IMG/VR virus record: IMGVR_UViG_3300037010_001286
Location: 18,149-82,148 of that record
DNA length: 64,000 nt
From: a virus
Direction: 5' to 3' (one strand)
Shown here: one piece after another, positions 1-64,000 of the stretch
Layout of the letters: every line of letters starts with the position of its first letter
Numbering within the stretch: the first letter of the stretch is position 1
Made by a program: the position numbers and the translations under genes
The notes under the pieces: model-generated
Database searches by the model: none
Told to the model about the DNA's origin: nothing
What the model saw: only the letters and a program-made list of their open reading frames with translations

Positions 1-21
1 GCTACTACTTTAAAGGATTTA

Positions 22-1338
22 ATGGGAACTTTTAGTTACTATAACCCTAAGACTGAGCAAACTAAGTCTAGTATTAAAGTTACTAAAGGTTCTATTTATG
101 TACCTAGAAATATTAATAAGCTTACTAAGATATTTGGTAATAACTTAGAGATAATTGATAAAACTTTAGTACCCAGTATATCAGCTCCTTTTAGTCTATC
201 TGATACCTTTGATTTAAAACCTGAACAACATGAAGCAATGATAAGTGTTTTGTCTAAATTATTAAAAGGTGATAATTCTGCTGTACTAAAAGCACCCCCT
301 GGGTTTGGTAAATCTTATACATTACCTTACGTTGTAAATTCTTTACAAACAAATACATTGATTATTGTAGATCGAACAAACCTAGCAGAGCAAATGATGA
401 GTGAATTTTCAGCTAATTGTAAAGACCTATCTATTACTGTACTTGGAGGTAAAAATAAAGTACCTACAAGTGTAACTATTGTTACCTTTCAGTTCCTTAT
501 TAGAAATAAGGATTTTATGAAAACTTATAGAGATTTCTTTGGTTTTATTGTAGTAGATGAATGTCACGTTATTGGTAGTGATGTTTTTACTACTGTAGTA
601 GGAAAATTTAATGCTAAATATCGTTTGGGTCTTTCCGCTACACCTACACGTTCAGACTTTATGACAGAACTTCTATTTGATGTAATGGGTACAAGTTTTG
701 TAAGTGGTAAAAGTGCTGATAACTTAAATGTTAATATGGTTATGGTAGATCACCCCGCAAAGTTTGCGTATGTATATGGTAACTATCGAAATGAATATGC
801 TAAGTTTTTAATATACAAAGGAATAGCTTTAGATGTTAAAAGTATCTGTAAAAATTTTAAGACCCTTAATAGATTTGGGTTAATTTATATAACAGAAACT
901 GATGCTCAACTATATTACGCATGGGTATTAAGAAAAGCTGGATTGAGGGTAGGAGTTATTAATAAAGATACCCCCAAAGAAGATAGACTACTATATATCA
1001 AAAAAATGGAAATAGAAGAGCTTGATATAATAATTTCAGGAGCTATTCTACAAAAAGGAATATCTATTAAAAGACTAGACTATATTATAAACCTATCTAA
1101 TTTAACTAAGGAGGCACATGAGCAATTGGTAGGAAGATTGCGTAGACATCATAAAACAAAAAAAGAACCACTATTTCTTGATTTTTTATTTGGAGGTCAT
1201 GCCCTATCTAAATCTTGGGATAGGGAGGAGTTAGCACGTAATCTAAAAAGAGAACATTCTGATAAGTTTACTAAGATAACAATTCAAAAACTTTTAATAG
1301 AAATTAAGAAACAATCTGATAAAGTAAAAAAAACATAA
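22..1338 (+). CDS. Superfamily 2 DEAD/DEAH-box helicase (T5 D10-like)
   Basis: Walker A APPGFGKS, DECH box, LSATP motif III, QLVGRLRR motif VI. Confidence 0.9.
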   Translation: MGTFSYYNPKTEQTKSSIKVTKGSIYVPRNINKLTKIFGNNLEIIDKTLVPSISAPFSLSDTFDLKPEQHEAMISVLSKLLKGDNSAVLKAPPGFGKSYTLPYVVNSLQTNTLIIVDRTNLAEQMMSEFSANCKDLSITVLGGKNKVPTSVTIVTFQFLIRNKDFMKTYRDFFGFIVVDECHVIGSDVFTTVVGKFNAKYRLGLSATPTRSDFMTELLFDVMGTSFVSGKSADNLNVNMVMVDHPAKFAYVYGNYRNEYAKFLIYKGIALDVKSICKNFKTLNRFGLIYITETDAQLYYAWVLRKAGLRVGVINKDTPKEDRLLYIKKMEIEELDIIISGAILQKGISIKRLDYIINLSNLTKEAHEQLVGRLRRHHKTKKEPLFLDFLFGGHALSKSWDREELARNLKREHSDKFTKITIQKLLIEIKKQSDKVKKT

Positions 1339-1348
1339 AAGGATACGC

Positions 1349-1903
1349 ATGGAACTTGAAATATCTAGCAATAGTAAACCACCTAAAACTGTGTACTATG
1401 ATGAGAAAAATAAGACTTATAGTATTTATATCTTTGATGATATTGGATACCCGTTTCAGTATATTAAAGTATTACAAGCATTAGACAAAGCATCAGCTGA
1501 TAGCACAATTAAAATCTTTATTGGCTCTAACGGAGGTCTATTAGATACTACAATTGCTTTAGTAGAACATATAAAAAATTGTAAAGGTACTACAATTGCA
1601 TACGTAAGTTTTGCAGCCAGTGCTGCTACTATATTAGCTCTTGCTTGTGATAAAGTTTATCTATATCAGAACTCATACTTTATGTGTCATAACTTCTCAA
1701 CAAGAGGTTCAGGAAAAGGCGCAGAATTAAAGGCTAGAGCTGCCTTTGATGATGCGTGGTCTAAGCTTGTCTTTGCTAGTTTGTACAAAGGATTTATGAC
1801 TGAAGCTGAGATTGATGAAATGCGTAATGATAAAGACTTTTGGATGCTTCAACCTGAAGTGGAAAATAGACTTCGAGCAATTGATAAACTTTTAGAACAA
1901 TGA
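1349..1903 (+). CDS. ClpP-like serine protease
   Basis: IGSNGG, AASAA (catalytic Ser), FMCH (catalytic His), DFWM near the C-terminus. Confidence 0.85.
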   Translation: MELEISSNSKPPKTVYYDEKNKTYSIYIFDDIGYPFQYIKVLQALDKASADSTIKIFIGSNGGLLDTTIALVEHIKNCKGTTIAYVSFAASAATILALACDKVYLYQNSYFMCHNFSTRGSGKGAELKARAAFDDAWSKLVFASLYKGFMTEAEIDEMRNDKDFWMLQPEVENRLRAIDKLLEQ

Positions 1904-2634
1904 ATGTAGCTTTAAAGTTCCTTGAATATTTAAATTCAAGGAGTCCTGAAGCTCCTAGCAAAAGTGTTGAAGAACTCTACAACTTATATAAATATTCTTC
2001 TGTGTTTATTCCCCCTAGTAGTATTACTGTAACCGAGGATACTGTAACCCCTGTTTATCGTTTTAAGGTAGATAAGTTTATAGATCTTGTAAAATATTTA
2101 GATACTATTACCATTCAACAGGAAGATATTGATAGAGTAAATGAGTTTCTTAAATCATGTTCTAAACTAGAAGTCAGGGCTTTTACAAAGATATTGACAA
2201 CACCTAAAAAGATATTTACTCGTTTCTTGCCACTACCTGAGGTTGACCCAGGGCAATGTGTTATTCAAGTAGTACCAAAAAATACTACTCGGTTAATTAT
2301 AAAAGTGTATAAAGGTGATATTAAAGTTTTAAAAGGTAATCCTAGTAAAGAACAACTACTATCCTTGCAAACTAACTTTATACATTATACTGGTATTTTA
2401 TACTTTTTTATTGACGAAGAGTTAATATATTGGTATGATTTTAAGAGTAACTTGCTTACAACAAAGAGAATGTTATATCTAAGTTCTCAAAGAGAGTCCA
2501 AGATTTTAAAAATCTTAACCCCTTATTTCTTTAATAGCTTTGTAGAGGCTTTGAGGTATTATTATACTTCTGAAATAATATTAAAGCCTCTTAAAGGTAC
2601 TTTTAAAGACATCTATATTTTTAAAGGAATGTAA
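1900..2634 (+). CDS. Hypothetical protein; probable degenerate ATP-dependent DNA ligase paralog
   Basis: KFIDLVKYLDTITIQQEDIDRVNEFL aligns by eye with ligase KFMDIAKFLSENSINAEHLRNTINFL; no KxDG motif. Confidence 0.55.
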   Translation: MNVALKFLEYLNSRSPEAPSKSVEELYNLYKYSSVFIPPSSITVTEDTVTPVYRFKVDKFIDLVKYLDTITIQQEDIDRVNEFLKSCSKLEVRAFTKILTTPKKIFTRFLPLPEVDPGQCVIQVVPKNTTRLIIKVYKGDIKVLKGNPSKEQLLSLQTNFIHYTGILYFFIDEELIYWYDFKSNLLTTKRMLYLSSQRESKILKILTPYFFNSFVEALRYYYTSEIILKPLKGTFKDIYIFKGM

Positions 2635-2828
2635 TGAAAGTTTTAATAGAAAATATCTCTATAATGGGATTGAGACTTACTCATTTTGCCCAACTTATGC
2701 AATACTTAGAGGATAGAGATAGAGAGGGCTGGTACTATGGTAATAGAAAACAGTTTGAAAAAAGACATGAAGAACTACGTCAATGGCTTACTAATACTAT
2801 TGTTTTATTAGGTAATAACAATGGATAA
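2634..2828 (+). CDS. Small hypothetical phage protein
   Basis: TAATG overlap with the upstream gene, AAGGA RBS. Confidence 0.7.
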   Translation: MKVLIENISIMGLRLTHFAQLMQYLEDRDREGWYYGNRKQFEKRHEELRQWLTNTIVLLGNNNG

Positions 2829-2997
2829 GTTAGAATATCAAAGGTTAGTTAAAGAAGTTCCACTGTCCAAAACTTGTTTGGATGTTGTAGTCATCCAGGA
2901 TAGATATATAAAACATCTTGAGGCTGTTAATGAAAATTATAGTAATACAATAATAAAATTACGTACTCAAGTTAAAAAACTAAAGGAAAACAAATGA
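2821..2997 (+). CDS. Small hypothetical protein (58 aa, not in ORF track)
   Basis: ATG 2821 to TGA 2997 fills the gap; ATGA overlap with the polymerase start. Confidence 0.6.
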   Translation: MDKLEYQRLVKEVPLSKTCLDVVVIQDRYIKHLEAVNENYSNTIIKLRTQVKKLKENK

Positions 2998-5567
2998 CAA
3001 TATTTACACTTACACCAAAAGCTGAACCAAAAGCTCTAATTATTCTTCCTGAGAAAGTTTGTAATATGGGAGCAGCTAATTTCCTCCTTACTAAACTTAT
3101 TCAACCTTTAGGACTTAGTGTCAATGACTTTGCATTTGCTGGTGCATATGTTCCTGAAAAAGGTAGATTAAAGAAAGATGACTTTATTTCAGAGTTCAAT
3201 GAAATTTTAAGTTACTGTGAGGTTCATAATATCAAAGTACTTGGTTGTGGTAACTCGGGTTATTATGAGTGGCTTACCGGAGATAAAAAGTTCCAATTAA
3301 ACATTGGTAGAATTGTTAAAGGTATTAACATTGCAGAAGATTTTTCAGTAGCACCTATATTAAATCCAGTTATCCTTAATATGTTTCCTGACCGTGCAAA
3401 AGAATTACATAGAGGAATATCAGCTATCAAAAATTTACTTAGTGGTACTTATACTGACCCAGTTGAAACTCTCGACTTAACCTTAAATGCTATATTAAAA
3501 GACCCTCAAGATATTTACATTCATCTTAAAGCGTGGATTGATGCCCCTGAATTATTTGTGGATATTGAGACAACTGGTCTCGCTTGGTATAATGATAAAA
3601 TATTGACTATAAGCTTTGGGTTAAATGAAAAAGAGGCATTTTGTGTAGCTGTACATGAAAAGTATCATGACACTGAAACTTATATGAAAATAGTCAAGAC
3701 CCTTAAAGCTTTCTTTACACAGTATAAAGGTAAACTTATTGGTCATAACTGGATAGGGTTTGACCAAGCGTTCATTGTACATGAAATTATGAGAGGTTTT
3801 GACTTTTCAATTGACCACGCCCCTATTATCAATATGTTTAATTTAGAGGACTCTATGCTACTCGCTTACGTTGAATATAATTCAACAGAAAGACCTTCTT
3901 TAGGTCTAAAAGAACTAGCATTTTCCTTTATGGGTGAATATGACGCTGATATAGATCAAAAGAACCTATATAATGCTGACCTATATAAGGTAGCAACTTA
4001 TAATAACTATGATGTTATTGCAACGTGTCGTATATGGAAACAATTAAAAGCAGAAGTAGCTGCTGAGAGTTTACCTCTTTATGATGTATATCAAGAGATA
4101 CGTGATATTGCTCATACACTTCTTAAAGTCAAGATGAATGGATTACGTGTTAACAAAGAGGGTGTTAAAGCAGCCATTGCTGAATTAGATGAAATGATTG
4201 TAGATAGTACCCTTAAGTTCCGAGACCATCCAGTTGTTCGTACGGCTGAAGAACTTCTTAATAAAGCAGCTTTTAAAAAGCATAATAGTACTTTGAAAAA
4301 TAAAAAGACTTGGGCAGATTATAAAGCAAATTATTATGAGCCTTTTAATCCTAGTTCCCCAAAGCAAAAGCAATTCCTGTTTTTTGAGGTATTAAATTTG
4401 CCTATTGTTAAAGTAAGTAAAACTTCTAAGCTCCCTAGTACAGATGCAGAGTCTTTTGAAGAATGGATGACTATGGATTTGCCAAAAGATACTCGTGAGG
4501 TATTAGAACTTATACAAGATATTCAAACTGCTGAGAAAGTAAATAACACCTACCTTCGTGCATTTTATGAGAGTAGTGTAGAAGTAAAACCTGGACACTG
4601 GAAAGTATTTACTAACTTTAATAGTACAGGAACAATTAGTGGTCGTTTAAGTAGTTCAGGGGGACTAAACTTCCAAAACTTACCTTCTAATAGTAAATAT
4701 GGTAAACTGATTAAAAAGCTTTTAATTTCAGATGATGGGTATATTATTCTTGCTTCAGACTTTGCTGCTCTTGAAGATAGGTTAATAGCTATTGAGGCTA
4801 ACGATAAAAATAAGCTACGTGTATTTACTGACGGGATTGACGGTCATAGCCTTAATGCCTACGCTTACTTTAAAGATAAGCTTGAAGAGAGAGGAATTAT
4901 TATTGATATTGATAGTGCAAAATCTATTAATAGAATTAAAACTGAAGCTCCTGATTTAAGACAATTGGGTAAATCAGTAACATTTGGTCTAAACTATGGA
5001 AGTAGTCCAAAGAAAATTGCTTCACAGTTAGGTGTTAGTATCCAAGAGGCTGAGAAAATTTATCAAGGATATTGGGAGTTATATGCCCCTACTAAAGCTT
5101 ATAATGACTTAGCTATTGAAGAGGCTAGAACAACAGGAGCAGTGGTATCTACATTTTCAGGGCTACGTGTTAAAATGGCTAGTATTAATGCTAGAGATGA
5201 GTACCTCAGAAGTAAAGAAGAAAGACGTGCAGCTAATTTTAAAATACAGTCGGGTAACTTTCTAACCCTTCGAGCATTGCACGGGTTTCAGAAGGCCATT
5301 GAAGATGCTGATATGTTGGGTAAAGTGTTTGTAACAAATACTGTACATGATAGTCTATATTTGCAATCTAAGGCGGATGAGGAGACTATTAAGTGGGTTA
5401 ATGATACTCTTATAGGTTTGATGTGTAGAGATTATAAAGAAAATCAAGCTATTAAGTTAGAGGCAGAACTTGATTTAGGTTTCTCTCAGAAAGATATGAT
5501 AACTATTAAAAATAACTGCCCTATTAAAGAAATTTCTATAGTTTTAGAAGAACTTCAAGGTCACTAA
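2994..5567 (+). CDS. polA: Family A DNA polymerase with 3'-5' exonuclease and an extra N-terminal domain
   Basis: Exo I DIETTG, TGTISGRLSS, motif A DFAALEDR, motif B RQLGKSVTFGLNYG (Phe at the 762-equivalent), motif C TVHDS. Confidence 0.95.
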   Translation: MTIFTLTPKAEPKALIILPEKVCNMGAANFLLTKLIQPLGLSVNDFAFAGAYVPEKGRLKKDDFISEFNEILSYCEVHNIKVLGCGNSGYYEWLTGDKKFQLNIGRIVKGINIAEDFSVAPILNPVILNMFPDRAKELHRGISAIKNLLSGTYTDPVETLDLTLNAILKDPQDIYIHLKAWIDAPELFVDIETTGLAWYNDKILTISFGLNEKEAFCVAVHEKYHDTETYMKIVKTLKAFFTQYKGKLIGHNWIGFDQAFIVHEIMRGFDFSIDHAPIINMFNLEDSMLLAYVEYNSTERPSLGLKELAFSFMGEYDADIDQKNLYNADLYKVATYNNYDVIATCRIWKQLKAEVAAESLPLYDVYQEIRDIAHTLLKVKMNGLRVNKEGVKAAIAELDEMIVDSTLKFRDHPVVRTAEELLNKAAFKKHNSTLKNKKTWADYKANYYEPFNPSSPKQKQFLFFEVLNLPIVKVSKTSKLPSTDAESFEEWMTMDLPKDTREVLELIQDIQTAEKVNNTYLRAFYESSVEVKPGHWKVFTNFNSTGTISGRLSSSGGLNFQNLPSNSKYGKLIKKLLISDDGYIILASDFAALEDRLIAIEANDKNKLRVFTDGIDGHSLNAYAYFKDKLEERGIIIDIDSAKSINRIKTEAPDLRQLGKSVTFGLNYGSSPKKIASQLGVSIQEAEKIYQGYWELYAPTKAYNDLAIEEARTTGAVVSTFSGLRVKMASINARDEYLRSKEERRAANFKIQSGNFLTLRALHGFQKAIEDADMLGKVFVTNTVHDSLYLQSKADEETIKWVNDTLIGLMCRDYKENQAIKLEAELDLGFSQKDMITIKNNCPIKEISIVLEELQGH

Positions 5568-5583
5568 AAATAAAGGAAAATAA

Positions 5584-5883
5584 ATGAACGCAGTCTTAGA
5601 AGATTTATTAAATAATGGATGTGAGTTAATAGTAACTAAGAGTAATGAGGGACAACATGCCTATATATTCAAAGGGTTTTATAAGTATGGAGAAGTTCAA
5701 CTAACCCCTATTTTAGAGGGAAAATACGAGGGTAAATTATTATGCACCACTAGATATGGTATTACAAAACATATAAGTTCTTTTGAGGAATTTAAGGAAT
5801 GGAACATACAAGTATGGGAAATTTATAAAGACAGCTTTAAAGGTTGGTCTGCAATTGAGTACCCATTTAATATAGGGGCTTGA
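5584..5883 (+). CDS. Hypothetical phage protein
   Basis: AAGGA RBS, operon packing. Confidence 0.7.
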   Translation: MNAVLEDLLNNGCELIVTKSNEGQHAYIFKGFYKYGEVQLTPILEGKYEGKLLCTTRYGITKHISSFEEFKEWNIQVWEIYKDSFKGWSAIEYPFNIGA

Positions 5884-5884
5884 G

Positions 5885-6247
5885 ATGAAAGTAGCAGAAT
5901 GGAAAGCCAAACGAGCAGTATCTAATACAGTAAGTACAGAGTCTTTGAAGGAAGTTATTAATGATTATGAAAATAAACTCTGTACAATGCACTCACAAAT
6001 TCTTGTTCTTAACAGTGATAAAGAGAGATTAAAAGAGGAGATTAACAATCTTAAAAGTGAGATAAATCGTATTCAGGACACTGCTGATAAATATAGTAGG
6101 TGGTGGACTCAAGAACAAAATAAGGTTCGTAATGAAGTTAAAAGAACCGAAAAGTACAAAAGGTATTCTAAAAGAATAATTGAACTTATTAGAGCTAAGT
6201 GGTGGGTTCGTGGAAGGATGCTTAAATTTCTTTTGAAAGAATTTTAA
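5885..6247 (+). CDS. Hypothetical coiled-coil protein
   Basis: Heptad-rich sequence, operon packing. Confidence 0.65.
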   Translation: MKVAEWKAKRAVSNTVSTESLKEVINDYENKLCTMHSQILVLNSDKERLKEEINNLKSEINRIQDTADKYSRWWTQEQNKVRNEVKRTEKYKRYSKRIIELIRAKWWVRGRMLKFLLKEF

Positions 6248-6274
6248 CTAATCAATAAGTTTTATTTTTATCCT

Positions 6275-6341
6275 ATAACTACTCATATATGAGTAATTAA
6301 TCTATAAAAAACCGATTAATCATTCATATATGAGTAGTTAT
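6275..6341. repeat. 28-bp inverted repeat whose arms are themselves palindromic
   Basis: ataactactcatatatgagtaattaatc (6275-6302) versus gattaatcattcatatatgagtagttat (6314-6341), 26/28 complementary. Confidence 0.9.
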
Positions 6342-6422
6342 TAATAAACATACAATAGTATTGATTAAGCTTCGTTTTAGGACTTAAAACATATCATTCT
6401 ATATATTATCACAGGAGCCTCC

Positions 6423-7646
6423 ATGAACTTTGAAAAGTTATCACTAATAACTATATTACAACGAAAAGACCCTACACTACTCCAAACATTAAGTGTACAC
6501 CACTTTAAAAAACCTGCTCATAAAACGCTTTTTAAAGCACTCATAAGCTATAACAAACAATTTAGTAAAATCCCTACTGTTGATATATTATCATCTGCCA
6601 TACAGACTCAAATGGACGCTGATAAAGCATCTATATACGTTTCTATGCTAGAGTCGTTCAAAGAATATGATGGAGAACTTCCATCCTCTGAAGAAATTAT
6701 AAAGAACCTTGATGATGCTTATCTTATTGCTAATGTGGATGCTCATATTGAGCAATTAGTTGAAGCCGCTAAATCAAAAGATATTGAAACAGTAAAAAGT
6801 TTACTCAGTAAATTGGACAATTCCGTATCAACTAGTTCCAAAAAGCCTGAAAATATCCTTGATGTAACTTATGAACCCTCTAAAATTCGTACAATAGACT
6901 CTTGTATGGAGTCTATGAGAGCGAATAATCTTAAAATGGGAGGATTAGTACTAATTGGAGGTACTTCGGGAGGCGGAAAAAGTATTTATACCTTGAAACA
7001 ATTAATGTACTCCTTCTCAGTTGATAGAGTTCCTACTTGTTTATTAAATATGGAATTAGGACTTGATGAAACTATTGCACGAATGTATTCCCAGGCAACA
7101 GGAAAAGATTTTTCTGAGGTATATGGAAATACAAATCCATCAGTTGTAGCTAGTGTAAACTCTTGGAAACAAAAATACTTCTCAGGTGATATTGAGTTTA
7201 GAATTAAATCTATCAGATATTCTATTAGTGAAATTGAACATACTATTAGAACTCAAGCAGCTCAAGGCATAGTGCTATTTGGTATTGATTATCTACAAAT
7301 TGCAGATTTAGATGTATCTACTGAAGAGTGGAAACAATTATCTAAGTTAGTAAGACTCCTACACCAACTTACTCAAGAATTACAGATAGTAATTATAAGT
7401 CCTGTTCAAATTAACTTCAGTGACACAAAAATAAAAGATAATGAGCTTCAAGTAACTATCCGAGGCTCAAGAGAGTTAGAATTTAGCTCATCCGTTTTCT
7501 TATTTATTTATCAAACCCAAGAAGAATATAAAGAGAATGTTTGTAGAATTTTTACTGTTAAGGCACGTAATGCTAAGAAACAAATTTATCTAACTCAGAC
7601 CCTTTTCTCACAGATGAATTTTATTGATACAGGGGTAGTATTATAA
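6423..7646 (+). CDS. DnaB-like replicative helicase
   Basis: Walker A GTSGGGKS, LNMEL, IDYLQ, SPVQ, RGSRELE, VKARN. Confidence 0.9.
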   Translation: MNFEKLSLITILQRKDPTLLQTLSVHHFKKPAHKTLFKALISYNKQFSKIPTVDILSSAIQTQMDADKASIYVSMLESFKEYDGELPSSEEIIKNLDDAYLIANVDAHIEQLVEAAKSKDIETVKSLLSKLDNSVSTSSKKPENILDVTYEPSKIRTIDSCMESMRANNLKMGGLVLIGGTSGGGKSIYTLKQLMYSFSVDRVPTCLLNMELGLDETIARMYSQATGKDFSEVYGNTNPSVVASVNSWKQKYFSGDIEFRIKSIRYSISEIEHTIRTQAAQGIVLFGIDYLQIADLDVSTEEWKQLSKLVRLLHQLTQELQIVIISPVQINFSDTKIKDNELQVTIRGSRELEFSSSVFLFIYQTQEEYKENVCRIFTVKARNAKKQIYLTQTLFSQMNFIDTGVVL

Positions 7647-7700
7647 TAATCTACTCCAAAAAGTCTATTATAATAGCTATATTATTTTGTTGGAGAAAAA

Positions 7701-8597
7701 ATGCTACGTGAACTAATATTAAATAAATTAGAAGTAGAGGGACGGAAGTGGACTCCTAGCGGTAAAAACTTCATAATCACTCACTGCCTTAACCCTAATC
7801 ATCATGATAAAAAGCCATCATTTGCCATTAATCTTGAGTCAGGATTTGGTAAATGTTTTTCTTGCTCTTTCTCTGTCAATAAGAAATATTGGTTAGATGA
7901 TATGCAAAATGATGAGGATGTAATTGATGAACTTATGAGAGCTTCATTATATAATAAAATAGAGAAGTTATATGATACCAAGGACGTTAAAACTGCTCCA
8001 ACTCTTTATATGCCCAGTGTTAGCAGACCAGTTGAGCCAGGTTGGAGAGGACTTAATAAAGATACAATAGAAAAGTATCAATTATACATTTGTGAGTCAG
8101 GACACTTTCAAGATAGAGTTATATTCCCTATGTGGGATTACAAAGGTAACACTGTTGCTTTTAATTCAAGAGCACTTAACACTCCTTTAGAAGGTATGCA
8201 AAAATATAAATATTCTAAAGGTTTATTTGTAAATGAATTGATATATCCCCCTATTGATAAAGGTGTAAATTATGTAGTACTTGTTGAGGGAATTATGGAT
8301 GCTCTTCTTATGAAGCAAGATGGCATCAATGCAATTTTTAACTTTGGGATAAATATGACTTTCGGTAATAAGAAAATCTCCGAGTTACTTAAAAATGGTA
8401 TTGAAACTATTTATATTGGGTTAGATAATGATACTGCTGGTATTGAAGGAACTGTAAAGTACCTTACAAGTAGCCTTTCAGATTATTTTGAAATTAAACA
8501 CGCTAGAATGTTTAAAGGTCTTGTACCTTACTATATGAGTGGTTGCAAAGACTATGGTGAATTTAAAGAAAAGGAACTTAATGACTATAACAAATGA
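7701..8597 (+). CDS. DNA primase (CHC2 zinc finger + TOPRIM)
   Basis: CLNPNHHDKKPSF...CFSC, VEGIMD, LDND. Confidence 0.92.
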   Translation: MLRELILNKLEVEGRKWTPSGKNFIITHCLNPNHHDKKPSFAINLESGFGKCFSCSFSVNKKYWLDDMQNDEDVIDELMRASLYNKIEKLYDTKDVKTAPTLYMPSVSRPVEPGWRGLNKDTIEKYQLYICESGHFQDRVIFPMWDYKGNTVAFNSRALNTPLEGMQKYKYSKGLFVNELIYPPIDKGVNYVVLVEGIMDALLMKQDGINAIFNFGINMTFGNKKISELLKNGIETIYIGLDNDTAGIEGTVKYLTSSLSDYFEIKHARMFKGLVPYYMSGCKDYGEFKEKELNDYNK

Positions 8598-8958
8598 GTT
8601 AGCTGAGGCAGTATTAGATATTAAAGACTATAAGGTATATAGTGTATCTATTTATAATACAAATATACGAATTGAAAGATTTAGAATAGTCTCCGGAGTT
8701 ATAGATACCGAAGATTCCTCATATATAGATATTAACCTATATGAATTTATTTACTTATGTACAGTATGGGTAGATAAAAAAGGATATGGTATTCTATCCT
8801 CAACATGGGAGTGTTTTTTAATTGAGTTTACAAGAGGTTTAGTAGCGGAGTGGAGACACCAACCATATATGGAAATTCAAGCTGCCCAGTGGGTTTTAGA
8901 TAATAATAAAAGGAAGAACAATGGGCGTATATTTAGAAACTATGATTCACGAATATAA
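8581..8958 (+). CDS. Hypothetical protein
   Basis: Likely start ATG 8581 after AAGGA. Confidence 0.6.
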   Translation: MTITNELAEAVLDIKDYKVYSVSIYNTNIRIERFRIVSGVIDTEDSSYIDINLYEFIYLCTVWVDKKGYGILSSTWECFLIEFTRGLVAEWRHQPYMEIQAAQWVLDNNKRKNNGRIFRNYDSRI

Positions 8959-9009
8959 TAGCATTATTTTAGATGATACTAAAAAGCTAGTATGTTTTGA
9001 TTCTAGGGT

Positions 9010-10422
9010 TTAGAATGAGTCCTCGAAAGGTAGACTCATCTGCTCTCCTTTAATTAAATCATAATTTAGTTTAAAAGATATTTCCCCATTCCCTGTAATA
9101 ATTTTATACTTATGTAAAGTTATAGAAAAGTCCTCTTTTACCTCTTTAGTAAGTATGAAATCAATGTTATAATATTGTGCCTTTGCTCTAAAGTACATGT
9201 AACACGAACTACATAACCCCTTCACATTAGTCTTTGTTATAGCACCACAACATTTACACATAAATACTCCTGCACCTGATACATCGGATATTCTACTTCT
9301 AACTATATTATCTCCTAACTTAATGTCAGTTACAGTTATAAATCGGTTATCTAAACCTTTATCAATAAAATCTTCATCAATATTACGATAGTATCTTTCT
9401 CCTGTACTAAGAACTAAACCAATAGGCATATAATCATCATCTAAAATATAGTCTGATACCTTTTCGACCCGGTTTTCAACTCTAAAAAGTACCTTTATTA
9501 GACCATTTGAGAACACTAATAGGTTATTCTCTAGGATTTTGGGAATTATTTGACTAAACTCATTAGCGTTATTTAAAAGGATATTTTGAGTGTGTCTAAT
9601 CTCGATATAGTTAAATTCACTCTCAGGAAAGTATTTTTTCATACTAAAATCAAAGTCAGATAAGTTTACATCAACATTCCCTCTATATAAGTTCAAAATA
9701 CTTTTATAATCTTTTGATAAACAAATAGGAACTAATTGCTTACCGTGTCTACGATTAGCTTTCTTACTAAATATAAATATACACCCAAAGTTATTATAGT
9801 GAAAGTTATTTATAAAGTAGTCACGTACAAGCTTATTAGATAGATTACTTTTAATGCTATTACCACGTTTAATGATATAGTATAGCTTAGACTTCTTACG
9901 ACAACTTTTAGGTATATTTACCAAAACTGCTGGAAATTTAGCATTAGAAAAATCGAAAGACCTTGAAATTCCTTCTAAATGTTCTTCCATATACTCATCT
10001 AAGTGGGTAGGGAGTTTTATATATGTACTAAATAATGTACTTAATTCATGTAAATTCTCAAGGGAATTTAATAAAAACTCAACACCAAGTTTTTCCATAA
10101 TAGACTTATTGAAAATAGAAGCTATAATTTGTTGATGATTTACGGACATTCTTTTAAGTTCTACCCTAGCAGCTGCTAAGTTATCTTCTTGTAACCAATA
10201 ATATACTTTTCCTATATTATCTAACAGAGGTAAATTTTCGGTATTCTTATTTGGAACAATACTTACATTAAATTTTATTGGGGAGTGGATAGTTAAGGAG
10301 ATGATAACCTCAAGTAACTCTTTATTCTCAGGGGAGGATTTATAAAATTCTATGAATTTCTTTGCCCCTAAGTTAGGCAAAGAGTTTTTAATTAATAGAA
10401 TTAGATTAGCAAGTTCATCCAT
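9010..10422 (-). CDS. Hypothetical protein; probable inactivated DNA-ligase-fold protein with a C-terminal Cys4 zinc finger
   Basis: N-terminus resembles the ligase DNA-binding domain; CKCC...CSSC; ends QMSLPFEDSF; overlaps the sigma gene stop. Confidence 0.55.
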   Translation of the reverse strand: MDELANLILLIKNSLPNLGAKKFIEFYKSSPENKELLEVIISLTIHSPIKFNVSIVPNKNTENLPLLDNIGKVYYWLQEDNLAAARVELKRMSVNHQQIIASIFNKSIMEKLGVEFLLNSLENLHELSTLFSTYIKLPTHLDEYMEEHLEGISRSFDFSNAKFPAVLVNIPKSCRKKSKLYYIIKRGNSIKSNLSNKLVRDYFINNFHYNNFGCIFIFSKKANRRHGKQLVPICLSKDYKSILNLYRGNVDVNLSDFDFSMKKYFPESEFNYIEIRHTQNILLNNANEFSQIIPKILENNLLVFSNGLIKVLFRVENRVEKVSDYILDDDYMPIGLVLSTGERYYRNIDEDFIDKGLDNRFITVTDIKLGDNIVRSRISDVSGAGVFMCKCCGAITKTNVKGLCSSCYMYFRAKAQYYNIDFILTKEVKEDFSITLHKYKIITGNGEISFKLNYDLIKGEQMSLPFEDSF

Positions 10423-10978
10423 CTTCGACCTCAAAATAATCTTTCATGTGGAGTAGGCAGGTAGTTATAATACGTTTAACTTTAGCACGACTAAAACCAA
10501 CTAACTCACTGATTTTAACTACACTATCCTGTAATATAAAATAATCGTACAGGATACGATGTTCTAATGGCGTTAAGCTTTCTAAATATGTAGAAAACTC
10601 TTCAGCACACTGTAAACGTACTATTTCATCATCTATATCACTTAAACTATGATCTACAAACTCTTCTTCTAAGAGACCAGCAGAAGTAAATGAATGCATC
10701 TCTCTATTAGATTGAACTGACCCAGGACGCACAGTAGAGCTTCCTTTAGGACTATTTCTACCAATATAATCTAAAATAGCACCGGAAACACGTCTATAAG
10801 CATACCCCATATAAAAATTATTCTTACTTTCCTCATATTTTTCTCGTGCTTTAACGTAGGCCAGTAAACCCTCTTGAACTAAATCATCTAGCTCTACATA
10901 GTAGTTAGAACGAAGAAAATACTTATAAGCAATCTTCTCTACAAATTCATAGTCTTTCTTTGGAATTTCTTCTATCAC
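10415..10978 (-). CDS. RNA polymerase sigma-70 family factor, FliA/sigma28-like
   Basis: Region 2 DDLVQEGLLAYVKAREKYE...YAYRRVSGAILDY; region 4 HTH ISELVGFSRAKVKRI. Confidence 0.88.
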   Translation of the reverse strand: MIEEIPKKDYEFVEKIAYKYFLRSNYYVELDDLVQEGLLAYVKAREKYEESKNNFYMGYAYRRVSGAILDYIGRNSPKGSSTVRPGSVQSNREMHSFTSAGLLEEEFVDHSLSDIDDEIVRLQCAEEFSTYLESLTPLEHRILYDYFILQDSVVKISELVGFSRAKVKRIITTCLLHMKDYFEVEDG

Positions 10979-12660
10979 TTTAGACCCCTTTGAGAGTTAA
11001 TTGAAGTTAAGCTAGTAACCCCTTTATCTTTTGTAAAAGTAATAACTGTATCAAACATATTTATAGGCAGTTCTTCATGGTGTGTTATTACATATACAGC
11101 CTTATTCTCACGTATAATCTCTAAGAACTTAGTAACCATACTAATACCCTCATCATCTAATACTCCAAACAGCTCGTCAATTACTAAGTAATTAGTAGAA
11201 ATACCTGTTACTTGCTCTAAAGTAAACAAGGTTGTAATTAGAAGAACTAGAGAAACTCTAGTACGCTCTCCCGCAGATAAATCATTAAATCCTTTTAAGA
11301 TACCTCTATCATAAAATTCATATTCTAACTTACCATTTTTAACAGATACTTTAATGTCGATTGTAAAATCAGTTTTATCTATTAGGTCTTTAAGCACAGT
11401 AACGAATACTTTTCTAAATTTATTAAGATACTCATTAGTAAGTGTTCCATTTTTTATAAAAAGTAAACACTCCTCAACTAATGCAAGTTTCTTATCTAAA
11501 GCATCCATGTCTGAAACAATATCACTTAATTCTTTTTCAATTTCATCCCGTTGTTTAACAATCTTGTCATATGCAGAGTTCTGCTCTGCAACTACCAGTA
11601 ATTTTGATTTTAAAATGTTAATTTTTCCTAAAATAGCAGCCTCATCATCAGCCAAACTTTGTTTTACTCTAGTACACTCATCGTCTAAGGTAGATATAGT
11701 AGAGGTAAGATTACTAATGAAATTTTCTTTTGTACTTTTTTCCTCTATTAATTTGGATAAATCAAGATTTAAAGTATCTTTATCAAGAGTCCCAACTGCC
11801 CCACAAGTAGGACAAATATTAGAAGAATTAATTAGCCTCTCTAACTCAACTATCTTATAGTTTATAAGAGATAACTCAGTATTTAAAGCACTACGCTCCT
11901 CTTTGAGTCCTACTATTTTAAGTCTCGTAGCCTCTACTCCAGCATGTTTAGGGCTACGAGTGACTGCTAAAAGAGACTTAGTTAGAGTATTAATATTTTC
12001 TTCTATTACTGTAACATTTACTTTCTGAAATGAACTAAGTAAGGAGATATTTTTCTCACAATTTCTCATCTTAGTTATTAGAATAACTCTAAGATTTTTA
12101 AGTTCTTTTCGCTCCTCTTTTAATATAGCCTCAGATTGCTGAATAGAGGCTATATTAAAAAATTGAAAAAGTATATTATCCTTATTTGTAGTATCCAAAA
12201 TTGCTTGGAGGGTACTTTGACTAATATAAGTCAAAGCAGAAAATGTATCAAAGTCTAACCCAAGTATATCTTTAATTTGTTTAAGTTGATTTGGAATACC
12301 TTTTACTGAAATATCTACTCCATTTTTAAGTACGGTAATTTTATTAGTATTTCTGTCATTTGTAACTGTATAGTTATCTTTTTCATTGAGAGTAAAATCT
12401 AAGCTAATACTATATGGTTTTCCAGTAATAGAATTATTTACACTCTCAATAGTACCTTTAGGGTTTTTAATATTCTTGTTAAATAGCCCTTGGTAAATAC
12501 TAGAAAAGGTAGCAGTCTTTCCTGAGCCATTAGAACTCTTAAAAGAACTTTCAATATCATTATTGATACCTATAATATAATGAAGCCCCTTCTCTACAGG
12601 TAAAGTAATACTACCAACTGAGAAGAAATTATTTACACTTATCTTTTTAATCTCTAACAT
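10975..12660 (-). CDS. SbcC/Rad50-like recombination ATPase (T5 D13 / T4 gp46-like)
   Basis: NGSGKT, coiled coil with CPTCG zinc hook, LSAGE signature, LVIDE, ITHH. Confidence 0.92.
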   Translation of the reverse strand: MLEIKKISVNNFFSVGSITLPVEKGLHYIIGINNDIESSFKSSNGSGKTATFSSIYQGLFNKNIKNPKGTIESVNNSITGKPYSISLDFTLNEKDNYTVTNDRNTNKITVLKNGVDISVKGIPNQLKQIKDILGLDFDTFSALTYISQSTLQAILDTTNKDNILFQFFNIASIQQSEAILKEERKELKNLRVILITKMRNCEKNISLLSSFQKVNVTVIEENINTLTKSLLAVTRSPKHAGVEATRLKIVGLKEERSALNTELSLINYKIVELERLINSSNICPTCGAVGTLDKDTLNLDLSKLIEEKSTKENFISNLTSTISTLDDECTRVKQSLADDEAAILGKINILKSKLLVVAEQNSAYDKIVKQRDEIEKELSDIVSDMDALDKKLALVEECLLFIKNGTLTNEYLNKFRKVFVTVLKDLIDKTDFTIDIKVSVKNGKLEYEFYDRGILKGFNDLSAGERTRVSLVLLITTLFTLEQVTGISTNYLVIDELFGVLDDEGISMVTKFLEIIRENKAVYVITHHEELPINMFDTVITFTKDKGVTSLTSINSQRGLK

Positions 12661-13636
12661 CTTTTAAAACTCCTCTCAAATAATCTTCTAAATCTTGTGA
12701 TATTGGGTAATTGTTTGTTTTAAGTAGAAGGAGTAAAGTATCTATAACCTCAGTTTTTTTATGATTATACAAATCTAGTACTAAATCTTCAAATTCCTCA
12801 GTATTAGCAATCTCTAGAGGCTTAAACTCAAAATTATCTACTAAAGGGTTCTTCATTAACTTTGAAGCTACTTCAGTACTAGGACTACTCTGAACAATAA
12901 CTTTATAAATATGTCTTGAGTCTAAAGATAACCCAGTAAGAACTTCCTCAGCAGTAGTTGTATGTAATATTTTACAAGGTAAATCTAATCTCTCCCAAGT
13001 ATATGAAAGCTCTTTATCCAAGTTAATTAAGAAATATCCACAGTCTCTAGGTAAATCAAAATGTATACTATATGGACTGGATGGGTATGTTACATTTGGA
13101 AATGGAGCATAAGAGTGGTGTATATCCCCTACAAAGCAGTGGTTAAATATCTTAGAAACTTCACCAACATCAATTTCTCCCTTAATAAAAGTACCAAAAT
13201 TAGCTCTAAAATGAGAGAATAATATACTTTGTCTTTGTGAGCTAATATCTTTCTTTTTACTAGCAATAGTTTTACATTTTAAATGTGATACAAAGTATAA
13301 ATCATAATTAGGAATTTTTAATACAACATCCTCCAAGTATGTAAAGCCAACTGCTGGGATAAAATCAAATACTGTCTTATGGTCTGATAAATTTTCGTGG
13401 TTACCTGAAATTACCCATACAATTTTTTCAGCATCTCTTAGAATTTGTATGCCCTCATAAAATACTTTTAATTCCTCTAAGGATACCTTAGCAGTATCAA
13501 AAGTATCTCCACCTAAAATAATGTGAGATGCTGGACATTCTGATAGTAAAGTAAAAAGTTGAAGAAAGCGATTAGAAGCCCAGGTAGGGCTATGACGTAA
13601 GCTTAGGTGAATGTCACTAACAAAAGCCACCTGCAT
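12647..13636 (-). CDS. SbcD/Mre11-like metallophosphoesterase nuclease
   Basis: SDIH, GGDTFD, SGNHE, GDIH motifs. Confidence 0.92.
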   Translation of the reverse strand: MQVAFVSDIHLSLRHSPTWASNRFLQLFTLLSECPASHIILGGDTFDTAKVSLEELKVFYEGIQILRDAEKIVWVISGNHENLSDHKTVFDFIPAVGFTYLEDVVLKIPNYDLYFVSHLKCKTIASKKKDISSQRQSILFSHFRANFGTFIKGEIDVGEVSKIFNHCFVGDIHHSYAPFPNVTYPSSPYSIHFDLPRDCGYFLINLDKELSYTWERLDLPCKILHTTTAEEVLTGLSLDSRHIYKVIVQSSPSTEVASKLMKNPLVDNFEFKPLEIANTEEFEDLVLDLYNHKKTEVIDTLLLLLKTNNYPISQDLEDYLRGVLKDVRD

Positions 13637-13863
13637 TAAAGAGCCTCTAAGTAGGAAATAACGTCCTTACCACACTTTAGAGTTGGTAAAACTGAGTCAG
13701 GGATAGCAATATCATATAGCTCTTCAATACCCATAACTGCTGATAATAAGTCTAAAGAGTCTACACGATAAGAAGATAGAGGTACGTAAATGCTAAAATC
13801 TCTTGGGTGGACATGAGCCACCCTAGTTAGTTCTGCTATTACATCATCAACATTTATTACCAT
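13636..13863 (-). CDS. Acyl carrier protein-like
   Basis: 75 aa, acidic; DSLD phosphopantetheine motif followed by IEELYDIAIPD. Confidence 0.82.
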   Translation of the reverse strand: MVINVDDVIAELTRVAHVHPRDFSIYVPLSSYRVDSLDLLSAVMGIEELYDIAIPDSVLPTLKCGKDVISYLEAL

Positions 13864-13872
13864 TATAAATCC

Positions 13873-14673
13873 TTAAAATTGAATATCATCCTCATCAATA
13901 TCAATCTGAGGTAGACCATCAGTAGTAGGGGTAGTACCATTACTACCTCCAGCGTTTGTAGCCTCAATCCATTTATTAAATTTCTTAATAGCATCAGAAG
14001 TTACTGCAACGTGTTTTGCAATCTCAGCAGCGTCACGAGGGACTGCCTTCTTAATATCAAAGCAGAAAGCTGGTTGGAAGTTTGTAGGAACTTTAATACT
14101 GCCAACCTCAAAATTCCACTTGAGAACTGGAGTATCTATATTAAGATTATCACAAGCTTCTCCAAATTTATGGTAACTAGTACCATGTAGATAATGTAGG
14201 TAAGGAGCATACGAACCATCTTTTTGTTTAACCATCAATAACAAGATGTTATTAAATGTAACTTTTTTACCTTCATCTTTAAGCTGTTTAATAGTTTTCT
14301 TTGACTTCTTATCTATCATACTTGGAGCATCATAAGGTGAGAAGTAAATGTCAGTAATAATTGTTGTACTAAATGTAGCTACATCATAGTGACTTGATTG
14401 GTACACAGAACCTGCAACAAAAAACTCAAGGGTACTACCTAAATCTTCCCCTTTCTCTTTAACAGTAAGAGTTTTTTTATCAATCACCCAACCACTAATA
14501 AAGTTACCTTTTTTAACACCAGCATCAACCAGTACATCCTCTTTATCATAATTCATTTTAAGAATAGGGAAAGGCATACCGCCCGACGCAGCACCCCCTG
14601 ATACTTTTGCCATTGTTTTTGCAGTTTCTGCATCAAACCCCATTGCGATTAGTTCTTCGTAAGTGTAATTCAT
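13873..14673 (-). CDS. Putative single-stranded DNA-binding or annealing protein
   Basis: Flexible linker and acidic tail IDIDEDDIQF; position next to SbcCD. Confidence 0.6.
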   Translation of the reverse strand: MNYTYEELIAMGFDAETAKTMAKVSGGAASGGMPFPILKMNYDKEDVLVDAGVKKGNFISGWVIDKKTLTVKEKGEDLGSTLEFFVAGSVYQSSHYDVATFSTTIITDIYFSPYDAPSMIDKKSKKTIKQLKDEGKKVTFNNILLLMVKQKDGSYAPYLHYLHGTSYHKFGEACDNLNIDTPVLKWNFEVGSIKVPTNFQPAFCFDIKKAVPRDAAEIAKHVAVTSDAIKKFNKWIEATNAGGSNGTTPTTDGLPQIDIDEDDIQF

Positions 14674-14730
14674 GTTTCGGCCTTTATGTCAGTTTTTTAG
14701 AGTTACACGATTAGGTGTTCGTCTATAAGT

Positions 14731-14759
14731 ATTGTACTAGAAATAGAAAGTAATGTCAA
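14731..14759 (-). promoter_or_regulatory. Sigma70 promoter TTGACA-17-TACAAT
   Basis: Near-consensus hexamers with 17-bp spacer upstream of 14673. Confidence 0.75.
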
Positions 14760-14785
14760 TAGATTATGAAAAGAATTTTGAAGAA

Positions 14786-14804
14786 CTTGCAGGAAACCTG
14801 CAAG
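14786..14804 (-). terminator. Intrinsic terminator hairpin after dNMP kinase
   Basis: cttgcagg-aaa-cctgcaag followed by U-rich sequence on the minus strand. Confidence 0.65.
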
Positions 14805-14811
14805 AATTTAA

Positions 14812-15411
14812 TTATGCTTCAGGGGTGGTAGTGTTAGTAGAAGGAGCTGTAGGCTCTACAGGAGGAATAGTATCTTTATCTTCCTCCCAATTAAAGAATT
14901 TTTTTATTTCCTCTGCTAAAACTTCTACTTCAGATAAAAGCTCAGATACACCTTCAGGATTTTCTAATATATAATCAAAAGACTCATAAGTATCTAAAAT
15001 AGTCTCAGACGTGTGTTCATCAATACCTAAGGGAACACTTGGACGAACAATACGAACTTTGAAAGAGCCTGGAAAAATCTCCTCAATAAATCTCCAGTCA
15101 GGGATAATTACAAAGTAGTTAGCTGGAAGATCTTCAATCTTTTTTAGAAGTAGGTCATACCATACAGTATCCCCAAAAATAGGCTTCATTGCTTCAGTAC
15201 CAAGACGTTGTAACATAACTCTATATTCATTATCATTATTTTTACGAATATCTAGTTCTTCTAAAGTAATACCTAAGGTCTCTGCTAAAATTTGTTTTAG
15301 AGGCTCAGCAAAACTAAGTATAGTAGCATAAGGAAGCTTATCTTTTAATAGACGAGCAACTGTGTCTTTTCCATGTCGTTTTTTACCTGATAATTGAATA
15401 ATATGTGCCAT
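14812..15411 (-). CDS. Deoxynucleoside monophosphate kinase (T4 gp1-like)
   Basis: LSGKKRHGKDT, SFAEPLK, LQRLGTE, PDWRF, HTSE; likely start MAHII. Confidence 0.9.
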   Translation of the reverse strand: MAHIIQLSGKKRHGKDTVARLLKDKLPYATILSFAEPLKQILAETLGITLEELDIRKNNDNEYRVMLQRLGTEAMKPIFGDTVWYDLLLKKIEDLPANYFVIIPDWRFIEEIFPGSFKVRIVRPSVPLGIDEHTSETILDTYESFDYILENPEGVSELLSEVEVLAEEIKKFFNWEEDKDTIPPVEPTAPSTNTTTPEA

Positions 15412-15587
15412 TAATAACATCCTTCTACACAACTAAGTGTATATAATTTAATTAGAACTAAAATAAAAGCAAACATTAAAGCTAACCCAACACCATTATT
15501 AACCTCAAAGGTACCATCAAGCCAGTCAGTAATACGTGTATATTTTAGGAAAATCTTATCTCCTAAATTCTTTAGATATTTTTTCAT
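15411..15587 (-). CDS. Small membrane protein (58 aa, not in ORF track)
   Basis: MKKYLKNLGDKIF...GLALMFAFILVLIKLY; fills the gap with a TAATG overlap. Confidence 0.6.
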   Translation of the reverse strand: MKKYLKNLGDKIFLKYTRITDWLDGTFEVNNGVGLALMFAFILVLIKLYTLSCVEGCY

Positions 15588-15588
15588 A

Positions 15589-16500
15589 TTAATCCTTCAT
15601 TTTAAAAAATAATTTATCTACGGGAGATAAAGGACAAACCTTACTATACTCCTGTAAGAGTGTCATAGAAAACTCATCATAAGAGTTGCCTAAAGGTCTA
15701 GTAGAGAACTTTACCAAGAACTCTTTCTGTTCTTCTTCAGATAGATCAGCTAAGGTTACAGGCTTAAATAGCTTGTAGTTTAGCTCTATCATATCATCAT
15801 AACTAACAGACTCATCAGGAAGGCATATACCATTAGAGTTAGAGTCAAGAAGTCCTCTAATCTTAAATTTAAGGGTATTAAAGTCAGAATACTTAGGGTA
15901 AAGTCTAATAAAACTCTTAACCCCAAACTTGTGAAGTCCTTTTACATTTTCTTTAGCAGACCCTGCAAATACCTGTAGATAAAATACCCCTAAAGGGTCT
16001 ACCTCATATTCCTCTACACAATTTTTAGAAGTAATAAAACGATTACGTTTTACATTTAGCATTCTAATATTATCAGCAAATAGAAAACTAGCCCAGTCTT
16101 TATCTGAACTCAATAGAGTTACTGTGGTATCAGTATTAGCAAATCTACTAGCAATTATTGAGCCAACGTCATCTGCCTCAATACCACTAATATCAATAAC
16201 ATTACCAAAATAAGAAAGCCAAGGTATAGAATTTCGATATTCTTGTTCAAATATACGCTTTCTTTCTTGCTCTTGGGGAGTAGCTTTCTTATCATTCTCT
16301 TTTCTATGAGATTTATATGCTGGATATATTAGGGAGCGTTTTGTTTTACCTATATCAACTGCAAATACAATTTTAGAGGGTTTTACATTATTACTTCTAC
16401 ATATTCGGGAAATCTCAGAAAAAACACCTAGTAGTGGTCTATGATTGTGGTGTTGATTAAAACACATCAATTTATAGTCTATAACTAAAATTTCAGCCAC
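15589..16500 (-). CDS. 5'-3' exonuclease / flap endonuclease (T5 D15-like)
   Basis: YPAYKSHR, GIEADD, SSDKD, ENVKG; GGAGG RBS. Confidence 0.9.
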   Translation of the reverse strand: MAEILVIDYKLMCFNQHHNHRPLLGVFSEISRICRSNNVKPSKIVFAVDIGKTKRSLIYPAYKSHRKENDKKATPQEQERKRIFEQEYRNSIPWLSYFGNVIDISGIEADDVGSIIASRFANTDTTVTLLSSDKDWASFLFADNIRMLNVKRNRFITSKNCVEEYEVDPLGVFYLQVFAGSAKENVKGLHKFGVKSFIRLYPKYSDFNTLKFKIRGLLDSNSNGICLPDESVSYDDMIELNYKLFKPVTLADLSEEEQKEFLVKFSTRPLGNSYDEFSMTLLQEYSKVCPLSPVDKLFFKMKD

Positions 16501-16542
16501 TGTGTCCTCCTTAAAGTTGAAAAAGCATTATATAACCTATAA

Positions 16543-16610
16543 TCTTAAAGAAAACTGAAAGCCTATTTTACGAGGTTTCTTAGAGGTGTCCCAAGACCTA
16601 TTATTGTATT
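16543..16610. repeat. 68-bp direct repeat, copy 1 (copy 2 at 49489-49556)
   Basis: 65/68 identical to 49489-49556. Confidence 0.95.
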
Positions 16611-16692
16611 ACCCTCTAAGAACTTTAGAGAAATTTTCCTATAACTTTAAGGTTACTTTTAAGAAACTTTTTGTACAATATTACTTCTAAAT

Positions 16693-16700
16693 ACGATTAT
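16693..16700 (+). promoter_or_regulatory. Putative phage-sigma promoter -10 (ACGATTAT)
   Basis: Recurrent intergenic motif. Confidence 0.5.
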
Positions 16701-16710
16701 ATATATGAAG

Positions 16711-16804
16711 ATATTGTAGTGCCGTCCCAGGTACTTGTTAAACAATAGAGCCTTCTTTTGAAGGCACTACAATATGTTTATCTAGGATTGATAAGTACCT
16801 GGGA
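16711..16804 (+). ncRNA. Candidate pseudoknotted 5' leader of rep
   Basis: Interleaved stems 16711-16723/16763-16775 (13 bp) and 16725-16741/16788-16804 (17 bp, 2 G-U pairs). Confidence 0.55.
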
Positions 16805-16853
16805 AGCCTTGTTAATCTTCTTATAATCATAATTAAATCTGAATGGATTAACT

Positions 16854-17936
16854 ATGAATGAGAGTAAATTTCTTCTTACTTACTTAGATAAGTATCATAA
16901 AATTCAATGTTCAAATATAAAAACAGATAAATATACCTTTAAAAAAGCAGAAGAGGCACTTGAATTTAACTTTATTAGATTTGGTAACTCTTATTTTATT
17001 CCAGCTATTTCAATTGATATTGATTTTAAATCTGATATTTACCGAATAATTTATGACAATAACCTACCTGAACCTACTTTCGTAGTTCATACAGACCGTG
17101 GAACTCATATTCACTGGTTTTTAGAAGTTCCTATTAGTACAGCTAATAAATTCCAGTTAAATTATCTTAATAATCTTATTAATTATCTTCAAGGTCTATT
17201 TGGTGGTGATAAATATGCAACTACTAGAAGTGCTGGGCGTATTTGGAGAAATCCTATTAAGTTCCCTCATATTTTTTCAGGAAATCTTGTATCTTTTTCT
17301 GAATTTACCCTCCCAAAAAAAGAAAAAGTCCAACAAATTGACACTCAATATACTAGCAGAAATAAGTATAAAAAAATTTTAAATATAGATTTTACTAGTG
17401 TTATAGAGGGAACTCGTCACCATACTCTTTTTGAGTATGGACGTGCCTATGCTTATACTACTGGTATAACTAACCCACATGCAGAGATTGAAGCTAAAAA
17501 TGCTTTAATGCCAAATCCATTATCAACTATAGAGGTTAAATCAATAGGTAACTCTATAGATAAATTTATGACTACAAAATATAAAAAGAGTACATACAAT
17601 AGCTCTCAAAAAACAGTAGAATTTAATAGAAAGATAGCTAAAGTACAATCTGATAAGAAACTTACTGAGATAGTTAATAAAATACTTATAAGTATTTCTC
17701 CTATAACTTTAGCAAAAAACCTAACAGCTCGTAAAGCTGCTAAGGTACTTAATATAAGTAAAAATACTTGGACAAAATATGCAAAAGTATTGATTAGTTC
17801 TATTAAAGAGTCCTTACTAACTATAAAAGCTCCATTAAGATACTTACCAATTTCTACTAATTTATACGTAGAAAGAAGTATACCTATGTATAATACTATA
17901 TATTCTAGCAGTATAGTACTAAATAATTCAACATAA
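16854..17936 (+). CDS. Plasmid-type replication initiator (ColE2/pAL5000-like Replicase primase domain + PriCT-1 + HTH)
   Basis: SIDID, LPEPTFVV, RGTHIHWFL, RNP, GTRHHTLFEY, NPLSTIEVKSIGNSI. Confidence 0.8.
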   Translation: MNESKFLLTYLDKYHKIQCSNIKTDKYTFKKAEEALEFNFIRFGNSYFIPAISIDIDFKSDIYRIIYDNNLPEPTFVVHTDRGTHIHWFLEVPISTANKFQLNYLNNLINYLQGLFGGDKYATTRSAGRIWRNPIKFPHIFSGNLVSFSEFTLPKKEKVQQIDTQYTSRNKYKKILNIDFTSVIEGTRHHTLFEYGRAYAYTTGITNPHAEIEAKNALMPNPLSTIEVKSIGNSIDKFMTTKYKKSTYNSSQKTVEFNRKIAKVQSDKKLTEIVNKILISISPITLAKNLTARKAAKVLNISKNTWTKYAKVLISSIKESLLTIKAPLRYLPISTNLYVERSIPMYNTIYSSSIVLNNST

Positions 17937-17983
17937 TCTATACTCAATTGTATATAAAATAATTTTAAGGTGGTATCTATAAA

Positions 17984-18457
17984 GTGGTATTTATTGGAAT
18001 TGACTCTTCTTCTACCAATACAGCAATTGTTGTATTAGATTATAATAGAAATTTACTTGAGTTTACTCTTATTTCCCCTACAAATAAAGATTTAAGAGTT
18101 AGAGGTGCAGAAACTGTATCTTCAGTCCTATCATTTATTCAAAAATTTTCTACAAAAAGCTCTCAGATTGTTATAGAAGCTCCTGCATTTATGGCTAATG
18201 GAAAAGTAGCAGATTTAAGTATGATTGTTGGTGGAATTTTTTATGGATTGATAGATATAGGATATGATTGTTTATTAATTCCCCCATCACAACATAAAAG
18301 TCGTTTTACTGGAAGAGGAAGGATTACAAAAGGTGATACTATACTTTGCCTACCTGAGAGTGTTTTAAATAGTTTTAAAGGTACTTATAAGAAACTTGAT
18401 GATTTAGCAGATGCTTACTCTCTAGCTACATACTTATTACCAGCTACTTCTATCTAA
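17984..18457 (+). CDS. RuvC-like Holliday junction resolvase
   Basis: IGIDSS, VIE, TGRGRITK, DDLADA. Confidence 0.88.
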   Translation: MVFIGIDSSSTNTAIVVLDYNRNLLEFTLISPTNKDLRVRGAETVSSVLSFIQKFSTKSSQIVIEAPAFMANGKVADLSMIVGGIFYGLIDIGYDCLLIPPSQHKSRFTGRGRITKGDTILCLPESVLNSFKGTYKKLDDLADAYSLATYLLPATSI

Positions 18458-18523
18458 TCTTTTTACTATAAATTACCTTAGAATGATTTGTAACAATTTG
18501 TTGGAATAATGGAGTATCTAACT

Positions 18524-18544
18524 TAGAGGGATAATATCCCTCTA
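18524..18544. terminator. Hairpin between convergent transcription units
   Basis: tagagggat-aat-atccctcta. Confidence 0.55.
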
Positions 18545-18647
18545 TACTATCACTTTTTAGGTTTAGGTGTTTTACCTTTAGGTGCACAGGCCATATACTC
18601 TCCTTTACTTTATATTTAATAAAATATATTATATAAATATTTGCTTA

Positions 18648-19115
18648 TTAATTTATAGCAAAAAAGCTACCTCTTTTATCTTTGAACCACATTGCAAAAG
18701 CCATAAAATCAGGTGTTGTTATAGGCATTTTTGTACCATTACTAAATCTAATTATGGTATTTATAGTGGTATCTGTCAATGTATTTGTGAGTGTTGCAGC
18801 TATATAACCTACCGTTAGTGCAGTAATAGTAGACTGTGCATCTTCATCTAGTGGTACTTGGTATGTTACTCCGTTAAGAGTATAAGGTAATCCTATAGCT
18901 TTTAACTGTGATGAGGTTAGCTCAACAGGAGGTTTAGCAACCCATTTATTTCCATCAAATATATAATCATCAGATGGTTTATCAGGAATTAAAACATAAT
19001 CAGTATTGGGTCCAATAACTACTTCAGTAAGTTCTTGTGTATCCTCATCAAATACACTCTCTATCAGATTCGGTTGAGTTAGTGCAAAGTTTCCAGTTTT
19101 TTCATTATAGTACAT
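18648..19115 (-). CDS. Tail fibre assembly/chaperone-like protein (DUF4376-like)
   Basis: Position after fibre genes; PSDDYIFDGNKWV motif. Confidence 0.55.
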   Translation of the reverse strand: MYYNEKTGNFALTQPNLIESVFDEDTQELTEVVIGPNTDYVLIPDKPSDDYIFDGNKWVAKPPVELTSSQLKAIGLPYTLNGVTYQVPLDEDAQSTITALTVGYIAATLTNTLTDTTINTIIRFSNGTKMPITTPDFMAFAMWFKDKRGSFFAIN

Positions 19116-20191
19116 TATATGACCTCTACAGTATTAATTCTACACATCCAATGGATAGTAGTTGATGCAGCACCTGTTACAGATACTGATAAAGCCCCAT
19201 TTGTTGTATCTGCTGATATAGAAACAGCACTTGCTGTTATCCAACTCTCTGAATCACCAAATGTTAAGTTAATAGTAGGAGTTCCTACTAGAGTAGTAGA
19301 TGAGGCATTTGCACCACGTTTAATTAACCCAGTAGTATTCCACTGTCCTGCTTTACCTGTTCCAGTATTTATAGCAACTATTTCAATATCAAAGGAGACT
19401 GCATTATTATTTTGAAGTGTACATTGATTAGTTGCAGAAACTGCATTAGTGTCTGATTTTAATATAGTAGCTGTAGCGTCTGTTGTTATAGCACCAAGTC
19501 CGAGTTGACCAAGTTGATATGCGCCATTTATGCCACTGAAAGGTGTTCCAATTACTGCTCTACCTGATATACCATTTGTGTGACTTCTAAACCCCATTGC
19601 TATAGAAGCAGTACCTGAGGCTACGTTTGAGTAACCCATTGCTATAGAAGAACCCCCCGATGCAATATTATTATTCCCCATAGCTACAGATGCGAAATTA
19701 GATGATGTATTTGCGTACCCCAGCGATATAGAAGCAGTACTAGACGCAGTATTGTTGTATCCTATTGCCACAGAGGAGTAACTAGATGATGTATTTGCAT
19801 ATCCCATCGATATAGAAGCACTACCGGATGAAATACTATTATATCCAGTAACTATAGAATAAGGACCGGATGCTACTTGATTAGCACTGGTTCTATAAGT
19901 TTGCAAATCAATCGCACCAGTCCCTCTAACGTTTCCCCCTTTTGCTGTACCATCAGGAATATTAGTGGATAGAGCACCTGAGCCTACATATACCCCATTA
20001 TTATACATCATAGGCATTTGTAATATTAAATCAGTAGCAAACTGTGTACTACCATAGTTTACTTCATCATCGTTGGTACCTATAAGTACAGCATCTCTCA
20101 TCACCTGAGATGCACCTTGCCCTACTTTATAAGTTATCCTACTAGGACTTATGACAGCCCCGTAGCTATTTCCCTCAATTCCTGAGTTCAT
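19115..20191 (-). CDS. Tail fibre/adhesin with YadA-head-like 14-aa repeats
   Basis: Repeated SxxxSxAxGYxNxA units. Confidence 0.7.
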   Translation of the reverse strand: MNSGIEGNSYGAVISPSRITYKVGQGASQVMRDAVLIGTNDDEVNYGSTQFATDLILQMPMMYNNGVYVGSGALSTNIPDGTAKGGNVRGTGAIDLQTYRTSANQVASGPYSIVTGYNSISSGSASISMGYANTSSSYSSVAIGYNNTASSTASISLGYANTSSNFASVAMGNNNIASGGSSIAMGYSNVASGTASIAMGFRSHTNGISGRAVIGTPFSGINGAYQLGQLGLGAITTDATATILKSDTNAVSATNQCTLQNNNAVSFDIEIVAINTGTGKAGQWNTTGLIKRGANASSTTLVGTPTINLTFGDSESWITASAVSISADTTNGALSVSVTGAASTTIHWMCRINTVEVI

Positions 20192-20574
20192 TATAAGTTT
20201 CCTGCTCTAGTGATAATAATGTTAAATGATTCGGCATTTTGGGTTGAAAATTTCAATGACCATCCACTTTGTAGAACTATCCCTTTATTGCTTATAGGTT
20301 GAGACCAAGCTGGAACCGTTGCAGATGCTGTCACTGCTGATACAATAAGTTCTTGGATAAGATAGTTTGTAGTTCCATTAGATAAGAACATACGAACCAT
20401 TCCAGCAGTTGTATTACCAGTAGCAGTGATATACATATCATCTATCCGCATACCATTACCTGAGGCTGTGACAAGTGTTCCTAAGGTTCCTGACCCATCT
20501 CTATTAGAGTTAGCTGTTGATATATTTACTGCACCATTGATTGGTGTACTTGCATATTGTGGTGTTGTTGCCAT
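20191..20574 (-). CDS. Putative virion structural protein
   Basis: Thr/Ser/Gly-rich beta protein within the fibre cluster. Confidence 0.55.
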   Translation of the reverse strand: MATTPQYASTPINGAVNISTANSNRDGSGTLGTLVTASGNGMRIDDMYITATGNTTAGMVRMFLSNGTTNYLIQELIVSAVTASATVPAWSQPISNKGIVLQSGWSLKFSTQNAESFNIIITRAGNL

Positions 20575-22793
20575 TAAATTACTCCTATAAGTTGATTAAG
20601 TTGGTGATTTACTATTACTAAATCTGTTGAACCTAATAATGTATTTCCATTAACAGTTCTTATGTTTGTTCCGCTTACCAGTGTTGGTTGAAATGCTGTA
20701 CTATCTAAACCATCTAATAGATCGGCATTAAGGTTCGTGACTTTAGTTGTACTTGCTACTGTTAAAGGTGAAGTACCTGTTGCAACTGTCGAAATAAGTT
20801 GAGTTCCACTAATATTTGCAGGGAATGTAACGTTTTTGCTTCTATCATACGACTCGACATTTCTTCGTCCAGCAGGATAACCACCAAACCATTCGATATT
20901 TCCAAGTGTAATTGGGTTTGAGTTAATTGACACATTTGTAGAGTTAAAGGTAACACGTACTGCTTTTGATTTATCAGATGTTGAAGCAGAAGGATAATAA
21001 GCGAGTGTATTATGTGGAATATATACATGCCCTGGCCATACATTAACTGGACCCGATACTACCAAGTTCCATGAAGAATCAGCAGCATCTTGTTCCTCTA
21101 TCTTTATATAAATTGTATTTCCATTAGTATAAAGGTAAGCATAGAACTTATTAAGGTAAAAGTAATTATTTACTGCATTACTATCCCAAGTTATACGCCA
21201 TGAATTAGTAGAATTTGCTGGAATAATTGCTGGAAGTGCTGTTGAACCTTGACCTTCACCAATCATCATATCTGCAAGGTTATTTGCGGATACTCTAGTA
21301 CTTGTAGTCCATGTTGTACCGTCTGTAGACTCTTCTTGAATAGATGGTGGTATAAATCTAAACTTATTAGTCATTTCTCCGTGAATTAATGCCATTTCTT
21401 CAACAGATGGATTACCAAGATTATATGTTACTGTATTATTTGAAAAATTTACACCTGTATATGAACTTGCTGAAATTCTACCACTCCCATCTCTTATAAT
21501 AATGGTGTTTGCGTTATTCGTAGTTGAAGCAGTTACACCATTTAATGAAGTAGCGTTTACATTAGTAACTCCTGAACCATTACCACTGAAGTTAGTAGCA
21601 GTTACTGTTCCAGTAAAGGTTGGTGAAACTAGTGGTGCTCTACTTGTATCAATTGGGTGTATATGATCGGCTCTTGCTACTGTTGTACTAGTTCCTATTG
21701 TAGCTGTACCATCCATAGAAGGAAGCGTTGAACTTAGTGTTGTAATATTGTTAAAGCTTGTTCCTGTAGCTACACCTATATTTGGAGTAACTAGAGTTTT
21801 ATTTGATAAAGTTTCTATACCATCTAACGTAGCTAATTCTCCGGATATTGGGAGGGTAACTGTTGTATTTCCTGTTACTGTTAAAGTAGTATCAAAGGAG
21901 CCTGAAGTAGTTAAATTTCCACCAAGTGTAATAGTTTTACCATCATTGTTTACACCAGTTCCACCATTAGTTCCTAATACTATTCCAGTTACGTTACTAG
22001 CTGTACCTGTTGTATTTTGATTAAATATAGGAAAAGTACAATTTACTAAATTACCTGATGATGGAGTACCAAGATCAGGAGTAATTAAAGATGGAGAAAC
22101 TAATGGTGCTTTTAAATCAAGAGCTTCTTGAGTTACTATAGATATTGGTTTATTTAAATCACTAGTATTATCTACTAATCCCAATCCTACATCAGATTTA
22201 TCAAGAGTAATTTCACCAATCTTACCCGAAACACTAAGTACTTTTGGTTCTATTGAATCAATCCACTGTGCTTCTGTTCCTACAAAACCATTCTGTACGG
22301 CAATATCATATGTAGATAACCCAATAGGTCCAGTATCACCTTTAGGTCCTGCAGGTCCTTGTGGTCCAGTATCGCCTACAGGTCCTTGTGGTCCAATAGG
22401 TCCAATTGGTCCTTGTGGTCCAGTATCACCCTGTAGTCCTTGTGGTCCAATAGGTCCAGTATCACCTTTAGGTCCTTGTGGCCCAGTATCACCTTTAGGT
22501 CCTGCAGGTCCTTGTGACCCAGTATCACCTTTAGGTCCTTGTGGCCCAGTATCACCTTTAGGTCCTGCAGGTCCTTGTGACCCAGTATCACCTTTAGGTC
22601 CTGCAGGTCCTTGTGGTCCAGTATCACCCTGTAGTCCTTGTGGTCCAATAGGTCCAGTATCACCTTTAGGTCCAATAGGTCCAATTGGTCCTTGTGGCCC
22701 AGTATCGCCTTTAGGTCCTACAGGTCCTTGTACTCCTTGAGTACCAACAGGAGATAGTGTAATAGTATTTGTTTGTGTATTTAATGTTATCAC
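20574..22793 (-). CDS. Collagen-repeat tail fibre protein
   Basis: Long Gly-X-Y tract, then fibre motifs [35 protein letters not shown]. Confidence 0.85.
22320..22745 (-). repeat. Collagen Gly-X-Y coding tandem repeats
   Basis: 9/18/27-bp units encoding GPQ/GPK/GDT. Confidence 0.95.
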
Positions 22794-23098
22794 GGAGTTA
22801 CTCCTTTATGTATTATAAAGATACCACCAAATAAGAATTTATTATTATTTATATCAATCTCTAAAATAACATCATAATTAAAAATACCAACTCCTATAGA
22901 GGACATCTTATGAGCATTTATATTAATAATAAAAGTATTTTCACCTGTAATTATACAATAAGGAGATACATCAACTGAACCAATAAACATTTTTGGAATA
23001 CGTGAACCTATAGGTTCTCCTAAATCAACTGATAGACTAAAATCATCATTAGTTCTACCTGATAATGGAACATTAGTATCCTCATAATTCATTTGCAA
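22790..23098 (-). CDS. Small structural (BppU-like) protein
   Basis: YDV...[14 protein letters not shown]-terminal pattern; precedes the collagen fibre. Confidence 0.5.
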
Positions 23099-23346
23099 AC
23101 CTCTTTAGACGCTAGTAGCTTCTCTGCGTATTCTTTAACCATTTCATAATTCAATAAAGCCTTAGCTACAATATCGTGGCTATTTGTATAACTTTTATTA
23201 TCTATCATAGGTTTTTCTACATCAGGGGTTACACATTTTTGCGGTACATACACAATTTTAGGTTCAGGCTGTTCAGCTGTGCATCCATTAAAACTGATAA
23301 CTATTGAGATACTGCATAGAATCGTTACAATCGTTTGATGTTTCAT
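23089..23346 (-). CDS. Outer-membrane spanin (lipoprotein)
   Basis: Lipobox FNGC, Pro-rich, overlaps the i-spanin. Confidence 0.75.
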   Translation of the reverse strand: MKHQTIVTILCSISIVISFNGCTAEQPEPKIVYVPQKCVTPDVEKPMIDNKSYTNSHDIVAKALLNYEMVKEYAEKLLASKEVCK

Positions 23347-23644
23347 TTTTATCTCTCCATTTTTCTATTTCTATAGTTTTTGTTACGTACTTTGTATCTA
23401 TCTTATGTAACACAGTAGGTAATTTAGCCATAGATGCGTTATAATCCGCCTTATTTGCTAATATAATATCGTTCTGAATATGTAGATAAGCTTCACTTTC
23501 ATTTAATTTTACTTGTAAAGCTGAGTTATCCTTTTTAAGAGATAGTATTTCACTATTTAAATGTTCAATATACGAAAGTAAAACCCCAGTAATTAAAACA
23601 ATTACAACCTCTAACCAATACTGTTTAATTAATCCAATCCACAT
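23288..23644 (-). CDS. Inner-membrane spanin
   Basis: N-terminal TM helix plus coiled coil. Confidence 0.7.
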   Translation of the reverse strand: MWIGLIKQYWLEVVIVLITGVLLSYIEHLNSEILSLKKDNSALQVKLNESEAYLHIQNDIILANKADYNASMAKLPTVLHKIDTKYVTKTIEIEKWRDKNETSNDCNDSMQYLNSYQF

Positions 23645-23653
23645 TTTTTCTCC

Positions 23654-24229
23654 TTACCAATATTTAAATGTTTTGGATTCAACTTTTGCATATTGTGCTC
23701 CATATTTAAAAATATTTTGCGAATATTCATAGTTTATATCACAATTACTTCTACAAGTAGTAATCCCTTTATAGGTAAAACAACTTTTACCTCTATGGCA
23801 TTGCTCTTTAGCTTTACTCCATTCTGCTATCTTAGCACGACTAATCTCTTTAATAACTAAACCACCTCCGTTATATACCTGATAGGTTACCCATAGTCCG
23901 TATTGAGGTTTATATACTGATTTCATAATTACAGCTTGTGCTTTTAGCTGGTCGGGGATTGCAATTATACTTTTAATACCATTTGATTTTAAAGTTTTTT
24001 GCCAAACTCTATAAGTAATTTGGGGTAAACCCTCAGACCCAACACCATCACGAGATATTATATTTCGACATTCACTCTCTTGTTGAAGTTGTCCAACACC
24101 ATATTGGTAAGGAAAGTCTACTCCAAATTGAGAATAATGCGCTTTTCGTACTTCTTGAATATATAGCTCACATCTTTGTTGTGCATAAGAAAATGATATA
24201 ACTAAGATAAGAAGTACAAAAGCTTTCAT
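23654..24229 (-). CDS. Lytic transglycosylase (SLT-family) endolysin with signal peptide
   Basis: QQES catalytic Glu, GLPQI, YNGG; N-terminal signal sequence. Confidence 0.8.
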   Translation of the reverse strand: MKAFVLLILVISFSYAQQRCELYIQEVRKAHYSQFGVDFPYQYGVGQLQQESECRNIISRDGVGSEGLPQITYRVWQKTLKSNGIKSIIAIPDQLKAQAVIMKSVYKPQYGLWVTYQVYNGGGLVIKEISRAKIAEWSKAKEQCHRGKSCFTYKGITTCRSNCDINYEYSQNIFKYGAQYAKVESKTFKYW

Positions 24230-24504
24230 TACCCACCCATTGCAAAGCAGTAGATAATGATTACATAAAGTGCAATAACAACGCTTGTTAATTGCCAGTT
24301 ATCATCATTACTCCAATCAACTATTGGAAATAATGATTTTCTAATTATATGAGCAGTTAATACACCTGCTGTTACTAATAAGAACTTAGATAATACAAGC
24401 TGAATTATAGCTGGTAAACTCTCATAATAACCACTAACAAATACATATATTAATGATAAACTTACTACTAAAACAAACCCTACTCTTTTTAATTCTTTCA
24501 TCAT
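24229..24504 (-). CDS. Holin (3 TM)
   Basis: 91 aa, three hydrophobic segments, adjacent to the lysin. Confidence 0.7.
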   Translation of the reverse strand: MMKELKRVGFVLVVSLSLIYVFVSGYYESLPAIIQLVLSKFLLVTAGVLTAHIIRKSLFPIVDWSNDDNWQLTSVVIALYVIIIYCFAMGG

Positions 24505-24815
24505 ACGCTAACCTTTAAAATAAATGTCATAGCGGAGCCAATTACAGCTGTTATCAACATCCATACTATTTTACTTAAGTTCTTTTCTATATGTTCTATT
24601 CTTTCATTTTGTCTTTTAAAACTATCATGCTCTGTTATTACGTGTGATGTAAACTCTTGTCTTAATAGACGAATATCTGAAGCTATTTCATTCTGCTTTT
24701 CTATAGCTGTTTCTATCTTAGATAATGTTTTATTCATCTGAGTAAGCTCCCGACTTAGTAACAGATGCTCTCCTTCTAACTTTTGTACCCTAGGTGCTAT
24801 ATCAATATCAATCAT
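24501..24815 (-). CDS. Coiled-coil protein with C-terminal TM (XhlA/holin-like)
   Basis: Coiled coil followed by KIVWMLITAVIGSAM. Confidence 0.55.
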   Translation of the reverse strand: MIDIDIAPRVQKLEGEHLLLSRELTQMNKTLSKIETAIEKQNEIASDIRLLRQEFTSHVITEHDSFKRQNERIEHIEKNLSKIVWMLITAVIGSAMTFILKVSV

Positions 24816-25213
24816 TTTTTACCCTTCATTTCCACTAAATTAATCTTATCAGATGTATCTTTATTCCAGTGTGAACTACCAAAAATTCTAACTGCATAGT
24901 ATATAAGATACGTTCTAATTTTAGATACCCCATTAAATAAAAGCATCTCTTTCAACAACTTATCACAACTTTCTCTTTGTAATTGCATACAAGTATATAA
25001 CCCATCATGTATTATGGAAGGTTTCAATAAGTCATCTTCAAATGGGTTACCTATAATGTTCCAAAATAATTTAGGTATAGAAGCACCATCAGTTATAAAA
25101 CCTGATTTAATAGTAACTTTAATTGAATCATTTTCATAACCAAAATTATCTTGTAACTTCCAAAAACCATTTCCCATTTCTTCAAGGGATATATCACCAT
25201 TAAACTGTTTCAT
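24812..25213 (-). CDS. DUF1353 family protein
   Basis: GFITDGASIP, IIHDGLY, YYAVRIFG. Confidence 0.85.
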   Translation of the reverse strand: MKQFNGDISLEEMGNGFWKLQDNFGYENDSIKVTIKSGFITDGASIPKLFWNIIGNPFEDDLLKPSIIHDGLYTCMQLQRESCDKLLKEMLLFNGVSKIRTYLIYYAVRIFGSSHWNKDTSDKINLVEMKGKK

Positions 25214-25632
25214 TATGAAATTCTTATAAGTCCAGTAGTATCTGTTGGGTCAGGAAATTGTATCGTAAAATCTCCACCAGTTGTTGATATATCAGAACCA
25301 AAATCAAGAACACAAACAGCCGCATTATTTCTAGAACTATTATAAATTAATGCACCTCGTGAAGTAATAGTAACTGCCTGCCATCTAGGGTCTGTAGTAA
25401 AATCTAATATAGAAACATTATTTACAATAGAGGTACTAAAGCCTGATAAGGTAATACCTCCTGCCGTATATCCTGTTCCTGTTATTTCCCCATTAGTTGT
25501 ATAACTAGTAGTACTACTATCTAAAGTAGCATCACTGCTATATAGTGCAATCATATAGGTATCAGTTGATGTATGAATACCTGAATATAGCTCTTTTAAA
25601 TATGAGTCACATACTCCTGCTTTTATTGCCAT
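25213..25632 (-). CDS. Phage structural protein
   Basis: GTGYTAGG, ITSRGALIYN, VLDFGSD motifs typical of virion proteins. Confidence 0.65.
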   Translation of the reverse strand: MAIKAGVCDSYLKELYSGIHTSTDTYMIALYSSDATLDSSTTSYTTNGEITGTGYTAGGITLSGFSTSIVNNVSILDFTTDPRWQAVTITSRGALIYNSSRNNAAVCVLDFGSDISTTGGDFTIQFPDPTDTTGLIRIS

Positions 25633-25741
25633 AGATTATCCTTTAATTATGTGAGGTACTCTAACTACATAAGATATTAGTTTTGTTGTTATATAATTAA
25701 TTTACTAACTATAATAGCTTAAAAAGTTAATTTACATACCT

Positions 25742-25749
25742 ATAATCGT
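25742..25749 (-). promoter_or_regulatory. Putative late promoter -10 (ACGATTAT)
   Basis: Recurrent motif upstream of the lysis/fibre cluster. Confidence 0.55.
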
Positions 25750-25797
25750 ATTTACTTTTAGTTAAATTACGAAGTAATATTACATAACTATATATCA

Positions 25798-26199
25798 TTA
25801 ATATGAAGTTTGAAAATGAGTAACGTCAGGAGATTTAGTCCAAAAACCTCCCCATACGTTATTCTCATTTAAAGATTCCCAATACTCACCTATAGGTCTT
25901 AGTAGGTCAATATCATAAGTTAGATTAAACTCCTCAAAACCATCAGATAAAAAGAAGTTCAAGTCTATAGCAAGTCTCTTAAGGTGCTTAGAGGTTTTTG
26001 TAAATTCCTTCTTTTTACCTGGAATTAATTGTAGACCACTCTCTGTTTCTTCTAAGCTTTTTCCATGTAGATATAAAAGTTGTAACTCATAAGGTCTAAA
26101 GGTTTCCCCAAAAGATACCTTAAAACCTGTATTTTCAATATAACTTAATAAACTAATAACATCTTTGACAAAATTACATTGAGTCTTAATTATATTCAT
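25798..26199 (-). CDS. Peptidase M15 endolysin (L-Ala-D-Glu peptidase-like)
   Basis: GETFR, SKHLKRLAIDL, WGGFW...DVTHFQ. Confidence 0.85.
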   Translation of the reverse strand: MNIIKTQCNFVKDVISLLSYIENTGFKVSFGETFRPYELQLLYLHGKSLEETESGLQLIPGKKKEFTKTSKHLKRLAIDLNFFLSDGFEEFNLTYDIDLLRPIGEYWESLNENNVWGGFWTKSPDVTHFQTSY

Positions 26200-26208
26200 A
26201 ATATAACT

Positions 26209-26973
26209 CTATGACATTGCTAATGAAGGAAACATATGTACCTCAGTTGTACTTTTTACAAAGTATCTAAAGGTATCAACACTATTAGCAGCGGTAGATA
26301 ACACAGCTTTATTTCCTCCAGGAAATTTATATGCACTTCCCCAAGTTATTGTTCTAGAACCTGTAGAATCTTGTATTAGTATAATATGCCCGGATTCTCC
26401 AACTACTAACCCAGTTGGGTTAGCAAGTGTTATAGAGTTTGTCAAAGTAATTATATAATTATTATAAGTATTCATTGTAGGAGTATAGTTAGCTGACTTA
26501 GTAGCAGTTAGTGTAGTACCTACCCCTAAAAGAGCCTTATTAGTTACTGATGCATCAAACTGTTGCTTTGTTATTGGGTTCATTGCACTGGTAGCATCTC
26601 CATTAAGAGATAAAGATCCTGTTAAAGTACCACCACTTTGTTTAAGAAATGTACTATTTGCATCTGTTTGTTTAAGAAATGTACTATTTGCATCTGTTTG
26701 TTTAAGAAATGTGTTAGCTGCATCTGTTTGCGTAAGAAATGTACTATTTGCATCTGTTTGTTTAAGAAATATGTTAGCTGCATCTGTTTGCGTAAGAAAT
26801 GTACTATTTGCATCTGTTTGCGTAAGAAATGTACTATTTGCATCTATTTGTTTAAGAAATATACTATCTACTTCTATTCTCGAGTAAAGCTTACTAATAT
26901 TAGAGTTAATAATAAGTCTCCAGGCCGTTGCACCTACCTCTAGAGTTTCTAATCCATTTGCTAATACTGCCAT
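26209..26973 (-). CDS. Tail fibre protein with 10-aa tandem repeats
   Basis: FLKQTDANST x7; GGTLTGSL; C-terminal QDSTGSRTITW domain. Confidence 0.75.
   Translation of the reverse strand: MAVLANGLETLEVGATAWRLIINSNISKLYSRIEVDSIFLKQIDANSTFLTQTDANSTFLTQTDAANIFLKQTDANSTFLTQTDAANTFLKQTDANSTFLKQTDANSTFLKQSGGTLTGSLSLNGDATSAMNPITKQQFDASVTNKALLGVGTTLTATKSANYTPTMNTYNNYIITLTNSITLANPTGLVVGESGHIILIQDSTGSRTITWGSAYKFPGGNKAVLSTAANSVDTFRYFVKSTTEVHMFPSLAMS
26638..26860 (-). repeat. 30-bp coding tandem repeat (~7.4 copies)
   Basis: gtttaagaaatgtactatttgcatctgttt units, no spacers. Confidence 0.95.
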
Positions 26974-26995
26974 TTAATTCTCCTTATGTTATTTT

Positions 26996-27003
26996 ATAAT
27001 CGT
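26996..27003 (-). promoter_or_regulatory. Putative late promoter -10 (ACGATTAT)
   Basis: Recurrent motif. Confidence 0.55.
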
Positions 27004-29138
27004 TACTGTATATCTGTTGAAGAAACTACTGCTAATACCTTATCAGACTTAAATACCCCTAATTGAGTCTCTACATAATAATTACCACTACTAGTAACAT
27101 CATAGGTTATATAAGTCTCATATGATCTAGGGGTAATTGTTCCTACTAAAGTATCATCTTGATAGATATTAAATACTCCCTCTACTTTACCCTCATCTTC
27201 TCCAGCAGTAATAGTATCACAGTTTCTATAATTAGCTCCAGCTAATCGTACGCAAGGAGTAAATTGTAGAGTAGCTTTTCCTACACCCGGTATGACTGAT
27301 ATACCATTAACTTTATAAGGAGTTTCCACAGAAAAAGTATAAGTATAATCTTGACTAATCTCAGGAGATTTACTATACTGGTTTTCTGCAAAAACTTTTA
27401 TTGTTGGGGTTATAGTTGTAATAGGTATCTTTGGTTGTTGATTTCCACTATAGGAGCTTACCCAAAAATCTTCCCCAATAGTATGAGTAGTAATTTTATC
27501 TTGTATTCCTCTTAGGATATTTGAGAACTTAAATACAGTACTAGAAACTTTAACTACAGTACTAAATGATATTGCTTCATCCCCCCAGTAAGCAGTATTT
27601 ACTATTCGTTGTAAGTCCGAATCATTACCTGATATAGGATACATTGTACTATCTAAATTTTCTACAGTTATTACTAAAGTTCTATCAATAGTATCTCCTG
27701 AAAGATACTCTATATTTGTAACCGTACCATACGCCCAAGGGCTAAAAGGTATCATTGTATTAGTTGTCTCATATCCTTTAAGATCAGTTATATAAACATC
27801 ACTTTTATAAGAAGCAGCTACGTGAACAGCTCTATTAGTAGAGTTTTCTGCAGTAACTGGAAATATCTTCATTCTACTTGGAGCATGAGTAATAGTATAG
27901 TTTGGAGCTAAACTAATAGAACTTATAGATGGTAATTGCATAGCTTGGTGTACTGAGAAAATATCTTCCATAGCTTCTATAGAAAAATATGAGTCTTTTA
28001 CAGCATCACCTGTAGTTTTAATAACACGAAATACTAATGTCTTATTATCAGTTAAATATGAATCAGAAAAAGTAAATGCTGTACCAATTAAAAAGTTAGG
28101 AAAGTCAAACGGGCTTATTTTAAAAGTTAGTGTAGCTAAAGGATATGATAACTTCTTAAAGTTAAAAGCCGCTAATTGATTTAATGCTTCATCAGTATTA
28201 ACACATGATAAATCTATATCAATATTGTTTATAAATCCAGCAGCAGTAACATTGGCATGGTTAGTTAAGGATATTGTATCAAGTTTTGGTGTTTGATTTC
28301 CAGTAATATTTGCATACTTAAAAGTAAAAGTATTTGGGAGTTCAGCTCTACTTGATCTAGTAATCTTTATATCATCAGCTATATCTACATCTATATTTTG
28401 TAGAGTATTAATATCATAGTCTAATCTTAATAACTTATAATAATATTTACCTATTACTGTATTATAATATAGAAGTCCATTCGTATATCGTAATATCTCT
28501 TGTACCCAATCCATACCTTTTTTGCTAACATTAATAACCATACTTAAACCAAGTTTTTCATGATAAAGAGTGGCAGCTGCATCTTCAAATGAACTTGAAT
28601 CAATTAAGTATGTAGGTATTTTTAAAAGCTTAACCATAATATCATAAAGTATAAATGCTGGATTAGCATTTGTAATAGATATAGAACTACTTCCAGTAGT
28701 TGTATTAATACTTTTAGTTCCAATAATTCTATTATAGGTACTATAACCTACTAAAGATGAGCAAGATTCTATATCAGTTCTTCCTACTAAAATTCCATAA
28801 TAAGGAACTGTTCGTACATTATCCCCAATGTATGCTTGAGGAAATACTATATAGGATACATCTTTATATGTTAAAGCCTTTCCAGTCTTAGTTGTTAAAT
28901 AACTATCTGCAGTTGTTTGAGATCCAGTATAAAATGTAAGAGTTGAATCACTAAAAGATGAACCATATACTTCACTAGCTATACCAGTTTTTGCTAAAAA
29001 AGTGGCTGCATTAGTAGTTATATTCCCTGACCATACTTTATTTTCTTGTAGATAAAATCCATATAAGTTATCTATCCTTTCACTAAAAGCATATGCCATA
29101 TCTAAGAAATATGAATAACCCGATATAGTCTGTCCCAT
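27003..29138 (-). CDS. Tail tip / central fibre hub protein (gpJ/Tal-like)
   Basis: ANPAFILYD, IDSSSFEDAAATLYHE, position in the tail operon. Confidence 0.75.
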   Translation of the reverse strand: MGQTISGYSYFLDMAYAFSERIDNLYGFYLQENKVWSGNITTNAATFLAKTGIASEVYGSSFSDSTLTFYTGSQTTADSYLTTKTGKALTYKDVSYIVFPQAYIGDNVRTVPYYGILVGRTDIESCSSLVGYSTYNRIIGTKSINTTTGSSSISITNANPAFILYDIMVKLLKIPTYLIDSSSFEDAAATLYHEKLGLSMVINVSKKGMDWVQEILRYTNGLLYYNTVIGKYYYKLLRLDYDINTLQNIDVDIADDIKITRSSRAELPNTFTFKYANITGNQTPKLDTISLTNHANVTAAGFINNIDIDLSCVNTDEALNQLAAFNFKKLSYPLATLTFKISPFDFPNFLIGTAFTFSDSYLTDNKTLVFRVIKTTGDAVKDSYFSIEAMEDIFSVHQAMQLPSISSISLAPNYTITHAPSRMKIFPVTAENSTNRAVHVAASYKSDVYITDLKGYETTNTMIPFSPWAYGTVTNIEYLSGDTIDRTLVITVENLDSTMYPISGNDSDLQRIVNTAYWGDEAISFSTVVKVSSTVFKFSNILRGIQDKITTHTIGEDFWVSSYSGNQQPKIPITTITPTIKVFAENQYSKSPEISQDYTYTFSVETPYKVNGISVIPGVGKATLQFTPCVRLAGANYRNCDTITAGEDEGKVEGVFNIYQDDTLVGTITPRSYETYITYDVTSSGNYYVETQLGVFKSDKVLAVVSSTDIQ

Positions 29139-29147
29139 TTTACTTCC

Positions 29148-29387
29148 TTATTTCTTATCCGGAGTATCTTGATAAATTGGTTTATTAGTTAAATTAGCAT
29201 AATATATACAATTACCTTTTATATAAGTTGTTCCATATATTAAAGGAACAACCCTGGAGGAGGAATTATCAGGTATTTGGAAGTCATCTAAACCACTTGG
29301 AGATGCGGAAGTAGGACCAGGAGGTACAGGCATAAATAAGAATACTGCTACTAGTAAAACTACTGTAATAATAAGTAACCAAGGCAT
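29148..29387 (-). CDS. Small tail assembly protein
   Basis: VVPLIYGT motif typical of the tail tip cluster. Confidence 0.65.
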   Translation of the reverse strand: MPWLLIITVVLLVAVFLFMPVPPGPTSASPSGLDDFQIPDNSSSRVVPLIYGTTYIKGNCIYYANLTNKPIYQDTPDKK

Positions 29388-30124
29388 TATATAGACTCCG
29401 TAGCTGGATTTTTTGTAGGAATAAAAGGAAATCCCCCGAAATTTGCTAAATTATTAAATTTAGATTCACATTGTGATAATGACTTATCACAACCTTTTGA
29501 AAAACTAATTGTAGTTGGAATATCTAGTAATATAGTATCTAAAGTAACAGTATTTCCTATATGAGAAGTAATATATGCAGTTTCTCCAAGGTCTGTATTA
29601 ATAGACCCTCCCATAAAAGTTCCATTTGCTACAGTGCTTAGAGTTGTACTAGTAATACTATCTCTATTTTGAGAAACAGTAAATACATTAGTACTTATTG
29701 TATGAGCTTGTTTAGAAATTCCACACTGTCCCTCATATAATATAAATGAACAAGAAGTTCCATAAGTTCTATAAGGAACAATACTATCAAATACGGCCTC
29801 TTTACGTTTTAGGGTAGCTGTTACTTGTTTTTTATTTCTGTCAAAAACTACTTGTGTAACAATACCTGAAAATATTTCAAATCCTGAGGAGAAATCATAG
29901 ATAGTTATCTCTACTTCACTTGAAGGTGAGTTTAAAACAAAATATTTAAAAGGATAAGTATCTTGAGGGAGGTCTAAACGTACTTCTGCATTAGTAAGCT
30001 CTATACTTATTTCTGTACGAGTAATAGCGGAGGGAATATACTCATTACCCATAAAAGTAATAGTATATTCAGATGATGAGTACGTTGAAACTTTCCCTTG
30101 AAAAGTTATTTTGTATAAATCCAT
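29387..30124 (-). CDS. Tail tip protein, DUF2163/BR0599-like (Fe-S)
   Basis: C...LY...CG, GCDK...C..KFNNLANFGGFPFIP. Confidence 0.85.
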   Translation of the reverse strand: MDLYKITFQGKVSTYSSSEYTITFMGNEYIPSAITRTEISIELTNAEVRLDLPQDTYPFKYFVLNSPSSEVEITIYDFSSGFEIFSGIVTQVVFDRNKKQVTATLKRKEAVFDSIVPYRTYGTSCSFILYEGQCGISKQAHTISTNVFTVSQNRDSITSTTLSTVANGTFMGGSINTDLGETAYITSHIGNTVTLDTILLDIPTTISFSKGCDKSLSQCESKFNNLANFGGFPFIPTKNPATESI

Positions 30125-30136
30125 CTTATTTAATCC

Positions 30137-31201
30137 CTAGGTAACATATAGTGTACTATAATCGTTATATAATTCTATTAAAGATAATTTAACACTACTA
30201 AAATTTATATCATCTAAATCAAACGTTAGAGTATCTGTATTTAGTCTACAATAATATAAAAAGTTTACTTCAGGACATGAACTTGTAAAACTAGTAGGAA
30301 TAATATCAACCAAATTAAGTTTCTCACAAGACTCATTATTACTATTTATATACTCTTCAACAGATAATACTTGACTAGCAAAACCAATCTCAGGAAAGTA
30401 TAAAATCTTATTAACAAATGTATATGTAGTAGCTGTATATGATTTCTTTATTAAAATATAATTTGTTCCACTAACAGGAATATCATCAAATGTAAACGCA
30501 TTATTTCTAGCATTAAATAAAAAGGTACGATATTTTCCTTGTACCGAAGTAAACCAATTAAGTACTAATACTCTATCTTGTACTGTATTTTGTTTTAGAA
30601 TAACTTCAAAGGATTTTGCAGGATTTGCGTTAGTAACTATTTGTTGTTTTTGATATATTTGACCATTTATATCATAATAAGCATTAATAGTTTCATTTAC
30701 ACTATCATAAATATCAAAAGGGAATAAAGTATTTCCATACATAGGTTTACTTGTTGTTGGTATAGTACTATAACTATCCTGCCCTGGTGCTTTCCAAGTT
30801 ACTGAATAATTTCCTGCTGTAGCCCCTATAAATCTAACCTTAATAGAGCATATTCCATTCGGTAAAGTTATTGTACCTACTCCAATTCCTAACCCTAAGT
30901 CTATATAAGTAGCAGCTACTAAAGTACCATTTATAATAATTTCTACCGTAGTATTAGTAGCTGTAATCTTAAACGTATATAACCCATAAGAAGGTAGGAG
31001 TAAATCTCCTGTTAGTAATATTAAAGAAGATGCTGGAGTAGTATAATAAATACTAGGACTTTCTGATAAGTCATCTTCATAATGTATACGAATTAACTTA
31101 TTAGATATACCATAAACAGTTTCTACATTATTTGCAGCTATAAATGTAGAAGGAGTTATATACCCTGTACAATCATAGTGTTTAACTAGAAATCTTTTCA
31201 T
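30137..31201 (-). CDS. Tail protein with PA14-like domain
   Basis: GLYTFKI, VTWKAPG, C-terminal CRLNTD. Confidence 0.6.
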   Translation of the reverse strand: MKRFLVKHYDCTGYITPSTFIAANNVETVYGISNKLIRIHYEDDLSESPSIYYTTPASSLILLTGDLLLPSYGLYTFKITATNTTVEIIINGTLVAATYIDLGLGIGVGTITLPNGICSIKVRFIGATAGNYSVTWKAPGQDSYSTIPTTSKPMYGNTLFPFDIYDSVNETINAYYDINGQIYQKQQIVTNANPAKSFEVILKQNTVQDRVLVLNWFTSVQGKYRTFLFNARNNAFTFDDIPVSGTNYILIKKSYTATTYTFVNKILYFPEIGFASQVLSVEEYINSNNESCEKLNLVDIIPTSFTSSCPEVNFLYYCRLNTDTLTFDLDDINFSSVKLSLIELYNDYSTLYVT

Positions 31202-32412
31202 GAGTACTCCAGTAGAGATATATTGTGCTTTTGTCCCATAGAACTCTCGTAGGATGATGCAGATGACTTAGAAGGAATCATTAAACGAACTGGTATTATC
31301 CAATCCCCTAATTTACAAGATATAGGTTTTAAAACTGTTATTGAGGTAGCTGTAACATTAGTAATTTTTAATAATATCGCAGCTTGTTCTGTATTATAGA
31401 TTACACAGTAATCCCCAATATGAAATACACCATTATAAGTATCACATGGTATTATATTTACTGAGGATAAAGTAGCAGTTGATTTAGTAGCAAAAGCCCA
31501 TAAAGGTTGATACATTTTATCATATAATCCACTATATATTGTATTCTCAACAAAACTAGATAAACTTGCAGTATTTGTAGTTATAGAATAGTTTATATTA
31601 ACTTTTGATGTATCCATAATTGCTATTCTTCTCTCCTTACCACTGGTACTTGTAAAAATATTAGTCTTATAAGCATAACTCTCACTATAAGAGTGTCTAT
31701 CAGGATAAATAGAATAAATAACTATTGGTTGACGTGTAATAGCTAGGTAAATATATATTGTAACTTTATCAAAATATATTGGTAAAAAATCAGCTACATC
31801 TGAATCTCCTGAAAGTAATTTTGCAGTAATTTTAAGAGTAGCTTGTCCTAAAGGAGCTATTACTTGTCCTATATCTATACCCGATAATATACAACCAAAG
31901 TTTACTGGTATATCATGGGAAATTAAAGTTATTGGGTCAGTTCTTTTATTATAAATAGTTAAAGTTAGGTCTTTATCAGCTGTTATTACTCCAAATATAA
32001 GCTCTCTATTAGATGGGTAAGTTAATACCTCTGTGCTTGATAGAGATATTAATGATTCATTGGTTATTAACCCTGGATTAATATTAGTAGTACCCAAAGT
32101 ATTAAATACTGGTGGTAAAATATTATTTATAACATAAGAGCCTGGTGAAGTTGATATATAACTTGCATAGTAACTAATAATACCTATTAAGCCTGATAAT
32201 ATATTATTATTTATCTTAATATTACTATATATTAAATCAGGAGTAAATAGTATATTACCTTTTTTTGTTTCAAAAGTAGTTACATTACCAACGTAAGAAG
32301 TAGTTGCTATAGATACTGAGGTAATTATTATAGAACCACTAATAACAGTAATAGAACCTATGTTACTACTTCGTGAAACACCATTAACAGATTCTATAGT
32401 TGGTGATGCCAT
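31198..32412 (-). CDS. Distal tail-like protein
   Basis: ESYAYKTNIFTSTSGKERRIA motif; position. Confidence 0.6.
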   Translation of the reverse strand: MASPTIESVNGVSRSSNIGSITVISGSIIITSVSIATTSYVGNVTTFETKKGNILFTPDLIYSNIKINNNILSGLIGIISYYASYISTSPGSYVINNILPPVFNTLGTTNINPGLITNESLISLSSTEVLTYPSNRELIFGVITADKDLTLTIYNKRTDPITLISHDIPVNFGCILSGIDIGQVIAPLGQATLKITAKLLSGDSDVADFLPIYFDKVTIYIYLAITRQPIVIYSIYPDRHSYSESYAYKTNIFTSTSGKERRIAIMDTSKVNINYSITTNTASLSSFVENTIYSGLYDKMYQPLWAFATKSTATLSSVNIIPCDTYNGVFHIGDYCVIYNTEQAAILLKITNVTATSITVLKPISCKLGDWIIPVRLMIPSKSSASSYESSMGQKHNISLLEYS

Positions 32413-32418
32413 ATTTTA

Positions 32419-33753
32419 CTACTCGATAGCTAAAGCATGTTTATTATTTATATCTAATGGAAAGCTCATATACTGTTTTGTACCAACTTGTATATTCATA
32501 ATAAAATTAGGAAGTACGCCATAATGTTTAAATAGATTATGAACTTGTCCTATTGGTTTATATTCTGTATTATCAGTAAATGTAGTATTTATTCCTGCTA
32601 TAATTGGTGCTAAATAAATCTCCCCTGTTAATGAATTATATCCAGCAGTAGTAAATGGAGAAGGTGTTATCATATCTATATAACCCTGACTAGAATTAAT
32701 AGAGGATGTAACTCCTGAACCATACCACACACCCTCATAACTAATATAATAAAGGGAACCTGTAGTGTAAGAAGCAGATTGTACTAATTCTCTTTCTGAA
32801 AAGTTACCATAACATACTTCTCCTCCATTAAAATTGAATAATTTATCAACCATACCACCATAAAAGTATTGGAAACCTAACTTTTGGCTTACTAAAAAGT
32901 CAGAAGAAAGTCCAAGATAAAAGTGGTTTGAATCTGCAATAAAATTAAAGAATACTGAGTTATGTGGATGATTCATATCCGGAGTTTTTAAATAAAAATA
33001 ATCATAAATTAAAGAATCATCTGTACTTAATAGACCAGGTTGTCTATTTACTGGTTTAGTATTATCAAAACCACTATTTCTAAAAATATATAATTTAGCA
33101 TTAATATAATCATATTTAAAAGAATAATATATAGTATTACCATAAGTAGTTACTGAGCTTACGTATAACTCTGATGATTTATACCCATAAGAAAATTTAC
33201 GAGTACCACACATAGCAGTAACACTCATTATTGATGTAATAATAGATCCACTATCATAATATGTGTATTGATTACCTAAAGTATATTCAACATTATTATA
33301 ATATACATCAAAATCTACAGTTGAATAACCATCTAAAATTGTAGATGAAATTTGTACCTTATTAGCTGGGTAAACTGAGTAATTATATAGGTAAAAATAC
33401 TCAGGATTTGTACCTCCATTATTATAAGATATATTATGCCGTAAGAAGTAATCATAATTAGTATTAAACATCCTTGGGGCTAACCATAAACCATATGTCT
33501 CACAATATTCTAAATTAGTATTTCTTGTATACCCATATAGTGCAACATCTGTAGTATTAATAGTTGATACAGGAGTTTTAGTGATATTTAGAACATTATA
33601 TACAGGACCATACCCTTGGTCAAACATCTCAGTAGTTACCTTTTTATTTACTGTCCACCCTGCAGCTGTAAACTGACGTTCTAGAAAGTCAATAACATTA
33701 GTTGGGCTTCCTTGATAAAACATATAAGAGTCTTTCTCATTATGATAGTACAT
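32419..33753 (-). CDS. Virion structural protein
   Basis: Tyr/Asn-rich; position in the tail operon. Confidence 0.6.
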   Translation of the reverse strand: MYYHNEKDSYMFYQGSPTNVIDFLERQFTAAGWTVNKKVTTEMFDQGYGPVYNVLNITKTPVSTINTTDVALYGYTRNTNLEYCETYGLWLAPRMFNTNYDYFLRHNISYNNGGTNPEYFYLYNYSVYPANKVQISSTILDGYSTVDFDVYYNNVEYTLGNQYTYYDSGSIITSIMSVTAMCGTRKFSYGYKSSELYVSSVTTYGNTIYYSFKYDYINAKLYIFRNSGFDNTKPVNRQPGLLSTDDSLIYDYFYLKTPDMNHPHNSVFFNFIADSNHFYLGLSSDFLVSQKLGFQYFYGGMVDKLFNFNGGEVCYGNFSERELVQSASYTTGSLYYISYEGVWYGSGVTSSINSSQGYIDMITPSPFTTAGYNSLTGEIYLAPIIAGINTTFTDNTEYKPIGQVHNLFKHYGVLPNFIMNIQVGTKQYMSFPLDINNKHALAIE

Positions 33754-33765
33754 ACTATTTTCCTT

Positions 33766-35268
33766 TTATAATTCTAGTGCATAATAATGATTACCAATAG
33801 GTACATCGGCATCAGGTAATACTATATAATCTTTAGAGTTAATTGTTATAATACTTTCCGGAGTTGCTTGAGAACTAGATATAGCATAAACTCCATCTAC
33901 TATACCTAAATAAGAAGTTCCATACCAAACACTTATAGCAGTCATAAATACAGAGTTAGAAATAGATAAGAAAGAACTAATATCCCCCGTAATATGTCCA
34001 ACGGATGCACTAATATAACCATTATATCCTAATCTATAACTATTATTAGTACTATATAATATACCACTTCTAAAATCGGTGTTATCTACCATAGTCCATA
34101 ATCTATCAGCAGTAGTAGTAGTACCAGCAGTAAACACATTATTACCATCAGAACCTAGTGTTTTAATTTTACCAACATACCCAATTTGATACAATGGAGT
34201 ACTTCTAGTTGCAGTTATGTCTAATAGCTTATATGCAATAATAACTCTATCAGTTGTTACAGATAACCAATATTTTACTATTTCTGTTGAAAAAGGAGGT
34301 ACACTACATAGGTATTTAGTTACAGCCTCTGTCCCTACCTGGATAGTATCTGCAGGAGAGTGTCCTGATACATTTACATCAGCGGTAAATAGACTAGTCT
34401 TTAAATAAATATTATTACTACTATTTACCCCAATAACAACCTCTATATCATGTCCGTTAGAGCAAGTATTCCTATAAGTCCCTCCCTCTAATACTCCAAC
34501 ACCATTAGTTATTAAATCAGTAACATAAGCATCAGTACTAAGTACTGGAGTAGTTTTATTAACTAATGCTAATATATCAGCAGCTGTTAGTACTTTTGAC
34601 CAAGTTACTAATTGGTCAAAAGTAAACAAAGTATAAGTTCCACCTATAGAATAAAGAATAGGATAGTATAGATTTGTATTTGCTATAGAGTCTATGACTA
34701 TTTGCTGTACCAAAGTAGAATTTACATATAATGTTAATGTTCTTGTAGTAGTTGAGAAAGTAAATGTAAGTAATTCCCAGCTTTTGCCTGTATAATCACT
34801 AAAGTAGTTTTCCATTAAGTATAATAACGGAGGAAAACCTTTATATATACATGCATCTTTATCAAAGTCTAAATCTATTCCATATCTATTAGTACTAGAA
34901 TTATAACATCCACGTAAAAATGCAGTACTAATCTGTGAATCTGCCCTTAATACTGAGTTTGCCATATTTACCCAAACAGTAATAGAAAACTCTGTAGGGT
35001 AATTAGAAAATACAGTAGCATCTAAATTAGTTTGGACATATGGACCAGTAAGCGTTGCTCCAGGATACATCATAATCCCTGTAGTTGTTGAATATCTACC
35101 AGGAGCAGCTAAAATAGTTCCTGAAGGAGTATATTTTAAAGATTTAGAAGAGGTTACAGTTGAAATAGTGCTATAATCAAGCCTCTTCCATCCTGCATCA
35201 CTCATTAGTTGTTTTAAATCAGTAAATAAACTATTCATATTCTTATTAATACCTATTTTAGATGCCAT
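33766..35268 (-). CDS. Virion protein with LamG/concanavalin A-like domain
   Basis: FSITVWV, WELLTFTF...LYVN, WSKVLTAADI. Confidence 0.7.
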   Translation of the reverse strand: MASKIGINKNMNSLFTDLKQLMSDAGWKRLDYSTISTVTSSKSLKYTPSGTILAAPGRYSTTTGIMMYPGATLTGPYVQTNLDATVFSNYPTEFSITVWVNMANSVLRADSQISTAFLRGCYNSSTNRYGIDLDFDKDACIYKGFPPLLYLMENYFSDYTGKSWELLTFTFSTTTRTLTLYVNSTLVQQIVIDSIANTNLYYPILYSIGGTYTLFTFDQLVTWSKVLTAADILALVNKTTPVLSTDAYVTDLITNGVGVLEGGTYRNTCSNGHDIEVVIGVNSSNNIYLKTSLFTADVNVSGHSPADTIQVGTEAVTKYLCSVPPFSTEIVKYWLSVTTDRVIIAYKLLDITATRSTPLYQIGYVGKIKTLGSDGNNVFTAGTTTTADRLWTMVDNTDFRSGILYSTNNSYRLGYNGYISASVGHITGDISSFLSISNSVFMTAISVWYGTSYLGIVDGVYAISSSQATPESIITINSKDYIVLPDADVPIGNHYYALEL

Positions 35269-35277
35269 GTTTACTCC

Positions 35278-38200
35278 CTAGTGCTTGACTACGTTATTTA
35301 TAATTTGTCTACCAGCTCTTGAAGTTAAGTAAGACTCTATAACTGAAGGATCAATAGAATTTACAATAACAACCTCAGATTGAGTAGAAGAAGACTGTTG
35401 AGGGGCTTTAGAATTTCCTGCCTCTTTAATTGCTGCCATGTCTTTTCTACTAAGAACATACTCACCAGTTTGTAGAGTTGCAGGAACCTCATCACTTCGT
35501 AATCCTGTTCTATTATCGTTATAGACATAACCCCCTGTGTGGAAAGTTTGTGCTTTAATTTGTGCAACTTGTTGCATACCAACCGCAATAGCTCCTGCAG
35601 CAGCTATTGGAGCTAAAAAAGTGCCGCCAGGTAATAATCCAGCATCTCTATAAGCATTTGATGCTGCCATGTAGGTATTAACTATTGCAGAAGCAACTTG
35701 TAGAGCTTGTGAAGCTCTCAAAGCTGCCTTTGATCTCTTCCCTGATAGTAGAAAAGCTGTTTGAGCAATCTCATTTAATCCTTGGAAACCAACTTGAGCA
35801 GATTTAAGCTGCATACCCATTTGAGCCTCTTGTGCATCTGCAGCTGCTTTATTTTGAGCAATAATAGTATCGTTTGTAATTCTATTACGTTCTATTTTTA
35901 TTCTATCGATTTCATCTTGAATAGCTTGTAGAGCTGCTGCATCAGATTGCATTTTTGCTGCTTGATTTAATGTATCTTCTTGGTTATTTAAAGTATCAAT
36001 TTGAGTATTAGCATTAGCTGCATATTTGTCAAAGTTAGCTTGTGTTCTTTCTGCATACTCTTTATAAGTAACTTTATTTAATCCAAAACCAGTAGATAGG
36101 GCACTAGGGCCTGATGCGTCAGCTCTATTAGCTAATTCATTTTCCCTAGCAGCTCTAGTTGCTAGAATTTGTTTAGCTCTATCCTCCCCTACTGAGGAAC
36201 CTAAAGAACTTAACTGTGCTTGTCTTTCTAATTCATCTGTGTATTTTTTAGTAGTTTCTAGAAGGTCTTGATATTCAGCATTGATTCTACGACTAGCAAT
36301 AATTTCTTGAGCAGTAGCTGCTGTGGCTTTTGCTCTATTTTCAGCTATCTTTTCAGTAGTTTGAACTATGTCCTTATCAGTAGCTAAAATTTCCTGATTA
36401 GCTTCTTCTAATTTTTTAACTAGCTCATTATGTTTCTCAAGATTACCTGAACCATTCTGATTAAATTCTTCTATTTCCTTAGTTATATCTTCTCGTTTTT
36501 TTAGTAATTGTGTTAATAATTCTGATTTCTCTGCCTGCATACGCATAGTACTAGCAATTCTTTCTTCATATATCTCACTTTGTTTTCTAGCTTCTAAAGA
36601 AGTATCATTTGCTCTATCTAATGCGTCATTTGCCTCTTTTTGTTCTTGTGTAGTTCGTTCTAAGGCATCACTAAGATTAGTATATAAAGCTACTCTTTTC
36701 TCATCTAAAGCAATACCATCTTGTTTTAGATTATTTATTTCTCCTAATGTTAATAATTGTTCTTTTACAGAGTTTAGTTTATCAATATTCTCTTGTGGGC
36801 CAGTATAATTCTGAACCATATCAGTAACCATACCTGCTGCTACTGTTCTTTTTGTTTGATCTTCCTCTGATAACCCTTTTTTATTAGTACTCAAAGTAGC
36901 TTTAAAATTTTCAATAGCTAATAGTTTATCAGATGTAGTACCTTTAAAATTTGCTAGGAATGTTTTTATTTCATCTGCAACAGGTTTACCAGCCCCATCC
37001 ATAACCTTAACCAATTGGTTTGTTAGGTTTTTTTCATCACCAAATAAAGCATTTATATTCTTGTCAATAATTTCAAGAGTTGCTCTTATTCTATCATTAA
37101 CATCATCACTAGCATTATAAGCCTTATTAATTTCTTCAACTTGAGCAGTAAGGGCTTTAATAGTACTTTCCGGAACTGATTGATGAACCTGGGTTGGAGT
37201 ATCAGCAGGTATAGTACTACTACCAGTAACCAAAGGTATAGAAGTTGGGATATTAAAACGCCCATTCGCTCCAGTTGTTGTATATAACTGTGCTGATGGA
37301 GAAGTATCTGTATGATACTTTCCATTATCATCTTGTATTAATATTCGATTTCCACCTTGTCTATACGGGTTTTTATCTGTTGCTAAGGATACATGGACTG
37401 TATCCTTCTCTAAAATTAGCTGAGCAATATTAGCCATTAATTTAGCATTAGATTTAATAAGCTCAAATACCTCTACAGGAGTCTTATTAGGTATATTTAT
37501 ATCTGCTCCTAACCCTTTTGTATGGTCAGAATTTGGTACTCCTCCTACCTTTTGATTTACAACTGGGTCTCTAACTCCACTAGATACATGAACATTTAGT
37601 CCATTATCTCTCATATATAATATAAGGTTAGTAAGTCTCTCGAAGTTATTCTTTATAGGATCACTAATAGCATACATTAGATTATTAATCTCTTCACCTT
37701 TTACATTTGTATGAACTAATTCTCCTCGTACTTCATCAGCTGATTTCCCTACTGTTTGTTGTGCATTAACTGTAGGAGTATTTGCTATAATATTTTGTTG
37801 TCCTGAAGCTACTCTAGCTTTATTATATGATTCTATTAGAACATTTAGCAACGTAGTTAATTTTGATACATTATCTTTATTATTAAAATCAGCAGCTGTT
37901 AAATCTTTTTGGATACCTCCAACTGTATTTTGAAATTGAGTAAGCTTATTAAGTAAAGCAGTATCAGATTGTGGAACTGTTTTTATTATTTGAGCTATAG
38001 AAGCAGATATGGAACTAGCAAAGTTAATCATAGCTGTTTTAGTATTATCTCCAGCAGCACTAAGAGTAGTACTTGAGAAGTCATTAGGGTGTTTATTCAT
38101 ATCTTGATATGCTAATACATTAGTTTTAGCGATAGTAAGATTAGAGTGAGCATCAGCTAGTGTAGCAAGTACCTTCGTTTGTTCTCTAAGTGTTTTAACA

Positions 38201-41200
38201 AGTTCCTGTTCTTTATATAATTGTTCTGTAAGGGCTGCTCTTTGATTAACATCTGTTGTAGCTCTAATTTGGTCAAGAGTATTTCTTACTTTTTGTTCGG
38301 CTACTGCTAATTGAGTAACTCTACTAGTCTCTGAGCCTACATCTTTAATAGAAGCATAAGCAGCAGCAGCCGCAGCAGCTACTAACGTAAATAATACTAC
38401 TAATGGGTGTCTTTCTACAACCCCAAGGGCTGCAGCCAATCTCTCTTTTAATACAGTAGATAATCCTACAACAGCTGTTGTAGTAGCTTCAACACCATTA
38501 ACCATTTCAGTAGTAGTTCGTACAAATGTACCTGAAACCATTAAACTTTGTACTGCTATCCAAGAAGATTTTAATAATTCAAGATTTGCAATAGCTTTAC
38601 TTACAACAAAAGCAGATGCAAAGACAGCTCCAAGTATTTTTAGATTTTCAATTGTACCACTAGTAAATTCACCCATATGTCTATTTAAAACATCTAAAAC
38701 CTGAACAGTTCCATCTACAGCATTCTTAGCTGTTGGTAGTAATGTACCAGCAGTCTTATTAAATGCAATTCCTAAAGAGTTTCCTAATTTTTCCCAAGTA
38801 ATTGCATAACTTTCAGTAACATAGGCAGCTTTATCAACTTCACCTTTAACCCCTGCATTAAGGGTTTGAAGGTGTCTAAAAAACTCGTCAGCATTATTAC
38901 GAAGTAATGTAACAGACTGTAAAGCTTGTACATCCATACCTTTTGTAATTCTTGCGAAATCTGAGTCAGAAATATTCTTTAATTTAGAAACAAACTCTGT
39001 CATTGCTGCGTTAGACTCATTTACACCCATTTTTAGTCTAGCAGAAAATTCAGCTTGACTTACACCCATAGATGTAAAGAAATTAACTGCCTCTTTACTA
39101 GTATCCCCAATAAATGAAGATAATCTACGAACCTGAGTTCCAATAGTAGATGCATTAACCCCTGCATTAGAGAAGGCAATTGCCATAGCATCAACAGCAT
39201 TACGAGTAAATCCTACTGATTTAGCAGCAGCTAAAGCATAGTTTGCAAGTGTACCAATATCTTGAGTAGATAGGCGTGATTGGTTAGCTACATATGCTAA
39301 TGAATCACCCATAGCCTCTATATTTGGTACAGAGTCTCCATAAACTTCCATATAAGATATTAAAGCACTTGCTGATGATTGAAAAGTATCCCCAGTTAAT
39401 CTAGCCATCTTAATAATAATTTCAGTCGCACTAACTACTTCCGATTTATCAAAACCAGCACGTCCTAATGCTAAGGCAGTTTCATTAATATCTTTTAAAG
39501 AACCTCCAAATTGTGTACCAAGGTCTGCAAGTCTACCCTCTAATTTTGTTGCAGAGTCTGAGGACATATCAAGTACTGCAGATAGAGTATGAATAGCTTG
39601 GTCATACTCTAACATATAGGAAATACCTTCTGAAAGTGCTTGAGTAACCTGCGATATTCCAGCATATAAAGAAGTATAGGCTAAAACTCTTCCTCCAATA
39701 TTCTGTAACCACTTAGTAAAACTTAAGTCATTAAGTTGTGCATTAAGATGTTTAGTAATTTCTGAGCTTTCAGCTAACTTTTTATTAATGTTTTGTAATT
39801 GAGCACTACCTTCTTTAATTGTAGTTGAAAAGTTAGTACTAGTTGTAAAACTTTCATCAAATTGCTGCTTCGCTCTTCGTACACGTTCAAGTTGTTGGCC
39901 TAGTAATTCAATCTGATGTTGAGCTTGGTCAAGACTAGAATCTTTAGCCCAATTAGTTTTAGCATTTTTTAGTCTCTCTAACTCCCCAATTTGTGATATA
40001 TATTTCTTAATAGTATTATCAAACCCAACATCGATAGTAGACTTACTATCGAAACTTTGTTTTAATGAGCTAAACTTATCTTTTAAGATATTTATGTCAC
40101 TACCTGTAGCAATTAATTCACCACGTAGTGCCTCTAAACTATGTAAACCTAAATCTTTATTACCAGGATTTAAATTTGCATTTGCTTCTATCTTATTTTC
40201 ATACTCATTTATCTGTCTTAATAGTCCTAACTTCTTATTTAAGTCTGATAACTCTGAACTTGCTACTTTAGGAGACGCCTCTCCTCCCTTTGTTTTACTA
40301 GAAAGATTAGTATTAATAGACTCTATCTGTCTTTTAAGAGCCTCAAGAGTACTTGTAGAAGTAGTACGAAGAGACTGTCCAATTCTATCTACTTCTGCTA
40401 ATAAACTTTTTGCTGCTTCTTTAGCATTAATAAAGTTTTTAGAAAGATTTACATCTTCTTTTGTACTAAGAGCTAAATCTGCTAAATTTCCAGTATTACC
40501 TGTTGCAGTATTTATCTTCTTAGTATAATTATTAACATCTTTAGTACTTAAAGAAGTAGGGGTTAATGTAAGTAATTTTTTTCTTTTCTCTATTTCAGCA
40601 TCTAATAGCTTAAGTACCTTTTGTCCAGTTTTTAAGTCCTCAATTGATGCACTATACTTCTGAGATTCTAAACTCTTATTTAGTAACTCACGTCTCTTTT
40701 CTAATAGTGCTATATCACTTACTAATACTGATTTTGACTCTTTTTGTTGTTTTAATAGTGTATTTTGAGTTTCTAAAAGAGACTTATATGTTAAATCCAT
40801 AGATTTTAATAGTGTATCAGTTTGTTGATTATTTAGTTTTCCACTAACTATTTTATCTTTAGAATTATCTAAAGTAGTTATAGCTTTATTCTTTTCAGGA
40901 CTTTTCAAATCAAGAGATTTAAATTTTCTAGAAGCTTCCTCAACTTTTAAAATAGTAGCATAATATTTTTCCATATCTCGATTAAGCTTACCGAGTTGAG
41001 TACCTCTACCAGTAGTTATTAAGATATTATTAACAGCAGATAATTTATCTTTGAGAGAAGTTAAAATTGTATCAGAAACTCCTAAACCTTTTAAAGCTGT
41101 TAAGAGATTTTGGATATTTATATTTGCACCTTTAGCTGTACCACTTAATTGGTCATTAAATCCCTTAAAAGTACCAGTAACTGCTGCTAATTTTGTATTT

Positions 41201-41514
41201 AAACCTGCTAAAACTTGGGTAAATGCTTCCCAAGCAGGGTGGTCTTTATCATCGGCGGCTTTAGAGCGTTTGAATTTATCAAAGCGGTCTGTAGTAATCT
41301 TAACCTTTTCACTAAGACTCTGAATATCCTCAGAAAGGTCTTGATACCCTCTTTGTGCTTTTGATAATGCAGTATCATTACCTTTAAAAACAACGGAAGC
41401 CGCTTGTTCTAACTCCCCTACACGTTTAAACGTATTTACCAAGTCTCTATCAATCTTGTCGAGACCCTTTGATATAAATTCAACCCCAAAACTAAGTGTT
41501 TTATCAGTAGCCAT
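35278..41514 (-). CDS. Tape measure protein with internal peptidase M15 domain
   Basis: 2078 aa helical protein, TMP core LAYVANQSRLSTQDIG, SSGVRD...SDHTKGLGADI...VHVS, C-terminal FHTGG. Confidence 0.92.
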   Translation of the reverse strand: MATDKTLSFGVEFISKGLDKIDRDLVNTFKRVGELEQAASVVFKGNDTALSKAQRGYQDLSEDIQSLSEKVKITTDRFDKFKRSKAADDKDHPAWEAFTQVLAGLNTKLAAVTGTFKGFNDQLSGTAKGANINIQNLLTALKGLGVSDTILTSLKDKLSAVNNILITTGRGTQLGKLNRDMEKYYATILKVEEASRKFKSLDLKSPEKNKAITTLDNSKDKIVSGKLNNQQTDTLLKSMDLTYKSLLETQNTLLKQQKESKSVLVSDIALLEKRRELLNKSLESQKYSASIEDLKTGQKVLKLLDAEIEKRKKLLTLTPTSLSTKDVNNYTKKINTATGNTGNLADLALSTKEDVNLSKNFINAKEAAKSLLAEVDRIGQSLRTTSTSTLEALKRQIESINTNLSSKTKGGEASPKVASSELSDLNKKLGLLRQINEYENKIEANANLNPGNKDLGLHSLEALRGELIATGSDINILKDKFSSLKQSFDSKSTIDVGFDNTIKKYISQIGELERLKNAKTNWAKDSSLDQAQHQIELLGQQLERVRRAKQQFDESFTTSTNFSTTIKEGSAQLQNINKKLAESSEITKHLNAQLNDLSFTKWLQNIGGRVLAYTSLYAGISQVTQALSEGISYMLEYDQAIHTLSAVLDMSSDSATKLEGRLADLGTQFGGSLKDINETALALGRAGFDKSEVVSATEIIIKMARLTGDTFQSSASALISYMEVYGDSVPNIEAMGDSLAYVANQSRLSTQDIGTLANYALAAAKSVGFTRNAVDAMAIAFSNAGVNASTIGTQVRRLSSFIGDTSKEAVNFFTSMGVSQAEFSARLKMGVNESNAAMTEFVSKLKNISDSDFARITKGMDVQALQSVTLLRNNADEFFRHLQTLNAGVKGEVDKAAYVTESYAITWEKLGNSLGIAFNKTAGTLLPTAKNAVDGTVQVLDVLNRHMGEFTSGTIENLKILGAVFASAFVVSKAIANLELLKSSWIAVQSLMVSGTFVRTTTEMVNGVEATTTAVVGLSTVLKERLAAALGVVERHPLVVLFTLVAAAAAAAYASIKDVGSETSRVTQLAVAEQKVRNTLDQIRATTDVNQRAALTEQLYKEQELVKTLREQTKVLATLADAHSNLTIAKTNVLAYQDMNKHPNDFSSTTLSAAGDNTKTAMINFASSISASIAQIIKTVPQSDTALLNKLTQFQNTVGGIQKDLTAADFNNKDNVSKLTTLLNVLIESYNKARVASGQQNIIANTPTVNAQQTVGKSADEVRGELVHTNVKGEEINNLMYAISDPIKNNFERLTNLILYMRDNGLNVHVSSGVRDPVVNQKVGGVPNSDHTKGLGADINIPNKTPVEVFELIKSNAKLMANIAQLILEKDTVHVSLATDKNPYRQGGNRILIQDDNGKYHTDTSPSAQLYTTTGANGRFNIPTSIPLVTGSSTIPADTPTQVHQSVPESTIKALTAQVEEINKAYNASDDVNDRIRATLEIIDKNINALFGDEKNLTNQLVKVMDGAGKPVADEIKTFLANFKGTTSDKLLAIENFKATLSTNKKGLSEEDQTKRTVAAGMVTDMVQNYTGPQENIDKLNSVKEQLLTLGEINNLKQDGIALDEKRVALYTNLSDALERTTQEQKEANDALDRANDTSLEARKQSEIYEERIASTMRMQAEKSELLTQLLKKREDITKEIEEFNQNGSGNLEKHNELVKKLEEANQEILATDKDIVQTTEKIAENRAKATAATAQEIIASRRINAEYQDLLETTKKYTDELERQAQLSSLGSSVGEDRAKQILATRAARENELANRADASGPSALSTGFGLNKVTYKEYAERTQANFDKYAANANTQIDTLNNQEDTLNQAAKMQSDAAALQAIQDEIDRIKIERNRITNDTIIAQNKAAADAQEAQMGMQLKSAQVGFQGLNEIAQTAFLLSGKRSKAALRASQALQVASAIVNTYMAASNAYRDAGLLPGGTFLAPIAAAGAIAVGMQQVAQIKAQTFHTGGYVYNDNRTGLRSDEVPATLQTGEYVLSRKDMAAIKEAGNSKAPQQSSSTQSEVVIVNSIDPSVIESYLTSRAGRQIINNVVKH

Positions 41515-41544
41515 TATTAGCCTTTACTCGTAAGTTACTCTTAT

Positions 41545-41552
41545 ATAATCGT
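41545..41552 (-). promoter_or_regulatory. Putative late promoter -10 (ACGATTAT)
   Basis: Recurrent motif upstream of the tape measure gene. Confidence 0.55.
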
Positions 41553-41558
41553 TATCGC

Positions 41559-42242
41559 TTACCCTTGTTTTACTTTAGCTAACTCTAACTCCATTTGATT
41601 TTTCTTCTTAGTTTCTATACTATTATTTATTAATACAGAAAATGTACAAAAAGTTTGTGTTTGGTCAAACCACCCGCCTGGGTCAGGTAAGAAGCCAGCC
41701 TTAAATATATTATAAGCCTCAATACCTACAGATAAAATATTAAAGTCCATATCATAAACTGGACAGTGTGTATATAGATTATTATTTATAATCAATTTAA
41801 AATCCGGGGATTTATCCTGCTCCCCCAAAAATCCACAGTTTCTACTACTTTGTAATCTTTTTCTCTTACATACTTCACAATTCCAATTTTCTGATGATAA
41901 AACATCAGAAAAATATAAGTCTGAAGTTGTAATAAGACTTTGATAGTCTTTTTGGCTTAAACTGGATACTTTTATAATATAGGCTGCAATCTCTTTCATA
42001 ATGGAACTTGAAAATGCAGAAAAGTGTAATACACTATCTTCTACTGTTTCTATCCTTACAATAGCTATCTCACATACCCTATAAACATATTCTTCAGTTT
42101 TCCCTGAGTTATATATAGCAGTAACAGTATTAAGTTCACGTAGGGATAATGTATTAAATATAACAGTAACCTCCGGTATAGAGGCTTCCTGATATACTAT
42201 AGGAGTATAATAGTGAAGTTGTTTATGCAGTAGCACTTGCAA
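41559..42242 (-). CDS. Tail assembly chaperone-like protein with Cys cluster
   Basis: FLPDPGGWFDQ motif; lies between chaperone and tape measure; start uncertain. Confidence 0.6.
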   Translation of the reverse strand: MQVLLHKQLHYYTPIVYQEASIPEVTVIFNTLSLRELNTVTAIYNSGKTEEYVYRVCEIAIVRIETVEDSVLHFSAFSSSIMKEIAAYIIKVSSLSQKDYQSLITTSDLYFSDVLSSENWNCEVCKRKRLQSSRNCGFLGEQDKSPDFKLIINNNLYTHCPVYDMDFNILSVGIEAYNIFKAGFLPDPGGWFDQTQTFCTFSVLINNSIETKKKNQMELELAKVKQG

Positions 42243-42654
42243 CAGTCTCTGTGCTAAACGTACCTAAAAATAGGTCTGTATGCTCAGGTTTACGAGTAAT
42301 ATTAGCAATTACATTTGCAATTTCAGTAATAATGTCAAAAGGGAGAGCCTCAATAGAGCTATCGTCCATAAATCCATTTGCGTCTTTTACAAATTTCAAT
42401 TGAGCTGAGTTTTTATCAGTGATATTTTCCCAACCAACTACACCACGTTTAACTAAACCCCAGTTAAATGAACCTGATGCAAAACTAATTGTAGCATCAT
42501 CTTGACTTACTTTTGTAAGACCGTCCTCAAGTTTAGTGAAACTTTTCTTATCAAGTCGTTTAATTGTTACAGAAAATGGACTTTCATCGCCTCTACAAGA
42601 TACAGGAATGTATTTAAAAGTTTCAGAATTATTTGAATTTGTAATTAATGCCAT
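42223..42654 (-). CDS. Tail assembly chaperone
   Basis: GVVGWENI motif; follows the major tail protein. Confidence 0.7.
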   Translation of the reverse strand: MALITNSNNSETFKYIPVSCRGDESPFSVTIKRLDKKSFTKLEDGLTKVSQDDATISFASGSFNWGLVKRGVVGWENITDKNSAQLKFVKDANGFMDDSSIEALPFDIITEIANVIANITRKPEHTDLFLGTFSTETVASATA

Positions 42655-42705
42655 AATTTCTCCTTAATTTAATCAAAAGTAGAGGGTATAGAACCCTCAA
42701 TTAGT

Positions 42706-43734
42706 TTACATATGTGCTATATAAACAGCCTCACCTAGAGTTGCATCTTCATAAGCTTCAAATTCAATTTTGTTTTCAAGAATACCATCAGCATTTTCAA
42801 TAGAAACAGAGGTATATCGAACACGAGGGAACCAAATAGCAAACTTATGTGAGCCTGATGTCATCTCTAGATAAACAGAGGCGTCTGTATTATTTTTAAA
42901 CTTATTAAGCTCAGAGTAATCAGAGAAAACAACTGATAAGGAACCTTTAATTTGTTTCTTAGTAATAGCTTTTGCAGTAATACCAGCAGAAGTAATAGCT
43001 TCACGGTCTACAACAGTATTATCAATTGAGAAAGAAAGGTCTTTTGCCTCGTAATTTACCCCACTAATTGTAAATGTAGCGTTTTTACCAACATAAGGGT
43101 TTTCAACAAGAGCAGTACCTGAAATAATTGGCTCCCCTGAAGCAGTTGTATAACCCGAAGCACCTAAATCAAAAGAAATAGAAGCAACATTCGCAACTGG
43201 AAAGTCAAACTTGACACTTGAAGGAACAACCCCAGTATAAGTAATAGTTTGACTATCACTAGCATCACACCCAAGGAATTGTTTAATAGCTAAGGAAGGT
43301 TGACTTCCACAAGGTTTAGCAAGTTTGTATAAAGTTGCTACACCAGTATCAGAAGCTCCAGCTTCATAAATCTGTTTAGCAGGAGTATGACCAGCATCAG
43401 AATATCCAATAAATGCACCTGCTGCAAGACCCGGAGCTTCTACAATACCAAGAGCAACTTCTAAAAGGGCAGAACCATTTAGAGCTGTACTTCCGGTACC
43501 AAGAGGGATAAGCTCAACGCCACATTTTCCACTTCCAAAGATTTTTCCAGCCATTTTAGGTTGGGATACGAAAGAGTTCTTAATAGCTTTACGCTCAATA
43601 GAGTCTCCTTCAGGTTTGAGTGCGGTATCAGATGTTACTTCAACAACGTCAGATGAATGGAATGTACCACCAGCATTAAATGTTGATTCTTTAATGATTG
43701 CATAAACCGCACTATTAGAACGATAAAGAGCCAT
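42706..43734 (-). CDS. Major tail tube protein
   Basis: Size, position, own promoter and terminator hairpin (gagggt...accctc near 42682-42698). Confidence 0.8.
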   Translation of the reverse strand: MALYRSNSAVYAIIKESTFNAGGTFHSSDVVEVTSDTALKPEGDSIERKAIKNSFVSQPKMAGKIFGSGKCGVELIPLGTGSTALNGSALLEVALGIVEAPGLAAGAFIGYSDAGHTPAKQIYEAGASDTGVATLYKLAKPCGSQPSLAIKQFLGCDASDSQTITYTGVVPSSVKFDFPVANVASISFDLGASGYTTASGEPIISGTALVENPYVGKNATFTISGVNYEAKDLSFSIDNTVVDREAITSAGITAKAITKKQIKGSLSVVFSDYSELNKFKNNTDASVYLEMTSGSHKFAIWFPRVRYTSVSIENADGILENKIEFEAYEDATLGEAVYIAHM

Positions 43735-43766
43735 GTAATGTCCTTTGAGATTAGTATGTCATTCTT

Positions 43767-43774
43767 ATTATCGT
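43767..43774 (-). promoter_or_regulatory. Putative late promoter -10 (ACGATAAT)
   Basis: Recurrent motif upstream of the major tail gene. Confidence 0.6.
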
Positions 43775-43792
43775 AGAGTATCTAAAATAGTG

Positions 43793-44203
43793 TTAAACAA
43801 GCCGTTTTATGTATCTAATTTGTAATTGTAATTGAGCAATTGAATATGGCATTAGAAGGCCTCCGTCTCTTTTAAAAGAAGTTATCATTCCCTCAACACA
43901 ATTAGTCTTAATATATGTATTAGCTTCAATAACTCCTTGAGTTACTTCAACTAAATCTGACAAGTTATCTTCTGTATTAGACCCACGTTGTTTATTATAT
44001 ATATAAATAGGAATATTTGCAGAAATAAATGCTTTACTATTAGTAAGATTTTCTCTATTTACAGTGTCACTTTCATAAACAATAGCTATAGCAGGAAACT
44101 CTTTAATATCAGTCCATACTGGGATAATATTTTTATATACTTTTTTGAACTGTCTAGTATTTTCTAAATCCACACAAATCGCATCTATAACTTCTGTTCT
44201 CAT
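43793..44203 (-). CDS. Tail terminator protein
   Basis: EFPAIAI motif; position. Confidence 0.65.
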   Translation of the reverse strand: MRTEVIDAICVDLENTRQFKKVYKNIIPVWTDIKEFPAIAIVYESDTVNRENLTNSKAFISANIPIYIYNKQRGSNTEDNLSDLVEVTQGVIEANTYIKTNCVEGMITSFKRDGGLLMPYSIAQLQLQIRYIKRLV

Positions 44204-44736
44204 AGTTGACCTCTCATTAAAATTAAATCATCTAATATATCATGCATCGATGGTATTTCCTTACCACTCTCATCTAAAAACCTCTCAATATCTGTTCGTT
44301 TTAACATAGCTTTATCCATCCAATTCTCCCAGCTAGGAGTAGTTCCATCTTTTCTTTTTGGAGAACCATTATTAGTATATTCAGCATAGTCTAATTTTTG
44401 TCCATTAGCAATACCAACACTAGCAACAATACTAATAATACGTTTTGTTTCTGAAGTATTAAATCTTGATGTAACATCCGCTCTAATAGTATCTCTAAGG
44501 CTTGGTTTATTACCGCCATTAAAGTGAGGAGCATCAGAGTCATCAGGGCGTTGTTTATGTTGTTTTATAATATTTTCAGCAGCAGGAACAGATAGTTTCT
44601 TATAAAGTTCTTTCTTCCATTTTGTTACCTCTTCATTTGCAATAATTCCAAAATTTTTTGCAATATCATCTGTTATCTTATTTAAGCTAAGAATAAAATG
44701 TTTAGCTAATTTATAAGAAGTACCAGGGGTAAACAT
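44200..44736 (-). CDS. Tail completion / neck protein
   Basis: DYAEY motif; position. Confidence 0.55.
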   Translation of the reverse strand: MFTPGTSYKLAKHFILSLNKITDDIAKNFGIIANEEVTKWKKELYKKLSVPAAENIIKQHKQRPDDSDAPHFNGGNKPSLRDTIRADVTSRFNTSETKRIISIVASVGIANGQKLDYAEYTNNGSPKRKDGTTPSWENWMDKAMLKRTDIERFLDESGKEIPSMHDILDDLILMRGQL

Positions 44737-44738
44737 AA

Positions 44739-45284
44739 TTAAAGCTTAAATATTTTAAATGCTTGAAGGGTTGTATCAGTTAAGTAAGAAATTTTATCTA
44801 CTGGTCTAACTGATTGTTTAATATCTGAAGATACCATAGAGAAATTTTCTAAGTTCTTAGTAATATCTGTATACATTTTTTTACCAATAGAAAACATAGC
44901 ATTTAATAAACTAGGAGGAATATCAGTATAATTTGTAAAACCTACACTGTAAGTAATAATAATATTATCTACACCAGTAGGAAAAGTATTATCAGGAATA
45001 TAAATACTGTTTCCAGTTGTTATAATACTTGATATATCTAAAGCTACACCACCTACTATAATAGAGTTTACACTTGTAATTCTACCTTTTGTAGTATAAA
45101 GTTTTTTAGAATTTTTGCCATCATGATATTCTACAAGAGTACGTGGGTTTATAGAAATATCGTAGGTATTATAGATATAGTCTTCAACTTGAGCAAGTAG
45201 TTGAGAAGCAAAAGAAATAATTTCAACATCTTCCCCGGAAATATCTAAATACTGAATGAAATAGGCAATTAACTCCGGGGTCAT
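44739..45284 (-). CDS. Head-tail connector / head completion protein
   Basis: ITYSVGF...IPPSL; position after the capsid gene. Confidence 0.75.
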   Translation of the reverse strand: MTPELIAYFIQYLDISGEDVEIISFASQLLAQVEDYIYNTYDISINPRTLVEYHDGKNSKKLYTTKGRITSVNSIIVGGVALDISSIITTGNSIYIPDNTFPTGVDNIIITYSVGFTNYTDIPPSLLNAMFSIGKKMYTDITKNLENFSMVSSDIKQSVRPVDKISYLTDTTLQAFKIFKL

Positions 45285-45296
45285 ATATAATCCTTA

Positions 45297-45497
45297 TTAC
45301 TTTTTAGTAAATTTATCTTCTTCTGTTACATCTTCCACTTTATCTTTAGTAGCTTTTACTGTTTTAACTTCAGAAAAAACCTCAGGAAATGTATTTAAAA
45401 GATACTTAGCATCTTTGTCAGCAACTGTGTATTGACAACCAGTAACAAAATCAATATCAACAGCTGTAATACCTTTACCAGTAAATAATAATTCCAT
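45297..45497 (-). CDS. Small hypothetical virion protein
   Basis: AAGGA RBS; follows the capsid gene. Confidence 0.6.
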   Translation of the reverse strand: MELLFTGKGITAVDIDFVTGCQYTVADKDAKYLLNTFPEVFSEVKTVKATKDKVEDVTEEDKFTKK

Positions 45498-45558
45498 TTA
45501 TATTCCTTAAATCTTAACTCAGACATGATGCACATGCCTCGGCTAAAATAAAAAGAAA

Positions 45559-45576
45559 GAGTGGGAATACCCACTC
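45559..45576 (-). terminator. Intrinsic terminator after the capsid gene
   Basis: gagtggg-tatt-cccactc followed by tttctttt on the minus strand. Confidence 0.75.
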
Positions 45577-45581
45577 AGTTC

Positions 45582-46781
45582 TTAAAGATTTACAACTGCA
45601 ACTACAGGAGTAGCAACAACTGAAAGTTTTTTGAAGTCAAGATCACGGTAACCAACATAAAGAGTTGAACTTGAAACAGCTTTACGCTCTTCTTCAAGAC
45701 CAACTGCTCCACGGTCAGCAATACCGAAGAAACGTTTATTAACAACAAGTACCGCAGTTTTAGTTCCAGGAGTAGTAGTATCAACTACACCAAGAGCAGT
45801 CAAGTTACTAGGGATATAAGCAGAAGCAACGATTGGCATACCATATAGTTTACCGATTTCTCCAGTAAGAATAGTAGCAGCTTGACCATATTTATCAACT
45901 GTCATAACCTCAGGGATAGCCAACATATCATAAGCAACATTGACAGGTGCAATAATAGCAAGGTCTGTCAAATTCAACCCATAAACTCCAAGTTTCTTAC
46001 GAGCAGCAAGTACTACTGCTGCAGTAATTTTAGCAGCACCACCATCAACAGTCATACCAGCAGATACAGCCATTTTTAGCAATCCGTCAAATGCTTTACG
46101 AACATCATTAGCATTAGTAAAAGTAGTATCACCAGCAATAATGCCTTGTTCAGAAGCACGAGCCAATGATTGTGACAATTCTTGTTTTACCAAATCCATA
46201 ACTGCAACTACAGCATCTTGGTCAGCTTGGTCTGTAACACTTACAAGTGTTTTGATACGATTAGTAGCAAAAGTTACTTTCCCAGCAGCAATTGTTGACT
46301 CAATAGCATCTGCACCAGGAGCAATCAAGTATGCAGTAGCATCAGTAGTACGACCAGGAATACTAAATTGGTTGCGATTAGCAGGCATTTGTAATTTAGA
46401 AAACAACGGCTCAATCATCAACTCAGCTTCAAGCATAGTCAACATCTGACCACTAAATTCTTCAGCCAACCAACTAGAAATATCAGCAGGAACAAGAGCT
46501 TTTTCAACTAATCCAGCTACCTCTTTATACTCTGCAAAAGATGATGCAGGGCGACCTGTTAGAATAGATTTAAGATGAAGATTAGCTCCAATTTCTTTAG
46601 CTTTAGCAATTTCTTTATCAGAAACTACGGTGTCATCAAACGATGTTTTACGCTCAGATAGTACACCAAGCTCTTTATGTAGCTCTTCTAGTTGTTTTTC
46701 AGAAGCAGATTTTGTTTCTGCTAGTTCAAGTTTAAGAGTTTCTAACTCTTTTGCCATTTTATCAAAAGCTTCGATTGCCAT
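45582..46781 (-). CDS. Major capsid protein (HK97 fold, N-terminal scaffolding delta domain)
   Basis: Coiled-coil N-terminus; TILTGEIGKLYGMPIV; GYRDLDF. Confidence 0.9.
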   Translation of the reverse strand: MAIEAFDKMAKELETLKLELAETKSASEKQLEELHKELGVLSERKTSFDDTVVSDKEIAKAKEIGANLHLKSILTGRPASSFAEYKEVAGLVEKALVPADISSWLAEEFSGQMLTMLEAELMIEPLFSKLQMPANRNQFSIPGRTTDATAYLIAPGADAIESTIAAGKVTFATNRIKTLVSVTDQADQDAVVAVMDLVKQELSQSLARASEQGIIAGDTTFTNANDVRKAFDGLLKMAVSAGMTVDGGAAKITAAVVLAARKKLGVYGLNLTDLAIIAPVNVAYDMLAIPEVMTVDKYGQAATILTGEIGKLYGMPIVASAYIPSNLTALGVVDTTTPGTKTAVLVVNKRFFGIADRGAVGLEEERKAVSSSTLYVGYRDLDFKKLSVVATPVVAVVNL

Positions 46782-46793
46782 TATGGAATCTCC

Positions 46794-47990
46794 TTAATAT
46801 TTTAAATGTGAATTTACTGTTAAATCAATTGCTTGACGTAGCTTAAGTAAATTATCAATATAATCGTCTGTAGCCTCAGAACTCGCTACATAAGACAAAA
46901 CCTGCTCAAAAGAAAGAACATTAGGTAGTTGACCTTCATCCTCAGCCTTTTTGGAATCATCGCCCTCAGCATTTTGGATGTTAATTTCGTTACCATCTTC
47001 ATCAGTTAGTGGTGTATCAAGAGTATTATCGTCTATTTCTTTTTCAACTGTCTCTAAGTCTAAAATAAATTTAGTAATATCTTCAGGAACTTCCTCAATT
47101 ACTTTAATTTCTACCATTTCTTCATAGTGTTTTAGAAGATGTTTTGCAGCTAAAATCTTAGTTTCTTTACTATATACTAACTCATCTTGGACACTTTTAA
47201 GTGCAGCAAATGCAGATTGGACTCCACCTTTACTTACAATAAGTTTACCCTCAATAAACTCGTGATGAGGGAATTTCCAAGAACTTTTCTTTTCAAGGTC
47301 TCCTACAACTAAATAAGCTTCCTCAATCACCTCTTTAGTGGCATCAGAACTAATAGTATCAAGAAGGATAGATTTGTCTACTTCATTCCAACGTTTATTA
47401 GATATTTCTTTATTTTTAATTTTTTTAGCACAAGAAAGGGTATGAGTACTAGTAGCTTTACTTGCTAGTAAACAACTACCGTTAGCACAAGGAGATTGTG
47501 TTAGAGTAGTAAAAATAGAATCTTGATTATCCGGTACTGCTACAATAGAAACCTCTAAAAGCTCAACAGATTTATAGTAGTAAATGTCAGCTAAGGCATC
47601 ATAAACACTATCAAGTGGCTTAAATCCTATAGAAAGTGTTTTTAATATACGATTTTTAACAGCATAATATACTTTTTCATTAAGAACTTGGTGGACTTCT
47701 GCAGTAATCTCTAGTCCATCTAGTGTTACATTAATGTCAATAACTTTACCAACAGGTTCTTGATTATCATGGTAAGATAATAGAATTGGGTTTTTCTTAA
47801 AATTATCTAAGTTATACCCACTAGGAAGAACTGAATCTCCACTACGGTCTACAACAACTTGACCGTTATCATCAAGGAATCTATTAGCAAACCCCTTAAT
47901 ATAAATAATGTCTGCGTTATTAGGACTACCAGGAGTACCTAAATCCTTAACAATCTCTAAGTCGTTCATTACTAATGTTAGTTTATCCAT
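46794..47990 (-). CDS. Prohead protease (HK97/U35) with extra C-terminal domain
   Basis: NPILLSYH, LSIGF, LLEVSIVAVPDN. Confidence 0.9.
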   Translation of the reverse strand: MDKLTLVMNDLEIVKDLGTPGSPNNADIIYIKGFANRFLDDNGQVVVDRSGDSVLPSGYNLDNFKKNPILLSYHDNQEPVGKVIDINVTLDGLEITAEVHQVLNEKVYYAVKNRILKTLSIGFKPLDSVYDALADIYYYKSVELLEVSIVAVPDNQDSIFTTLTQSPCANGSCLLASKATSTHTLSCAKKIKNKEISNKRWNEVDKSILLDTISSDATKEVIEEAYLVVGDLEKKSSWKFPHHEFIEGKLIVSKGGVQSAFAALKSVQDELVYSKETKILAAKHLLKHYEEMVEIKVIEEVPEDITKFILDLETVEKEIDDNTLDTPLTDEDGNEINIQNAEGDDSKKAEDEGQLPNVLSFEQVLSYVASSEATDDYIDNLLKLRQAIDLTVNSHLKY

Positions 47991-48031
47991 TAATAGTCCC
48001 TTTTAAACTTTCTTTTAATATATATATTAAG

Positions 48032-48039
48032 ATTATCGT
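48032..48039 (-). promoter_or_regulatory. Putative late promoter -10 (ACGATAAT)
   Basis: Recurrent motif upstream of protease/capsid. Confidence 0.6.
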
Positions 48040-48063
48040 TAATAATCACTATGAGTGTGTATA

Positions 48064-49416
48064 TTACGGTGCTGGCGGAGTTACAGCACCATTAGAAGCT
48101 CCTCCAGTTGGATTTGTACTTCCTGAACCACCAGTAGATGGAGCTGTTCCAACCCCTGAAAGTGAAGCACCATCTTGTACATATGTTGCACCAGTACCAA
48201 ATAAGTAAGCTGCAAGAATATTCTTATCTGCATTATCAACTGCTACTTTTGGTAATCCAATCATATTACGACCCTCATTAAGTGTTGCAAGACCAGTAGC
48301 ATATAAAGTTTTTGCAGCCTCAGCACGTACATCTAAACTAGTTTCAAGCTCTACAACTCTATCTAAATCAAAGGTGAAAGATAATCTAGGGTTCTTATAC
48401 TTACCACGTAAGAAAAGAGTAATAGAGTCCTCTAATTTATATAAGTAAGGACGTACAGCAGTATTAAAGACTACTTTCATCAAATCTTGAGGTTTTGATG
48501 TTGAAGTATTTTCACCCCCAAGTACTAATGCGTTAAGTTTAAATACACGAAGAACTCTTTTATCACTAATATGTAAAGAATCAAGTAACTTTGAGTCGTG
48601 AGGGGATACCTGAATTGGTTTATATGTAATTCCCCCTGGAAGTACAGCAGTACCACCTCTATTAACTCCACCTTGTCCATACATCATAGCGAACTGGTCT
48701 TGAAGTGCACTTACTTGTTCAGGGCTGAGAGCATATTCAGACTCTAATAATCCTGTAAGTAGACTTGAATTTGCATAGAAACTCTTTAAGTCCTCTAACG
48801 CATAACCCTCAAGTAATAGAGTATCAAATAGAGGTCGTACAGCAGGAACTCCATAGTACATATTATTAAGAGTAGGATTTCTTACAATACATACCTCATC
48901 ATAATTATAAGTAATTTTATCTTTCCAAATAACACCTTTAATATAATTACTAGGGTCAGGAACTATTTTAACAGAAGATGGAGAACCTAAAAACCAAGAT
49001 TCAAGATTTCCTTTATTAGTTTCAAGAGTCATAAAAGAAGTACCTGATAGTAGAATAGCTTGAATATTTAGCTCAATCAACTCACCCCAAGTAAAGAATG
49101 GATTTGGGGATTGAACCCAAGCATTTAGTTTATCTTTTTTTGGTAAAGGTAAAAGTTCTCCAGTATCACTAAGTACTCCAATTTTTGGTACTGCTTGACT
49201 GGCTGCTTTTGTAATATAATCAACACAACTAAATATTAACTCACTAGTATGTAAAGTATTTTCCTCAGAGAGTTTTGCTAAACTACCTTTACCACCATCA
49301 TAACTCTTAGCAGCTTCAGCATTATTTCTACTAGCTTTAGTATTAACGAAAACAGAAGTACCTACATTGTTATTAGATTTATTTTCTTTCTTTGAGAAAA
49401 AATTAAAAATTCCCAC
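48064..49416 (-). CDS. Portal protein (HK97 family)
   Basis: PNPFFT, YYGVPAV, TLNEGR; likely GTG start at 49416 after AAGGGGGG. Confidence 0.9.
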   Translation of the reverse strand: MGIFNFFSKKENKSNNNVGTSVFVNTKASRNNAEAAKSYDGGKGSLAKLSEENTLHTSELIFSCVDYITKAASQAVPKIGVLSDTGELLPLPKKDKLNAWVQSPNPFFTWGELIELNIQAILLSGTSFMTLETNKGNLESWFLGSPSSVKIVPDPSNYIKGVIWKDKITYNYDEVCIVRNPTLNNMYYGVPAVRPLFDTLLLEGYALEDLKSFYANSSLLTGLLESEYALSPEQVSALQDQFAMMYGQGGVNRGGTAVLPGGITYKPIQVSPHDSKLLDSLHISDKRVLRVFKLNALVLGGENTSTSKPQDLMKVVFNTAVRPYLYKLEDSITLFLRGKYKNPRLSFTFDLDRVVELETSLDVRAEAAKTLYATGLATLNEGRNMIGLPKVAVDNADKNILAAYLFGTGATYVQDGASLSGVGTAPSTGGSGSTNPTGGASNGAVTPPAP

Positions 49417-49449
49417 TAGACCCCCCTTGGAGTATACATCAATTAACTT

Positions 49450-49457
49450 ATTATCGT
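49450..49457 (-). promoter_or_regulatory. Putative late promoter -10 (ACGATAAT)
   Basis: Recurrent motif upstream of the portal gene. Confidence 0.6.
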
Positions 49458-49488
49458 CAAAGTAAGAAAATAAGTAATTTTTACATTT

Positions 49489-49556
49489 TCTTAAAGAAAA
49501 CTGAAAGCCTATTTTACGAGGTTTCATAAGGGTGTCCCAAGACCTATTATTGTATT
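49489..49556. repeat. 68-bp direct repeat, copy 2
   Basis: 65/68 identical to 16543-16610. Confidence 0.95.
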
Positions 49557-49625
49557 CCCCTTTAAATACTTTTTCTATAAAACCTCTAATTTTTATCTAT
49601 AAACATTACAGGTTTTCTCTAGGTA

Positions 49626-49633
49626 ACGATAAT
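49626..49633 (+). promoter_or_regulatory. Putative late promoter -10 (ACGATAAT)
   Basis: Recurrent motif upstream of the terminase operon. Confidence 0.6.
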
Positions 49634-49657
49634 TAAATAAGCAATAGGAGATTAAAT

Positions 49658-49912
49658 ATGAAAGTTAATTTAAAGAGTTCACCATTAAAAAGAATATTAT
49701 CAATAGATGATTCTATAATAACTTTTGAATGTGTATGTGGAAAAACTTTTCAACAAGAAGCTAGTTCATTTACACCATTAACTAGATGTTCTGCTTGTAC
49801 AGCTGGTGTTGAATTAATCATTCCTTTAACTCCTATAGAGAAAGAAGAATTAGGAAATTACATGTTTATGAATGTTCTTTGTGAGTATAATAATAAATTT
49901 GTGAGAGTATAA
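49658..49912 (+). CDS. Small zinc-ribbon protein
   Basis: CVCG...CSAC; AGGAG RBS. Confidence 0.65.
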   Translation: MKVNLKSSPLKRILSIDDSIITFECVCGKTFQQEASSFTPLTRCSACTAGVELIIPLTPIEKEELGNYMFMNVLCEYNNKFVRV

Positions 49913-49913
49913 T

Positions 49914-50411
49914 ATGAATATGGACTTAGTTAGTAAAGCATCACAAGAAGTTGGTGAATTATCTCCTGATGTTATAGCTAAATTAGAGAGTGACTTAGTA
50001 TTTACTGAATGTGAAGCCCCTAGTAAGCCTATATCTCTAGTAGAAAGAGCTGTATGTGAGCTTAGGGCTGATAAGAAGTCAAATGCGTATATTGCTTCCT
50101 ACTTAGGAATACCTTTAATTGATGTTAAACGTATTCTTTCTAGAAGTGTAGTTAAAGAGTTTTTACAAACTCTTATAAATGCTCAATATGATCTATCTAA
50201 GGAGTATAGATTAGAGATAATGAGTAAAATAATTGACTCTAAGATTAGAGAGATTGAAGAAGATATGGCTGGAGATTATAAAGGTGCTACTAAGAAAGAC
50301 CTAGTAGACTTAATTATGCTACAAGATTCCTTACTCAAAGAACGAGAGAAAAAAGAGCTTGGAGCTAACGAGGATACTTATATCACATTATTACAGCAGA
50401 TTACTAAATGA
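49914..50411 (+). CDS. Terminase small subunit (T5-like)
   Basis: HTH plus helical body, TKKDLVDLI, directly upstream of TerL. Confidence 0.75.
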   Translation: MNMDLVSKASQEVGELSPDVIAKLESDLVFTECEAPSKPISLVERAVCELRADKKSNAYIASYLGIPLIDVKRILSRSVVKEFLQTLINAQYDLSKEYRLEIMSKIIDSKIREIEEDMAGDYKGATKKDLVDLIMLQDSLLKEREKKELGANEDTYITLLQQITK

Positions 50412-51802
50412 TAGCAGAAGATTTTGAGGAAAATTTAATACAAGAGGAAGTTTTACTTACTCAAGATGTAACAGTATATCAATCAATTGTTAATAAAATT
50501 GATTATAATGCTTCTGCTAGAGCTTTAAAGTTTAAACCACACCCAGCACAGCAGATTGTATTTGATACAGTTGCTAGCAGAGCTTTTGATGTTATTACAT
50601 TAGCTTGTGGTAGACGTTTTGGTAAATCTGAAGTTATGTCAGCTATTGCTTCGACTGAGCTTCTAATACCTAATGCTAGAGTACTTCTTGTAACTCCTAC
50701 ATTTGCTAATGCTAAAGCTATCTATGATAAGGTTGAATTAGCTATTATAAAGCTTGGTTTAAAAATTAAATCTAAAGATATTAAGTTACTTACATTTACT
50801 CTTGAATATGGTCAAACTATTATTTGTGCAACCCCTAAATCTATCTCTAATGTACTTGGTTTTAAATATTCACTGGTTATATTTGATGAGTCTCAGGATA
50901 TATCTGACCTTATGGAGATTTGGGAAAATAAAATTAACCCAGCACAAGCAGACTATGGACTCCAAGAAGATGGGTTTATGTATTCTAAAACAATGTTTAT
51001 TGGAACAGTTCGTGACTATGATAATGACTTCTATATTCCTTTTGAACGTGGTGAGTTAAAACTACCGGGGTATATTTCATTTAATTTCCCAACATCTGCA
51101 AATCCTTATATTTCAAAAGAATATTTGGCTAAGAAGGAAGCAACACTTCCTAAGAAAACATTTGATATGGAATATAGAGGAATTTGGCAATCTTTAAGAG
51201 ATTCATTAGTATATTTTTCTTTTAATCAAGAAACATCTATTATAAAACGAGAAGAAGTTTACCATATACTTGATAACCCTAAGGTATGTATATCCGGTAT
51301 TGACTTTGGATTTGATGATAATACAAGTTACTTATTAGGTGTTGTAGAACCATTAACTGGAATTATAACAATTATTAGAGAATATAAGGAGTCACAACAA
51401 GCTTTAGAATATCATGTTTCAAAATTTAGAGAAATAGAGAGTAGTGTAAAATATTTATCAATACATAGATATGCTGATCCATCTGCTGTTCAACTAATCC
51501 ATGATATGTCAGTTACTTATGGATATTATGTTAATAAAGCAAATAATAAGATTGATGAAGGTGTAGATAAAGTTAATAGCCTATTTCATCAAGGTAAATT
51601 GAGAATTTCTGAAGAGTGTGTAGAGTTAATTAGTGAAATTAAAAATTTATCTTGGAAAAATCCAAAAACAAAAGAAGTTGCTAGAACTAAACGACATAAA
51701 CACTTTGACTTATCTTTATCTTCCTTAAGATACTTAGTATATACATGGGAACAGCAAAAAGATTTATCGATAATTATAATTCCATCAGGGAGAGCTAAAT
51801 GA
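50408..51802 (+). CDS. Terminase large subunit
   Basis: CGRRFGKS, IFDE, GIDFG, ADPSA. Confidence 0.93.
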   Translation: MIAEDFEENLIQEEVLLTQDVTVYQSIVNKIDYNASARALKFKPHPAQQIVFDTVASRAFDVITLACGRRFGKSEVMSAIASTELLIPNARVLLVTPTFANAKAIYDKVELAIIKLGLKIKSKDIKLLTFTLEYGQTIICATPKSISNVLGFKYSLVIFDESQDISDLMEIWENKINPAQADYGLQEDGFMYSKTMFIGTVRDYDNDFYIPFERGELKLPGYISFNFPTSANPYISKEYLAKKEATLPKKTFDMEYRGIWQSLRDSLVYFSFNQETSIIKREEVYHILDNPKVCISGIDFGFDDNTSYLLGVVEPLTGIITIIREYKESQQALEYHVSKFREIESSVKYLSIHRYADPSAVQLIHDMSVTYGYYVNKANNKIDEGVDKVNSLFHQGKLRISEECVELISEIKNLSWKNPKTKEVARTKRHKHFDLSLSSLRYLVYTWEQQKDLSIIIIPSGRAK

Positions 51803-52257
51803 ATTTTAAAGAATGGTATGATATTAACCCATATAAATATAAAATAGATAGTTATAATCTTTCTGAGAAAGAAAAGCAAAAACTAACTCCAGTTGTTACT
51901 TCAAGTTCATTTTTGACAGAAGCTAGAAAGTACTACCTAGAATTTGTACAACGTAAACAAAGATATATTGTTCCTGACTTTGTACGTTCAGAGTTTCCTA
52001 TATTTTATAGGAAAAGATATTTTTCAATATTAAATTATTATGATTTAGATAATGAGTTAAAGTATATTATAAAACATATTCCTGAAGCAGTTGCTTTAAA
52101 AGATTCAATTATTCTTAAAGACTCTTATAAAGACCTACTATCTTCTGAGATGAAATTCTTTGATTTATCTTTAGAAGATGGACTTCGTGAAGTCATCCGA
52201 GTTAAACATGATGACCGTGTTTTAGGATTTAAATTTAAAGTAGATAGACCAAAATGA
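51799..52257 (+). CDS. Hypothetical protein
   Basis: ATGA overlaps with neighbours. Confidence 0.65.
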   Translation: MNFKEWYDINPYKYKIDSYNLSEKEKQKLTPVVTSSSFLTEARKYYLEFVQRKQRYIVPDFVRSEFPIFYRKRYFSILNYYDLDNELKYIIKHIPEAVALKDSIILKDSYKDLLSSEMKFFDLSLEDGLREVIRVKHDDRVLGFKFKVDRPK

Positions 52258-52520
52258 TAAAAAAGAATAGAAGTAAATTAACAGATGCTGAAAAGGCATT
52301 TTTAGTTGATAACTATTTATACTTATCTGATGAAGCAATAGCAGATATTCTAAATTTAGCTAGTGCTACCACAGCACGTAAAATAAGAAGTAATTTAGGT
52401 CTTTCAAGAAGTGGAAAGAGACTTAAAGAATTTATTAAAGAGGTTCCACTTATTATTTGGCTACAGAGAGATTTATATACTTCTAATAATTTTGAAAATA
52501 GTATAAATTTAAGTATTTAA
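52254..52520 (+). CDS. HTH-containing protein
   Basis: LSDEAIADILN...RSNLGL. Confidence 0.6.
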   Translation: MIKKNRSKLTDAEKAFLVDNYLYLSDEAIADILNLASATTARKIRSNLGLSRSGKRLKEFIKEVPLIIWLQRDLYTSNNFENSINLSI

Positions 52521-52521
52521 C

Positions 52522-52550
52522 TTGACAAACATGCTTTTGTATGATATACT
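52522..52550 (+). promoter_or_regulatory. Sigma70 promoter TTGACA-17-TATACT with extended TG
   Basis: Near-consensus hexamers. Confidence 0.8.
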
Positions 52551-52575
52551 CTTATTAAATTAACAAGGAGTTAAA

Positions 52576-53046
52576 ATGTTACTTGAAATTGTTTCAAAAA
52601 ACCAAATAGTAGACGGTATTTTACTTCCATTTTTTCCTGAAGCTATGGAAATGAATAAAAAGGTAGATCCAAGTTTTGATAGGATTCTATCACAGCTTAA
52701 TGATGCTTATACAGACTTCTTAATTAGTGAAACTCTAGAGGATAGATTTGAAGCTTTTGTTACTTATGGATTCTCATATCTACAGGGATTAGTTTATTTA
52801 GTACATTATCCCGATGATGATAAATTGGAATTGATGGAAGTACGAGCTACATACTTTACTGACTTGTTTATTATGTTTACTAAATTTATTGGAAGACGCC
52901 TAAATGAACAACAAGTAGGTCTTATTGGTAGTGTAATATCTATGGCTTTGGAGCAGTTTGCTATTTCTAAGTTGTCTAAGAGTACTGATGTTATTGAGTA
53001 TAACAATATTCTAAGTAATTTGTTTGCGAAGTTAGAGTCAGTATAA
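52576..53046 (+). CDS. Hypothetical protein
   Basis: AAGGAG RBS. Confidence 0.65.
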   Translation: MLLEIVSKNQIVDGILLPFFPEAMEMNKKVDPSFDRILSQLNDAYTDFLISETLEDRFEAFVTYGFSYLQGLVYLVHYPDDDKLELMEVRATYFTDLFIMFTKFIGRRLNEQQVGLIGSVISMALEQFAISKLSKSTDVIEYNNILSNLFAKLESV

Positions 53047-53285
53047 TGGATAAGGTGCTGAATTGCCAAGAGGCAGTCAGCCTCTTGGAAGACTATTTTT
53101 TAGGGACTACTCAGTCTGTATTATCAGGCAGATATGGTATTTCTGAAAAAGCAGTCTATAATATTCTATATCTTTTAACATACAAAGAATGTACTAAAGA
53201 ATTTGTATATAGATATGGTGGTGTTGCACCTTATCTAATAGAGCTGGCTAAACGTAAACAGCGTGGACTTGGTAGAGTTAAATGA
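53046..53285 (+). CDS. HTH DNA-binding protein
   Basis: TQSVLSGRYGISEKAVYNIL. Confidence 0.65.
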   Translation: MDKVLNCQEAVSLLEDYFLGTTQSVLSGRYGISEKAVYNILYLLTYKECTKEFVYRYGGVAPYLIELAKRKQRGLGRVK

Positions 53286-53578
53286 GAAAAATTGAGCTAC
53301 TTCTATTTGTAAGTAATGTACTTGCTAATCCAAATAATGAGGTATTAGTAGTGTATAATGAAAACAATATAATTACTCATATTTTTATTGCCTCTAACAC
53401 TGGAGATAAACTTCTAAGATTAGAAGGCCCTTTCAAAAATTTAGATGAAGTACTAAATTTTATAAGAAATATTAAAGCAACTCCAAACTTTGATATATAT
53501 CTACAGTTTACTTTTGTAGAGTCTCCTGATAGCATTAAGATTTACAATAGTATTTGTAAGATAAAATACTTTAGTTAA
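53282..53578 (+). CDS. Hypothetical protein
   Basis: ATGA overlap. Confidence 0.6.
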   Translation: MRKIELLLFVSNVLANPNNEVLVVYNENNIITHIFIASNTGDKLLRLEGPFKNLDEVLNFIRNIKATPNFDIYLQFTFVESPDSIKIYNSICKIKYFS

Positions 53579-53599
53579 AAATTTATTTAAAGGTTGAAC

Positions 53600-54604
53600 A
53601 TGTCCCTACTACCTATTGAGACCCCTAACCCACTATTTGGTAAGTATTTATACCCCTCTGCTAAAGCATTGATGGAGCAACAACAAGATATTGCTTGGTT
53701 TGCTCAAGAGATTAAAGTTGAAAATGATATACATGACTATCTACATAATATGTCAAAAGATAGTTATAATTTAGTTACTGTAACTCTTACTAACTTTGTT
53801 GAAATAGAACAAAGTGTAGGAGAAATATGGGATACTATTAGTACTTGGTTTCCACACTCTGAGATTGATGGTGCTTGTAAACAAATAGCTGCTATGGAGA
53901 AGTCTGTACATGCTTTCTTTTATCAAAAGATGTCAGATACTCTTAATATTGATCCTGAGGATACTGCAAAAGTACAACAAGATGTTGCTGCAATCAAAAA
54001 TAAACTTGACTATGTTAAGTCAATTACTAAAAATTTATCAAAAAATAAATTATTATCATTAGCTATGGTATCAATGATAGAACAGGTACTTCTATTTAGT
54101 AACTTTGCTATGTTAAAATCTTTTAAAGCTAACGGTCATAAGTTAATACCTAATACTCTGACTGGTGTTGATTATGTTGTAAATGATGAGGTACTCCACG
54201 GAGTATTTGCGGCTTACTTACATAATACTTATATTGAGGAATATAAAGAACTTCACGGTTATTTTAATCATGATAAACATAATAAAGACCTTAAAGAATT
54301 AACAGAGTCAATTGTATCTTATGAAGATGCTATTATTGATTATACTTTCCAAGCAAACTTGCCTATTAATGATATTACTGCAAGTCAGTTGAAGGCTTTT
54401 ATTCGCTCACGGGCTAATCTAGTTCTAGTTGATTTAGGATGTGAACCTTTATACCAAATTGTGGATAATCCAATTGCTGATTGGTTTTATAAAGGAGCTA
54501 ATTCTATAAAATTACATGATTTCTTTTCGGCAGGTAGTAATCAATATAAAAGAAGCTGGTCTTTATCAGCATTTTCAAGAAAACCATATTTAGAGGTAAA
54601 ATAA
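53600..54604 (+). CDS. nrdB: Ribonucleotide reductase class I beta subunit
   Basis: W..QEI, E...H...Y, DEVLH, DFF C-terminus. Confidence 0.9.
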   Translation: MSLLPIETPNPLFGKYLYPSAKALMEQQQDIAWFAQEIKVENDIHDYLHNMSKDSYNLVTVTLTNFVEIEQSVGEIWDTISTWFPHSEIDGACKQIAAMEKSVHAFFYQKMSDTLNIDPEDTAKVQQDVAAIKNKLDYVKSITKNLSKNKLLSLAMVSMIEQVLLFSNFAMLKSFKANGHKLIPNTLTGVDYVVNDEVLHGVFAAYLHNTYIEEYKELHGYFNHDKHNKDLKELTESIVSYEDAIIDYTFQANLPINDITASQLKAFIRSRANLVLVDLGCEPLYQIVDNPIADWFYKGANSIKLHDFFSAGSNQYKRSWSLSAFSRKPYLEVK

Positions 54605-56331
54605 TGAGTAATACAAAATATGAAAGATTATCACATAAAAGAAAACAACTACAAAATGATGGATTAGCACCATCCTGGCTTAGTACTGCTGGTTACCAAT
54701 TGTTAGTAAATCAAAACTACTTAGATACTGCAGAGACCCCAAAAGATATGTATACTAGGATTGCTAAACGTGCAGCAGAACTAACTAAGTTTGAAATTCC
54801 TAAAGACTTTGGCTATGATACATGGTTTGACTGCTTTTTTGATGTAATGTGGAAAGGGTGGTTATCTCCTTCTACTCCTGTACTAACAAATATGGGAAAT
54901 AACCGTGGACATCCTATATCATGTTCGGGGACCTACGTTGGTGACTCTATTGCTTCCTTTTATGAAGCAAGAAAAGAGATGGCACAACTTACTCAACGTG
55001 GTTATGGTACTTCTACTTGCTTAGATCCAATACGCCCAAGAGGTAGTGCAATTTCTAGTGGTGGTACTGCAAATGGTATTATGCAATTTGCTAAAGGTGT
55101 AGTTGCAGATATGGAGGATGTGTCTCAAGGTAATTCTCGTAGAGGCAGCTGTGGTCAATATTTAAACCCTCTACATGATGATTTTGAAGAACTTGCAAAT
55201 CAGATTATTGCTAATGATATGGGATGGAATATTGGTTGGAATATAACTGATGAGTTTGAAGAGTTATTTCAACGAGACTTTGACTTAGCTGATACTATTT
55301 GGTGTAAACTACTTAAAACTAAAGCTACAAAAGGTAAAGGATATTTCTTTTTTGTTGATAAAGTAAATAGACATCGACCCCAAGTCTATATTGATAAAGG
55401 CTTTAAGGTAAGACACTCTAATTTATGTGGAGAAATTACGTTGATGTCAGATGAAGAACACTCATTTACTTGTGTATTATCTTCTGTAAATATTGCAAAC
55501 TATGATGAGTGGAGAGATACAAAGTTATTTCAAATAAGTACTATTTTCCTTGATGCTATTATTGAGGATATGCTGATTAAGGCCAAACAAGAAAAAGGAT
55601 TTGAGCGTATTGTTGCCTTTACTGAGAAGTCAAGAGCACAAGGACTTGGTGTATTAGGTTTATCTACTTATTACCAAAAGAAATCATGGGCATTTGGTGA
55701 TTTTAGTTCTATTCAATTTAATCAGATGTTTTTTAAGGAAATGAATAAGGAAACTCTTAAAGCTTCTAAGATGTTAGCTAAAGAACTTGGAGAACCTGAG
55801 TGGATGGTTGGATATGGTGAACGTTGTTCTCATCGTATAGCTCTACCTCCTACTAAATCTACCTCTATTATTCAAGGTGGGGTTAGTGAAGGTATTCAAC
55901 CTGTATATGCTAATGTATTTGAGCAAGATACTGCTGGTGGCACTGTATATCGTATTAATCCAGTTCTTTTGGATATTATGAAAGAACGTGATATGTATAC
56001 TGAGGAAGTTATGAGACGTATTGCTGAGGACCAGGGTTCGGTACAAGGAGAAGATTGGCTTACAGACCATGAAAAAGCTGTATTCAGAACTGCTTTTGAA
56101 GTATCTCAAGAGTCTATCCTTTTAATGGCTGCTCATAGACAGCGGGAAGTAGACCAAGGACAGTCTGTTAATCTCTTCTTTACTGCTGACGAGACTGAGG
56201 AAGAAATAGCAAGAATCCATGATATTGCTTTTAAAGACCCTTATATTCATAGTTTATACTATCTACAATCTCAGAATAAAGCTATGAAACATAAGATTGA
56301 TAAAGATGAGTGTTTGTCCTGCCATTCTTGA
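54604..56331 (+). CDS. nrdA: Ribonucleotide reductase class I alpha subunit (no ATP cone)
   Basis: STPVLTN, PISC, SNLCGEI, PTKSTS, DQGQSVN, SLYY, C-terminal CLSC. Confidence 0.95.
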   Translation: MSNTKYERLSHKRKQLQNDGLAPSWLSTAGYQLLVNQNYLDTAETPKDMYTRIAKRAAELTKFEIPKDFGYDTWFDCFFDVMWKGWLSPSTPVLTNMGNNRGHPISCSGTYVGDSIASFYEARKEMAQLTQRGYGTSTCLDPIRPRGSAISSGGTANGIMQFAKGVVADMEDVSQGNSRRGSCGQYLNPLHDDFEELANQIIANDMGWNIGWNITDEFEELFQRDFDLADTIWCKLLKTKATKGKGYFFFVDKVNRHRPQVYIDKGFKVRHSNLCGEITLMSDEEHSFTCVLSSVNIANYDEWRDTKLFQISTIFLDAIIEDMLIKAKQEKGFERIVAFTEKSRAQGLGVLGLSTYYQKKSWAFGDFSSIQFNQMFFKEMNKETLKASKMLAKELGEPEWMVGYGERCSHRIALPPTKSTSIIQGGVSEGIQPVYANVFEQDTAGGTVYRINPVLLDIMKERDMYTEEVMRRIAEDQGSVQGEDWLTDHEKAVFRTAFEVSQESILLMAAHRQREVDQGQSVNLFFTADETEEEIARIHDIAFKDPYIHSLYYLQSQNKAMKHKIDKDECLSCHS

Positions 56332-56332
56332 A

Positions 56333-56938
56333 ATGAATTATCTCTTAATTTATCAATCTTTAATAAAAAGTAGGGTTACTAATCCTACTTCCTCCTCTTA
56401 CTATGAGAAACATCATATTATTCCAAAATCTCACGGGGGTTTAAACTCCCCCGATAATATTGTTAAACTCACTGCAAGAGAGCATTACTTAGCTCATTGG
56501 TTACTGACTAAAATTTATCCTAACTGTCCTAAAATGTTGAGTGCATTTTCTTTAATGGCGGGGCAATTAAGCCCAACTAGTCGTCGTAATTTTACTGCAT
56601 CACAATATGAACGATGTAAACTAGCACATTCAAAAGCTACAAAGATTAGACGTGCTAATGGGTTTAATCCAATGAATAGTCCTAAGGCTAGAAAGAAAAT
56701 TAGTGATTGGATGAAAGTTAATAATCCCTCTACTAAAAATCCTCATAAAATAAATACAGCACAACCAGTAGATGTTTATTTCTTAGATGGTACTATAAAA
56801 TCATATAGATATAAATTAGAAGCCTCAAAGGACTTAAACGTTCCTTACTGGTCTATAAAGAACTCTTCAAGAAAGGGTATTGGTATTCCAAAATACAATA
56901 TATCTAAAGTTATAGAGGTACCAAAAACTAAAGGTTAA
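56333..56938 (+). CDS. Free-standing HNH homing endonuclease
   Basis: YYEKHHIIPKSHGG...NIVKLTAREHYLAHWLL. Confidence 0.88.
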   Translation: MNYLLIYQSLIKSRVTNPTSSSYYEKHHIIPKSHGGLNSPDNIVKLTAREHYLAHWLLTKIYPNCPKMLSAFSLMAGQLSPTSRRNFTASQYERCKLAHSKATKIRRANGFNPMNSPKARKKISDWMKVNNPSTKNPHKINTAQPVDVYFLDGTIKSYRYKLEASKDLNVPYWSIKNSSRKGIGIPKYNISKVIEVPKTKG

Positions 56939-56993
56939 GTTAGAATTAATATAGATTAGTATATCATTTTTAAAACTAAAAAAAAGGAAAAAT

Positions 56994-57299
56994 ATGCTAA
57001 TTTATGAAAACTACGTTATTGAGAAAGTAGACAACCTAAATTTTAAAGTTTATAAACTTGGCAAGAATAGTGCTAATAATGAAGTACAAAAGGATGTTAC
57101 TTATCATGCAGACTTACAACAAGCACTTATTAAATTAAGAAAGCTTATTCATAGTGATAAATTTTTTAATTCTGTAACTACTGTTGATTCAGCCATTAAA
57201 AAAATTGAAGAAATTGATAAAGATTTTATTAGTTTCCTTAATTCTTTTACTATAAAGAAACTACAAAAAGCTTTTGAGGTAGAAGTAAAAACTGCATGA
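56994..57299 (+). CDS. Hypothetical phage protein
   Basis: AAGGA RBS. Confidence 0.65.
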   Translation: MLIYENYVIEKVDNLNFKVYKLGKNSANNEVQKDVTYHADLQQALIKLRKLIHSDKFFNSVTTVDSAIKKIEEIDKDFISFLNSFTIKKLQKAFEVEVKTA

Positions 57300-57559
57300 C
57301 TTCTCATTTATGTGTAATTTGTACTTCTTGTAATACAATTGCTCTTAACTCTTCCTGTGAGTGCGGATTAGTAGCTTCTAAAGAAAGTGATAATCCTAAA
57401 AGTTGTTTATATGTGTTTAGTGACTCTCCTGATAATATTGTTCTTGCAAAAGTTTGGACAGACGCATCAGGAGTAGTCTCTTTTTTAAAGAGATATAAAG
57501 ATTTATCTATATCTCGTATAGTTTTAGTTGATGCAAAGGAAAAAAATGACATATCTTGA
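57296..57559 (+). CDS. Small Cys-rich (zinc-binding) protein
   Basis: CTSC...CECG. Confidence 0.55.
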   Translation: MTSHLCVICTSCNTIALNSSCECGLVASKESDNPKSCLYVFSDSPDNIVLAKVWTDASGVVSFLKRYKDLSISRIVLVDAKEKNDIS

Positions 57560-58508
57560 AGAAATAAAGTCTAGAAATCTTACTTATATAAGTAGGGTAG
57601 CTATAAAAGAAAATATTTATGGTGATAATATAGCAGAAGTAATACACTTTGACTTTGGTCGTGCTAATTTATCTGATGATTCTAGAATAGAGGCAGTTAC
57701 TTTAATTGCTGCTACTTGTTATGCTAATCCAAATGCTATTGGTCGTTCCTCTTTGTTTGATAGACTTGAACAAGAGTCCTTAGGTCTCCCTTCTAGCTCT
57801 TTTGAGTTTATCCCAGTATTATTGGATAAAGAACGTGTATCAACTCTTCTTAATTTATTCGATAAATTACCAAAATCTCGAGTAGCTATACCAAATGTTA
57901 TAGCTTTTGGTGAAATGTTAGAAGATAAGGTGTTAATTACAAATTATAGAGCCTTATTTTTTGATTACCAACTACTTATTGAGTGTGGTGTTGAATGTGA
58001 GGATATTACTAAGTGGTATAATACAGAGGAAGAGTGTAAAATACTCTCTGATAAGTTTAAAGTATTTTTATCTCATATCGATACTAATACACGTACCCAG
58101 TATATAAGACACCGTAGAGCGGCTTGGCAAGAGCTTAGTAGACGTTATGTGTCTAATAAAAAAGCAGAAATTAAATATTATATTTCTAACACAATGCAAG
58201 ATGTATATAGTAAATTTGATAAAGAAGGAGAGGATAGTTATGTACATCTAGATATTACTACTACGTTACTTGTTGATTTGTGTACTAATCATTATAATAC
58301 AGCTATTGCTAAGGGTATAGCACCACAAGATGCACGTAGAATCTTACCACAAGCTATGTATACCTTAGTGTGGTCAGGATTCCTTCCAAGTTCCTTGGAA
58401 AACTTTTTTAAACTACGAGATGACTCCCACGCACAATGGGAAATTAGACAATTAGCTATTGCTAAGAAAGAGCTTATTAATTATAAGGAGGATAAACATG
58501 AATTTTAA
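57546..58508 (+). CDS. thyX: Flavin-dependent thymidylate synthase
   Basis: RHRRAAWQELSRRY, ARRILP, LRDDSHAQWEIR. Confidence 0.9.
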   Translation: MTYLEEIKSRNLTYISRVAIKENIYGDNIAEVIHFDFGRANLSDDSRIEAVTLIAATCYANPNAIGRSSLFDRLEQESLGLPSSSFEFIPVLLDKERVSTLLNLFDKLPKSRVAIPNVIAFGEMLEDKVLITNYRALFFDYQLLIECGVECEDITKWYNTEEECKILSDKFKVFLSHIDTNTRTQYIRHRRAAWQELSRRYVSNKKAEIKYYISNTMQDVYSKFDKEGEDSYVHLDITTTLLVDLCTNHYNTAIAKGIAPQDARRILPQAMYTLVWSGFLPSSLENFFKLRDDSHAQWEIRQLAIAKKELINYKEDKHEF

Positions 58509-58779
58509 CCCAACTGCTGGATATGTATTAGTAGGTTTCCCAAAAGAGGAACCAAAAAATCCTAATGCTATTATTTTAAATATTGATGGAGGTAAAAAAG
58601 AACTACCATCACATGGTACTGTATTAAAGTTAGCTTCAGAAGATACACAAACAGGGTATACTGTTGGAGATAGAGTTTACTTTAATAAGTATGCAGGCAT
58701 TGATTTGGTTTTAGACGATGTTAAATATAGTGTGCTAAAGCACGAGGATATTTTTGGTTATGAAACAAGCGAGATTTAA
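58498..58779 (+). CDS. groES: Co-chaperonin GroES
   Basis: VGDRVYFNKYAG...LKHEDIFG. Confidence 0.88.
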   Translation: MNFNPTAGYVLVGFPKEEPKNPNAIILNIDGGKKELPSHGTVLKLASEDTQTGYTVGDRVYFNKYAGIDLVLDDVKYSVLKHEDIFGYETSEI

Positions 58780-59170
58780 CGAAGCCCATATGAGGGCTGC
58801 AATGGTATATGGAGAACTTTCTTATTGTAAGAGACGACAAGTTGGGGCTTTGCTAGTAAGCCCTGATAATAGACCTTTATTATCCGGATATAATGGTACG
58901 TCTCCAGGTCGTAATAACTGCTGTGAGGGTGAAGATGGTACTACACTATCTAATGTTCACCACGCTGAGGCTAATTTAATTTGTAATGCTGCAAAAAATG
59001 GTATAGCAACGAAAGGTTGTACTATGTTTATTACAACAAGTCCTTGTATTTCTTGTGCAAAGCTGATAGAAGCAGCAGGAATTACTGAAGTTTACTTTAA
59101 AGACTTGTATAAAGATTTAGCTGGGGTTGATTATTTAAAGGAAGCAGGTATTTCTATAAGCCAACTTTAA
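58760..59170 (+). CDS. dCMP deaminase
   Basis: GYNG, HAEAN, SPCISC. Confidence 0.93.
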   Translation: MKQARFNEAHMRAAMVYGELSYCKRRQVGALLVSPDNRPLLSGYNGTSPGRNNCCEGEDGTTLSNVHHAEANLICNAAKNGIATKGCTMFITTSPCISCAKLIEAAGITEVYFKDLYKDLAGVDYLKEAGISISQL

Positions 59171-59213
59171 CTTTTGTTGAGATATTCTTTTATATCTCAA
59201 CTTAGGAATACAT

Positions 59214-60506
59214 ATGGCATACAAAATATTAACTCTAATAAAAGAAACTAAAGGAACTCTTGCAAAAGAGGAAATTCTTCATAAAGAAAAGGATAATACG
59301 GATTTAAAGGATTTATTATTTCTTACTTTTAACCCCTTTTTAAACTTTGGTATTAAAAATTTAAAGCTAACCAAATCTTCTGCAACAAATCCCAAAGACT
59401 TTCACAAAAAATTTATGGATATTGCAAAATTTCTATCAGAAAACTCAATTAATGCTGAGCATCTAAGAAATACTATAAATTTCCTTGAGCAGTTAGAGAA
59501 AGAAACTCAAGACATATATACTGCTGTAATTACAAAAAGTTTGTCTATCGGATTAGCTGCAAAATCTATAAATAAAATTATCCCTGGTCTAATACCAACA
59601 TTTGAGTGTATGTTAGCAGAACCTACAATGGGCACTTCAGAGTTTCCAGTAATTGTGCAAGAGAAATTAGATGGAGTAAGATGTATTATGGTAAAAAAAG
59701 AAGGTAAAGTAACCTTTTATACTCGTCAAGGTAATACAATTCCCCTATTATTATTATCTAAACGTATTTCAGAACTTCCACATGATAACTTTATACTGGA
59801 TGGGGAGCTTTTACTAAAAGGAACTGATAGAAAAAATACATCAGGTAAGATAAATTCTTTAATGAAGAGTGGTTATAATAAAGAAATTGATGAGTTAGTA
59901 GAATATTACATATTTGATTTTATGTCTCTTGAGGAGTGGGAGTCAAAATCGTCGCGGTTTACTAATTTTAATAGAACTGGAGAAGTATTGGGATTAGTAA
60001 ACATACTAGGAGAGCCTTTCTTCATTCCAAAACAGACAATTGCTTATGCTGAAGAGGATATTCATAGATTTTATAAAGAGATTAGGGCTAATTTAGGAGA
60101 GGGAGTTATCATTAAAACAGATACTCCTTATGAGTGGAAGAGAAGTAAGAGCTGGACAAAGATGAAAGCTATTTGTATGACAACTCTACAGATTATTGAT
60201 TTTGTAGAAGGTAAGGGTAAACACGCAGGAAAGGTAGGAGCAATTACTTGTAAATCAGCAGACGGACTGGTTACAGTAAATGTTAATCCGAAAACTGATG
60301 AAATACGTCAATATATTACTGAAAATCAGAAAAAATTACGATATTCGCTAATAGAAGTTCTATTTAATGAGTTAATTAGTGATAAATCGGGTGGTTATAG
60401 TCTATTCCTACCAAGAATGGCTGATAATTGGCAAAGATTTGATAAAACTCATCCTGATACCCTTGAAGATATTAAAAAAGAGGTGTTATCTACTGTAAAT
60501 CAATAA
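59214..60506 (+). CDS. ATP-dependent DNA ligase
   Basis: EKLDGVR, LDGEL, YIFD, EGVIIK, KMK, LFLPR...RFDK. Confidence 0.95.
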   Translation: MAYKILTLIKETKGTLAKEEILHKEKDNTDLKDLLFLTFNPFLNFGIKNLKLTKSSATNPKDFHKKFMDIAKFLSENSINAEHLRNTINFLEQLEKETQDIYTAVITKSLSIGLAAKSINKIIPGLIPTFECMLAEPTMGTSEFPVIVQEKLDGVRCIMVKKEGKVTFYTRQGNTIPLLLLSKRISELPHDNFILDGELLLKGTDRKNTSGKINSLMKSGYNKEIDELVEYYIFDFMSLEEWESKSSRFTNFNRTGEVLGLVNILGEPFFIPKQTIAYAEEDIHRFYKEIRANLGEGVIIKTDTPYEWKRSKSWTKMKAICMTTLQIIDFVEGKGKHAGKVGAITCKSADGLVTVNVNPKTDEIRQYITENQKKLRYSLIEVLFNELISDKSGGYSLFLPRMADNWQRFDKTHPDTLEDIKKEVLSTVNQ

Positions 60507-60780
60507 AATATGCCAAAATATACTGTTTTAGTGTATTTTTGCCTAAAATAATCAAAAAATCAATAAAAATTGCTTATTTTAATGGTTTTTTGCTAAAAAT
60601 TATATAAAATAGTTGATTTTTATCAATAAATAGGCTAATTTTTGATAAATTTGTGATAAAATCATCACAAAATACACTTAATTATACACTAAAAAGATAG
60701 TATATACTATTATTTTAATATATAATTAAGATTATATGAACTATAATATGTAGTTATTTTACTAAATAAAAAGGAAATTT

Positions 60781-61404
60781 ATGAGTCAAAATGTTAATAT
60801 CATAGCAGTGCCTATTGTAACAATTAAAGAGGAGTTATTAGGTACTACTGCAACTCCTGTAAATTCTGTTGAAGAGATTTCTAAGTTTCTTGAAGATGCT
60901 GAGTTCGCATTACGAAGTAATCTAGAAAAAGACTTTGCTTGGAAGCAAGTAATCCCTTATGTAGTAGTACGAGATATTGAGACTGGTGATGTATTAACTT
61001 ATACTCGTTCTACTAATGGTGGGGAAGATAGATTGCATAATAAAAAATCAGTTGGTATTGGTGGTCATATTGATGAAACTGAAGATACACAAGAGTTATC
61101 TAATTATGACTTACTTGTTAGTAGTATGGTTCGAGAGGTTAGAGAGGAGTTAGGACTAAACACTACTCCTGATAATTTTAAGCTACTAGGTATTATTAAT
61201 GATGATACTGATGAAGTAGGGCAGGTTCATATTGGTATTGTTTATGAGCTTATAATTGGTGCACGTAAGTATAATCTTAATAGTGGAGAGCAGGATATTC
61301 TTATTGAGCGTAGTTGGGAAAGTATTGAATCATTAAAAGCTATTGATAACTTAGAGGCTTGGTCTATTCTAGCCCTAGATTTAGTAACTAATAGTGTGTC
61401 TTAG
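60781..61404 (+). CDS. Nudix hydrolase (COG4112-like)
   Basis: KQVIPY, GEDRLH, GIGGHI, REVREELG, VHIG. Confidence 0.88.
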   Translation: MSQNVNIIAVPIVTIKEELLGTTATPVNSVEEISKFLEDAEFALRSNLEKDFAWKQVIPYVVVRDIETGDVLTYTRSTNGGEDRLHNKKSVGIGGHIDETEDTQELSNYDLLVSSMVREVREELGLNTTPDNFKLLGIINDDTDEVGQVHIGIVYELIIGARKYNLNSGEQDILIERSWESIESLKAIDNLEAWSILALDLVTNSVS

Positions 61405-61422
61405 AGTTAAAAATAAAATCTA

Positions 61423-61662
61423 ATGAAAAATGATAAGAAATCTTATCCAAAATTGGTTATGACCTCAAAGTTATCTTGTGATGTTTTTATAGATACAGTA
61501 AGGTGTGCTACTATTACTGTTAATGAAGATGGATTACATCCTCAACTTGATATAACATTTGTAGGTAGTTTCAATGACTTTGAGCTTCTACGTTTTATGA
61601 TTGAAGAAGCTTATTCAGAACTTTATAAATCAGCTACCAATAAGCTTGATTTAGATTATTAA
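61423..61662 (+). CDS. Hypothetical protein
   Basis: ORF in the operon direction. Confidence 0.5.
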   Translation: MKNDKKSYPKLVMTSKLSCDVFIDTVRCATITVNEDGLHPQLDITFVGSFNDFELLRFMIEEAYSELYKSATNKLDLDY

Positions 61663-61747
61663 TAATACTTTTAATAATACTGTGATAGCAGTATTTATAT
61701 CTAAAATGAAGTGTTTTTAGTATAAAAAACTAAGATCGCAATATTTT

Positions 61748-61755
61748 ACGATAAT
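61748..61755 (+). promoter_or_regulatory. Putative late promoter -10 (ACGATAAT)
   Basis: Same motif as before the structural genes, here preceding a non-coding structured region. Confidence 0.55.
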
Positions 61756-62241
61756 TGGTACAGTCCATGTGGGACTGCAGACCAAACATGAATTTACCTT
61801 TAAGAGCTTATCTGAAGGTATTTTCCTGGTAGGTGCTTTCTTGTATGAATATCTTATTCAGCCTCTGAAGTCGTTTAAGGGGTTGATAGGGTATTTATTC
61901 GACAGTTTAGAAACGAACTATAGTTATGTATCTGAGCCTTTTAAGGCTGTGTAGGGTACCATGAAGATAACTAGCTGATTACGATAAGCTTATCTTCCTA
62001 AGACTTATCGAAGCACAAATATTTACCTGAAATCTTGGCATAAAGAATTTGGAAGTATAGTTTAGTAACAAATGGAGCTACTATAAATCACAAGCTCAAT
62101 TCCATCAAAGTACCTATTAATCATGTTACCCCTGAGTATTTGGGTATAACATGAAATCTTTGATGGCTATAAAGAAACTTACTAAGTAGTGTAAAACAGT
62201 GATTCCGACTTTATGGGTCATTCTATTATGGGGCAGTACCA
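61756..62241 (+). ncRNA. Large structured non-coding RNA of unknown class (~490 nt)
   Basis: About 10 stems with G-U pairs on the + strand, complementary ends, candidate long-range pseudoknots, no credible ORF. Confidence 0.7.
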
Positions 62242-62323
62242 TAAGTTTCTACCATCTTTCCTAATCCTTCAGCAAACTCTTATATTTTTTCTTATATACT
62301 TTCCTAAATACAAAGGAGAGTCT

Positions 62324-62701
62324 ATGGCACATAATAAAGATCTAGCGGATAAACAACGTGTTTCAAAGTTAGACAGAGAAATTATTGATAAACTTCATAT
62401 CCTACGTGAGCTTATTGAGGCTAATACAAAGCATCTTATGAGTCTTATGAAGAATAATGTCTCTACAATGGAGAAATTATCTACAGAAGAGTTTACCAAA
62501 ACAATTCAAACAAATTATAAAGTTTGGATTGAGAATGAAAAGCTACTTCAAAAACTTTGGAAATTTAGTGGTGATGAGGGGTATATCCGAACCTGGTATT
62601 TTCCAGCTTGTTCTTGTCCTAAAATGGACAATGATGATGCTTGGCCGCATGGCCCTTATATTAAAAGTAAATCTTGTATAATTCACGGTTGGGAGGAATA
62701 A
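62324..62701 (+). CDS. Phage protein with CxC...CxxH motif
   Basis: ATG after AAGGAG; LQKLWKF...CSCPKMDN...CIIHG. Confidence 0.75.
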   Translation: MAHNKDLADKQRVSKLDREIIDKLHILRELIEANTKHLMSLMKNNVSTMEKLSTEEFTKTIQTNYKVWIENEKLLQKLWKFSGDEGYIRTWYFPACSCPKMDNDDAWPHGPYIKSKSCIIHGWEE

Positions 62702-62704
62702 TAA

Positions 62705-62860
62705 ATGGATATGGAACATATGTTTCTTGTTGGATTAGCAGTTGCCTTAGGAGTATTGGTTGCTCCTTATGTTTTTAGCCTACTTCTTATTGTATTTTTA
62801 AGTATATTCGTTGTTGTAGCTACGGCTATAGCTGCAGTAGTAAAGTTTGTATCAAAATGA
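62705..62860 (+). CDS. Small membrane protein (51 aa, not in ORF track)
   Basis: GGAGG RBS; highly hydrophobic. Confidence 0.65.
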   Translation: MDMEHMFLVGLAVALGVLVAPYVFSLLLIVFLSIFVVVATAIAAVVKFVSK

Positions 62861-63078
62861 GAACATATACCTTTGGTAGAGCTTTCTACTTAATGAAGTA
62901 TGGCGGTAAGATTTGTAAGTCAACTCGTACATCTTATAGAATCATTAATGATACCATTTGGGAATTTAATGATTCTTTAAATTCTTGGGTAATATGTCTA
63001 CATATTTACTCTGATGAGGTTATGGGTAGCTGGGAGGAGGTTCATCAATGTCCAAAAATTCCTGCGAAACATTCTTGA
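62857..63078 (+). CDS. Hypothetical protein
   Basis: ATGA overlap; TFGRAFYLMKYGGK...WEEV pattern. Confidence 0.65.
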   Translation: MRTYTFGRAFYLMKYGGKICKSTRTSYRIINDTIWEFNDSLNSWVICLHIYSDEVMGSWEEVHQCPKIPAKHS

Positions 63079-63212
63079 TAGAGCTATTAGTAGTTCTACT
63101 TATTTTTGTTTGTACTTTGCTGATGCCTCAAACACTACCTGTATTACTTATAGAGTTGATAAGTTTAGTTGGACTAATTCTTATGCTTGTAGGTTGTACA
63201 TTTAGAGATTAG
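63048..63212 (+). CDS. Small membrane protein (54 aa, not in ORF track)
   Basis: GGAGGAGG RBS; two hydrophobic segments. Confidence 0.5.
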   Translation: MSKNSCETFLIELLVVLLIFVCTLLMPQTLPVLLIELISLVGLILMLVGCTFRD

Positions 63213-63310
63213 CTTTTACAGATATAGAAATTATGTGGTGAAGATATAGCTGCTGTTATCTTCAAAACTACTAGTAAAGCAGTATTATTAATTCAAATAA
63301 TGGAGAACAT

Positions 63311-63463
63311 ATGAGAGCAATAACTGGATTTATTCTATTGGTATCTTGGGTAGCAGGATTTGTAATTGCAAAAGGTTTTTGGAGTACAGTATTTTGTATA
63401 ATCCCTTTGTGGTCTTGGTACTTAGTTGTAGAGAAACTTCTAATATCCTTCAAGTTAATTTGA
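63311..63463 (+). CDS. Small membrane protein (50 aa, not in ORF track)
   Basis: GGAG RBS; WVAGFVIAKGFWSTVFCIIPLWSWYLVVEK. Confidence 0.7.
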   Translation: MRAITGFILLVSWVAGFVIAKGFWSTVFCIIPLWSWYLVVEKLLISFKLI

Positions 63464-63483
63464 GGCTTAGGTCAGATACCCTT

Positions 63484-63507
63484 TCACTCCCTTAATGTCG
63501 GGAGTGA
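63484..63507 (+). terminator. Hairpin at the end of the rightward operon
   Basis: tcactccc-N8-gggagtga followed by a T-run. Confidence 0.55.
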
Positions 63508-63873
63508 CCCTATAATTATTTTTTTTTTATTAAAGTTCCTTTTTAGATTGCTATAATACATTTTTAGATTATGATAGTACCCTCCAATAACCTCCGAGTT
63601 CCTTTTATGTCGGGAGTGTAACTTTCAAAAATTTCGTAATTTCCACCCTGCGACTCCAACGACCTTAAACGAAACTTAAACCCCCCTTTAAACCCCCTTA
63701 AAAAGCCCCCTAAAAGTAACACACGATAACAGCCTCTAACATATCTCCCCGTGTGTGTGTAGGATAGTAACACGAGATTAACTTTATATTCATTTTAGAT
63801 TACATTTAAGGTTCTTTTAAGTAACTGTGTAGTATTTATTAATTCCTTATAAGGTGCGCGTATGTATCCCGTG

Positions 63874-64000
63874 ATAACTTTTTATCCTTGACACGTTTAC
63901 CTTGTTTCACTATACTGTCATTCAGTTAAGCGGAGGGAGTGAAAAGTTATATCATATAACTTTTTATCCTTGACACGTTTACCTTGTTTCACTATACTGT
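63874..64000 (+). repeat. Tandem 45-bp repeat (82-bp period), each copy a TTGACA-17-TATACT promoter
   Basis: Identical copies at 63874-63918 and 63956-64000; the second is cut by the window edge. Confidence 0.9.

What the first reader, a model, noticed from the sequence alone, without database searches (positions are those of the whole stretch)
1900..2634. Second, miniaturised ligase-like paralog in the replication operon
Seen: KFIDLVKYLDTITIQQEDIDRVNEFLKSCSKLEVRAFTKILT aligns without gaps to ligase KFMDIAKFLSENSINAEHLRNTINFLEQLEKETQDIYTAVIT. Further matches: VIQVVPKNTTRLIIKVYKGDIKVLKGN vs IVQEKLDGVRCIMVKKEGKVTFYTRQGN; IYWYDF vs YYIFDF; SEIILKP vs EGVIIKT. It has no OB domain and no KxDG. Both putative paralogs carry (V/I)PK at the motif I position. 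Inference: one active plus two inactivated ligase copies, possibly forming a complex or acting as decoys or inhibitors.
Basis: partly seen in the sequence, partly recalled or inferred. Interest (0 to 1): 0.7.

Follow-up and report, generated by a model that had tools for sequence, protein, structure and literature searches.

The report
Dead mini-ligase in phage replication operon
A phage gene sitting just before its DNA polymerase encodes a shrunken copy of a DNA-joining enzyme that has lost its catalytic residues yet is kept by selection, so it probably works by binding rather than by joining DNA.

Summary
ORF 1900-2634 (244 aa) is a real, conserved gene. It descends from the phage's own T4-type ATP-dependent DNA ligase (59214-60506).

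Evidence:
- Profile-profile: E 7.4e-9, 211 columns. The sequence signal lies in the N-terminal DNA-binding domain, E 1.5e-8.
- A template-free AlphaFold model (pLDDT 91.6) shows the nucleotidyltransferase fold. An exhaustive PDB scan puts DNA ligases at ranks 1-14, Z up to 13.5.
- The adenylated lysine is V, I or L in 11 of 11 family members. The metal-binding acids and motif V lysines are gone, and there is no OB domain.
- The residues that hold adenine and ribose in T4 ligase are kept.

The family is small: 10 clusters among 1.84 billion proteins. All members are basic, and listed variants lean synonymous. The gene sits between a ClpP-like gene and PolA in 4 of 4 loci.

Three records over 80 kb each carry this gene, a true ligase and a 474-aa protein. 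That third protein's ligase ancestry is only suggestive.

Function is inferred: most likely a non-catalytic replisome accessory. I found no paper on such a phage protein. An earlier scan note describes a dead Zn-tailed ligase beside SbcC in another genome.

The parts
1900..2634 (+). Whole ORF, 244 aa: catalytically dead two-domain ligase paralog
   Evidence: ORF. Nine full-length relatives of 239-250 aa. hhalign to the ligase family E 7.4e-9. AlphaFold model pLDDT 91.6.
1900..2214 (+). Residues 1-105: helical domain homologous to the T4-type ligase DNA-binding domain
   Evidence: hhalign of this part alone against 42 ligases: E 1.5e-8, 83 columns. T4 ligase DBD 5wfy: Z 8.0, 97 residues aligned on model 2-102. 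The A1 HMM hits the N-terminus of the true ligase in 6 of 6 records of this ligase clade.
2215..2631 (+). Residues 106-244: shortened nucleotidyltransferase (adenylation) fold, ending at about motif V, no OB domain
   Evidence: VIA-align: model 104-243 against the ASFV ligase NTase domain, Z 13.5, rmsd 2.5 A, 139 aligned. By sequence alone it is not significant (E 0.014).
2266..2292 (+). Residues 123-131: degenerate motif I (Q-x-[VIL]-P-x-x-x-x-R)
   Evidence: hhalign pairs Q123/V125/K127/R131 with ligase Q149/K151/D153/R156. Column counts: Q 11/11; nucleophile position V5 I5 L1; K7 D2 R1 N1; R 10/11.
2425..2442 (+). Residues 176-181: motif IIIa strand with an aromatic or His residue, then an invariant Asp
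   Evidence: Y/H179 (H8 Y3) and D180 (11/11) pair with ligase F234/D235.
2569..2589 (+). Residues 224-230: motif IV strand. The Glu-Gly pair is lost and the Lys is kept.
   Evidence: S224/E225 (variable) pair with E296/G297. L/I227 and K229 (11/11) pair with I299/K301.
1349..1903 (+). Upstream ClpP-like protease gene, translationally coupled (ATGA overlap)
   Evidence: Pfam CLP_protease 2.5e-10 and phrog_1827 1.3e-43. Junction. Same neighbour in L002, L004 and L026.
2994..5567 (+). Downstream family A DNA polymerase
   Evidence: Pfam DNA_pol_A 7.4e-51. It lies downstream of the dead ligase in 4 of 4 loci: directly in L004 and L026, after small ORFs in the window and L002.
59214..60506 (+). Intact T4-type ATP-dependent DNA ligase, the likely parent lineage
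   Evidence: Pfam DNA_ligase_A_M 3.6e-15 and phrog_114 2.6e-86. Family profile against T4 ligase 6dt1: E 1.7e-100. All motif residues are invariant in 42 of 42 homologs.
9010..10434 (-). 474-aa protein: candidate second dead ligase paralog (suggestive only)
   Evidence: N-terminal domain against the ligase DBD: E 1.1e-4, probability 56. Foldseek's top hits are ligases, on a model of pLDDT 54. VIA Z is at most 5.5.

Best explanation
Shown: ORF 1900-2634 encodes a member of a small, conserved phage protein family. The family descends from the T4-type ATP-dependent DNA ligase that these same phages carry. It keeps the helical DNA-binding domain and a shortened nucleotidyltransferase domain. It has no OB domain. 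It has also lost the lysine nucleophile, the metal-binding acids and the motif V lysines, so it cannot adenylate itself or seal nicks.

Inferred: it works by binding. The side chains it keeps invariant are those that hold the adenine and ribose of AMP in T4 ligase (Gln, Arg, an aromatic residue, an aliphatic residue, Lys). The protein is also uniformly basic. I therefore propose that it recognises a nicked or gapped DNA junction, an adenine nucleotide, or both. I propose it acts as a non-catalytic accessory of the family A polymerase replisome, whose genes it is co-translated with. Poxvirus A20/A22, an inactive ligase fold that serves as a polymerase cofactor, is the analogy.

My odds: dead ligase paralog about 0.9; acts in replication by binding DNA or a replisome partner about 0.4; keeps an adenine-binding pocket about 0.4.
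For: Homology:
- hhalign of 11 family members against 42 ligases: probability 95.8, E 7.4e-9, 211 collinear columns. Reversed control: E 0.64.
- The family HMM finds the N-terminus of the true ligase as its only other hit in 6 of 6 records that carry this ligase clade, E 4.7e-7 to 2e-4.

Fold:
- Template-free AlphaFold model, pLDDT 91.6.
- The first 23 Foldseek PDB rows are ligases or ligase-containing complexes.
- An exhaustive VIA scan of 48,161 chains gives DNA ligases at ranks 1-14, Z 13.5 to 10.9.

Inactivity: the residues aligned to ligase K151, D153, G154, E296 and G297 are not conserved in 11 sequences, whereas they are invariant in 42 of 42 ligases. There is no invariant lysine after residue 229.

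Kept residues: Q123 11/11, R131 10/11, H/Y179 11/11, L/I227 11/11, K229 11/11. Through these map to T4 Gln157, Arg164, Trp282, Ile347 and Lys349. Those are the adenine N6, ribose 3'-OH, stacking and adenine N1 contacts (PMC6212786, section 16, read).

Selection:
- Nine full-length relatives at 25-34% identity with the same length.
- Of 19 variant codons listed from run contigs, 11 are synonymous, against a synonymous-site fraction of 0.207. Indels compensate within a few bases.

Charge: pI 8.6-9.7, net positive in 11 of 11.

Context:
- The order helicase, ClpP-like, this gene, PolA is kept in 4 of 4 loci, with overlapping stops and starts.
- A true ligase and the 474-aa gene are present in 3 of 3 records over 80 kb.
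Against: - No binding or activity was tested, and no multimer model could be made.
- The nearly invariant DNA-contact loop of the ligase DBD (G113, N120, K121 in the ligases) has no conserved counterpart in the family in the hhalign pairing. Canonical DBD-DNA contact is therefore not assured.
- The motif mapping rests on two chained alignments. Motif III could not be aligned by hhalign.
- The C-terminal domain is not significantly ligase-like by sequence alone.
- The kept residues could be conserved for folding only.
- Gene order shows co-expression, not interaction.
- The tight coupling is to the ClpP-like gene, not directly to PolA, in 2 of the 4 loci.
- The listed variants are only the best supported rows: 40 were shown and 176 were not.
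Confidence: 0.45

Rival explanations
1. Nucleotide binder not acting on DNA. The retained adenine pocket sequesters or senses an adenine-containing small molecule (ATP, NAD+, ADP-ribose or a cyclic oligoadenylate immune signal). The protein would then be a sponge against host defence, or a metabolic sensor.
For: The adenine and ribose contact residues are kept while the phosphate, metal and nucleophile residues are lost. Snurportin-1, an NTase fold that only binds a cap nucleotide, matches at Z 10.7, rmsd 3.1, 136 aligned. The gene lies in an early-looking operon.
Against: The ligase DNA-binding domain is the best conserved part relative to the ligase. The protein is strongly basic. No PADLOC match, and no defence or anti-defence context. 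The gene is always embedded between replication genes.
Confidence: 0.2
2. Ligase regulator or decoy. It occupies nicks, or binds the phage or host ligase. This would delay or direct nick sealing, for example by protecting programmed nicks or recombination intermediates.
For: It shares the DBD lineage with the phage's own ligase. It co-occurs with that ligase in 3 of 3 records over 80 kb. Without an OB domain it could bind a nick but not close around it.
Against: It is encoded 57 kb from the ligase gene, in a different operon. The ligase's conserved DNA-contact loop is not kept. There is no evidence of nicks in this genome.
Confidence: 0.15
3. Partner or adaptor of the upstream ClpP-like protease. 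It would bring a DNA-bound or nucleotide-bound substrate to the protease.
For: Stop and start overlap with the ClpP-like gene in all four loci: 4 nt in the window and L002, 1 nt in L004, 11 nt in L026.
Against: ClpP-like homologs occur in 406 phage records. The one neighbour tested (Alteromonas phage AD45-P1) is unrelated, hhalign E 0.44. No precedent is known to me.
Confidence: 0.1
4. It is still an enzyme: a ligase or nucleotidyltransferase using another nucleophile, or the large subunit of a split ligase completed in trans.
For: The NTase fold is intact. K229 is invariant. A heterodimeric phage ligase exists in the PDB (9hu3, Z 6.8).
Against: The nucleophile position is hydrophobic in 11 of 11. 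The metal ligands and the motif V lysines are missing. The only nearby lysine, K127, is present in 7 of 11.
Confidence: 0.03
5. Chance resemblance or a decaying pseudogene.
For: No Pfam, PHROG or NCBIfam family matches.
Against: Profile E 7.4e-9 against a control of 0.64. Fold Z 13.5. Full-length conservation at 25-34% identity. Variants lean synonymous. Synteny is conserved.
Confidence: 0.02

Closest known systems
Bacteriophage T4 DNA ligase (gp30; PDB 6DT1, DBD alone 5WFY) and related phage ATP-dependent ligases (PDB 9FZX; phrog_114)
   Same: The same compact helical DBD followed by an NTase domain. Z 13.1-13.5 over 229-232 residues. The DBD is related by sequence to the phage's own T4-type ligase. 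The adenine and ribose contact residues are kept.
   Different: No OB domain. The NTase domain is about 58 residues shorter: 139 aa against roughly 197 aa, by my domain limits as used. The motif I lysine, the motif I and IV acids and the motif V lysines are lost. It does not reach Pfam PF01068.
Poxvirus DNA polymerase processivity factor A20 (MPXV A22), middle domain
   Same: A viral, catalytically inactive DNA ligase fold that serves the replicative polymerase. PMC11142717 calls A20 residues 67-310 'an inactive DNA ligase' (passages read). MPXV A22 matches the model at Z 9.7, rmsd 4.9, 173 aligned. A pteropox processivity factor appears in BFVD at E 9.6e-3.
   Different: A20 keeps NTase plus OB and lacks the ligase DBD. 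It bridges a family B polymerase and a UDG through extra terminal domains. Here there is DBD plus NTase, no OB and a family A polymerase. No interaction has been shown.
Snurportin-1 m3G-cap-binding domain (PDB 1XK5)
   Same: An NTase fold of the ligase and capping-enzyme superfamily that has lost catalysis and only binds a nucleotide. Z 10.7, rmsd 3.1, 136 aligned.
   Different: It is eukaryotic, derived from a capping enzyme and binds a guanine cap. It has no DBD and no link to DNA replication.
Three-domain dead ligase with a zinc tail beside phage SbcCD
   Same: A second conserved phage protein that looks ligase-derived and is probably inactive. It is encoded in the same genomes.
   Different: It is a different family: hhalign between the two gives E 0.24. 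It has roughly twice the length, a Cys-rich tail and lies on the opposite strand next to sigma and SbcC. Its ligase ancestry is only suggestive in my tests.

Membership tests
ATP-dependent DNA ligase (covalent nucleotidyltransferase superfamily; Pfam PF01068) | Nucleotidyltransferase (adenylation) fold | tested here: met
   Model 104-243 against ASFV ligase: Z 13.5, rmsd 2.5 A, 139 aligned. DNA ligases hold ranks 1-14 of 48,161 chains.
ATP-dependent DNA ligase (covalent nucleotidyltransferase superfamily; Pfam PF01068) | Motif I KxDGxR with the lysine that is adenylated | tested here: not met
   The position paired with K151 is V5/I5/L1. The D position is K7/D2/R1/N1 and the G position is variable. 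Only R is kept, 10/11.
ATP-dependent DNA ligase (covalent nucleotidyltransferase superfamily; Pfam PF01068) | Motif III and IV acidic residues and motif V lysines | tested here: not met
   The E296/G297 equivalents are variable. There is no invariant lysine after K229. Motif III could not be aligned by hhalign. All of these are invariant in 42 of 42 ligases.
ATP-dependent DNA ligase (covalent nucleotidyltransferase superfamily; Pfam PF01068) | C-terminal OB-fold domain | tested here: not met
   The protein ends at residue 244, on the strand that follows motif IV. The structural matches stop at the end of the NTase domain.
ATP-dependent DNA ligase (covalent nucleotidyltransferase superfamily; Pfam PF01068) | Reaches the curated family score | tested here: not met
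   No PF01068, PHROG ligase or NCBIfam ligase hit at E up to 1.
T4-type ligase N-terminal DNA-binding domain | Compact helical bundle homologous to the T4 ligase DBD | tested here: met
   hhalign of residues 1-105 against the ligase family: E 1.5e-8. 5wfy: Z 8.0, 97 aligned.
T4-type ligase N-terminal DNA-binding domain | Conserved DNA-backbone contact loop (G113, N120, K121 in this ligase family) | tested here: not met
   These are invariant or nearly invariant in the 42 ligases. They pair with non-conserved positions 106, 113 and 114 of the family in the hhalign alignment.
Poxvirus A20/A22-type inactive-ligase polymerase cofactor | Catalytically inactive ligase fold | tested here: met
   A22 matches at Z 9.7.
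Poxvirus A20/A22-type inactive-ligase polymerase cofactor | Binds the replicative polymerase and a UDG through terminal domains | not testable with these tools
   No multimer prediction or binding assay was available. Only gene adjacency to PolA is known.
Nucleotide-reader NTase domains (snurportin-1 type) | Binds a nucleotide without catalysis | not testable with these tools
   The fold matches at Z 10.7 and the adenine-contact residues are kept. Binding was not measured.

The most novel reading that the evidence does not exclude
A tailed phage and the poxviruses have independently turned a dead DNA ligase into a cofactor of the replicative polymerase. This OB-less DBD-plus-NTase protein would be a non-catalytic subunit of a family A polymerase replisome. 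It would read a nick, or an adenine nucleotide such as a 5'-adenylated DNA end, through its preserved adenine pocket. In the same phages a second dead ligase would serve the SbcCD recombination module. One ligase gene would thus have given rise to three specialised proteins.
Probability: 0.2. Interest if true: 0.75.

Novelty: new variant of a known kind. Interest (0 to 1): 0.5.

Why it matters
Catalytically dead relatives of enzymes often become binding or scaffold proteins. For DNA ligases the described examples are few; poxvirus A20/A22 is one. This family has an architecture I did not find described: the DNA-binding and adenylation domains without the OB domain. Its pattern of loss removes the chemistry but spares the adenine-binding residues. 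It also has a fixed place beside the polymerase gene. If the protein proves to be a nick reader or nucleotide reader of a phage replisome, it would add a new type of replication accessory factor. It could also offer a compact protein that recognises nicks or adenylated ends. If not, it remains a clean example of ligase duplication and loss of function in an uncultured phage clade.

Tried and rejected
Searches that gave nothing useful for the 244-aa protein:
- Pfam, PHROGs and NCBIfam: best hits were RFC1 at E 0.044, below its cutoff, and phrog_4340 at E 0.17.
- PADLOC: no match.
- megablast and tblastn against 50,697 phage records: no match.
- The family profile against PDB sequences: no ligase. 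Best was MJ0489 at E 0.014.
- ESM Atlas: all scores were under its own thresholds.
- Genome-contig scan with A3: 130 pattern matches, none a relative.

Related-loci scans:
- The single protein in viral contigs found no relative.
The sub-alignment A3 then worked.
- The single ligase protein in viral contigs gave nothing. The alignment A5 worked.

Expression: no RNA holder was listed for the stretch, so expression was not tested.

Leads that failed:
- N4-like phage G7C gp38, which sits between the helicase and the DNA polymerase: hhalign E 0.052 against the family, and no similarity to the ClpP-like protein.
- The gene after the ClpP-like gene of Alteromonas phage AD45-P1: E 0.44.
- I could not show that the N-terminal 196 residues of PolA are UDG-like.
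- I first recalled that the T4 ligase DBD binds the clamp. The abstract says the clamp-binding element is a loop in the NTase domain, so I dropped that argument.

Papers. Searches for phage inactive ligases found none relevant. What I read:
- PMC11142717: passages only.
- PMC13645618, PMC13697223 and PMC4889955: passages only.
- PMC6212786: abstract and sections 15 and 16.
Supplementary files were not opened. The motif alignment of T4 ligase in the supplement of PMC6212786 could refine my residue mapping.
Full report
What is there. The window is bases 18149-82148 of an 82,148-bp virus record with direct terminal repeats. It is about 31% G+C. ORF 1900-2634 (+) encodes 244 aa. Its ATG overlaps the stop of an upstream ClpP-like gene (ATGA), and its TAA overlaps the ATG of a 64-aa ORF. 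It lies in a plus-strand block of replication genes:
- SF2 helicase (22-1338)
- ClpP-like protein (1349-1903)
- this gene
- two small ORFs
- family A DNA polymerase (2994-5567)
- DnaB-like helicase (6423-7646)
- DnaG-like primase (7701-8597)
That ORF matches Pfam DNA_ligase_A_M at 3.6e-15 and phrog_114 at 2.6e-86.

Is the resemblance more than chance? By raw identity, no. The gapless 42-residue alignment has 12 identities, and 12 of 100 shuffles reach that. BLASTP of the two proteins gives one 60-residue segment: 24.6 bits, E 0.002. No Pfam, PHROG or NCBIfam model matches the protein. With relatives the picture changes.

The family. An exhaustive phmmer search of 1.84 billion representatives found 10 proteins at E up to 1e-3. 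Nine are full-length proteins of 239-250 aa at 24-90% identity. The tenth is a 1271-aa repetitive protein at E 8e-5, which I left out. A word-based search added one more relative at 67% identity. The alignment of the 11 sequences (A1) has 14 invariant columns.

Profile comparison with ligases. I compared A1 with an alignment of 42 homologs of the phage's ligase. I picked those 42 from the 120 listed of 770 hits.
- hhalign gives probability 95.8 and E 7.4e-9 over 211 collinear columns. Residues 22-236 pair with ligase residues 29-307.
- The reversed alignment, as a control, gives E 0.64.
- Split by domain, residues 1-105 carry the signal: E 1.5e-8 over 83 columns. Residues 106-244 alone do not: E 0.014.
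- The A1 profile was also searched in six frames against whole virus records. Besides the gene itself it finds only the N-terminal part of the true ligase gene. This held in 6 of 6 records that carry this ligase clade, at E 4.7e-7 to 2e-4. A record with a distant ligase (28% identity) gave no hit.

Structure. AlphaFold2 was run without templates on the 11-sequence alignment. It gave mean pLDDT 91.6 and pTM 0.75. The model has five helices (residues 3-100) followed by a beta-rich domain (120-241).
- Foldseek against the PDB lists ligases, or complexes that contain them, in its first 23 rows, at E 5.2e-6 to 1.1e-3.
- VIA-align on those hits gives Z 13.5, rmsd 2.5 A and 139 residues for model 104-243 against the NTase domain of ASFV ligase. 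It gives Z 13.5 with 229 residues for the whole model against a Rhizobium phage ligase.
- An independent scan of 48,161 representative chains found 31 with Z of 8 or more. Ranks 1-14 are ATP-dependent DNA ligases (Z 13.5-10.9).
- Below them come snurportin-1's cap-binding domain (Z 10.7), MPXV A22 (Z 9.7), RNA ligases (9.2-9.6) and capping enzymes (8.0-8.7). The isolated T4 ligase DBD scores Z 8.0 on model 2-102.
- BFVD gives viral ligases at the top as well (rows at E below about 1e-3).
So the C-terminal half is an adenylation domain by fold. The N-terminal half is a ligase DBD by both sequence and fold.

What is lost and what is kept. The phage's ligase family is T4-type: its profile matches T4 ligase 6dt1 at E 1.7e-100 over its whole length. 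That alignment pairs T4 residues with the phage ligase as follows: Q157/K159/D161/R164 with Q149/K151/D153/R156, W282/D283 with F234/D235, E344/I347/K349 with E296/I299/K301, and K365/K367 with K316/K318. In the 42 ligases K151, D153, G154, R156, E198, D235, R254, E296, G297, K316 and K318 are invariant.

In the 11 family members, using the pairing and the counts:
- The nucleophile position is V5/I5/L1.
- The D position is K7/D2/R1/N1, and the G position is variable.
- The E296/G297 positions are variable.
- No lysine is invariant after residue 229.
- The protein ends about where motif V would be, with no OB domain.
- Kept are Q123 (11/11), R131 (10/11), H8/Y3 at 179, D180 (11/11), R190 (11/11), L9/I2 at 227 and K229 (11/11).

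Section 16 of PMC6212786 gives the roles of the T4 residues.
- Gln157 bonds adenine N6, and Lys349 bonds adenine N1.
- Trp282 and Ile347 sandwich the base.
- Arg164 holds the ribose 3'-OH and a nick phosphate.
- Lys159 is adenylated.
- Asp161, Glu217 and Glu344 serve the metals.
- Lys365 and Lys367 hold the AMP phosphate.
The family has therefore lost the chemistry but kept the equivalents of all five adenine and ribose contacts.

This mapping is an inference through two alignments. Motif III could not be aligned by hhalign. From the model's strand order I think that GTLDxF (residues 165-170) is the motif III strand. On that reading the Glu is replaced by an aromatic or aliphatic residue, and the loop of about 28 residues between motifs III and IIIa is deleted. 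I could not check this residue by residue.

Selection and properties.
- Length is constant (239-250 aa) across members that are only 25-34% identical.
- Contigs of three public runs laid on 1349-3000 show variant strains. The tool listed 40 differences and left 176 unshown. Of those listed, 21 fall in the ORF and change 19 codons: 11 synonymous and 8 conservative replacements. The synonymous-site fraction is 0.207. By my arithmetic that is a ratio of about 0.19.
- The listed one-base indels come in compensating pairs a few bases apart.
- All 11 proteins are basic (pI 8.6-9.7). Most of the charge is in the NTase-like half, at +2 to +14. The same half of the first 12 ligases carries -5 to +3.

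Context in relatives. Four loci hold a family member: the window, L002 (in the 89.7-kb record G001), L004 (in a 21-kb metagenome contig) and L026 (in the 83.4-kb record G005). All four have the order SF2 helicase, ClpP-like, this gene, PolA, with overlapping or abutting reading frames. The three records over 80 kb each also hold a true ligase (55-56% identical) and a homolog of the 474-aa protein. Three further records with the same ligase clade are fragments (19-24% complete), with the ligase near an end. They cannot be judged. The phage has a 2078-aa tape measure protein, a portal, a head protein and a terminase, so it is a long-tailed phage. Its PolA is nearest to those of N4-like podoviruses, at about 29% identity.

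The third protein. The 474-aa ORF (9010-10434, minus strand) has four relatives at 44-87% identity.
- Its first 115 residues match the ligase DBD at E 1.1e-4, probability 56. For the whole alignment the figure is E 7.3e-4.
- The rest shows nothing by profile.
- Its AlphaFold model is poor (pLDDT 54). Foldseek still ranks ligases first, at E 1.3e-6 and collinear, but with TM 0.17-0.2. VIA Z does not exceed 5.5.
- It is not detectably similar to the 244-aa family.
I call its ligase ancestry suggestive. That is a lead, not support.

How it most likely works. Shown: it is a dead ligase paralog, kept by selection, in the replication operon. Inferred: it acts by binding. I favour a non-catalytic accessory of the PolA replisome that recognises a DNA discontinuity, an adenine nucleotide, or both.

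In favour:
- Its fixed place beside the polymerase gene.
- The retained ligase DBD.
- Its positive charge.
- The precedent of poxvirus A20/A22, whose middle domain is 'an inactive DNA ligase' within the polymerase holoenzyme (PMC11142717, passages read).

Against:
- The ligase DBD's conserved DNA-contact loop is not kept.
- Nothing was measured.

The rivals are a small-molecule binder (sponge or sensor), a ligase decoy, a partner of the ClpP-like protease, a non-canonical enzyme, and chance. Their odds are given in the rival section.

Comparison and novelty. It has the fold of an ATP-dependent DNA ligase and shares ancestry with one. It fails the defining features of the enzyme family: the motif I lysine, the acids, motif V, the OB domain and the curated score. 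It is therefore a derivative, not a member. The nearest functional analogies are A20/A22 and snurportin-1. Five literature searches found no description of an inactive or OB-less ligase paralog in phages. The library lacks most subscription journals, so this is not proof of absence. I rate it a new variant of a known kind, the known kind being ligase-fold pseudoenzymes. Interest is moderate: the family is small and its function is unproven. The selective retention of the adenine contacts, and the presence of three ligase-derived genes in one phage, are the unusual points.

Noticed in passing
window 9010-10434 (-): The 474-aa protein family ends in an invariant G-x-Q-x-S-L-P motif and carries a conserved Cys cluster (C389, C392, C404, C407 invariant in 5 of 5). 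The tail resembles beta-clamp-binding peptides as I recall them. The gene lies next to the sigma and SbcC genes in the window and in L004.
   Followed up: partly
window 1349-1903 (+): A ClpP-like protease gene (phrog_1827, 1.3e-43) sits inside the replication operon. It is separate from a head-protease-like gene at 46794-47990. Homologs occur in 406 phage records. Its role here is unexplained.
   Followed up: partly
window 2994-5567 (+); L002 11947-13803; L004 9836-11851: PolA is nearest to N4-like podovirus polymerases (about 29% identity), although the phage has a 2078-aa tape measure protein. Its first 186 residues match no family. In two relatives the PolA ORF stops after 618 or 671 residues of the 857, which suggests a split or interrupted gene there.
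   Followed up: partly
window 2615-2649: Contigs of runs X1 and X2 show a joint that 'goes back 35' bases at the junction between this gene's stop and the next ORF. There is also an AAA insertion behind 2636. This may be a short duplication variant.
   Followed up: no
L006 5365-5895 (Escherichia phage G7C gp38): The small gene between the helicase and the DNA polymerase of an N4-like phage aligns weakly, and not significantly (E 0.052), with the degenerate motif I strand region of the family.
   Followed up: no
window 35278-41514 (-): The 2078-aa tape measure protein has an internal endolysin-like segment (phrog_894, residues 1287-1399, E 5.3e-15).
   Followed up: no
PDB entry 9hu3 (seen): A 'PR1 phage heterodimeric DNA ligase' bound to a phage nick sequence matches the model at Z 6.8. 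I found no paper on it in the library. It shows that split phage ligases exist.
   Followed up: no

Follow-up and report, generated by a model that had tools for sequence, protein, structure and literature searches.

A dispersed intergenic element in a distant T5 relative as a candidate recognition site of a ColE2-type Rep protein

The window analysed here (a stretch of 64,000 nucleotides, bases 18149-82148 of an 82,148-bp phage record) contains two 68-bp direct repeats, which belong to a dispersed intergenic element that has four copies in the whole record. A short core within this element co-occurs in related phages with rep, a gene encoding a ColE2-type initiator-primase, lies adjacent to it, and keeps a constant orientation with respect to it. 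The best reading of the repeats, tentative and close to evenly balanced, is that they are Rep recognition, priming, or origin sites. The initial annotation had proposed either an excisable 33-kb circle or Rep-binding origins; the second of these is favoured by the co-occurrence and adjacency of core and rep, and the first found no support. Since the conserved site travels with rep, the two repeats more likely mark the action of Rep than the ends of an excised segment. The phage itself is a distant relative of T5, its terminase and capsid proteins being 24-29% identical to those of Demerecviridae, and it carries a gene block of flap endonuclease (FEN), dNMP kinase, and SbcCD.

The repeated element and its setting

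The two repeats were recovered on the plus strand at 16543-16610 (copy A) and 49489-49556 (copy B), in the same orientation, 32,946 bp apart and matching at 65 of 68 positions, as first described. They consist of exact runs of 37, 2, and 26 nt with a 5-nt variable spacer; in a repeat search the pair extends to 119 nt at 80%, and BLAST aligns 84 nt at 91.7%. Chance can be ruled out, because searches with core 18-19-mers allowing up to four mismatches gave no match in any of five genome shuffles. The open reading frame map confirms that the copies sit at the two places in the window where gene direction switches from minus to plus (16500/16854 and 49416/49658). Copy A lies at the divergent junction between rep and the gene for the flap endonuclease (5'-3' exonuclease; 15589..16500, minus strand), which heads a minus-strand operon also holding dNMP kinase, SbcD, SbcC, and a sigma factor. 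Copy B lies at the divergent portal/terminase junction. The portal gene (48064..49416, minus strand) most likely starts at GTG 49416 and not at ATG 49527 inside the repeat, because a Shine-Dalgarno sequence (AAGGGGGG) precedes this GTG, homologues have lengths of 446-458 aa, and upstream of this start the reading frame is not kept in the closest relative. Late-type motifs flank copy B outside the repeat: ACGATAAT occurs at 49626..49633 on the plus strand, 32 nt upstream of a small ORF heading the terminase operon, and at 49450..49457 on the minus strand, between the copy and the portal start. The gene content ascribed to the interval between A and B is also correct, with Rep-like, tail, capsid, protease, and portal genes and a gene for a RuvC-like Holliday junction resolvase (17984..18457, plus strand, co-oriented with rep and found in the Rep-less relatives as well; phrog_159, 1.6e-17).

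The pair is not unique. A third full copy, C, is inverted and lies at 11070-11137 of the genome (65/68 to copy A), and a partial fourth copy, D, at 6682-6749 of the genome, matches at 46 of 68 positions and has its right-hand 26 nt nearly intact. Both lie between co-directional plus-strand genes. Further copies at unrelated promoters had been named in advance as evidence against the circle, and copies C and D are of this kind.

The core is the sole part of the repeat conserved across related genomes. In copy A it spans 16585..16614 on the minus strand, which reads GGGTAATACAATAATAGGTCTTGGGACACC; it is asymmetric and was aligned with 19 further sites from G001, G002, G003, G009, and G010. The core of copy B (49531..49560, minus strand) differs from the orthologous site in the relative G001 at one of 14 central bases. 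The AT-rich left half, at 16543..16579 in copy A, consists of a hairpin (GAAAGCCT / AGGTTTC, loop ATTTTACG) and a T/A tract; this half is shared by the copies of this genome and, in part, by G001 and G002, at a varying distance from the core. The core of copy A is also enclosed by a 10-bp perfect inverted repeat (16577-16586 / 16613-16622, span 16577..16622), whose stem appears in both the centroid and the minimum-energy fold of this copy; copies B and C have only ~5 bp of it. The left-half hairpin is weak and folds no better than shuffles, and the repeat loci, considered as structured RNA, have no stable conserved fold (z-scores of -0.9 to -1.6 in both cases). The four loci gave no Rfam match at E up to 1.

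The Rep protein

The candidate reader of the core is encoded by rep (16854..17936, plus strand), whose product combines an AEP/'Replicase' primase domain, a PriCT-1 domain following it, and a probable helix-turn-helix (HTH). Judged from its sequence, the protein is a member of the ColE2-type family. The Replicase family PF03090 is matched by 11 of 16 Rep homologues, with a best E of 3e-7; the Rep of the window itself reaches only 0.0083, below the curated cut-off. PriCT_1 (PF08708) is matched by 13 of the 16 (best 1.4e-9). A profile built from the 16 sequences matches PDB 3vw4_A, with the molecule name 'Rep', over the PriCT-1 region (E 1.3e-6); we take this entry to be the crystal structure of the ColE2-P9 Rep DNA-binding domain. 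A crystal structure of that domain is mentioned in the literature (PMC4980987). The residues of AEP motifs I-III, described as hhhDhD, sxH, and hD (PMC5862659), are invariant in the 16 Rep sequences (D55, D57, H85, H87, and D119). For the C-terminal HTH there are weak single-member matches only (E 0.01-0.08), and a conserved R-x(7)-ISK(N/D/S) stretch is visible in the alignment.

The phage also encodes possible partners in replication, namely a DNA_pol_A polymerase, a DnaB_C helicase, and a DnaG-type primase. Against a role of Rep as initiator, rep stands behind a late-type motif, ACGATTAT, at 16693..16700 on the plus strand, 161 nt upstream of the gene and outside the repeat; this is an odd expression time for an initiator.

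Co-occurrence of the core with rep

Over the related genomes the core is a non-palindromic site of ~28 bp, with a consensus of roughly rGtAAACa..TGATAGGTCTTrGGACACC on the strand pointing away from rep, and it recurs at the same junctions in related metagenomic phages in two to five copies per genome. Rep is encoded by this genome (G000), G002, G003, G009, and G010, and was not found in the complete DTR genomes G006, G007, and G008. Core-like sites number four in G000, G003, and G010, five in G002, and two or three in G009; there are none in G006 and G007, the two complete Rep-less relatives scanned. Sites were seen only in the five Rep-encoding genomes, and across nine genomes the profile built from them found nothing else below E 2. 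A phyletic profile of the 119 ORFs of this genome points the same way: three ORFs are present in all four Rep-encoding relatives and in neither Rep-less one, and these are rep and two ORFs of the structural block. This co-occurrence rests on few independent lineages, as G006, G007, and G008 form one clade and G010 is a 57.5-kb fragment.

The position of one copy is constant. In all five Rep-encoding genomes, a core is placed upstream of rep, at a distance of ~130-240 nt, and the end that points away from the gene is always the same. In G009, rep is not adjacent to the flap endonuclease gene, and a pair of cores sits beside rep; neither the site profile nor pattern searches found a site near the FEN, portal, or terminase starts of this genome. 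The G009 sites are weak: their E values are 0.0015 and 0.005, against a profile in which they are themselves included.

A possible role in replication initiation

If the core is what the phage's own ColE2-type Rep recognises, a mechanism can be proposed by analogy with ColE2, for which Rep, the origin, Pol I, and SSB are described as sufficient in vitro (PMC4980987). Rep, as a single protein with AEP primase, PriCT-1, and probable HTH domains, would bind to the asymmetric site, melt the adjacent duplex, and synthesise a short primer. The phage family-A DNA polymerase would extend this primer, and the DnaB-like helicase and DnaG-like primase of the phage would then take over. This would provide three to five fixed Rep-dependent starts, located in the early region, between the portal and terminase genes, and upstream of rep. 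Binding of Rep to the core, unwinding, priming, and any origin activity are predictions from this analogy. The AT-rich half with the hairpin, which brings the repeat to 68-75 bp here, falls outside the Rep-site model and is not explained by it. It may be an unwinding or helicase-entry region; alternatively, it may be an unrelated terminator-like hairpin carried along by gene conversion.

A possible history, to be held with some reserve, is that this lineage of uncultured phages took up a plasmid ColE2-type initiator-primase, that its ~28-bp site multiplied to three to five position-conserved places, and that replication, or a late mode of it, proceeds from several Rep-primed origins, with gene and sites gained and lost together. 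In most large virulent phages, T5 and its relatives included, origins are undefined at the sequence level. If the proposal is true, it would offer sequence-defined initiation sites together with the protein that reads them, testable with no more than that small protein, the 28-bp site, and a family-A polymerase, and it would mean that the smallest known plasmid origin system can spread over a phage chromosome. Should a control cassette turn out to be the right reading, the result would be ordinary.

Other explanations of the element

The main rival, corresponding to the shared operator that the initial annotation had offered as a second alternative, is a repeated transcription-control cassette; it is doubtful, but it deserves serious weight. 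In such a cassette the core would serve a phage or host regulator, possibly Rep itself, as operator or activator site, the hairpin and T-tract would be a terminator or insulator, and a sigma70-like promoter would read out of the element in this genome; the element would co-ordinate the operon of FEN and sigma, those of the portal or terminase, and two in the early region. The location of the sites agrees with this. All 20 sites in the family are located at operon boundaries, in intergenic DNA that bears promoters. Eighteen of them, including all four here, fall between called ORFs, and the other two (G010 53543 and G009 52726) are inside short ORF calls that may be spurious; 10 of the 20 are at divergent junctions. 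This placement is explained equally well by a regulatory site as by a Rep site. In copies C and D, moreover, the hairpin is positioned where it could terminate transcription of the upstream gene. The Rep-less relatives carry a different dispersed repeat, which starts with a late-type motif, at comparable junctions, and therefore dispersed intergenic cassettes exist in this family without Rep.

The promoters themselves are less consistent. The sequence TTGGGA-N18-TAAAAT, with a variable spacer, is found in all four copies and in G001 and reads toward FEN, portal, and the gene after copy C; however, it scores 9/12 in a promoter scan, no better than shuffle matches, and in copy D and its G002 and G003 orthologues the putative promoter is aimed into the 3' end of the upstream gene. 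One copy in G002 lies ~35 nt upstream of a consensus TTGACA-N17-TATAAT, and the portal copies of G003 are just upstream of ACGATTAT, which follows the core by ~28 nt. Promoter classes differ, and the nearest -10-like box is not at a fixed distance from the core. The -35/-10 pair is not conserved either: in G002 the hairpin motif TAAAATAGG lies ~29 nt from TTGGGA or is absent, and in L127-type relatives the TTGGGA hexamer is replaced. A conserved sigma70-type promoter, with hexamers 16-18 nt apart, was rejected, because G002, G003, and the L127 type have lost either the spacing or a hexamer. The sites follow no single orientation relative to transcription: of the eight between co-directional genes, three point along the genes and five opposite to them. 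Finally, Rep-less relatives still have the phage sigma factor and the late-type motif but lack the core, and no regulator gene has the distribution of the core; rep is the only non-structural gene that shares it.

It is improbable that the cores are recognition sites for localized single-strand interruptions of the T5-like, phiKMV-like, or tf-like kind, although the phage belongs to the wider T5 lineage by its terminase, capsid, and FEN-dNMP kinase-SbcCD block, and three to five sites per genome are conserved in position. Five major nicks are described for T5 and a 20-nt nick consensus for phiKMV-like phages, putative nickase sites are similarly placed among relatives of the LUZ24 group, and for tf it has been suggested that nickase and site co-evolve (PMC3517423). 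However, the nick sites described there are strictly on one strand, whereas four of the five genomes carry inverted cores (one of four sites in G000, two of five in G002, one of four in G010, and one of two or three in G009). The core is also unlike the consensus sequences of these nick sites, including the T5 one quoted in the same source, and its distribution tracks a primase-type gene and not a nuclease.

Least probable is a crossover between A and B releasing a 33-kb circle with rep, ruvC, and virion genes. The copies are direct repeats with exact runs of 37 and 26 nt, the same holds for the A-type and B-type copies of G002 and G003 as to their direct orientation, and copies within a genome are more alike than orthologous ones, which implies some sequence exchange between copies over evolutionary time; against this, there are four copies, one of them inverted, the stretch shared in G003 is only 32-49 nt, RuvC is also encoded by relatives lacking the repeat, and no terminase, polymerase, helicase, or primase would be on the circle. 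When the genome was searched in six frames, with positive controls recovered, no tyrosine (PF00589) or serine (PF00239) recombinase was found; with no cognate recombinase found and four copies, one inverted, a reading as att-like excision sites is not supported. A check for junctions and coverage in the contigs of two metagenome runs, a weak test with contigs only, found neither a joint nor a loose end listed at the repeat, and depth was similar to its left and right. Whichever reading of the element holds, a self-replicating subgenomic circle of 33 kb should no longer be considered.

Comparison with known systems

The nearest counterparts of the proposed Rep sites are the class C theta replicons ColE2-P9 and ColE3, whose initiators have the same architecture of AEP 'Replicase' and PriCT-1 (PMC3632715; PMC5862659), with a probable HTH in the phage protein. 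As in ColE2, the candidate site is short (~30 bp) and non-palindromic, and a family-A polymerase is available for primer extension. ColE2 is described as having a single origin, located at, or directly behind, the 3' end of rep (PMC5304414), with two direct CAGATAA repeats (PMC3632715), whereas the phage core occurs in two to five dispersed copies, the nearest lying upstream of rep; CAGATAA is absent from both strands of the 68-mers. The ColE2 primer is AGA (PMC5304414). The core contains GTCTT, and with it TCT, invariant in four of five genomes (GTTTT in G009), a 3-nt match that alone carries no weight. Unlike a ColE2 plasmid, the replicon is here a virulent-type phage of ~82 kb with its own DnaB-like helicase and DnaG-like primase.

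Repeated sites read by an element-encoded primase-type initiator are also found elsewhere. RepB' of RSF1010 reads ssiA and ssiB, and the alpha protein of the satellite phage P4 reads ori and crr; G002 and G009 each have an inverted pair of cores, comparable to the inverted sites of these systems. The sites of RSF1010 and P4 lie within one origin region or a few kb apart, whereas the phage cores are separated by tens of kb and are position-conserved across genomes. Several fixed initiation regions in promoter-bearing intergenic DNA, as proposed here, would resemble those of other virulent phages: T4 has oriA, oriE, oriF, and oriG, and multiple origins of T5 were seen by electron microscopy, although we know of no T5 origin sequence. 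T4 origins need RNA polymerase transcripts and not a dedicated sequence-specific primase. Phage promoter/operator cassettes are likewise intergenic, located at operon starts, and homogenised within a genome; unlike them, the core has no constant orientation or spacing to promoters, and its distribution follows rep and not the sigma factor.

The repeat and its junctions

The complete 82,148-bp record, which carries a 116-bp exact terminal repeat at its ends, contains four copies of the repeat. Two of them, copies A (window 16543-16610, starting at genome position 34691) and B (window 49489-49556, starting at genome 67637), were described in the initial annotation as direct repeats, and they were indeed found at these positions in the same orientation, 65/68 identical and 32,946 bp apart, with exact runs of 37 and 26 nt flanking a 5-nt variable spacer. 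The pair lengthens to 119 nt at 80% identity in a repeat search, or to 84 nt at 91.7% in BLAST. Copy C (genome 11070-11137) is inverted and 65/68 identical to A, and copy D (genome 6682-6749) matches at 46/68 positions, its right-hand 26 nt being nearly intact. The ORF map places A and B at the window's two minus-to-plus strand switches, as had been claimed: A between the flap endonuclease gene (FEN; 15589-16500, minus strand) and a Rep-like gene (rep; 16854-17936, plus strand), and B between portal and the small first ORF of the terminase operon. For C and D, the genes on both sides are co-directional and on the plus strand. By the same map, non-coding DNA makes up ~7.4% of the genome and contains all four copies. 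For the portal gene the most likely start is GTG 49416, rather than the listed ATG 49527 within copy B; this GTG is preceded by a strong Shine-Dalgarno sequence, 52 portal homologues cluster around 446-470 aa, and upstream of it the closest relative is out of frame.

No match to either junction was found by DNA similarity in 50,697 cultured-phage records, an Rfam search on the repeat returned nothing, and single-strand folds of the repeat were no better than those of shuffled sequences. GC skew tracks gene orientation, and replication and transcription are therefore not separable by skew. Downstream of copy D, the ~700-aa gene at genome 6811-8895 has an N-terminus that by eye resembles a GHKL-type ATPase.

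The phage, found in microbial-mat metagenomes, is, judged by its genes, a distant relative of T5-like phages; no RNA run was listed among those containing it. Its terminase and capsid are 24-29% identical to those of Demerecviridae, the gene block FEN-dNMP kinase-SbcD-SbcC is present, and a family-A polymerase (window 2994-5567), DnaB-like helicase, DnaG-like primase, ligase, ribonucleotide reductase and sigma factor are encoded. Several other sequence features were observed. A sigma70-type consensus promoter, TTGACA-N17-TATACT, lies in a 45-nt exact repeat that occurs four times across the record ends, within the 116-bp terminal repeat (window 63874-64000 and genome 1-127). The motif ACGAT(A/T)AT occurs 15 times genome-wide (in the window at 16693, 25749, 27003, 41552, 43774, 48039, 49457, 49626 and 61748, for example); 13 occurrences are co-oriented with local genes and many stand 20-50 nt before a late-region start codon, a pattern consistent with promoters read by the phage sigma factor (window 10415-10978). 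A CCGATATAAT-like motif is kept in Rep-less relatives. Other repeats are the 9/27-nt periodic ones in the 739-aa collagen-like tail-fibre gene (window 22330-22758) and a 30-nt tandem array of nine copies (window 26577-26936) in the 254-aa ORF 26209-26973.

A ColE2-type Rep beside copy A

The gene beside copy A is assigned, on protein similarity, as a ColE2-type Rep. This genome's own Rep reaches only E 0.0083 against PF03090, but among 16 homologues 11 match PF03090 and 13 match PriCT_1, and the aligned sequences show no variation at the catalytic residues of AEP motifs I-III. Contigs of 87,219, 87,673 and 78,366 bp code for the Rep homologues P0055, P0064 and P0066. The Rep family profile matches PDB chain 3vw4_A, named 'Rep' (E 1.3e-6), which we take to be the DNA-binding domain of ColE2-P9 Rep, and a protein atlas also indicates a ColE2-type Rep. 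A crystal structure of the ColE2-P9 Rep DNA-binding domain is listed (PMC4980987). No Rep homologue was detectable in the cultured phages of INPHARED, and two scans of genome contigs found no Rep relatives. Plasmids gave weak matches (22.6% identity, E 2e-3 to 4e-3), namely the 'replication initiation protein' carried by 4.7-kb Acinetobacter plasmids and, in Priestia plasmids, PriCT proteins; CAGATAA was sought in 2,427 nt of one weakly matching plasmid and was not found. The rep leader (window 16702-16784) contains an inverted repeat of 25 nt with 84% complementarity and, on the minus strand, a terminator-like hairpin (16765-16750). For ColE2 rep, control by an antisense RNA against the leader is described (PMC5304414).

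Conservation of the core and its link to rep

A portal-based search yielded 21 related IMG/VR loci and one far more distant (23% identity), and exact-core scans of IMG/VR gave matches in one close relative only. In the closest relative, G001 (portal 88% identical), the portal junction retains the element (84.5% over 84 nt). Checking related phages for conservation of the repeat, as the initial annotation had proposed, showed the core at the same junctions in the genomes G002 and G003 (~70% identity), where this asymmetric ~28-bp part alone is kept. G002 (89.7 kb) has five exact cores, comprising an inverted pair at portal/terminase, one at FEN/rep, one C-type and one D-type. In G003 (83.4 kb) the number is four: the portal junction has two in tandem, and the FEN/rep and D-type positions have one each. 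In this genome, G002 and G003 alike, the D-type core precedes the same ~700-aa gene and keeps its orientation. Four copies of a recognisably homologous core are present in G010 (portal 53%, a 57.5-kb fragment), and an inverted core pair with one weaker site in G009 (portal 43%). Of these 20 sites, 18 lie between called ORFs (10 at divergent junctions, 8 between co-directional genes), and the exceptions, G010 53543 and G009 52726, overlap short ORF calls. A core profile was built on 20 sites, taking 17 of the 20 above, leaving out the weak third one of G009 and adding the G001 site; it gave no additional match below E 2 across nine genomes. Metagenome contigs scanned with a 15-mer produced more than 118 matches, none beyond 19 nt among the matches listed; the two of 19 nt (contigs L051 and L089) are no more than chance would give, L051 being phage-like but unrelated. 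At the portal junction of four further relatives (L127, L128, L129 and L132), whose contigs end before the rep region, a variant core was seen with both flanks kept (AATACAATAATAGG ... GACACC) and a different middle hexamer. G002 has a terminal repeat of 3,047 bp (99.97% identity), which resembles the long ones of T5, versus 116-127 bp in this genome and in G006 and G007.

The distribution of the core follows that of rep. The gene is present in G002, G003, G009 and G010 and absent from the complete DTR genomes G006, G007 and G008; no core-like site was found in G006 and G007, the two Rep-less genomes scanned. Of the 119 ORFs of this genome, three were found in all four Rep-positive relatives and in neither of these Rep-less ones: rep itself and two structural-block ORFs, whose absence may be merely divergence. 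In each of the five Rep-positive genomes one core precedes rep by ~130-240 nt and always turns the same end away from the gene. The most telling case is G009. Its rep and FEN are 8 kb apart, the core pair adjoins rep, and the FEN, portal and terminase starts have no site by core profile or pattern searches. By contrast, Rep-less genomes retain the sigma factor and a late-type CGAT(A/T)AT-like motif.

We tentatively read the repeats as sites for Rep recognition or priming, holding this slightly short of an even chance. In the mechanism proposed, Rep would bind the asymmetric core and prime the phage family-A polymerase at 3-5 fixed sites; binding and priming are what we infer from the family assignment of Rep, the co-occurrence of gene and core, their adjacency and their orientation. 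TCT within the invariant GTCTT of the core could template an AGA primer, but G009 is without TCT, and three bases prove nothing.

Alternative explanations

The element may instead be a repeated transcription-control cassette (promoter or operator), close to the shared operator of the initial annotation, and about a third of our confidence goes to it. All sites are in promoter-bearing spacers, and TTGGGA-N18-TAAAAT, with a variable spacer, is present in every copy of this genome and in G001, pointing at FEN, at portal and at the gene that follows copy C. Several features speak against a promoter or an operator of fixed geometry. The hexamer pair scores only 9/12, no better than shuffle matches, and is unconserved in G002, G003 and the L127-type relatives; copy D and its orthologues aim into the upstream gene. 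Relative to transcription, three sites are oriented with it and five against, and the closest -10 box varies both in its spacing from the core and in the class of promoter it belongs to. The cassette explanation also draws on the Rep-less relatives, which have a different dispersed repeat at comparable junctions, so that dispersed intergenic cassettes arise without Rep in this phage family. In G006 and G007 (loci L176-L185) this repeat family is 150-300 bp long, with at least eight copies in G006. Its components are a late-type motif, a hairpin and three palindromes of the form AACACCTGnnnTGGGTGTT, and one of the copies occupies the interval between RuvC and FEN, where this phage has rep. The AT-rich hairpin half of the 68-mer is accounted for by neither Rep sites nor a control cassette, and in copies C and D it is placed where termination of the upstream gene is possible. 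We also rejected a sigma-28/ECF-type promoter as the identity of the core, since only ~10 nt separate its AAAC block from GTCTT and the sigma gene persists where the core is missing.

It is very improbable that the cores are localized nick sites, which in T5-like and other phages are described as few, position-conserved and of unknown function (PMC3517423); such nicks are reported there as confined to one strand, whereas four of the five genomes have inverted core copies. A pac or cos role, considered since one copy is always near the terminase operon, was discarded, with 3-5 copies present and the record ends elsewhere.

The excisable 33-kb circle suggested in the initial annotation found no support, since the genome has four copies, including an inverted one, a six-frame search (controls positive) gave no tyrosine or serine recombinase, RuvC also occurs where the repeat is absent, and the circle would be without terminase and replisome. 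Contigs of two microbial-mat DNA runs on window 7000-26900, which includes copy A only, revealed no joint or loose end at the repeat among the rows listed and no depth step (~34-39 left and ~33 right of copy A in run X1), the depth bin at the repeat being raised as expected from other copies mapping there. This is a weak test of the proposed junctions and coverage difference: contigs miss rare junctions and the 37-nt exact repeat breaks k=31 contigs, so it neither proves nor disproves excision. Depth also climbs over 18.3-24.3 kb, probably because other phages carry related tail-fibre genes. The sole remnant of the circle idea is concerted evolution, which shows sequence exchange between copies over evolutionary time. 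It is indicated by copies that are more alike within a genome than orthologous copies are between genomes, two copies in G010 being 100% identical across 79 nt.

Comparison with known systems

ColE2 Rep is described as binding a very small origin, opening it via its PriCT-1 and HTH parts and making a short primer for DNA polymerase I, and in vitro Rep, origin, Pol I and SSB are reported to be enough (PMC4980987, PMC5304414, PMC5862659, PMC3632715). Compared by its described features, the ColE2 origin is located at the 3' end of rep, contains two CAGATAA repeats and is single-copy, and the core shares none of these hallmarks; hence the core at most works like that origin family and is not a member of it. 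What this T5-like phage lineage does contain is a site present in several copies at conserved positions and linked to a plasmid-type initiator-primase.

Follow-up and report, generated by a model that had tools for sequence, protein, structure and literature searches.

A putative RNA folding switch upstream of a primase-initiator gene in an uncultured phage

The rep gene and its putative promoter region

We analysed a stretch of 64,000 nucleotides (the window; positions 18,149 to 82,148 of IMG/VR record IMGVR_UViG_3300037010_001286) from an 82,148-bp phage genome, and compared its rep region with that of a variant strain that is ~87% identical here and was rebuilt from metagenome contigs of four out of four runs. 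By family motifs and Pfam, rep (16854-17936, + strand) encodes a probable primase-initiator of the Replicase/PriCT-1 type with 360 amino acids and conserved DxD, HxH and GRxxRNP motifs. Nine of 12 members of the Rep family match PF03090 (E <=0.01) and nine of 12 match PF08708; the window Rep itself has E 0.0083 and 16.7 bits against PF03090, below the cut-off of 26. The lack of a strong Shine-Dalgarno (SD) site, part of the original prediction for this locus, is borne out by the sequence, in which only a GGA (16845-16847) precedes the ATG at 16854, and the relatives carry AAGGAG- or GGGAG-type sites. Both the GGA and the AUG (16854-16856) are paired in a predicted + strand hairpin at 16827-16857. 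Upstream of this hairpin lies a structured element (16707-16820) that is present in a single copy in the genome, on which ground we rejected a mobile or repeated element.

The element begins just after a promoter-like box, as had been noted before: ACGATTAT at 16693-16700 (+ strand) precedes it by ~7 nt and is likely the -10 box of a phage-sigma ('late-type') promoter. The corresponding pattern ACGAT[AT]AT occurs 15 times in the genome; eight copies are intergenic, in the 10% of the genome that lies between genes, and each of these faces the start of a gene at a distance of 13-153 nt. This box class precedes late genes, and the phage encodes a protein of the sigma-70 family. The box is identical in the variant strain, and similar boxes stand upstream of rep in eight of nine related loci. 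Because of these box statistics, we place the putative transcript start at ~16705-16709, at the foot of the helix that closes the element.

Other promoter-like sequences surround the element. A TATAAT hexamer on the + strand (16822-16827) is identical in the variant and is missing from the promoter-scan output because no recognisable -35 fits it; it could be a proximal host-type promoter, whose mRNA would then lack the element. On the - strand, a sigma-70-like match (TTAACA, 17 nt, TACAAT; 16713-16741) agrees with the consensus at 10 of 12 positions and faces the divergent exonuclease operon; its -35 is made a poorer match by the variant's 16738 T>C. The region holds five such matches with 4.7 expected, so this one is not significant. 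Motif statistics led us to reject an antisense promoter of the class that the phage itself uses: the pattern [AT]TGAT[AT]AT is intergenic in 6 of 56 copies, without enrichment over the 10% background.

Two mutually exclusive folds, both kept in a diverged strain

The helices of the original prediction can be read directly from the sequence. Arm A (16711-16723) pairs with A' (16763-16775) by Watson-Crick pairs at 13 of 13 positions, and arm B (16725-16741) forms a 17-bp stem with B' (16788-16804), in which the pairs 16737-16792 and 16739-16790 are G-U on the + strand. The small hairpin H (gccttc-tttt-gaaggc, 16750-16765; 6 bp with the loop tttt) overlaps A' by 3 nt, and gaagat (16707-16712) can close the element with atcttc (16815-16820) through six of six pairs. 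Three features went unmentioned in that prediction: the ribosome-site hairpin at 16827-16857, a helix C, and the recurrence of the 3' half of B. Helix C joins 16784-16795 to C' (16808-16819) by 12 of 12 pairs, three of them G-U. Its 5' arm overlaps the 5' half of B', which makes this a segment with two alternative partners. The 3' half of B, CTTGTTAA (16734-16741), is found again as a direct repeat at 16808-16815 (repeat family D7), within C', which also overlaps the 3' arm of the closure. B' thus has two partners of identical sequence, and the B/B' and C helices exclude each other.

These helices assemble into two folds. Fold I consists of the closure, B/B' and H and is the minimum-free-energy (MFE) structure of 16707-16820, at -43.8 kcal/mol. 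Fold II consists of A/A' and hairpin C and is the best structure without any fold-I pair, at -35.5 kcal/mol. The 5' half of B (16725-16733) then lies in the loop of hairpin A, and the 3' half of B' (16796-16804) forms the loop of hairpin C; the two loops are complementary over these 9 nt, with an energy of -14.9 kcal/mol for the loop-loop duplex.

Each fold is stable beyond chance. None of 200 shuffles on either strand folded as well as 16700-16860 (z -5.98 on the + strand, -9.20 on the - strand). In 300 shuffles that kept all MFE pairs, the second fold averaged -20.8 kcal/mol (sd 3.4) and never reached -35.5; these second-fold energies come from folding with soft constraints and cover nested structures only. 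The whole genome holds four perfect inverted repeats with arms of 13 bp or more and loops of up to 60 nt, A/A' included; five dinucleotide shuffles gave 0, 0, 0, 1 and 0.

The original prediction read the arrangement as a pseudoknot or a switch, possibly a small ribozyme. The order A-B-A'-B' is indeed pseudoknot topology and stems A and B share no nucleotide, but in an H-type pseudoknot with both stems full and simultaneous, the single nucleotide 16724 would have to span the 17-bp helix, which is at odds with established geometry, and the 13- and 17-bp helices would interwind by more than one turn each; the conserved helix C and the repeat of the B 3' half would have no role. We consider a full pseudoknot, or a self-cleaving RNA, highly improbable. 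The ribozyme proposal finds no counterpart among the ribozyme families of Rfam at E up to 10. More generally, Rfam 15 has no family for the element at E up to 10 (the best matches are at chance level, with RNA-OUT at 21.2 bits where the gathering score is 41), and the whole window has no match at gathering score. The switch half of the proposal fits, as the folds that contain A/A' and B/B' exclude each other and compensatory changes preserve both of them, and the only plausible pseudoknot is a partial one, the 9-bp kissing-loop contact within fold II.

Covariation in a homologous leader, which the original prediction had named as a check, is found in one diverged relative, the variant strain. 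Its fold energies, -47.9 kcal/mol for fold I and -39.6 kcal/mol for fold II, refer to a sequence rebuilt from the listed differences that omits one substitution within 16691-16860. None of 500 random mutants with 12 substitutions and the same indels reached either value (means -29.4 and -22.2 kcal/mol). The variant keeps 13 of 13 pairs in A, 18 of 19 in B, 6 of 6 in H and 12 of 12 in C, and shows four double compensatory changes, one each in H and B and two in C. In H, substitutions on both sides of the closing pair (16750 G>A, 16765 C>T) replace G-C by A-U, and the loop gains 2 nt. The double change in B turns U-A into C-G and is part of a three-way covariation that involves 16738 T>C, its partner in B' and 16812 T>C in the repeat. 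Hairpin C changes from A-U to G-C and from A-U to U-A, 16816 T>A being compensated by 16787 A>T, and stays fully paired with one G-U. The 5' arm of A is identical in the variant, and 16765 C>T converts a G-C pair of A/A' to G-U on the + strand. Substitutions and indels also fall in unpaired linkers (16749; 16781-16787) and in loops. A second, low-depth variant in X5 (depth 4.2, two contigs) has the base at 16728 deleted and AC inserted after 16758, and may carry a bulge in B. Template switching in quasi-palindromes is a process by which both arms can change together without selection on RNA.

It could be argued that only fold I matters, as a 5'-terminal stabiliser or a processing site for a double-strand-specific RNase, with fold II a by-product of repeats in the arms. 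Fold I is the MFE structure in both strains, 8-10 kcal/mol better than fold II, which would be rare at equilibrium unless the estimated kissing contact adds to its stability. In addition, one related locus (L003) shows just one long hairpin at the corresponding place behind the same box and lacks a second fold. Yet A/A' and C are kept completely in both strains though they are useless for fold I, the double change at 16787/16816 in C brings fold I no pair, and none of the 300 fold-I-preserving shuffles had so stable a second fold. The closure, although complementary in the window as proposed, even loses one pair in the variant (5/6) because the change at 16816 perfects hairpin C. Taken together, these observations make a role for fold I only decidedly unlikely.

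The conserved structure is biased to the + strand. Helices A, B, C and H contain seven non-Watson-Crick pairs in total, all of them G-U and none A-C on this strand; five occur in the window and two in the variant, at five independent nucleotides. As the wobbles are G-U on the + strand and would be A-C mismatches on the - strand, it is the + strand whose structure is conserved. This bears on the idea that the element is the target, and on the - strand the gene, of an antisense RNA that represses rep with the loops as recognition loops. In ColE2, rep control is post-transcriptional and is exerted by a small antisense RNA complementary to the 5' UTR of the rep mRNA, according to PMC5304414, where this is credited to Yasueda et al. 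1994. The - strand of our element folds well (z -9.2), H on this strand and the TCTATTGTTT behind it make up the sole terminator-like site of 16300-17100, and ATGATTATAAGAAGAT at 16830-16815 on the - strand mirrors the + strand box. However, an invariant C of the promoter class is replaced by T in the mirrored box, the pattern of this box lacks intergenic enrichment, and no outstanding - strand promoter lies to the right of the element. An antisense gene of this kind thus appears quite improbable.

Alternatively, the element could act as DNA, be it as a single-strand initiation site or origin for Rep, as a set of protein operators, or as the promoter region of the divergent exonuclease operon. 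Primase-initiators of the Replicase/PriCT-1 type work at defined sites in DNA. The region is an intergenic gap between divergent genes, the sigma-70-like - strand match falls inside B and A, and another related locus (L002) has 26-bp palindrome arms upstream of rep. The motif CTTGYTAA is present twice in direct and once in inverted orientation, its copies change in concert as iterons would, and G-T pairs are tolerated in single-stranded DNA hairpins. Against this, spacers of 39 and 46 nt are known to be poor for cruciform extrusion from duplex DNA, the inverted CTTGYTAA copy of the window differs at two of eight positions, which wobble pairing alone excuses, and in the variant a 2-bp shift in arm spacing abolishes the helical phasing. 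The cumulative GC skew does not turn here but has its maximum at genome position 27181, the promoter-like match is not above chance expectation, and the element is missing from most relatives with the same Rep. On balance, we regard a DNA-level function as unlikely.

The ribosome site of rep does not distinguish the two folds. Its hairpin at 16827-16857 is predicted in both folds and both strains, with 16838 T>C in the variant keeping the pairing to GG. The predicted unpaired probabilities in folds I and II are 0.33 and 0.33 for the SD and 0.01 and 0.00 for the AUG; exposure is likewise equal in the variant and adds to the case for fold I only. No output is thus visible in SD or AUG exposure, and a switch that masks the ribosome site directly is less likely. 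An anti-SD pairing of 16811-16818 with 16845-16852, the one such pairing found, was rejected, since its eight of eight pairs in the window drop to five of eight in the variant, and a third partner for B' at 16820-16828 was rejected by eye against the rebuilt variant. The indels inside the element (+2, +1 and -1; net +2) keep no reading frame on either strand. Coding in a 30-aa - strand frame (16738-16830) was rejected on these grounds, and the leader contains only frames of three to four codons, none of which is kept in the variant.

Occurrence in relatives and comparison with known leaders

The element is carried by two sequences, the window and the variant, and more distant relatives lack it. 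A search with the Rep alignment yielded five viral and six metagenome loci, among which L003 equals L007 and L006 equals L010. None of them contains the element, with only chance matches of 11 nt, and the closest ones (50-53% Rep identity) have other leaders or none. The rep leader is short or unstructured in seven of nine related loci. Among the other relatives, only L003 has a long leader. It forms an 18-bp hairpin that begins 5-6 nt past the same box and yields no alternative fold (z -0.3); the element is therefore not general to these rep genes. In L002, the palindrome arms are perfect and lie on the other side of the box. Searches for related DNA in annotated phages by blastn and tblastn, for a relative of Rep among viral contigs with the single sequence as query, and for the B arm in viral contigs by exact pattern gave no match. 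A Rep of 79% identity is known (P0002), and its contig may represent the variant strain. Judged by its sequence, the element appears to be a real, lineage-specific bistable leader.

The closest parallels are the metastable or bistable leaders of hok of plasmid R1, aapA3 of Helicobacter pylori and the maturation gene of MS2, which form a functional class and not a homologous family. The MS2 leader is metastable and under kinetic folding control. Successive metastable hairpins that give way to a stable long-distance interaction, with covariation support, are described in the part of PMC6733600 that cites the hok work. As in these systems, our leader has mutually exclusive helices that are both kept by compensatory changes, here in one relative, and one segment that covaries with two alternative partners. 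Local, less stable hairpins would likewise form first and be followed by a stable long-range fold, in an order that we infer. The known folds differ in SD masking, whereas here the predicted exposure is equal and the ribosome site has a separate hairpin. Our element further lacks sequence similarity to them, an Rfam match, a toxin gene and a demonstrated antisense partner. To our knowledge, complementary loops combined with a duplicated invading segment, as given by the identity of the B 3' half and C', have not been described for hok, aapA3 or MS2.

A structured 5' leader before rep, here a putative primase-initiator gene of the Replicase family, recalls ColE2 and ColE3. In contrast to these, the window Rep is only a distant member of the family by its sub-threshold Pfam score, no antisense promoter is supported, and the conserved structure favours the sense strand. 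ColE2 is also a small plasmid, whereas the phage genome of 82 kb encodes its own polymerase, helicase and sigma factor.

In the IncI-alpha, IncB and IncL/M plasmids, a pseudoknot activates translation of repZ or repA in a manner coupled to a leader peptide, and antisense RNA prevents this. The phage leader resembles them in that a distal leader segment is complementary to the loop of a hairpin further upstream and the rep ribosome site is poorly exposed. Yet the partner of the loop is here the loop of another hairpin, ~70 nt away and ~50 nt before the AUG, whereas in the plasmids it adjoins the ribosome site; the corresponding SD complementarity is reduced to 5/8 in the variant, and its net indel of +2 leaves no leader-peptide frame.

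The alternation of B' between B and C', two partners of identical sequence, also recalls the 1:2, 2:3 and 3:4 pairings of trp-type attenuators. Unlike in attenuators, no terminator-like hairpin with a T-run was found on the + strand in 16300-17100 and there is no leader peptide, and A and B exclude each other by topology and not by shared bases.

A possible refolding pathway and its meaning for Rep

Since a diverged relative keeps both folds by matching base changes, the leader is probably a folding switch that sets the amount of initiator made. We give a roughly even chance to a more specific model, in which the element is the bistable 5' UTR (~150 nt) of a rep mRNA that starts at the ACGATTAT promoter and refolds from II to I, thereby tuning Rep. 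In the growing chain, the best structure contains A/A' for 3' ends between 16776 and 16800 and B/B' from 16805 onwards, an order that reflects the MFE of successive lengths.

From the putative transcript start through folding order and kissing step to any effect on Rep, we infer the following course. Hairpin A/A' would form first and hold B in its loop; a local pairing of B' with C', the repeat downstream of it, would then create hairpin C and thus fold II. The loops of A and C could kiss over 9 nt, producing a pseudoknotted intermediate. Finally, B would displace C' from B' by strand exchange, which is conceivable because the sequence of C' equals that of the B 3' half, and the long hairpin of fold I would result. 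The likely purpose would be to adjust the level or timing of Rep from late transcripts. The two folds might lead to different fates of the mRNA, with the long 5'-terminal duplex either protecting the message or being cut by a double-strand-specific RNase, or the time before refolding might itself serve as a window for Rep synthesis.

The last possibility can be extended to a self-contained timer that brings the logic of an antisense RNA and its target into one molecule, with kissing loops followed by strand exchange. The duplicated segment of 8-10 nt would resolve the kissing complex into one long duplex and confine Rep synthesis to a short or delayed window. In a variant of this scheme, a factor in trans, either Rep itself or another phage RNA, would bind one loop and hold the switch. 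A design of this kind would be new and not described before; we consider it doubtful.

As a rule, an initiator protein is required in low quantity and at the right time, which plasmids achieve by antisense RNAs, pseudoknots and iterons. We know of no account of how plasmid-type primase-initiators are regulated in large phages. The value of the present element is limited so far by its origin from two strains of one uncultured mat or vent phage and by the putative nature of its effect on Rep. It is nevertheless a compact example from nature of a switch whose two states can both be read from the sequence, with a three-way covariation behind them. The complementary loops and the duplicated invading segment would also provide a built-in path between the states. 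If this path is real, the rep leader would serve well as a model of programmed RNA refolding and could be used to design synthetic timers.

Two pair-disjoint folds of the rep leader

The 82,148-bp virus record, of which the window makes up bases 18149-82148, has terminal repeats (116 bp common to both ends) and a G+C content of 32%, and encodes a family A DNA polymerase, a DnaB-like helicase, a ribonucleotide reductase, a portal, a tape-measure protein, and a sigma-70-family factor. The structured leader of rep (16707-16820, + strand) is single-copy in this genome and sits in a 353-bp intergenic gap (16501-16853), between rep on the + strand (16854-17936) and, on the - strand, a gene for a 5'-3' exonuclease (15589-16500; PF02739, E 6e-16). 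Rep alone matches the Replicase family weakly (E 0.0083, below cut-off), and its 11 database relatives are 32-79% identical alignment-wide, or 34-79% by best BLASTP local alignment. Since DxD, HxH, and GRxxRNP motifs are common to Rep and its 11 relatives, and PF03090 and PF08708 (PriCT-1) are each matched by nine of the 12 family members, primase-type initiator is a reasonable label for the rep product.

All stems listed in the original prediction were found at their positions by sequence reading and pair tables. Helix A/A' (16711-16723/16763-16775) has 13 of 13 pairs, all Watson-Crick, and B/B' (16725-16741/16788-16804) has 17 of 17, including two G-U pairs on the + strand; the small hairpin H (16750-16765) and the outer closure (16707-16712/16815-16820) each have six of six. 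The element region folds with a z-score of -5.98 on the + strand and -9.20 on the - strand, and no shuffle was as good on either strand (0/200). Perfect inverted repeats of at least 13 bp with loops of up to 60 nt number four in the whole genome, as compared to 0, 0, 0, 1, and 0 in five shuffles; the other three are located at 6275-6341 (18 bp, 31-nt loop, before the helicase gene), 12118-12160 (15 bp, 13-nt loop), and 34591-34624 (13 bp, 8-nt loop). The listed stems are not a product of chance.

One further hairpin, C, had been overlooked; it arises once A/A' is forced, and B' is then not left free. Hairpin C pairs the 5' half of B' (16784-95) with 16808-19 (12/12 pairs, three G-U), and the 3' half of B (16734-41) recurs without a change in its 3' arm, C', as CTTGTTAA (16808-15). 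Two folds of the leader result, both complete and without a base pair in common: fold I, consisting of the closure, B/B', and H (-43.8 kcal/mol for 16707-16820), and fold II, consisting of A/A' and C (-35.5 kcal/mol for the same stretch). No helix of either fold can coexist with all helices of the other: the closure is incompatible with A and C, B/B' with C, and H with A', and topology makes A and B mutually exclusive. The pseudoknot with both full stems that was originally proposed is not supported. Among 300 shuffles that keep the pairs of fold I, the best non-overlapping fold had a mean of -20.8 (sd 3.4) and none reached -35.5; the stability of the second fold is no by-product of the first. 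The fold II loops of the A hairpin (ucccaggua, 16725-33) and of hairpin C (uaccuggga, 16796-16804) are complementary over 9 nt, with a loop-loop duplex energy of -14.9 kcal/mol. A, C, and this kiss could therefore together be of the same order as fold I, at roughly -27 plus -15, an estimate only that omits a proper pseudoknot penalty.

Both folds in a diverged strain

No similar DNA was found among annotated phages or viral contigs. The stretch or part of it is present in five sequencing runs, none of which is recorded as RNA, and contigs from four runs (X2-X5), aligned to the window at 80% likeness, gave matches in all four. X3 and X4, whose figures are identical throughout, are probably one data set. 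Record 10 of X3 and record 18 of X4 each cover 16585-16860 with 22 other letters and 5 gap letters, record 27 of X5 covers 16691-16860 (15 other letters, 4 gap letters), and record 4 of X2 covers 16708-16947 (23 other letters, 4 gap letters). The one-base deletion falls at 16785 in the alignments of the two + strand contigs but at 16792 in those of the two - strand ones; as the totals are equal, we take both placements to be two alignments of one sequence. Given this reading, three substitutions of the X3/X5 alignment (16790-92) belong to 85 rows outside the listed edits, and one more in 16691-16860 is unlisted. The variant discussed here, a diverged strain, is the window with the listed edits applied by script, and the incomplete edit list is the main weakness of the comparison. 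On these edits, its 16707-16820 segment has 12 substitutions and three indel events relative to the window (about 87% identity), and it is unchanged across 16701-16737.

Covariation had been named as a check of the element, and by the listed edits both folds are maintained by compensatory changes in this one strain, where they are more stable than in the window (fold I -47.9, fold II -39.6). Helix A retains 13 of 13 pairs, with one G-C turned into G-U, and B has 18 of 19 Watson-Crick pairs, with U-A replaced by C-G, both G-U pairs converted to Watson-Crick, two pairs gained, and the outermost pair lost. H keeps six of six, its closing G-C being A-U and its loop 2 nt longer, and C keeps 12 of 12 with A-U to G-C, A-U to U-A, and three G-U to Watson-Crick changes; the closure has five of six. 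In the repeated octamer, T>C occurs at the matching position of B (16738) and C' (16812) and the common B' partner becomes G, a three-way covariation, the kind of evidence from which alternative pairing was established for hok-type mRNAs. At 16816, the change completes hairpin C (with 16787) yet disrupts one pair in the closure of fold I. Linkers (16749, 16783) contain the substitutions that lack a partner, and the indels lie in one loop and one linker. Random mutants with the same indels and the same load of 12 substitutions (4 transitions, 8 transversions) had means of -29.4 for fold I and -22.2 for fold II, and none of the 500 attained the natural value for either fold.

Strand, promoter-like box, and possible antisense transcription

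The non-Watson-Crick pairs in helices A, B, C, and H are all G-U on the + strand (7/7; five in the window, two in the variant, representing five independent nucleotides) and never A-C. If transitions strike both strands equally, five of five on the + strand would arise by chance about once in 32 cases. At the DNA level, the element may be a single-stranded DNA hairpin used by the primase. Readings in duplex DNA are disfavoured by its spacers of 39 and 46 nt, lengths that are poor for cruciforms, by an arm spacing that moves 2 bp in the variant, and by the lack of a GC skew signal at the element.

The element starts about 7 nt past ACGATTAT (16693-16700). The motif ACGAT[AT]AT has 15 genome copies, eight of them within the intergenic 10%, and all eight face a gene start 13-153 nt away, with tail, tape-measure, capsid, and terminase genes behind them. 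A similar box precedes rep in eight of nine related loci, the locus without it being L006. Because of these statistics, the related loci, and the phage's own sigma factor, ACGATTAT is likely a -10 element, which would place the transcript start near 16705-16709, at the foot of the closure helix.

Another ACGATTAT box at window 10541 (genome 28689, - strand), in the sigma gene region, lies within the loop of an 8-bp hairpin (ATCCTGTA...TACAGGAT), with the next - strand start 106 nt on. In the early + strand block (genome 819-6810, before the start of the window), a short palindrome, AAAGTTAGAT-n-ATCTAAC, recurs in six or more intergenic gaps, directly ahead of genes. This palindrome is a candidate for an early promoter or operator and resembles the hairpin promoters that virion RNA polymerases use. 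A polymerase of that type was not found in the phage, the 2078-aa protein being the tape measure. A repeat of about 75 nt has four genome copies, at window 16543-16622 and genome 6697-6760 (+), 11040-11130 (-), and 67630-67710 (+; window 49489-49556), one of them antisense between two + strand genes. It consists of a core, GGTGTCCCAAGACCTATTATTGTATTACCC, and a 10-bp stem (16577-86/16613-22) around a conserved 26-nt loop, and occurs in 2-5 copies in each of four related phage records, one always just upstream of rep. Its four copies rule out a simple module 'bracket'; the repeat may bind a protein or a polymerase, or may encode a small RNA. At genome 13358-13470, before the start of the window, a 33-bp unit (AGAATACAAAATAAAATTGATTATGTTAAGTAA) is repeated three times in tandem in an intergenic gap.

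In ColE2 replicons, an antisense RNA against the mRNA leader controls a Replicase-family Rep (PMC5304414). The rep leader may likewise face an antisense gene. H on the - strand resembles a terminator, but the mirrored box does not have the C that is invariant in the promoter class, and boxes of the mirrored kind are not enriched (6/56). Separately, the - strand of 16713-16741 has a sigma-70-like promoter match (TTAACA, 17 nt, TACAAT; 10/12) inside arms B and A, with the terminator-like H and TCTATTGTTT directly upstream. If real, this promoter and terminator would stop antisense transcripts and launch the exonuclease-sigma operon.

Related leaders and a proposed refolding

Nine related loci were compared, with Rep homologues 36-51% identical (best tblastn segment). 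Leaders are short or unstructured in seven (z -0.84 to +1.52, or too short to fold). Locus L003 (2455-2525) has a single 18-bp hairpin beginning 5-6 nt past ACGATTAT (z -4.33) and a strong Shine-Dalgarno, and no second fold was found in it (z -0.30). Because of these leaders, the bistable element, known from two strains, is on sequence comparison specific to the window's lineage; the sole theme common with relatives is a long hairpin where the transcript is predicted to begin. Locus L002 (2860-2935; Rep 51% identical) has a perfect palindrome with 26-bp arms around a 16-nt spacer, between a repeated box and a ACGATAAT box and so upstream of the presumed rep promoter. The window's rep has a weak Shine-Dalgarno (GGA), which, like the AUG, is predicted to be paired within a separate small hairpin (16827-57). 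Both strains keep this hairpin, the variant's T>C at 16838 preserving the pairing to GG; relatives' rep genes instead have strong, unpaired ribosome sites.

The IncI/IncB pseudoknot model requires a leader peptide and a loop partner adjoining the ribosome site, neither of which is kept in this leader. The nearest functional class is that of metastable leaders. One of these precedes the MS2 maturation gene. Those of hok and aapA3 are described in PMC6733600. The hallmark of the class is a ribosome site masked in one state, a feature that is not predicted for this leader.

As neither the element nor the window matches any Rfam family, the proposed small ribozyme is unsupported, and so is a known riboswitch. 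The proposed switch is supported by structure and conservation, namely two exclusive folds both kept in the variant, while predicted ribosome-site exposure is equal in folds I and II. No + strand terminator-like site was found around the element, and the single anti-Shine-Dalgarno pairing seen for the switch is not kept in the variant (5/8). In a growing-chain calculation, the best fold has A/A' until 16800 and B/B' from 16805. From this calculation, we favour a model of kinetic two-state refolding of the rep leader. Fold II would form first, during transcription; the loops of the A hairpin and hairpin C would then kiss, and B would oust its copy C' from B' to give the long duplex of fold I. 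The fate of the mRNA, or how long it can be translated, would depend on the fold, and a link between the element and Rep expression is plausible.

Follow-up and report, generated by a model that had tools for sequence, protein, structure and literature searches.

A predicted structured RNA in the variable arm of a phage genome and its homologue beside a tRNA gene in a related phage

Introduction

ROOL and GOLLD RNAs are encoded by phages, often near tRNA islands, and GOLLD sometimes carries tRNAs inside it; both have multi-helix folds with pseudoknots, many GOLLD members are longer than 800 nt, and neither is known to have a protein partner or function (bioRxiv 10.1101/2024.12.08.627333). The tRNA region of phage T4 also gives rise to two non-tRNA RNAs, RNAC and RNAD, whose 'biological roles are unknown' (PMC3014915). 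The RNA described in this study most likely belongs to this loose kind of phage tRNA-region RNAs; it resembles ROOL, GOLLD and T4 RNAC/RNAD in its context and is a member of none of them. To our knowledge, phage structured RNAs near tRNA genes, such as ROOL, GOLLD and T4 RNAC/RNAD, are a long-standing puzzle, and we know of none with an assigned function.

The DNA under study (the window, 64,000 nt) spans positions 18149-82148 of a virus record in IMG/VR that is 82,148 bp long and carries direct terminal repeats, the exact repeat measuring 116 bp. The stretch is also present in two microbial-mat metagenome runs from two studies, and one of these runs may be its source. An initial annotation proposed that positions 61756-62241 of the window encode an elaborate structured RNA of about 490 nt on the + strand, behind a late-type promoter. 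Comparison with related phages leaves the central part of this proposal standing, namely a structured + strand non-coding RNA behind a promoter-like motif, and does not uphold its size, boundaries or outer parts. In what follows G000 denotes this phage and G001-G007 are IMG/VR relatives found through the large terminase, A5 is the alignment of this phage with G002, R1 is the model of the RNA core and R2 the model of its hairpin P2 alone. All of the RNA features lie on the + strand.

The gap and its predicted fold

The RNA lies in a gap of 661 nt (61663-62323) between an ORF of 79 aa (61423-61662) and a gene of 125 aa (62324-62701), and the description of this gap as free of credible genes proved correct. 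The ORF list holds a single ORF of at least 40 aa within it, one of 61 aa with a GTG start (61769-61954). The GC content of the RNA region is 0.34-0.37, similar to coding DNA, and that of an AT-rich spacer at 60500-60800 is 0.155-0.18. The stems tggtac/gtacca (61756-61761 and 62236-62241, the two ends of the proposed RNA), cagtcc/ggactg and ccatcaaag/ctttgatgg are present in the sequence at the positions that had been reported, and cgataag/cttatcg is present as part of the palindrome I14.

Comparison with shuffled sequences, which had been suggested as a check, was carried out on both strands. On the + strand, 61756-62241 folds with a minimum free energy (MFE) of -134 kcal/mol against -112.4 +/- 6.2 for the shuffles (z -3.50, with 0 of 100 as good), and on the - strand z was -1.96, with 3 of 100 shuffles as good. 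When the whole genome (82 kb) was scanned in about 337 segments of 486 nt at a step of 243, with energies regressed on GC, the segment starting at 61557 was the strongest + strand outlier after GC correction. The conserved core defined below (61802-62101) also folds better than its shuffles when taken in isolation (z -2.74; none of 200 did as well), and this fold independently yields helices P1 (6 bp), P2, P4, P6, P7 and P8. The isolated G002 core, by comparison, does not stand out from its shuffles (z -1.01; 28 of 200 did as well). For 62098-62323 of this phage z was -2.31 (3 of 200). The consensus structure of the two phages contains nine G-U pairs in each sequence, and its RNAalifold energy is -45.7 on the + strand as opposed to -29.3 on the reverse complement; together the G-U pairs and the asymmetry of the energies indicate that the signal is that of a + strand RNA and not of duplex DNA. 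The choice of the + strand as the RNA strand is thus confirmed by the z scores and by the RNAalifold difference.

A homologue in a related phage

Seven IMG/VR records encode relatives of the large terminase at 71-88% identity, and when these seven were searched with the gap sequence a clear match came from G002 alone (89,672 bp; terminase 74% identical). The match consists of two BLAST blocks, 61992-62101 (80% identity over 110 nt, E 4.7e-23) and 61855-61918 (81% over 64 nt), and in A5 the homology extends from AAGAGCUU (61802) to ACAAGCUCAAUU (62101). The difference in length between the two cores is made up of a stretch of about 36 nt found only in this phage and of a P4 hairpin that is 43 nt longer here. 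The homology begins and ends at the closing helix P1 (GAGCUU/AAGCUC). In local alignments with G002 neither flank showed homology, scores as high being reached by 457 of 500 shuffles for the 5' flank (61663-61801) and by 108 of 500 for the 3' flank (62102-62323), and tblastx over 2.6-3 kb around both loci detected no protein in common. Since homology stops at 61802 and 62101, the conserved unit is 300 nt in this phage and 226 nt in G002; an extent of about 490 nt is not borne out.

R1 scores the G002 sequence at 288.5 bits. The search with this model covered 11 other records, a good number of them fragments, and 10 gave no match. Against the first 18 kb of the genome of this phage, which contains the tRNA island and another candidate RNA, R1 gave noise only (at most 13.4 bits). 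A scan of IMG/VR with an 18-mer produced six matches, one of which was extended by BLAST to 19 nt while the others failed at E 0.01; two patterns of conserved motifs scanned across IMG/VR returned only G002; and a core-motif scan of 185,579 species genomes found no members. No further terminase relatives were recovered by scanning, GenBank phages contained no match to the RNA, and a literature search within a limited collection yielded no prior description of it.

Covariation between the two sequences

This phage and G002 differ at 58 of 226 aligned, ungapped positions, a divergence of about 26%. RNAalifold placed 66 pairs in eight helices on the two sequences, of which 15 are changed on both sides, eight on one side and none is broken, so that by arithmetic from the pair counts 38 of the 58 differences fall in pairs and preserve them. 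The consensus was derived from the same two sequences in which the changes were counted, and such counts therefore lean towards it; for this reason column shuffles with re-prediction by RNAalifold were added to the controls. In 300 column shuffles that were re-folded, double changes averaged 3.5 +/- 1.7 with a maximum of 9, against 15 observed, and the energy averaged -17.8 +/- 3.7 with a minimum of -29.0, against -48.3 observed. Shuffling of partners gave 7.6 +/- 2.0 double changes and none of 500 shuffles reached 15, and sliding the 3' partners by 1-3 columns left one double change and 32-49% of cells paired. The covariation check that had been called for, as far as two full sequences and one partial one (P2 of G007, discussed below) permit it, thus finds compensatory change in 15 of 66 pairs, above all controls. 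It appears that two sequences diverged by about 26% can already yield a strong covariation signal.

The strongest helices, with their double changes, are P4 (4 of 5 pairs), P6 (6 of 11), P2 (3 of 21) and P8 (2 of 10). P1, P3 and P5 are invariant and so receive no support from covariation. Overall, we regard it as very likely that the core represents a folded RNA element, whatever its kind, and that its conservation is genuine.

Parts of the RNA

The core (61802-62101), delimited by BLAST, A5, R1 and its own fold, is preceded in this phage by a 5' leader (61756-61801) in which the MFE structure has the hairpin cagtcc/ggactg (61761-61777); this leader is found in this phage only and is not conserved. 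P1 is formed by GAGCUU (61804-61809) and AAGCUC (62092-62097), with four pairs in the consensus and six in the MFE structure, and both of its strands are invariant in the two phages; in the MFE of 691 nt of G002, P1 competes with an upstream pairing. It is followed by the stretch of about 36 nt unique to this phage (61810-61844), a gap in G002 in A5, where the MFE structure shows an extra hairpin at about 61814-61840. P2 (61845-61898) is a long hairpin of 21 pairs with a bulged U and G-U pairs. P3 (61905-61918) is a small hairpin of four pairs, GUUU/GAAC, whose invariance speaks neither for nor against it. P4 (61921-61973) is a hairpin of variable length, with UAGUU/AACUA here and CAACC/GGUUG in G002, and in this phage it carries the extension of 43 nt. 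P5 (GCU/AGC) and P6 (cgataag/cttatcg, with the loop UCUUCC) together occupy 61974-62014, and none of the 11 pairs of P6 is broken. P7 (62027-62052) has the invariant loop GGCAUA and eight pairs, three of them with compatible changes on one side, and P8 (62056-62085), UAUAGU...ACUAUA, has 10 pairs. The long hairpin at 62102-62166 and what follows it to 62241 are again confined to this phage and not conserved, G002 having its tRNA-Arg in that place.

Of the helices originally proposed, three are backed by the comparison with G002: the G-U-rich hairpin at 61846-61897, which corresponds to P2, the tagttat/ataacta helix, which is P4, and cgataag/cttatcg, which is P6. Others find no such backing. 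Both ends of the stem tggtac/gtacca, thought to join the two termini, lie outside the conserved 61802-62101, and the 3' hairpins fall in 62102-62323, which is not homologous to G002. The sequence gtgctt, named as one partner of a further stem, lies inside the 36-nt stretch that is missing from G002. Three pseudoknots had also been put forward. For aactata/tatagtt, the G002 counterparts, inspected by eye in A5, would break three of the seven pairs, and in G002 the covarying P8 takes its place; gaagtcg/cgacttt has no counterpart that could be seen by eye in G002, and a local partner, CGAC at 61900, is preferred; taggtgc/gtaccta, which has no comparative support, was rejected together with aactata/tatagtt.

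Genomic context

In G002 a tRNA-Arg(CCU) lies 31 nt downstream of the core on the same strand. Upstream of the core, reading of the sequence suggests an element that combines an acceptor-like stem of 7 bp with a hairpin resembling a T arm and for which tRNA finders made no call, and farther upstream there is a well-folding RNA of about 350 nt behind a promoter of the form TTGACT-17-TATAAT (11 of 12 matches). The locus is flanked by homologues of genes that in this phage lie at genome positions 10117-10446 and 16267-16629, and the corresponding interval in this phage is its tRNA island, with tRNA-Met, tRNA-Arg(UCU) and tRNA-Leu. The RNA of this phage is located elsewhere, 1.3 kb past the DNA ligase gene in the variable right arm. 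Synteny with G002, G003, G004, G006 and G007 ends at the ligase and nothing to the right of it is held in common; G003, G004, G006 and G007 carry a tRNA-Met in this same variable arm. Close proximity to tRNAs was accordingly seen in G002, while the window has no tRNA within its 64 kb, ARAGORN having found neither tRNA nor tmRNA anywhere in it. The RNA cassette would thus appear to be found in tRNA slots, but in different slots with different neighbours each time. Because the neighbouring genes differ in each phage, it is not the leader of one particular gene; and that it moves among such slots in related phages suggests that its function is connected with the tRNA/translation accessory set.

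A promoter-like motif, ACGATAAT (61748-61755), is located 47 nt upstream of P1 and ends one base before the start first proposed for the RNA. It belongs to a set, ACGAT(A/T)AT, with 15 copies in the genome against 4.5 +/- 2.1 (maximum 10) in 200 Markov-type shuffles, and several of the copies, to judge from ORF coordinates, stand in short gaps before ORFs of the structural module. The phage encodes a sigma factor (10415-10978, - strand; PHROG 351, E 4.4e-15; Pfam Sigma70_r2, 43.6 bits), and we infer that ACGATAAT is a promoter of the type this factor would recognise. The motif noted at the outset is present and its set enriched, and its reading as a putative late-type promoter therefore seems reasonable.

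Downstream, the gene of 125 aa (62324-62701, + strand) encodes a Cys/His protein that matches PHROG 16704 and has a family alignment (A1), and is preceded by AAAGGAGAG. No terminator-like site is predicted in the stretch separating this gene from the RNA, and co-transcription of the two is therefore likely. The closest relatives of the protein (P0002-P0007) are 54-72% identical to it, and its metagenome relatives, among the matches listed, reach at most 51% identity. The gene is absent from all seven of G001-G007 and so is not linked to the RNA.

Comparison with known RNA families

At the gathering score, Rfam 15 gave no match in the whole 64-kb window, to ROOL and GOLLD or to any other family. 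When the threshold was relaxed to E 10 over 61500-62500, ten matches appeared, all at chance level (snoRNA, miRNA and similar), and ROOL, GOLLD, group I, group II, RNase P and tmRNA were not among them. The search suggested for identifying the RNA therefore assigned it to no Rfam family. Group I introns, RNase P RNA and tmRNA are comparable to the present RNA in size range and in having multi-helix folds with long-range pairings, but the absence of a match up to E 10 sets them apart, and the loose echoes of group I P3/P7 and of RNase P that had been perceived in the sequence are unsupported. A group I intron was considered and rejected, as no Rfam model matched and the flanking ORFs are complete and mutually unrelated, with no interrupted host gene; what the loci of the two phages have in common is the core and nothing else.

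A likeness to ROOL and GOLLD holds for context, the G002 homologue being 31 nt from a tRNA at a tRNA-island position, but the likeness in size that had been drawn does not hold. ROOL is about 580 nt long; with its 226-300 nt the conserved unit reaches roughly half that length, and roughly a third of the length of GOLLD; neither Rfam model matches up to E 10. With regard to T4 RNAC and RNAD, which are shorter at about 120-140 nt, the order of tRNA-like element, core and tRNA in G002 suggests the same kind of co-transcription and processing. The RNA of this phage, unlike these two, lies outside a tRNA cluster, and the likeness is one of context.

A partial relative in a third phage

When 98 loci (448 kb) were searched with R1, a single additional match appeared: a hairpin resembling P2, located in the right arm of G007 (terminase 71% identical) within a gap of 467 nt that is free of ORFs. 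The three-way alignment of P2 has 21 pairs, eight of them double-changed, and three broken cells, and AUUCAGC...GUUGAUAGRGU is invariant in all three phages. R2 detects a single copy of P2 in each of G000, G002 and G007 and none in the rest of the 12 records, nine in number and mostly fragments. R1 detected nothing in positions 1-20000 of G007, and a T-arm-like hairpin in the G007 gap matched no tRNA model. G007 would seem to keep only hairpin P2 of the RNA.

The loop of P2 may also form a pseudoknot. In this phage the candidate partners, read from the sequences, are GUCG (61870-61873) and CGAC (61900-61903), four pairs in all; in G002 they are UCGA and UCGA at the same places; and in G007 they are CUUUGAC (L155 11245-11251) and GUCAAAG (11285-11291), with seven Watson-Crick pairs. 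The P2 loop can thus pair with bases just 3' of the hairpin in all three phages, although the 4-bp versions could be due to chance.

Interpretation and alternative explanations

With the observed conservation, base-pairing pattern, strand, absence of coding and genomic context as a starting point, we think it rather probable that the core gives a structured non-coding RNA that stands alone, acts in trans and is probably processed, and we regard it as a genuine new structured RNA family outside Rfam with two or three known members. According to this proposal, 61802-62101 (+ strand) would be the gene for the RNA, and its fold would be a junction closed by the short P1, from which the long bulged P2, its loop probably paired with the bases that follow it on the 3' side, and the variable-length P4 extend together with P3, P5/P6, P7 and P8. 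We see in it a possible accessory RNA cassette, similar to those that phages maintain within or near their tRNA islands. In G002 the cassette would have a tRNA-like minihelix on one side and tRNA-Arg(CCU) on the other, downstream of a promoter of the sigma-70 type, and tRNA-processing enzymes would cut the ends of the RNA; in this phage it would lie in the variable right arm behind ACGATAAT and would probably be transcribed with the next gene. Both its transcription and its processing are deduced from this arrangement. The RNA would then act in trans as a stable folded molecule, like ROOL, GOLLD and T4 RNAC/RNAD, and its target, if we were to guess, could be tRNA, translation or host defence. 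It is tempting to go further and see in it the first representative of a new class of RNAs from phage tRNA islands, a compact cassette with a pseudoknotted fold that moves between variable regions of related phages, is released by tRNA-processing enzymes and acts in trans in infected cells. It might, for instance, bind tRNAs or the translation machinery, serve as a decoy for host defences that target tRNAs, or assemble with itself in the manner of ROOL and GOLLD, which form multimeric cages of RNA alone; this extended reading is speculative and we hold it to be rather unlikely.

The same arrangement might be explained by a cis-acting leader, in which the core would be part of a long 5' untranslated region controlling the stability, processing or translation of what follows, the 125-aa gene here and tRNA-Arg in G002. 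The absence of a terminator-like site between core and gene in this phage, and from promoter to tRNA in G002, makes a long leader rather than a separate RNA possible, and relatives of the 125-aa gene also have long, well-folding gaps upstream (L083, z -4.07; L084, z -2.01). However, the downstream partner is not conserved, a tRNA following the core in G002 and none of G001-G007 having the 125-aa gene, and the gaps upstream of the gene's relatives in IMG/VR (L081-L085) share neither sequence nor an R1 match with the core. The homology moreover breaks off abruptly at P1, leaving 220 nt up to the start codon, and the ribosome-binding region is therefore outside the conserved unit. A leader function is for these reasons unlikely. 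A further alternative is a selfish module, or one prone to recombination, that does no work for the phage as an RNA: for instance a relic of an intron-like or some other mobile element, or a site acting at the DNA level (origin, packaging or recombination) and shifting from one variable region to another. The core occupies different places in the genomes of G000 and G002 and is flanked there by unrelated sequence, which would fit such a module, as would the behaviour of metagenome contigs, since phage contigs of runs X1 and X2 break at about 62030-62057 and others join at about 62005-62058 to unrelated sequence. The RNR and PolA genes of G002 carry inserts of about 0.9-1 kb, which implies that mobile elements are active in the clade. 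Against this, every pair is kept despite the 58 differences in 226 columns, which points to selection on the fold and away from a recent transfer, and the G-U pairs and strand asymmetry argue against a site in duplex DNA. There is also no group I or group II match at E up to 10, no interrupted gene, no adjoining endonuclease or integrase, and a single copy per genome; we consider such a module quite improbable.

The remaining alternative is coding sequence that has decayed or gone unrecognised, either the 61-aa ORF or a broken gene. The coding-like GC content, the presence of the 61-aa ORF and the length of the 36-nt difference from G002, a multiple of three, could be taken in its favour, but the direct tests contradict it. 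The 61-aa ORF had no homologue, not even itself, in a set of 5.8 billion protein clusters and no match in Pfam; its GTG start lacks a Shine-Dalgarno sequence; and its frame is not conserved, so that it was rejected as a gene. Conservation of this ORF at the protein level had been named as grounds for doubting the RNA, and none was detected. The 241-nt G002 stretch contains at least three stops in each of the six frames, and its differences from this phage are spread evenly over the codon positions (10, 9 and 7 of 32 each). tblastx matches to G002 occur in all frames, as expected for conservation at the nucleotide level. An ORF of 30 aa on the minus strand over the best-conserved block likewise gave no matches among 1.84 billion representatives. 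A coding origin is very improbable.

If the core is indeed a stand-alone RNA, it would add to ROOL and GOLLD a third fold from their niche, unrelated to them and much smaller, and its clear boundaries would make it easier to approach by probing, cryo-EM and genetics. The family is tiny and comes from uncultured phages, and its practical impact is for now modest. A minor observation concerns the variation of the RNA within metagenomes. Among the matches listed for run X2 there is a variant contig, to which we give little weight, with three substitutions (61932 C>U, 61933 U>C and 61959 C>U), each of them compatible with pairing in the P4 extension.

Structured regions in related phages

In G002, a relative carrying a 226-nt homologue of the conserved RNA core, the core is preceded by approximately 350 nt of RNA that is relatively GC-rich and folds well (minus strand of L151, G002:C1:66000-85000, locus ~9700-10060), and this in turn is preceded by a near-consensus sigma-70 promoter. 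The element on the 3' side of the ~350-nt stretch combines an acceptor-like stem of 7 bp with a hairpin resembling a T-arm, and none of the tRNA finders called it as a tRNA. Folding of the complete 691-nt G002 unit gave a z of -3.73 against 20 shuffles. The relative G007 has a 467-nt ORF-free gap (L155, G007:C1:70000-83427, 11108-11574) within which the hairpin resembling P2, the long bulged hairpin of the core, is found. In the same gap, GUGAAGCG and CGCUUCCAC close a domain, and a further hairpin, for which a tRNA model search returned no match, has the canonical T-arm sequence CAGGTTCGAATCCTG. It may be that the G007 gap is a diverged relative of the entire RNA.

The gene 3' of the core (window 62324-62701) encodes a 125-aa protein in which C96, C98, C118 and H121 do not vary and which carries the motif CxCPKMDNDD; it probably binds zinc. 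Its match in PHROG is 16704, of unknown function, and the family is carried by many unrelated phages. Upstream of a distant homologue of this gene, the gap L083:2931-3328 differs from, and is unrelated to, the RNA gap of the window. It folds with a z of -4.07 (0 of 100 shuffles as good), contains a long-range helix of ~17 bp and is homologous to L081:2803-3168, and may represent another structured RNA.

Genomic context

Within window 60507-64000, all of which lies to the right of DNA ligase, nothing was shared with the five relatives examined (G002, G003, G004, G006 and G007), and the region is a hypervariable arm adjoining the terminal repeat. A phage sigma factor (Pfam Sigma70_r2) is encoded on the minus strand at window 10415-10978. 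The motif ACGAT(A/T)AT (ACGATWAT) is over-represented, with 15 sites genome-wide, several of them before structural genes; together, sigma factor and motif resemble a promoter set specific to the phage.

When folding was scanned across the whole genome, window 52809-53538 (gap ~53286-53593) ranked second within the window on the plus strand, with a GC-corrected z of -2.6 to -2.7. A small ORF (53046-53285) that is conserved in relatives occupies part of this region.

Two G002 genes are each interrupted by ~0.9-1 kb: the counterpart of the gene for the large subunit of ribonucleotide reductase (window 54604-56331), at L156 (G002:C1:1-16000) 10810-11675, and that of the DNA polymerase A gene (window 2994-5567), at L151 reverse complement 17527-18514. 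These interruptions may be introns or inteins.
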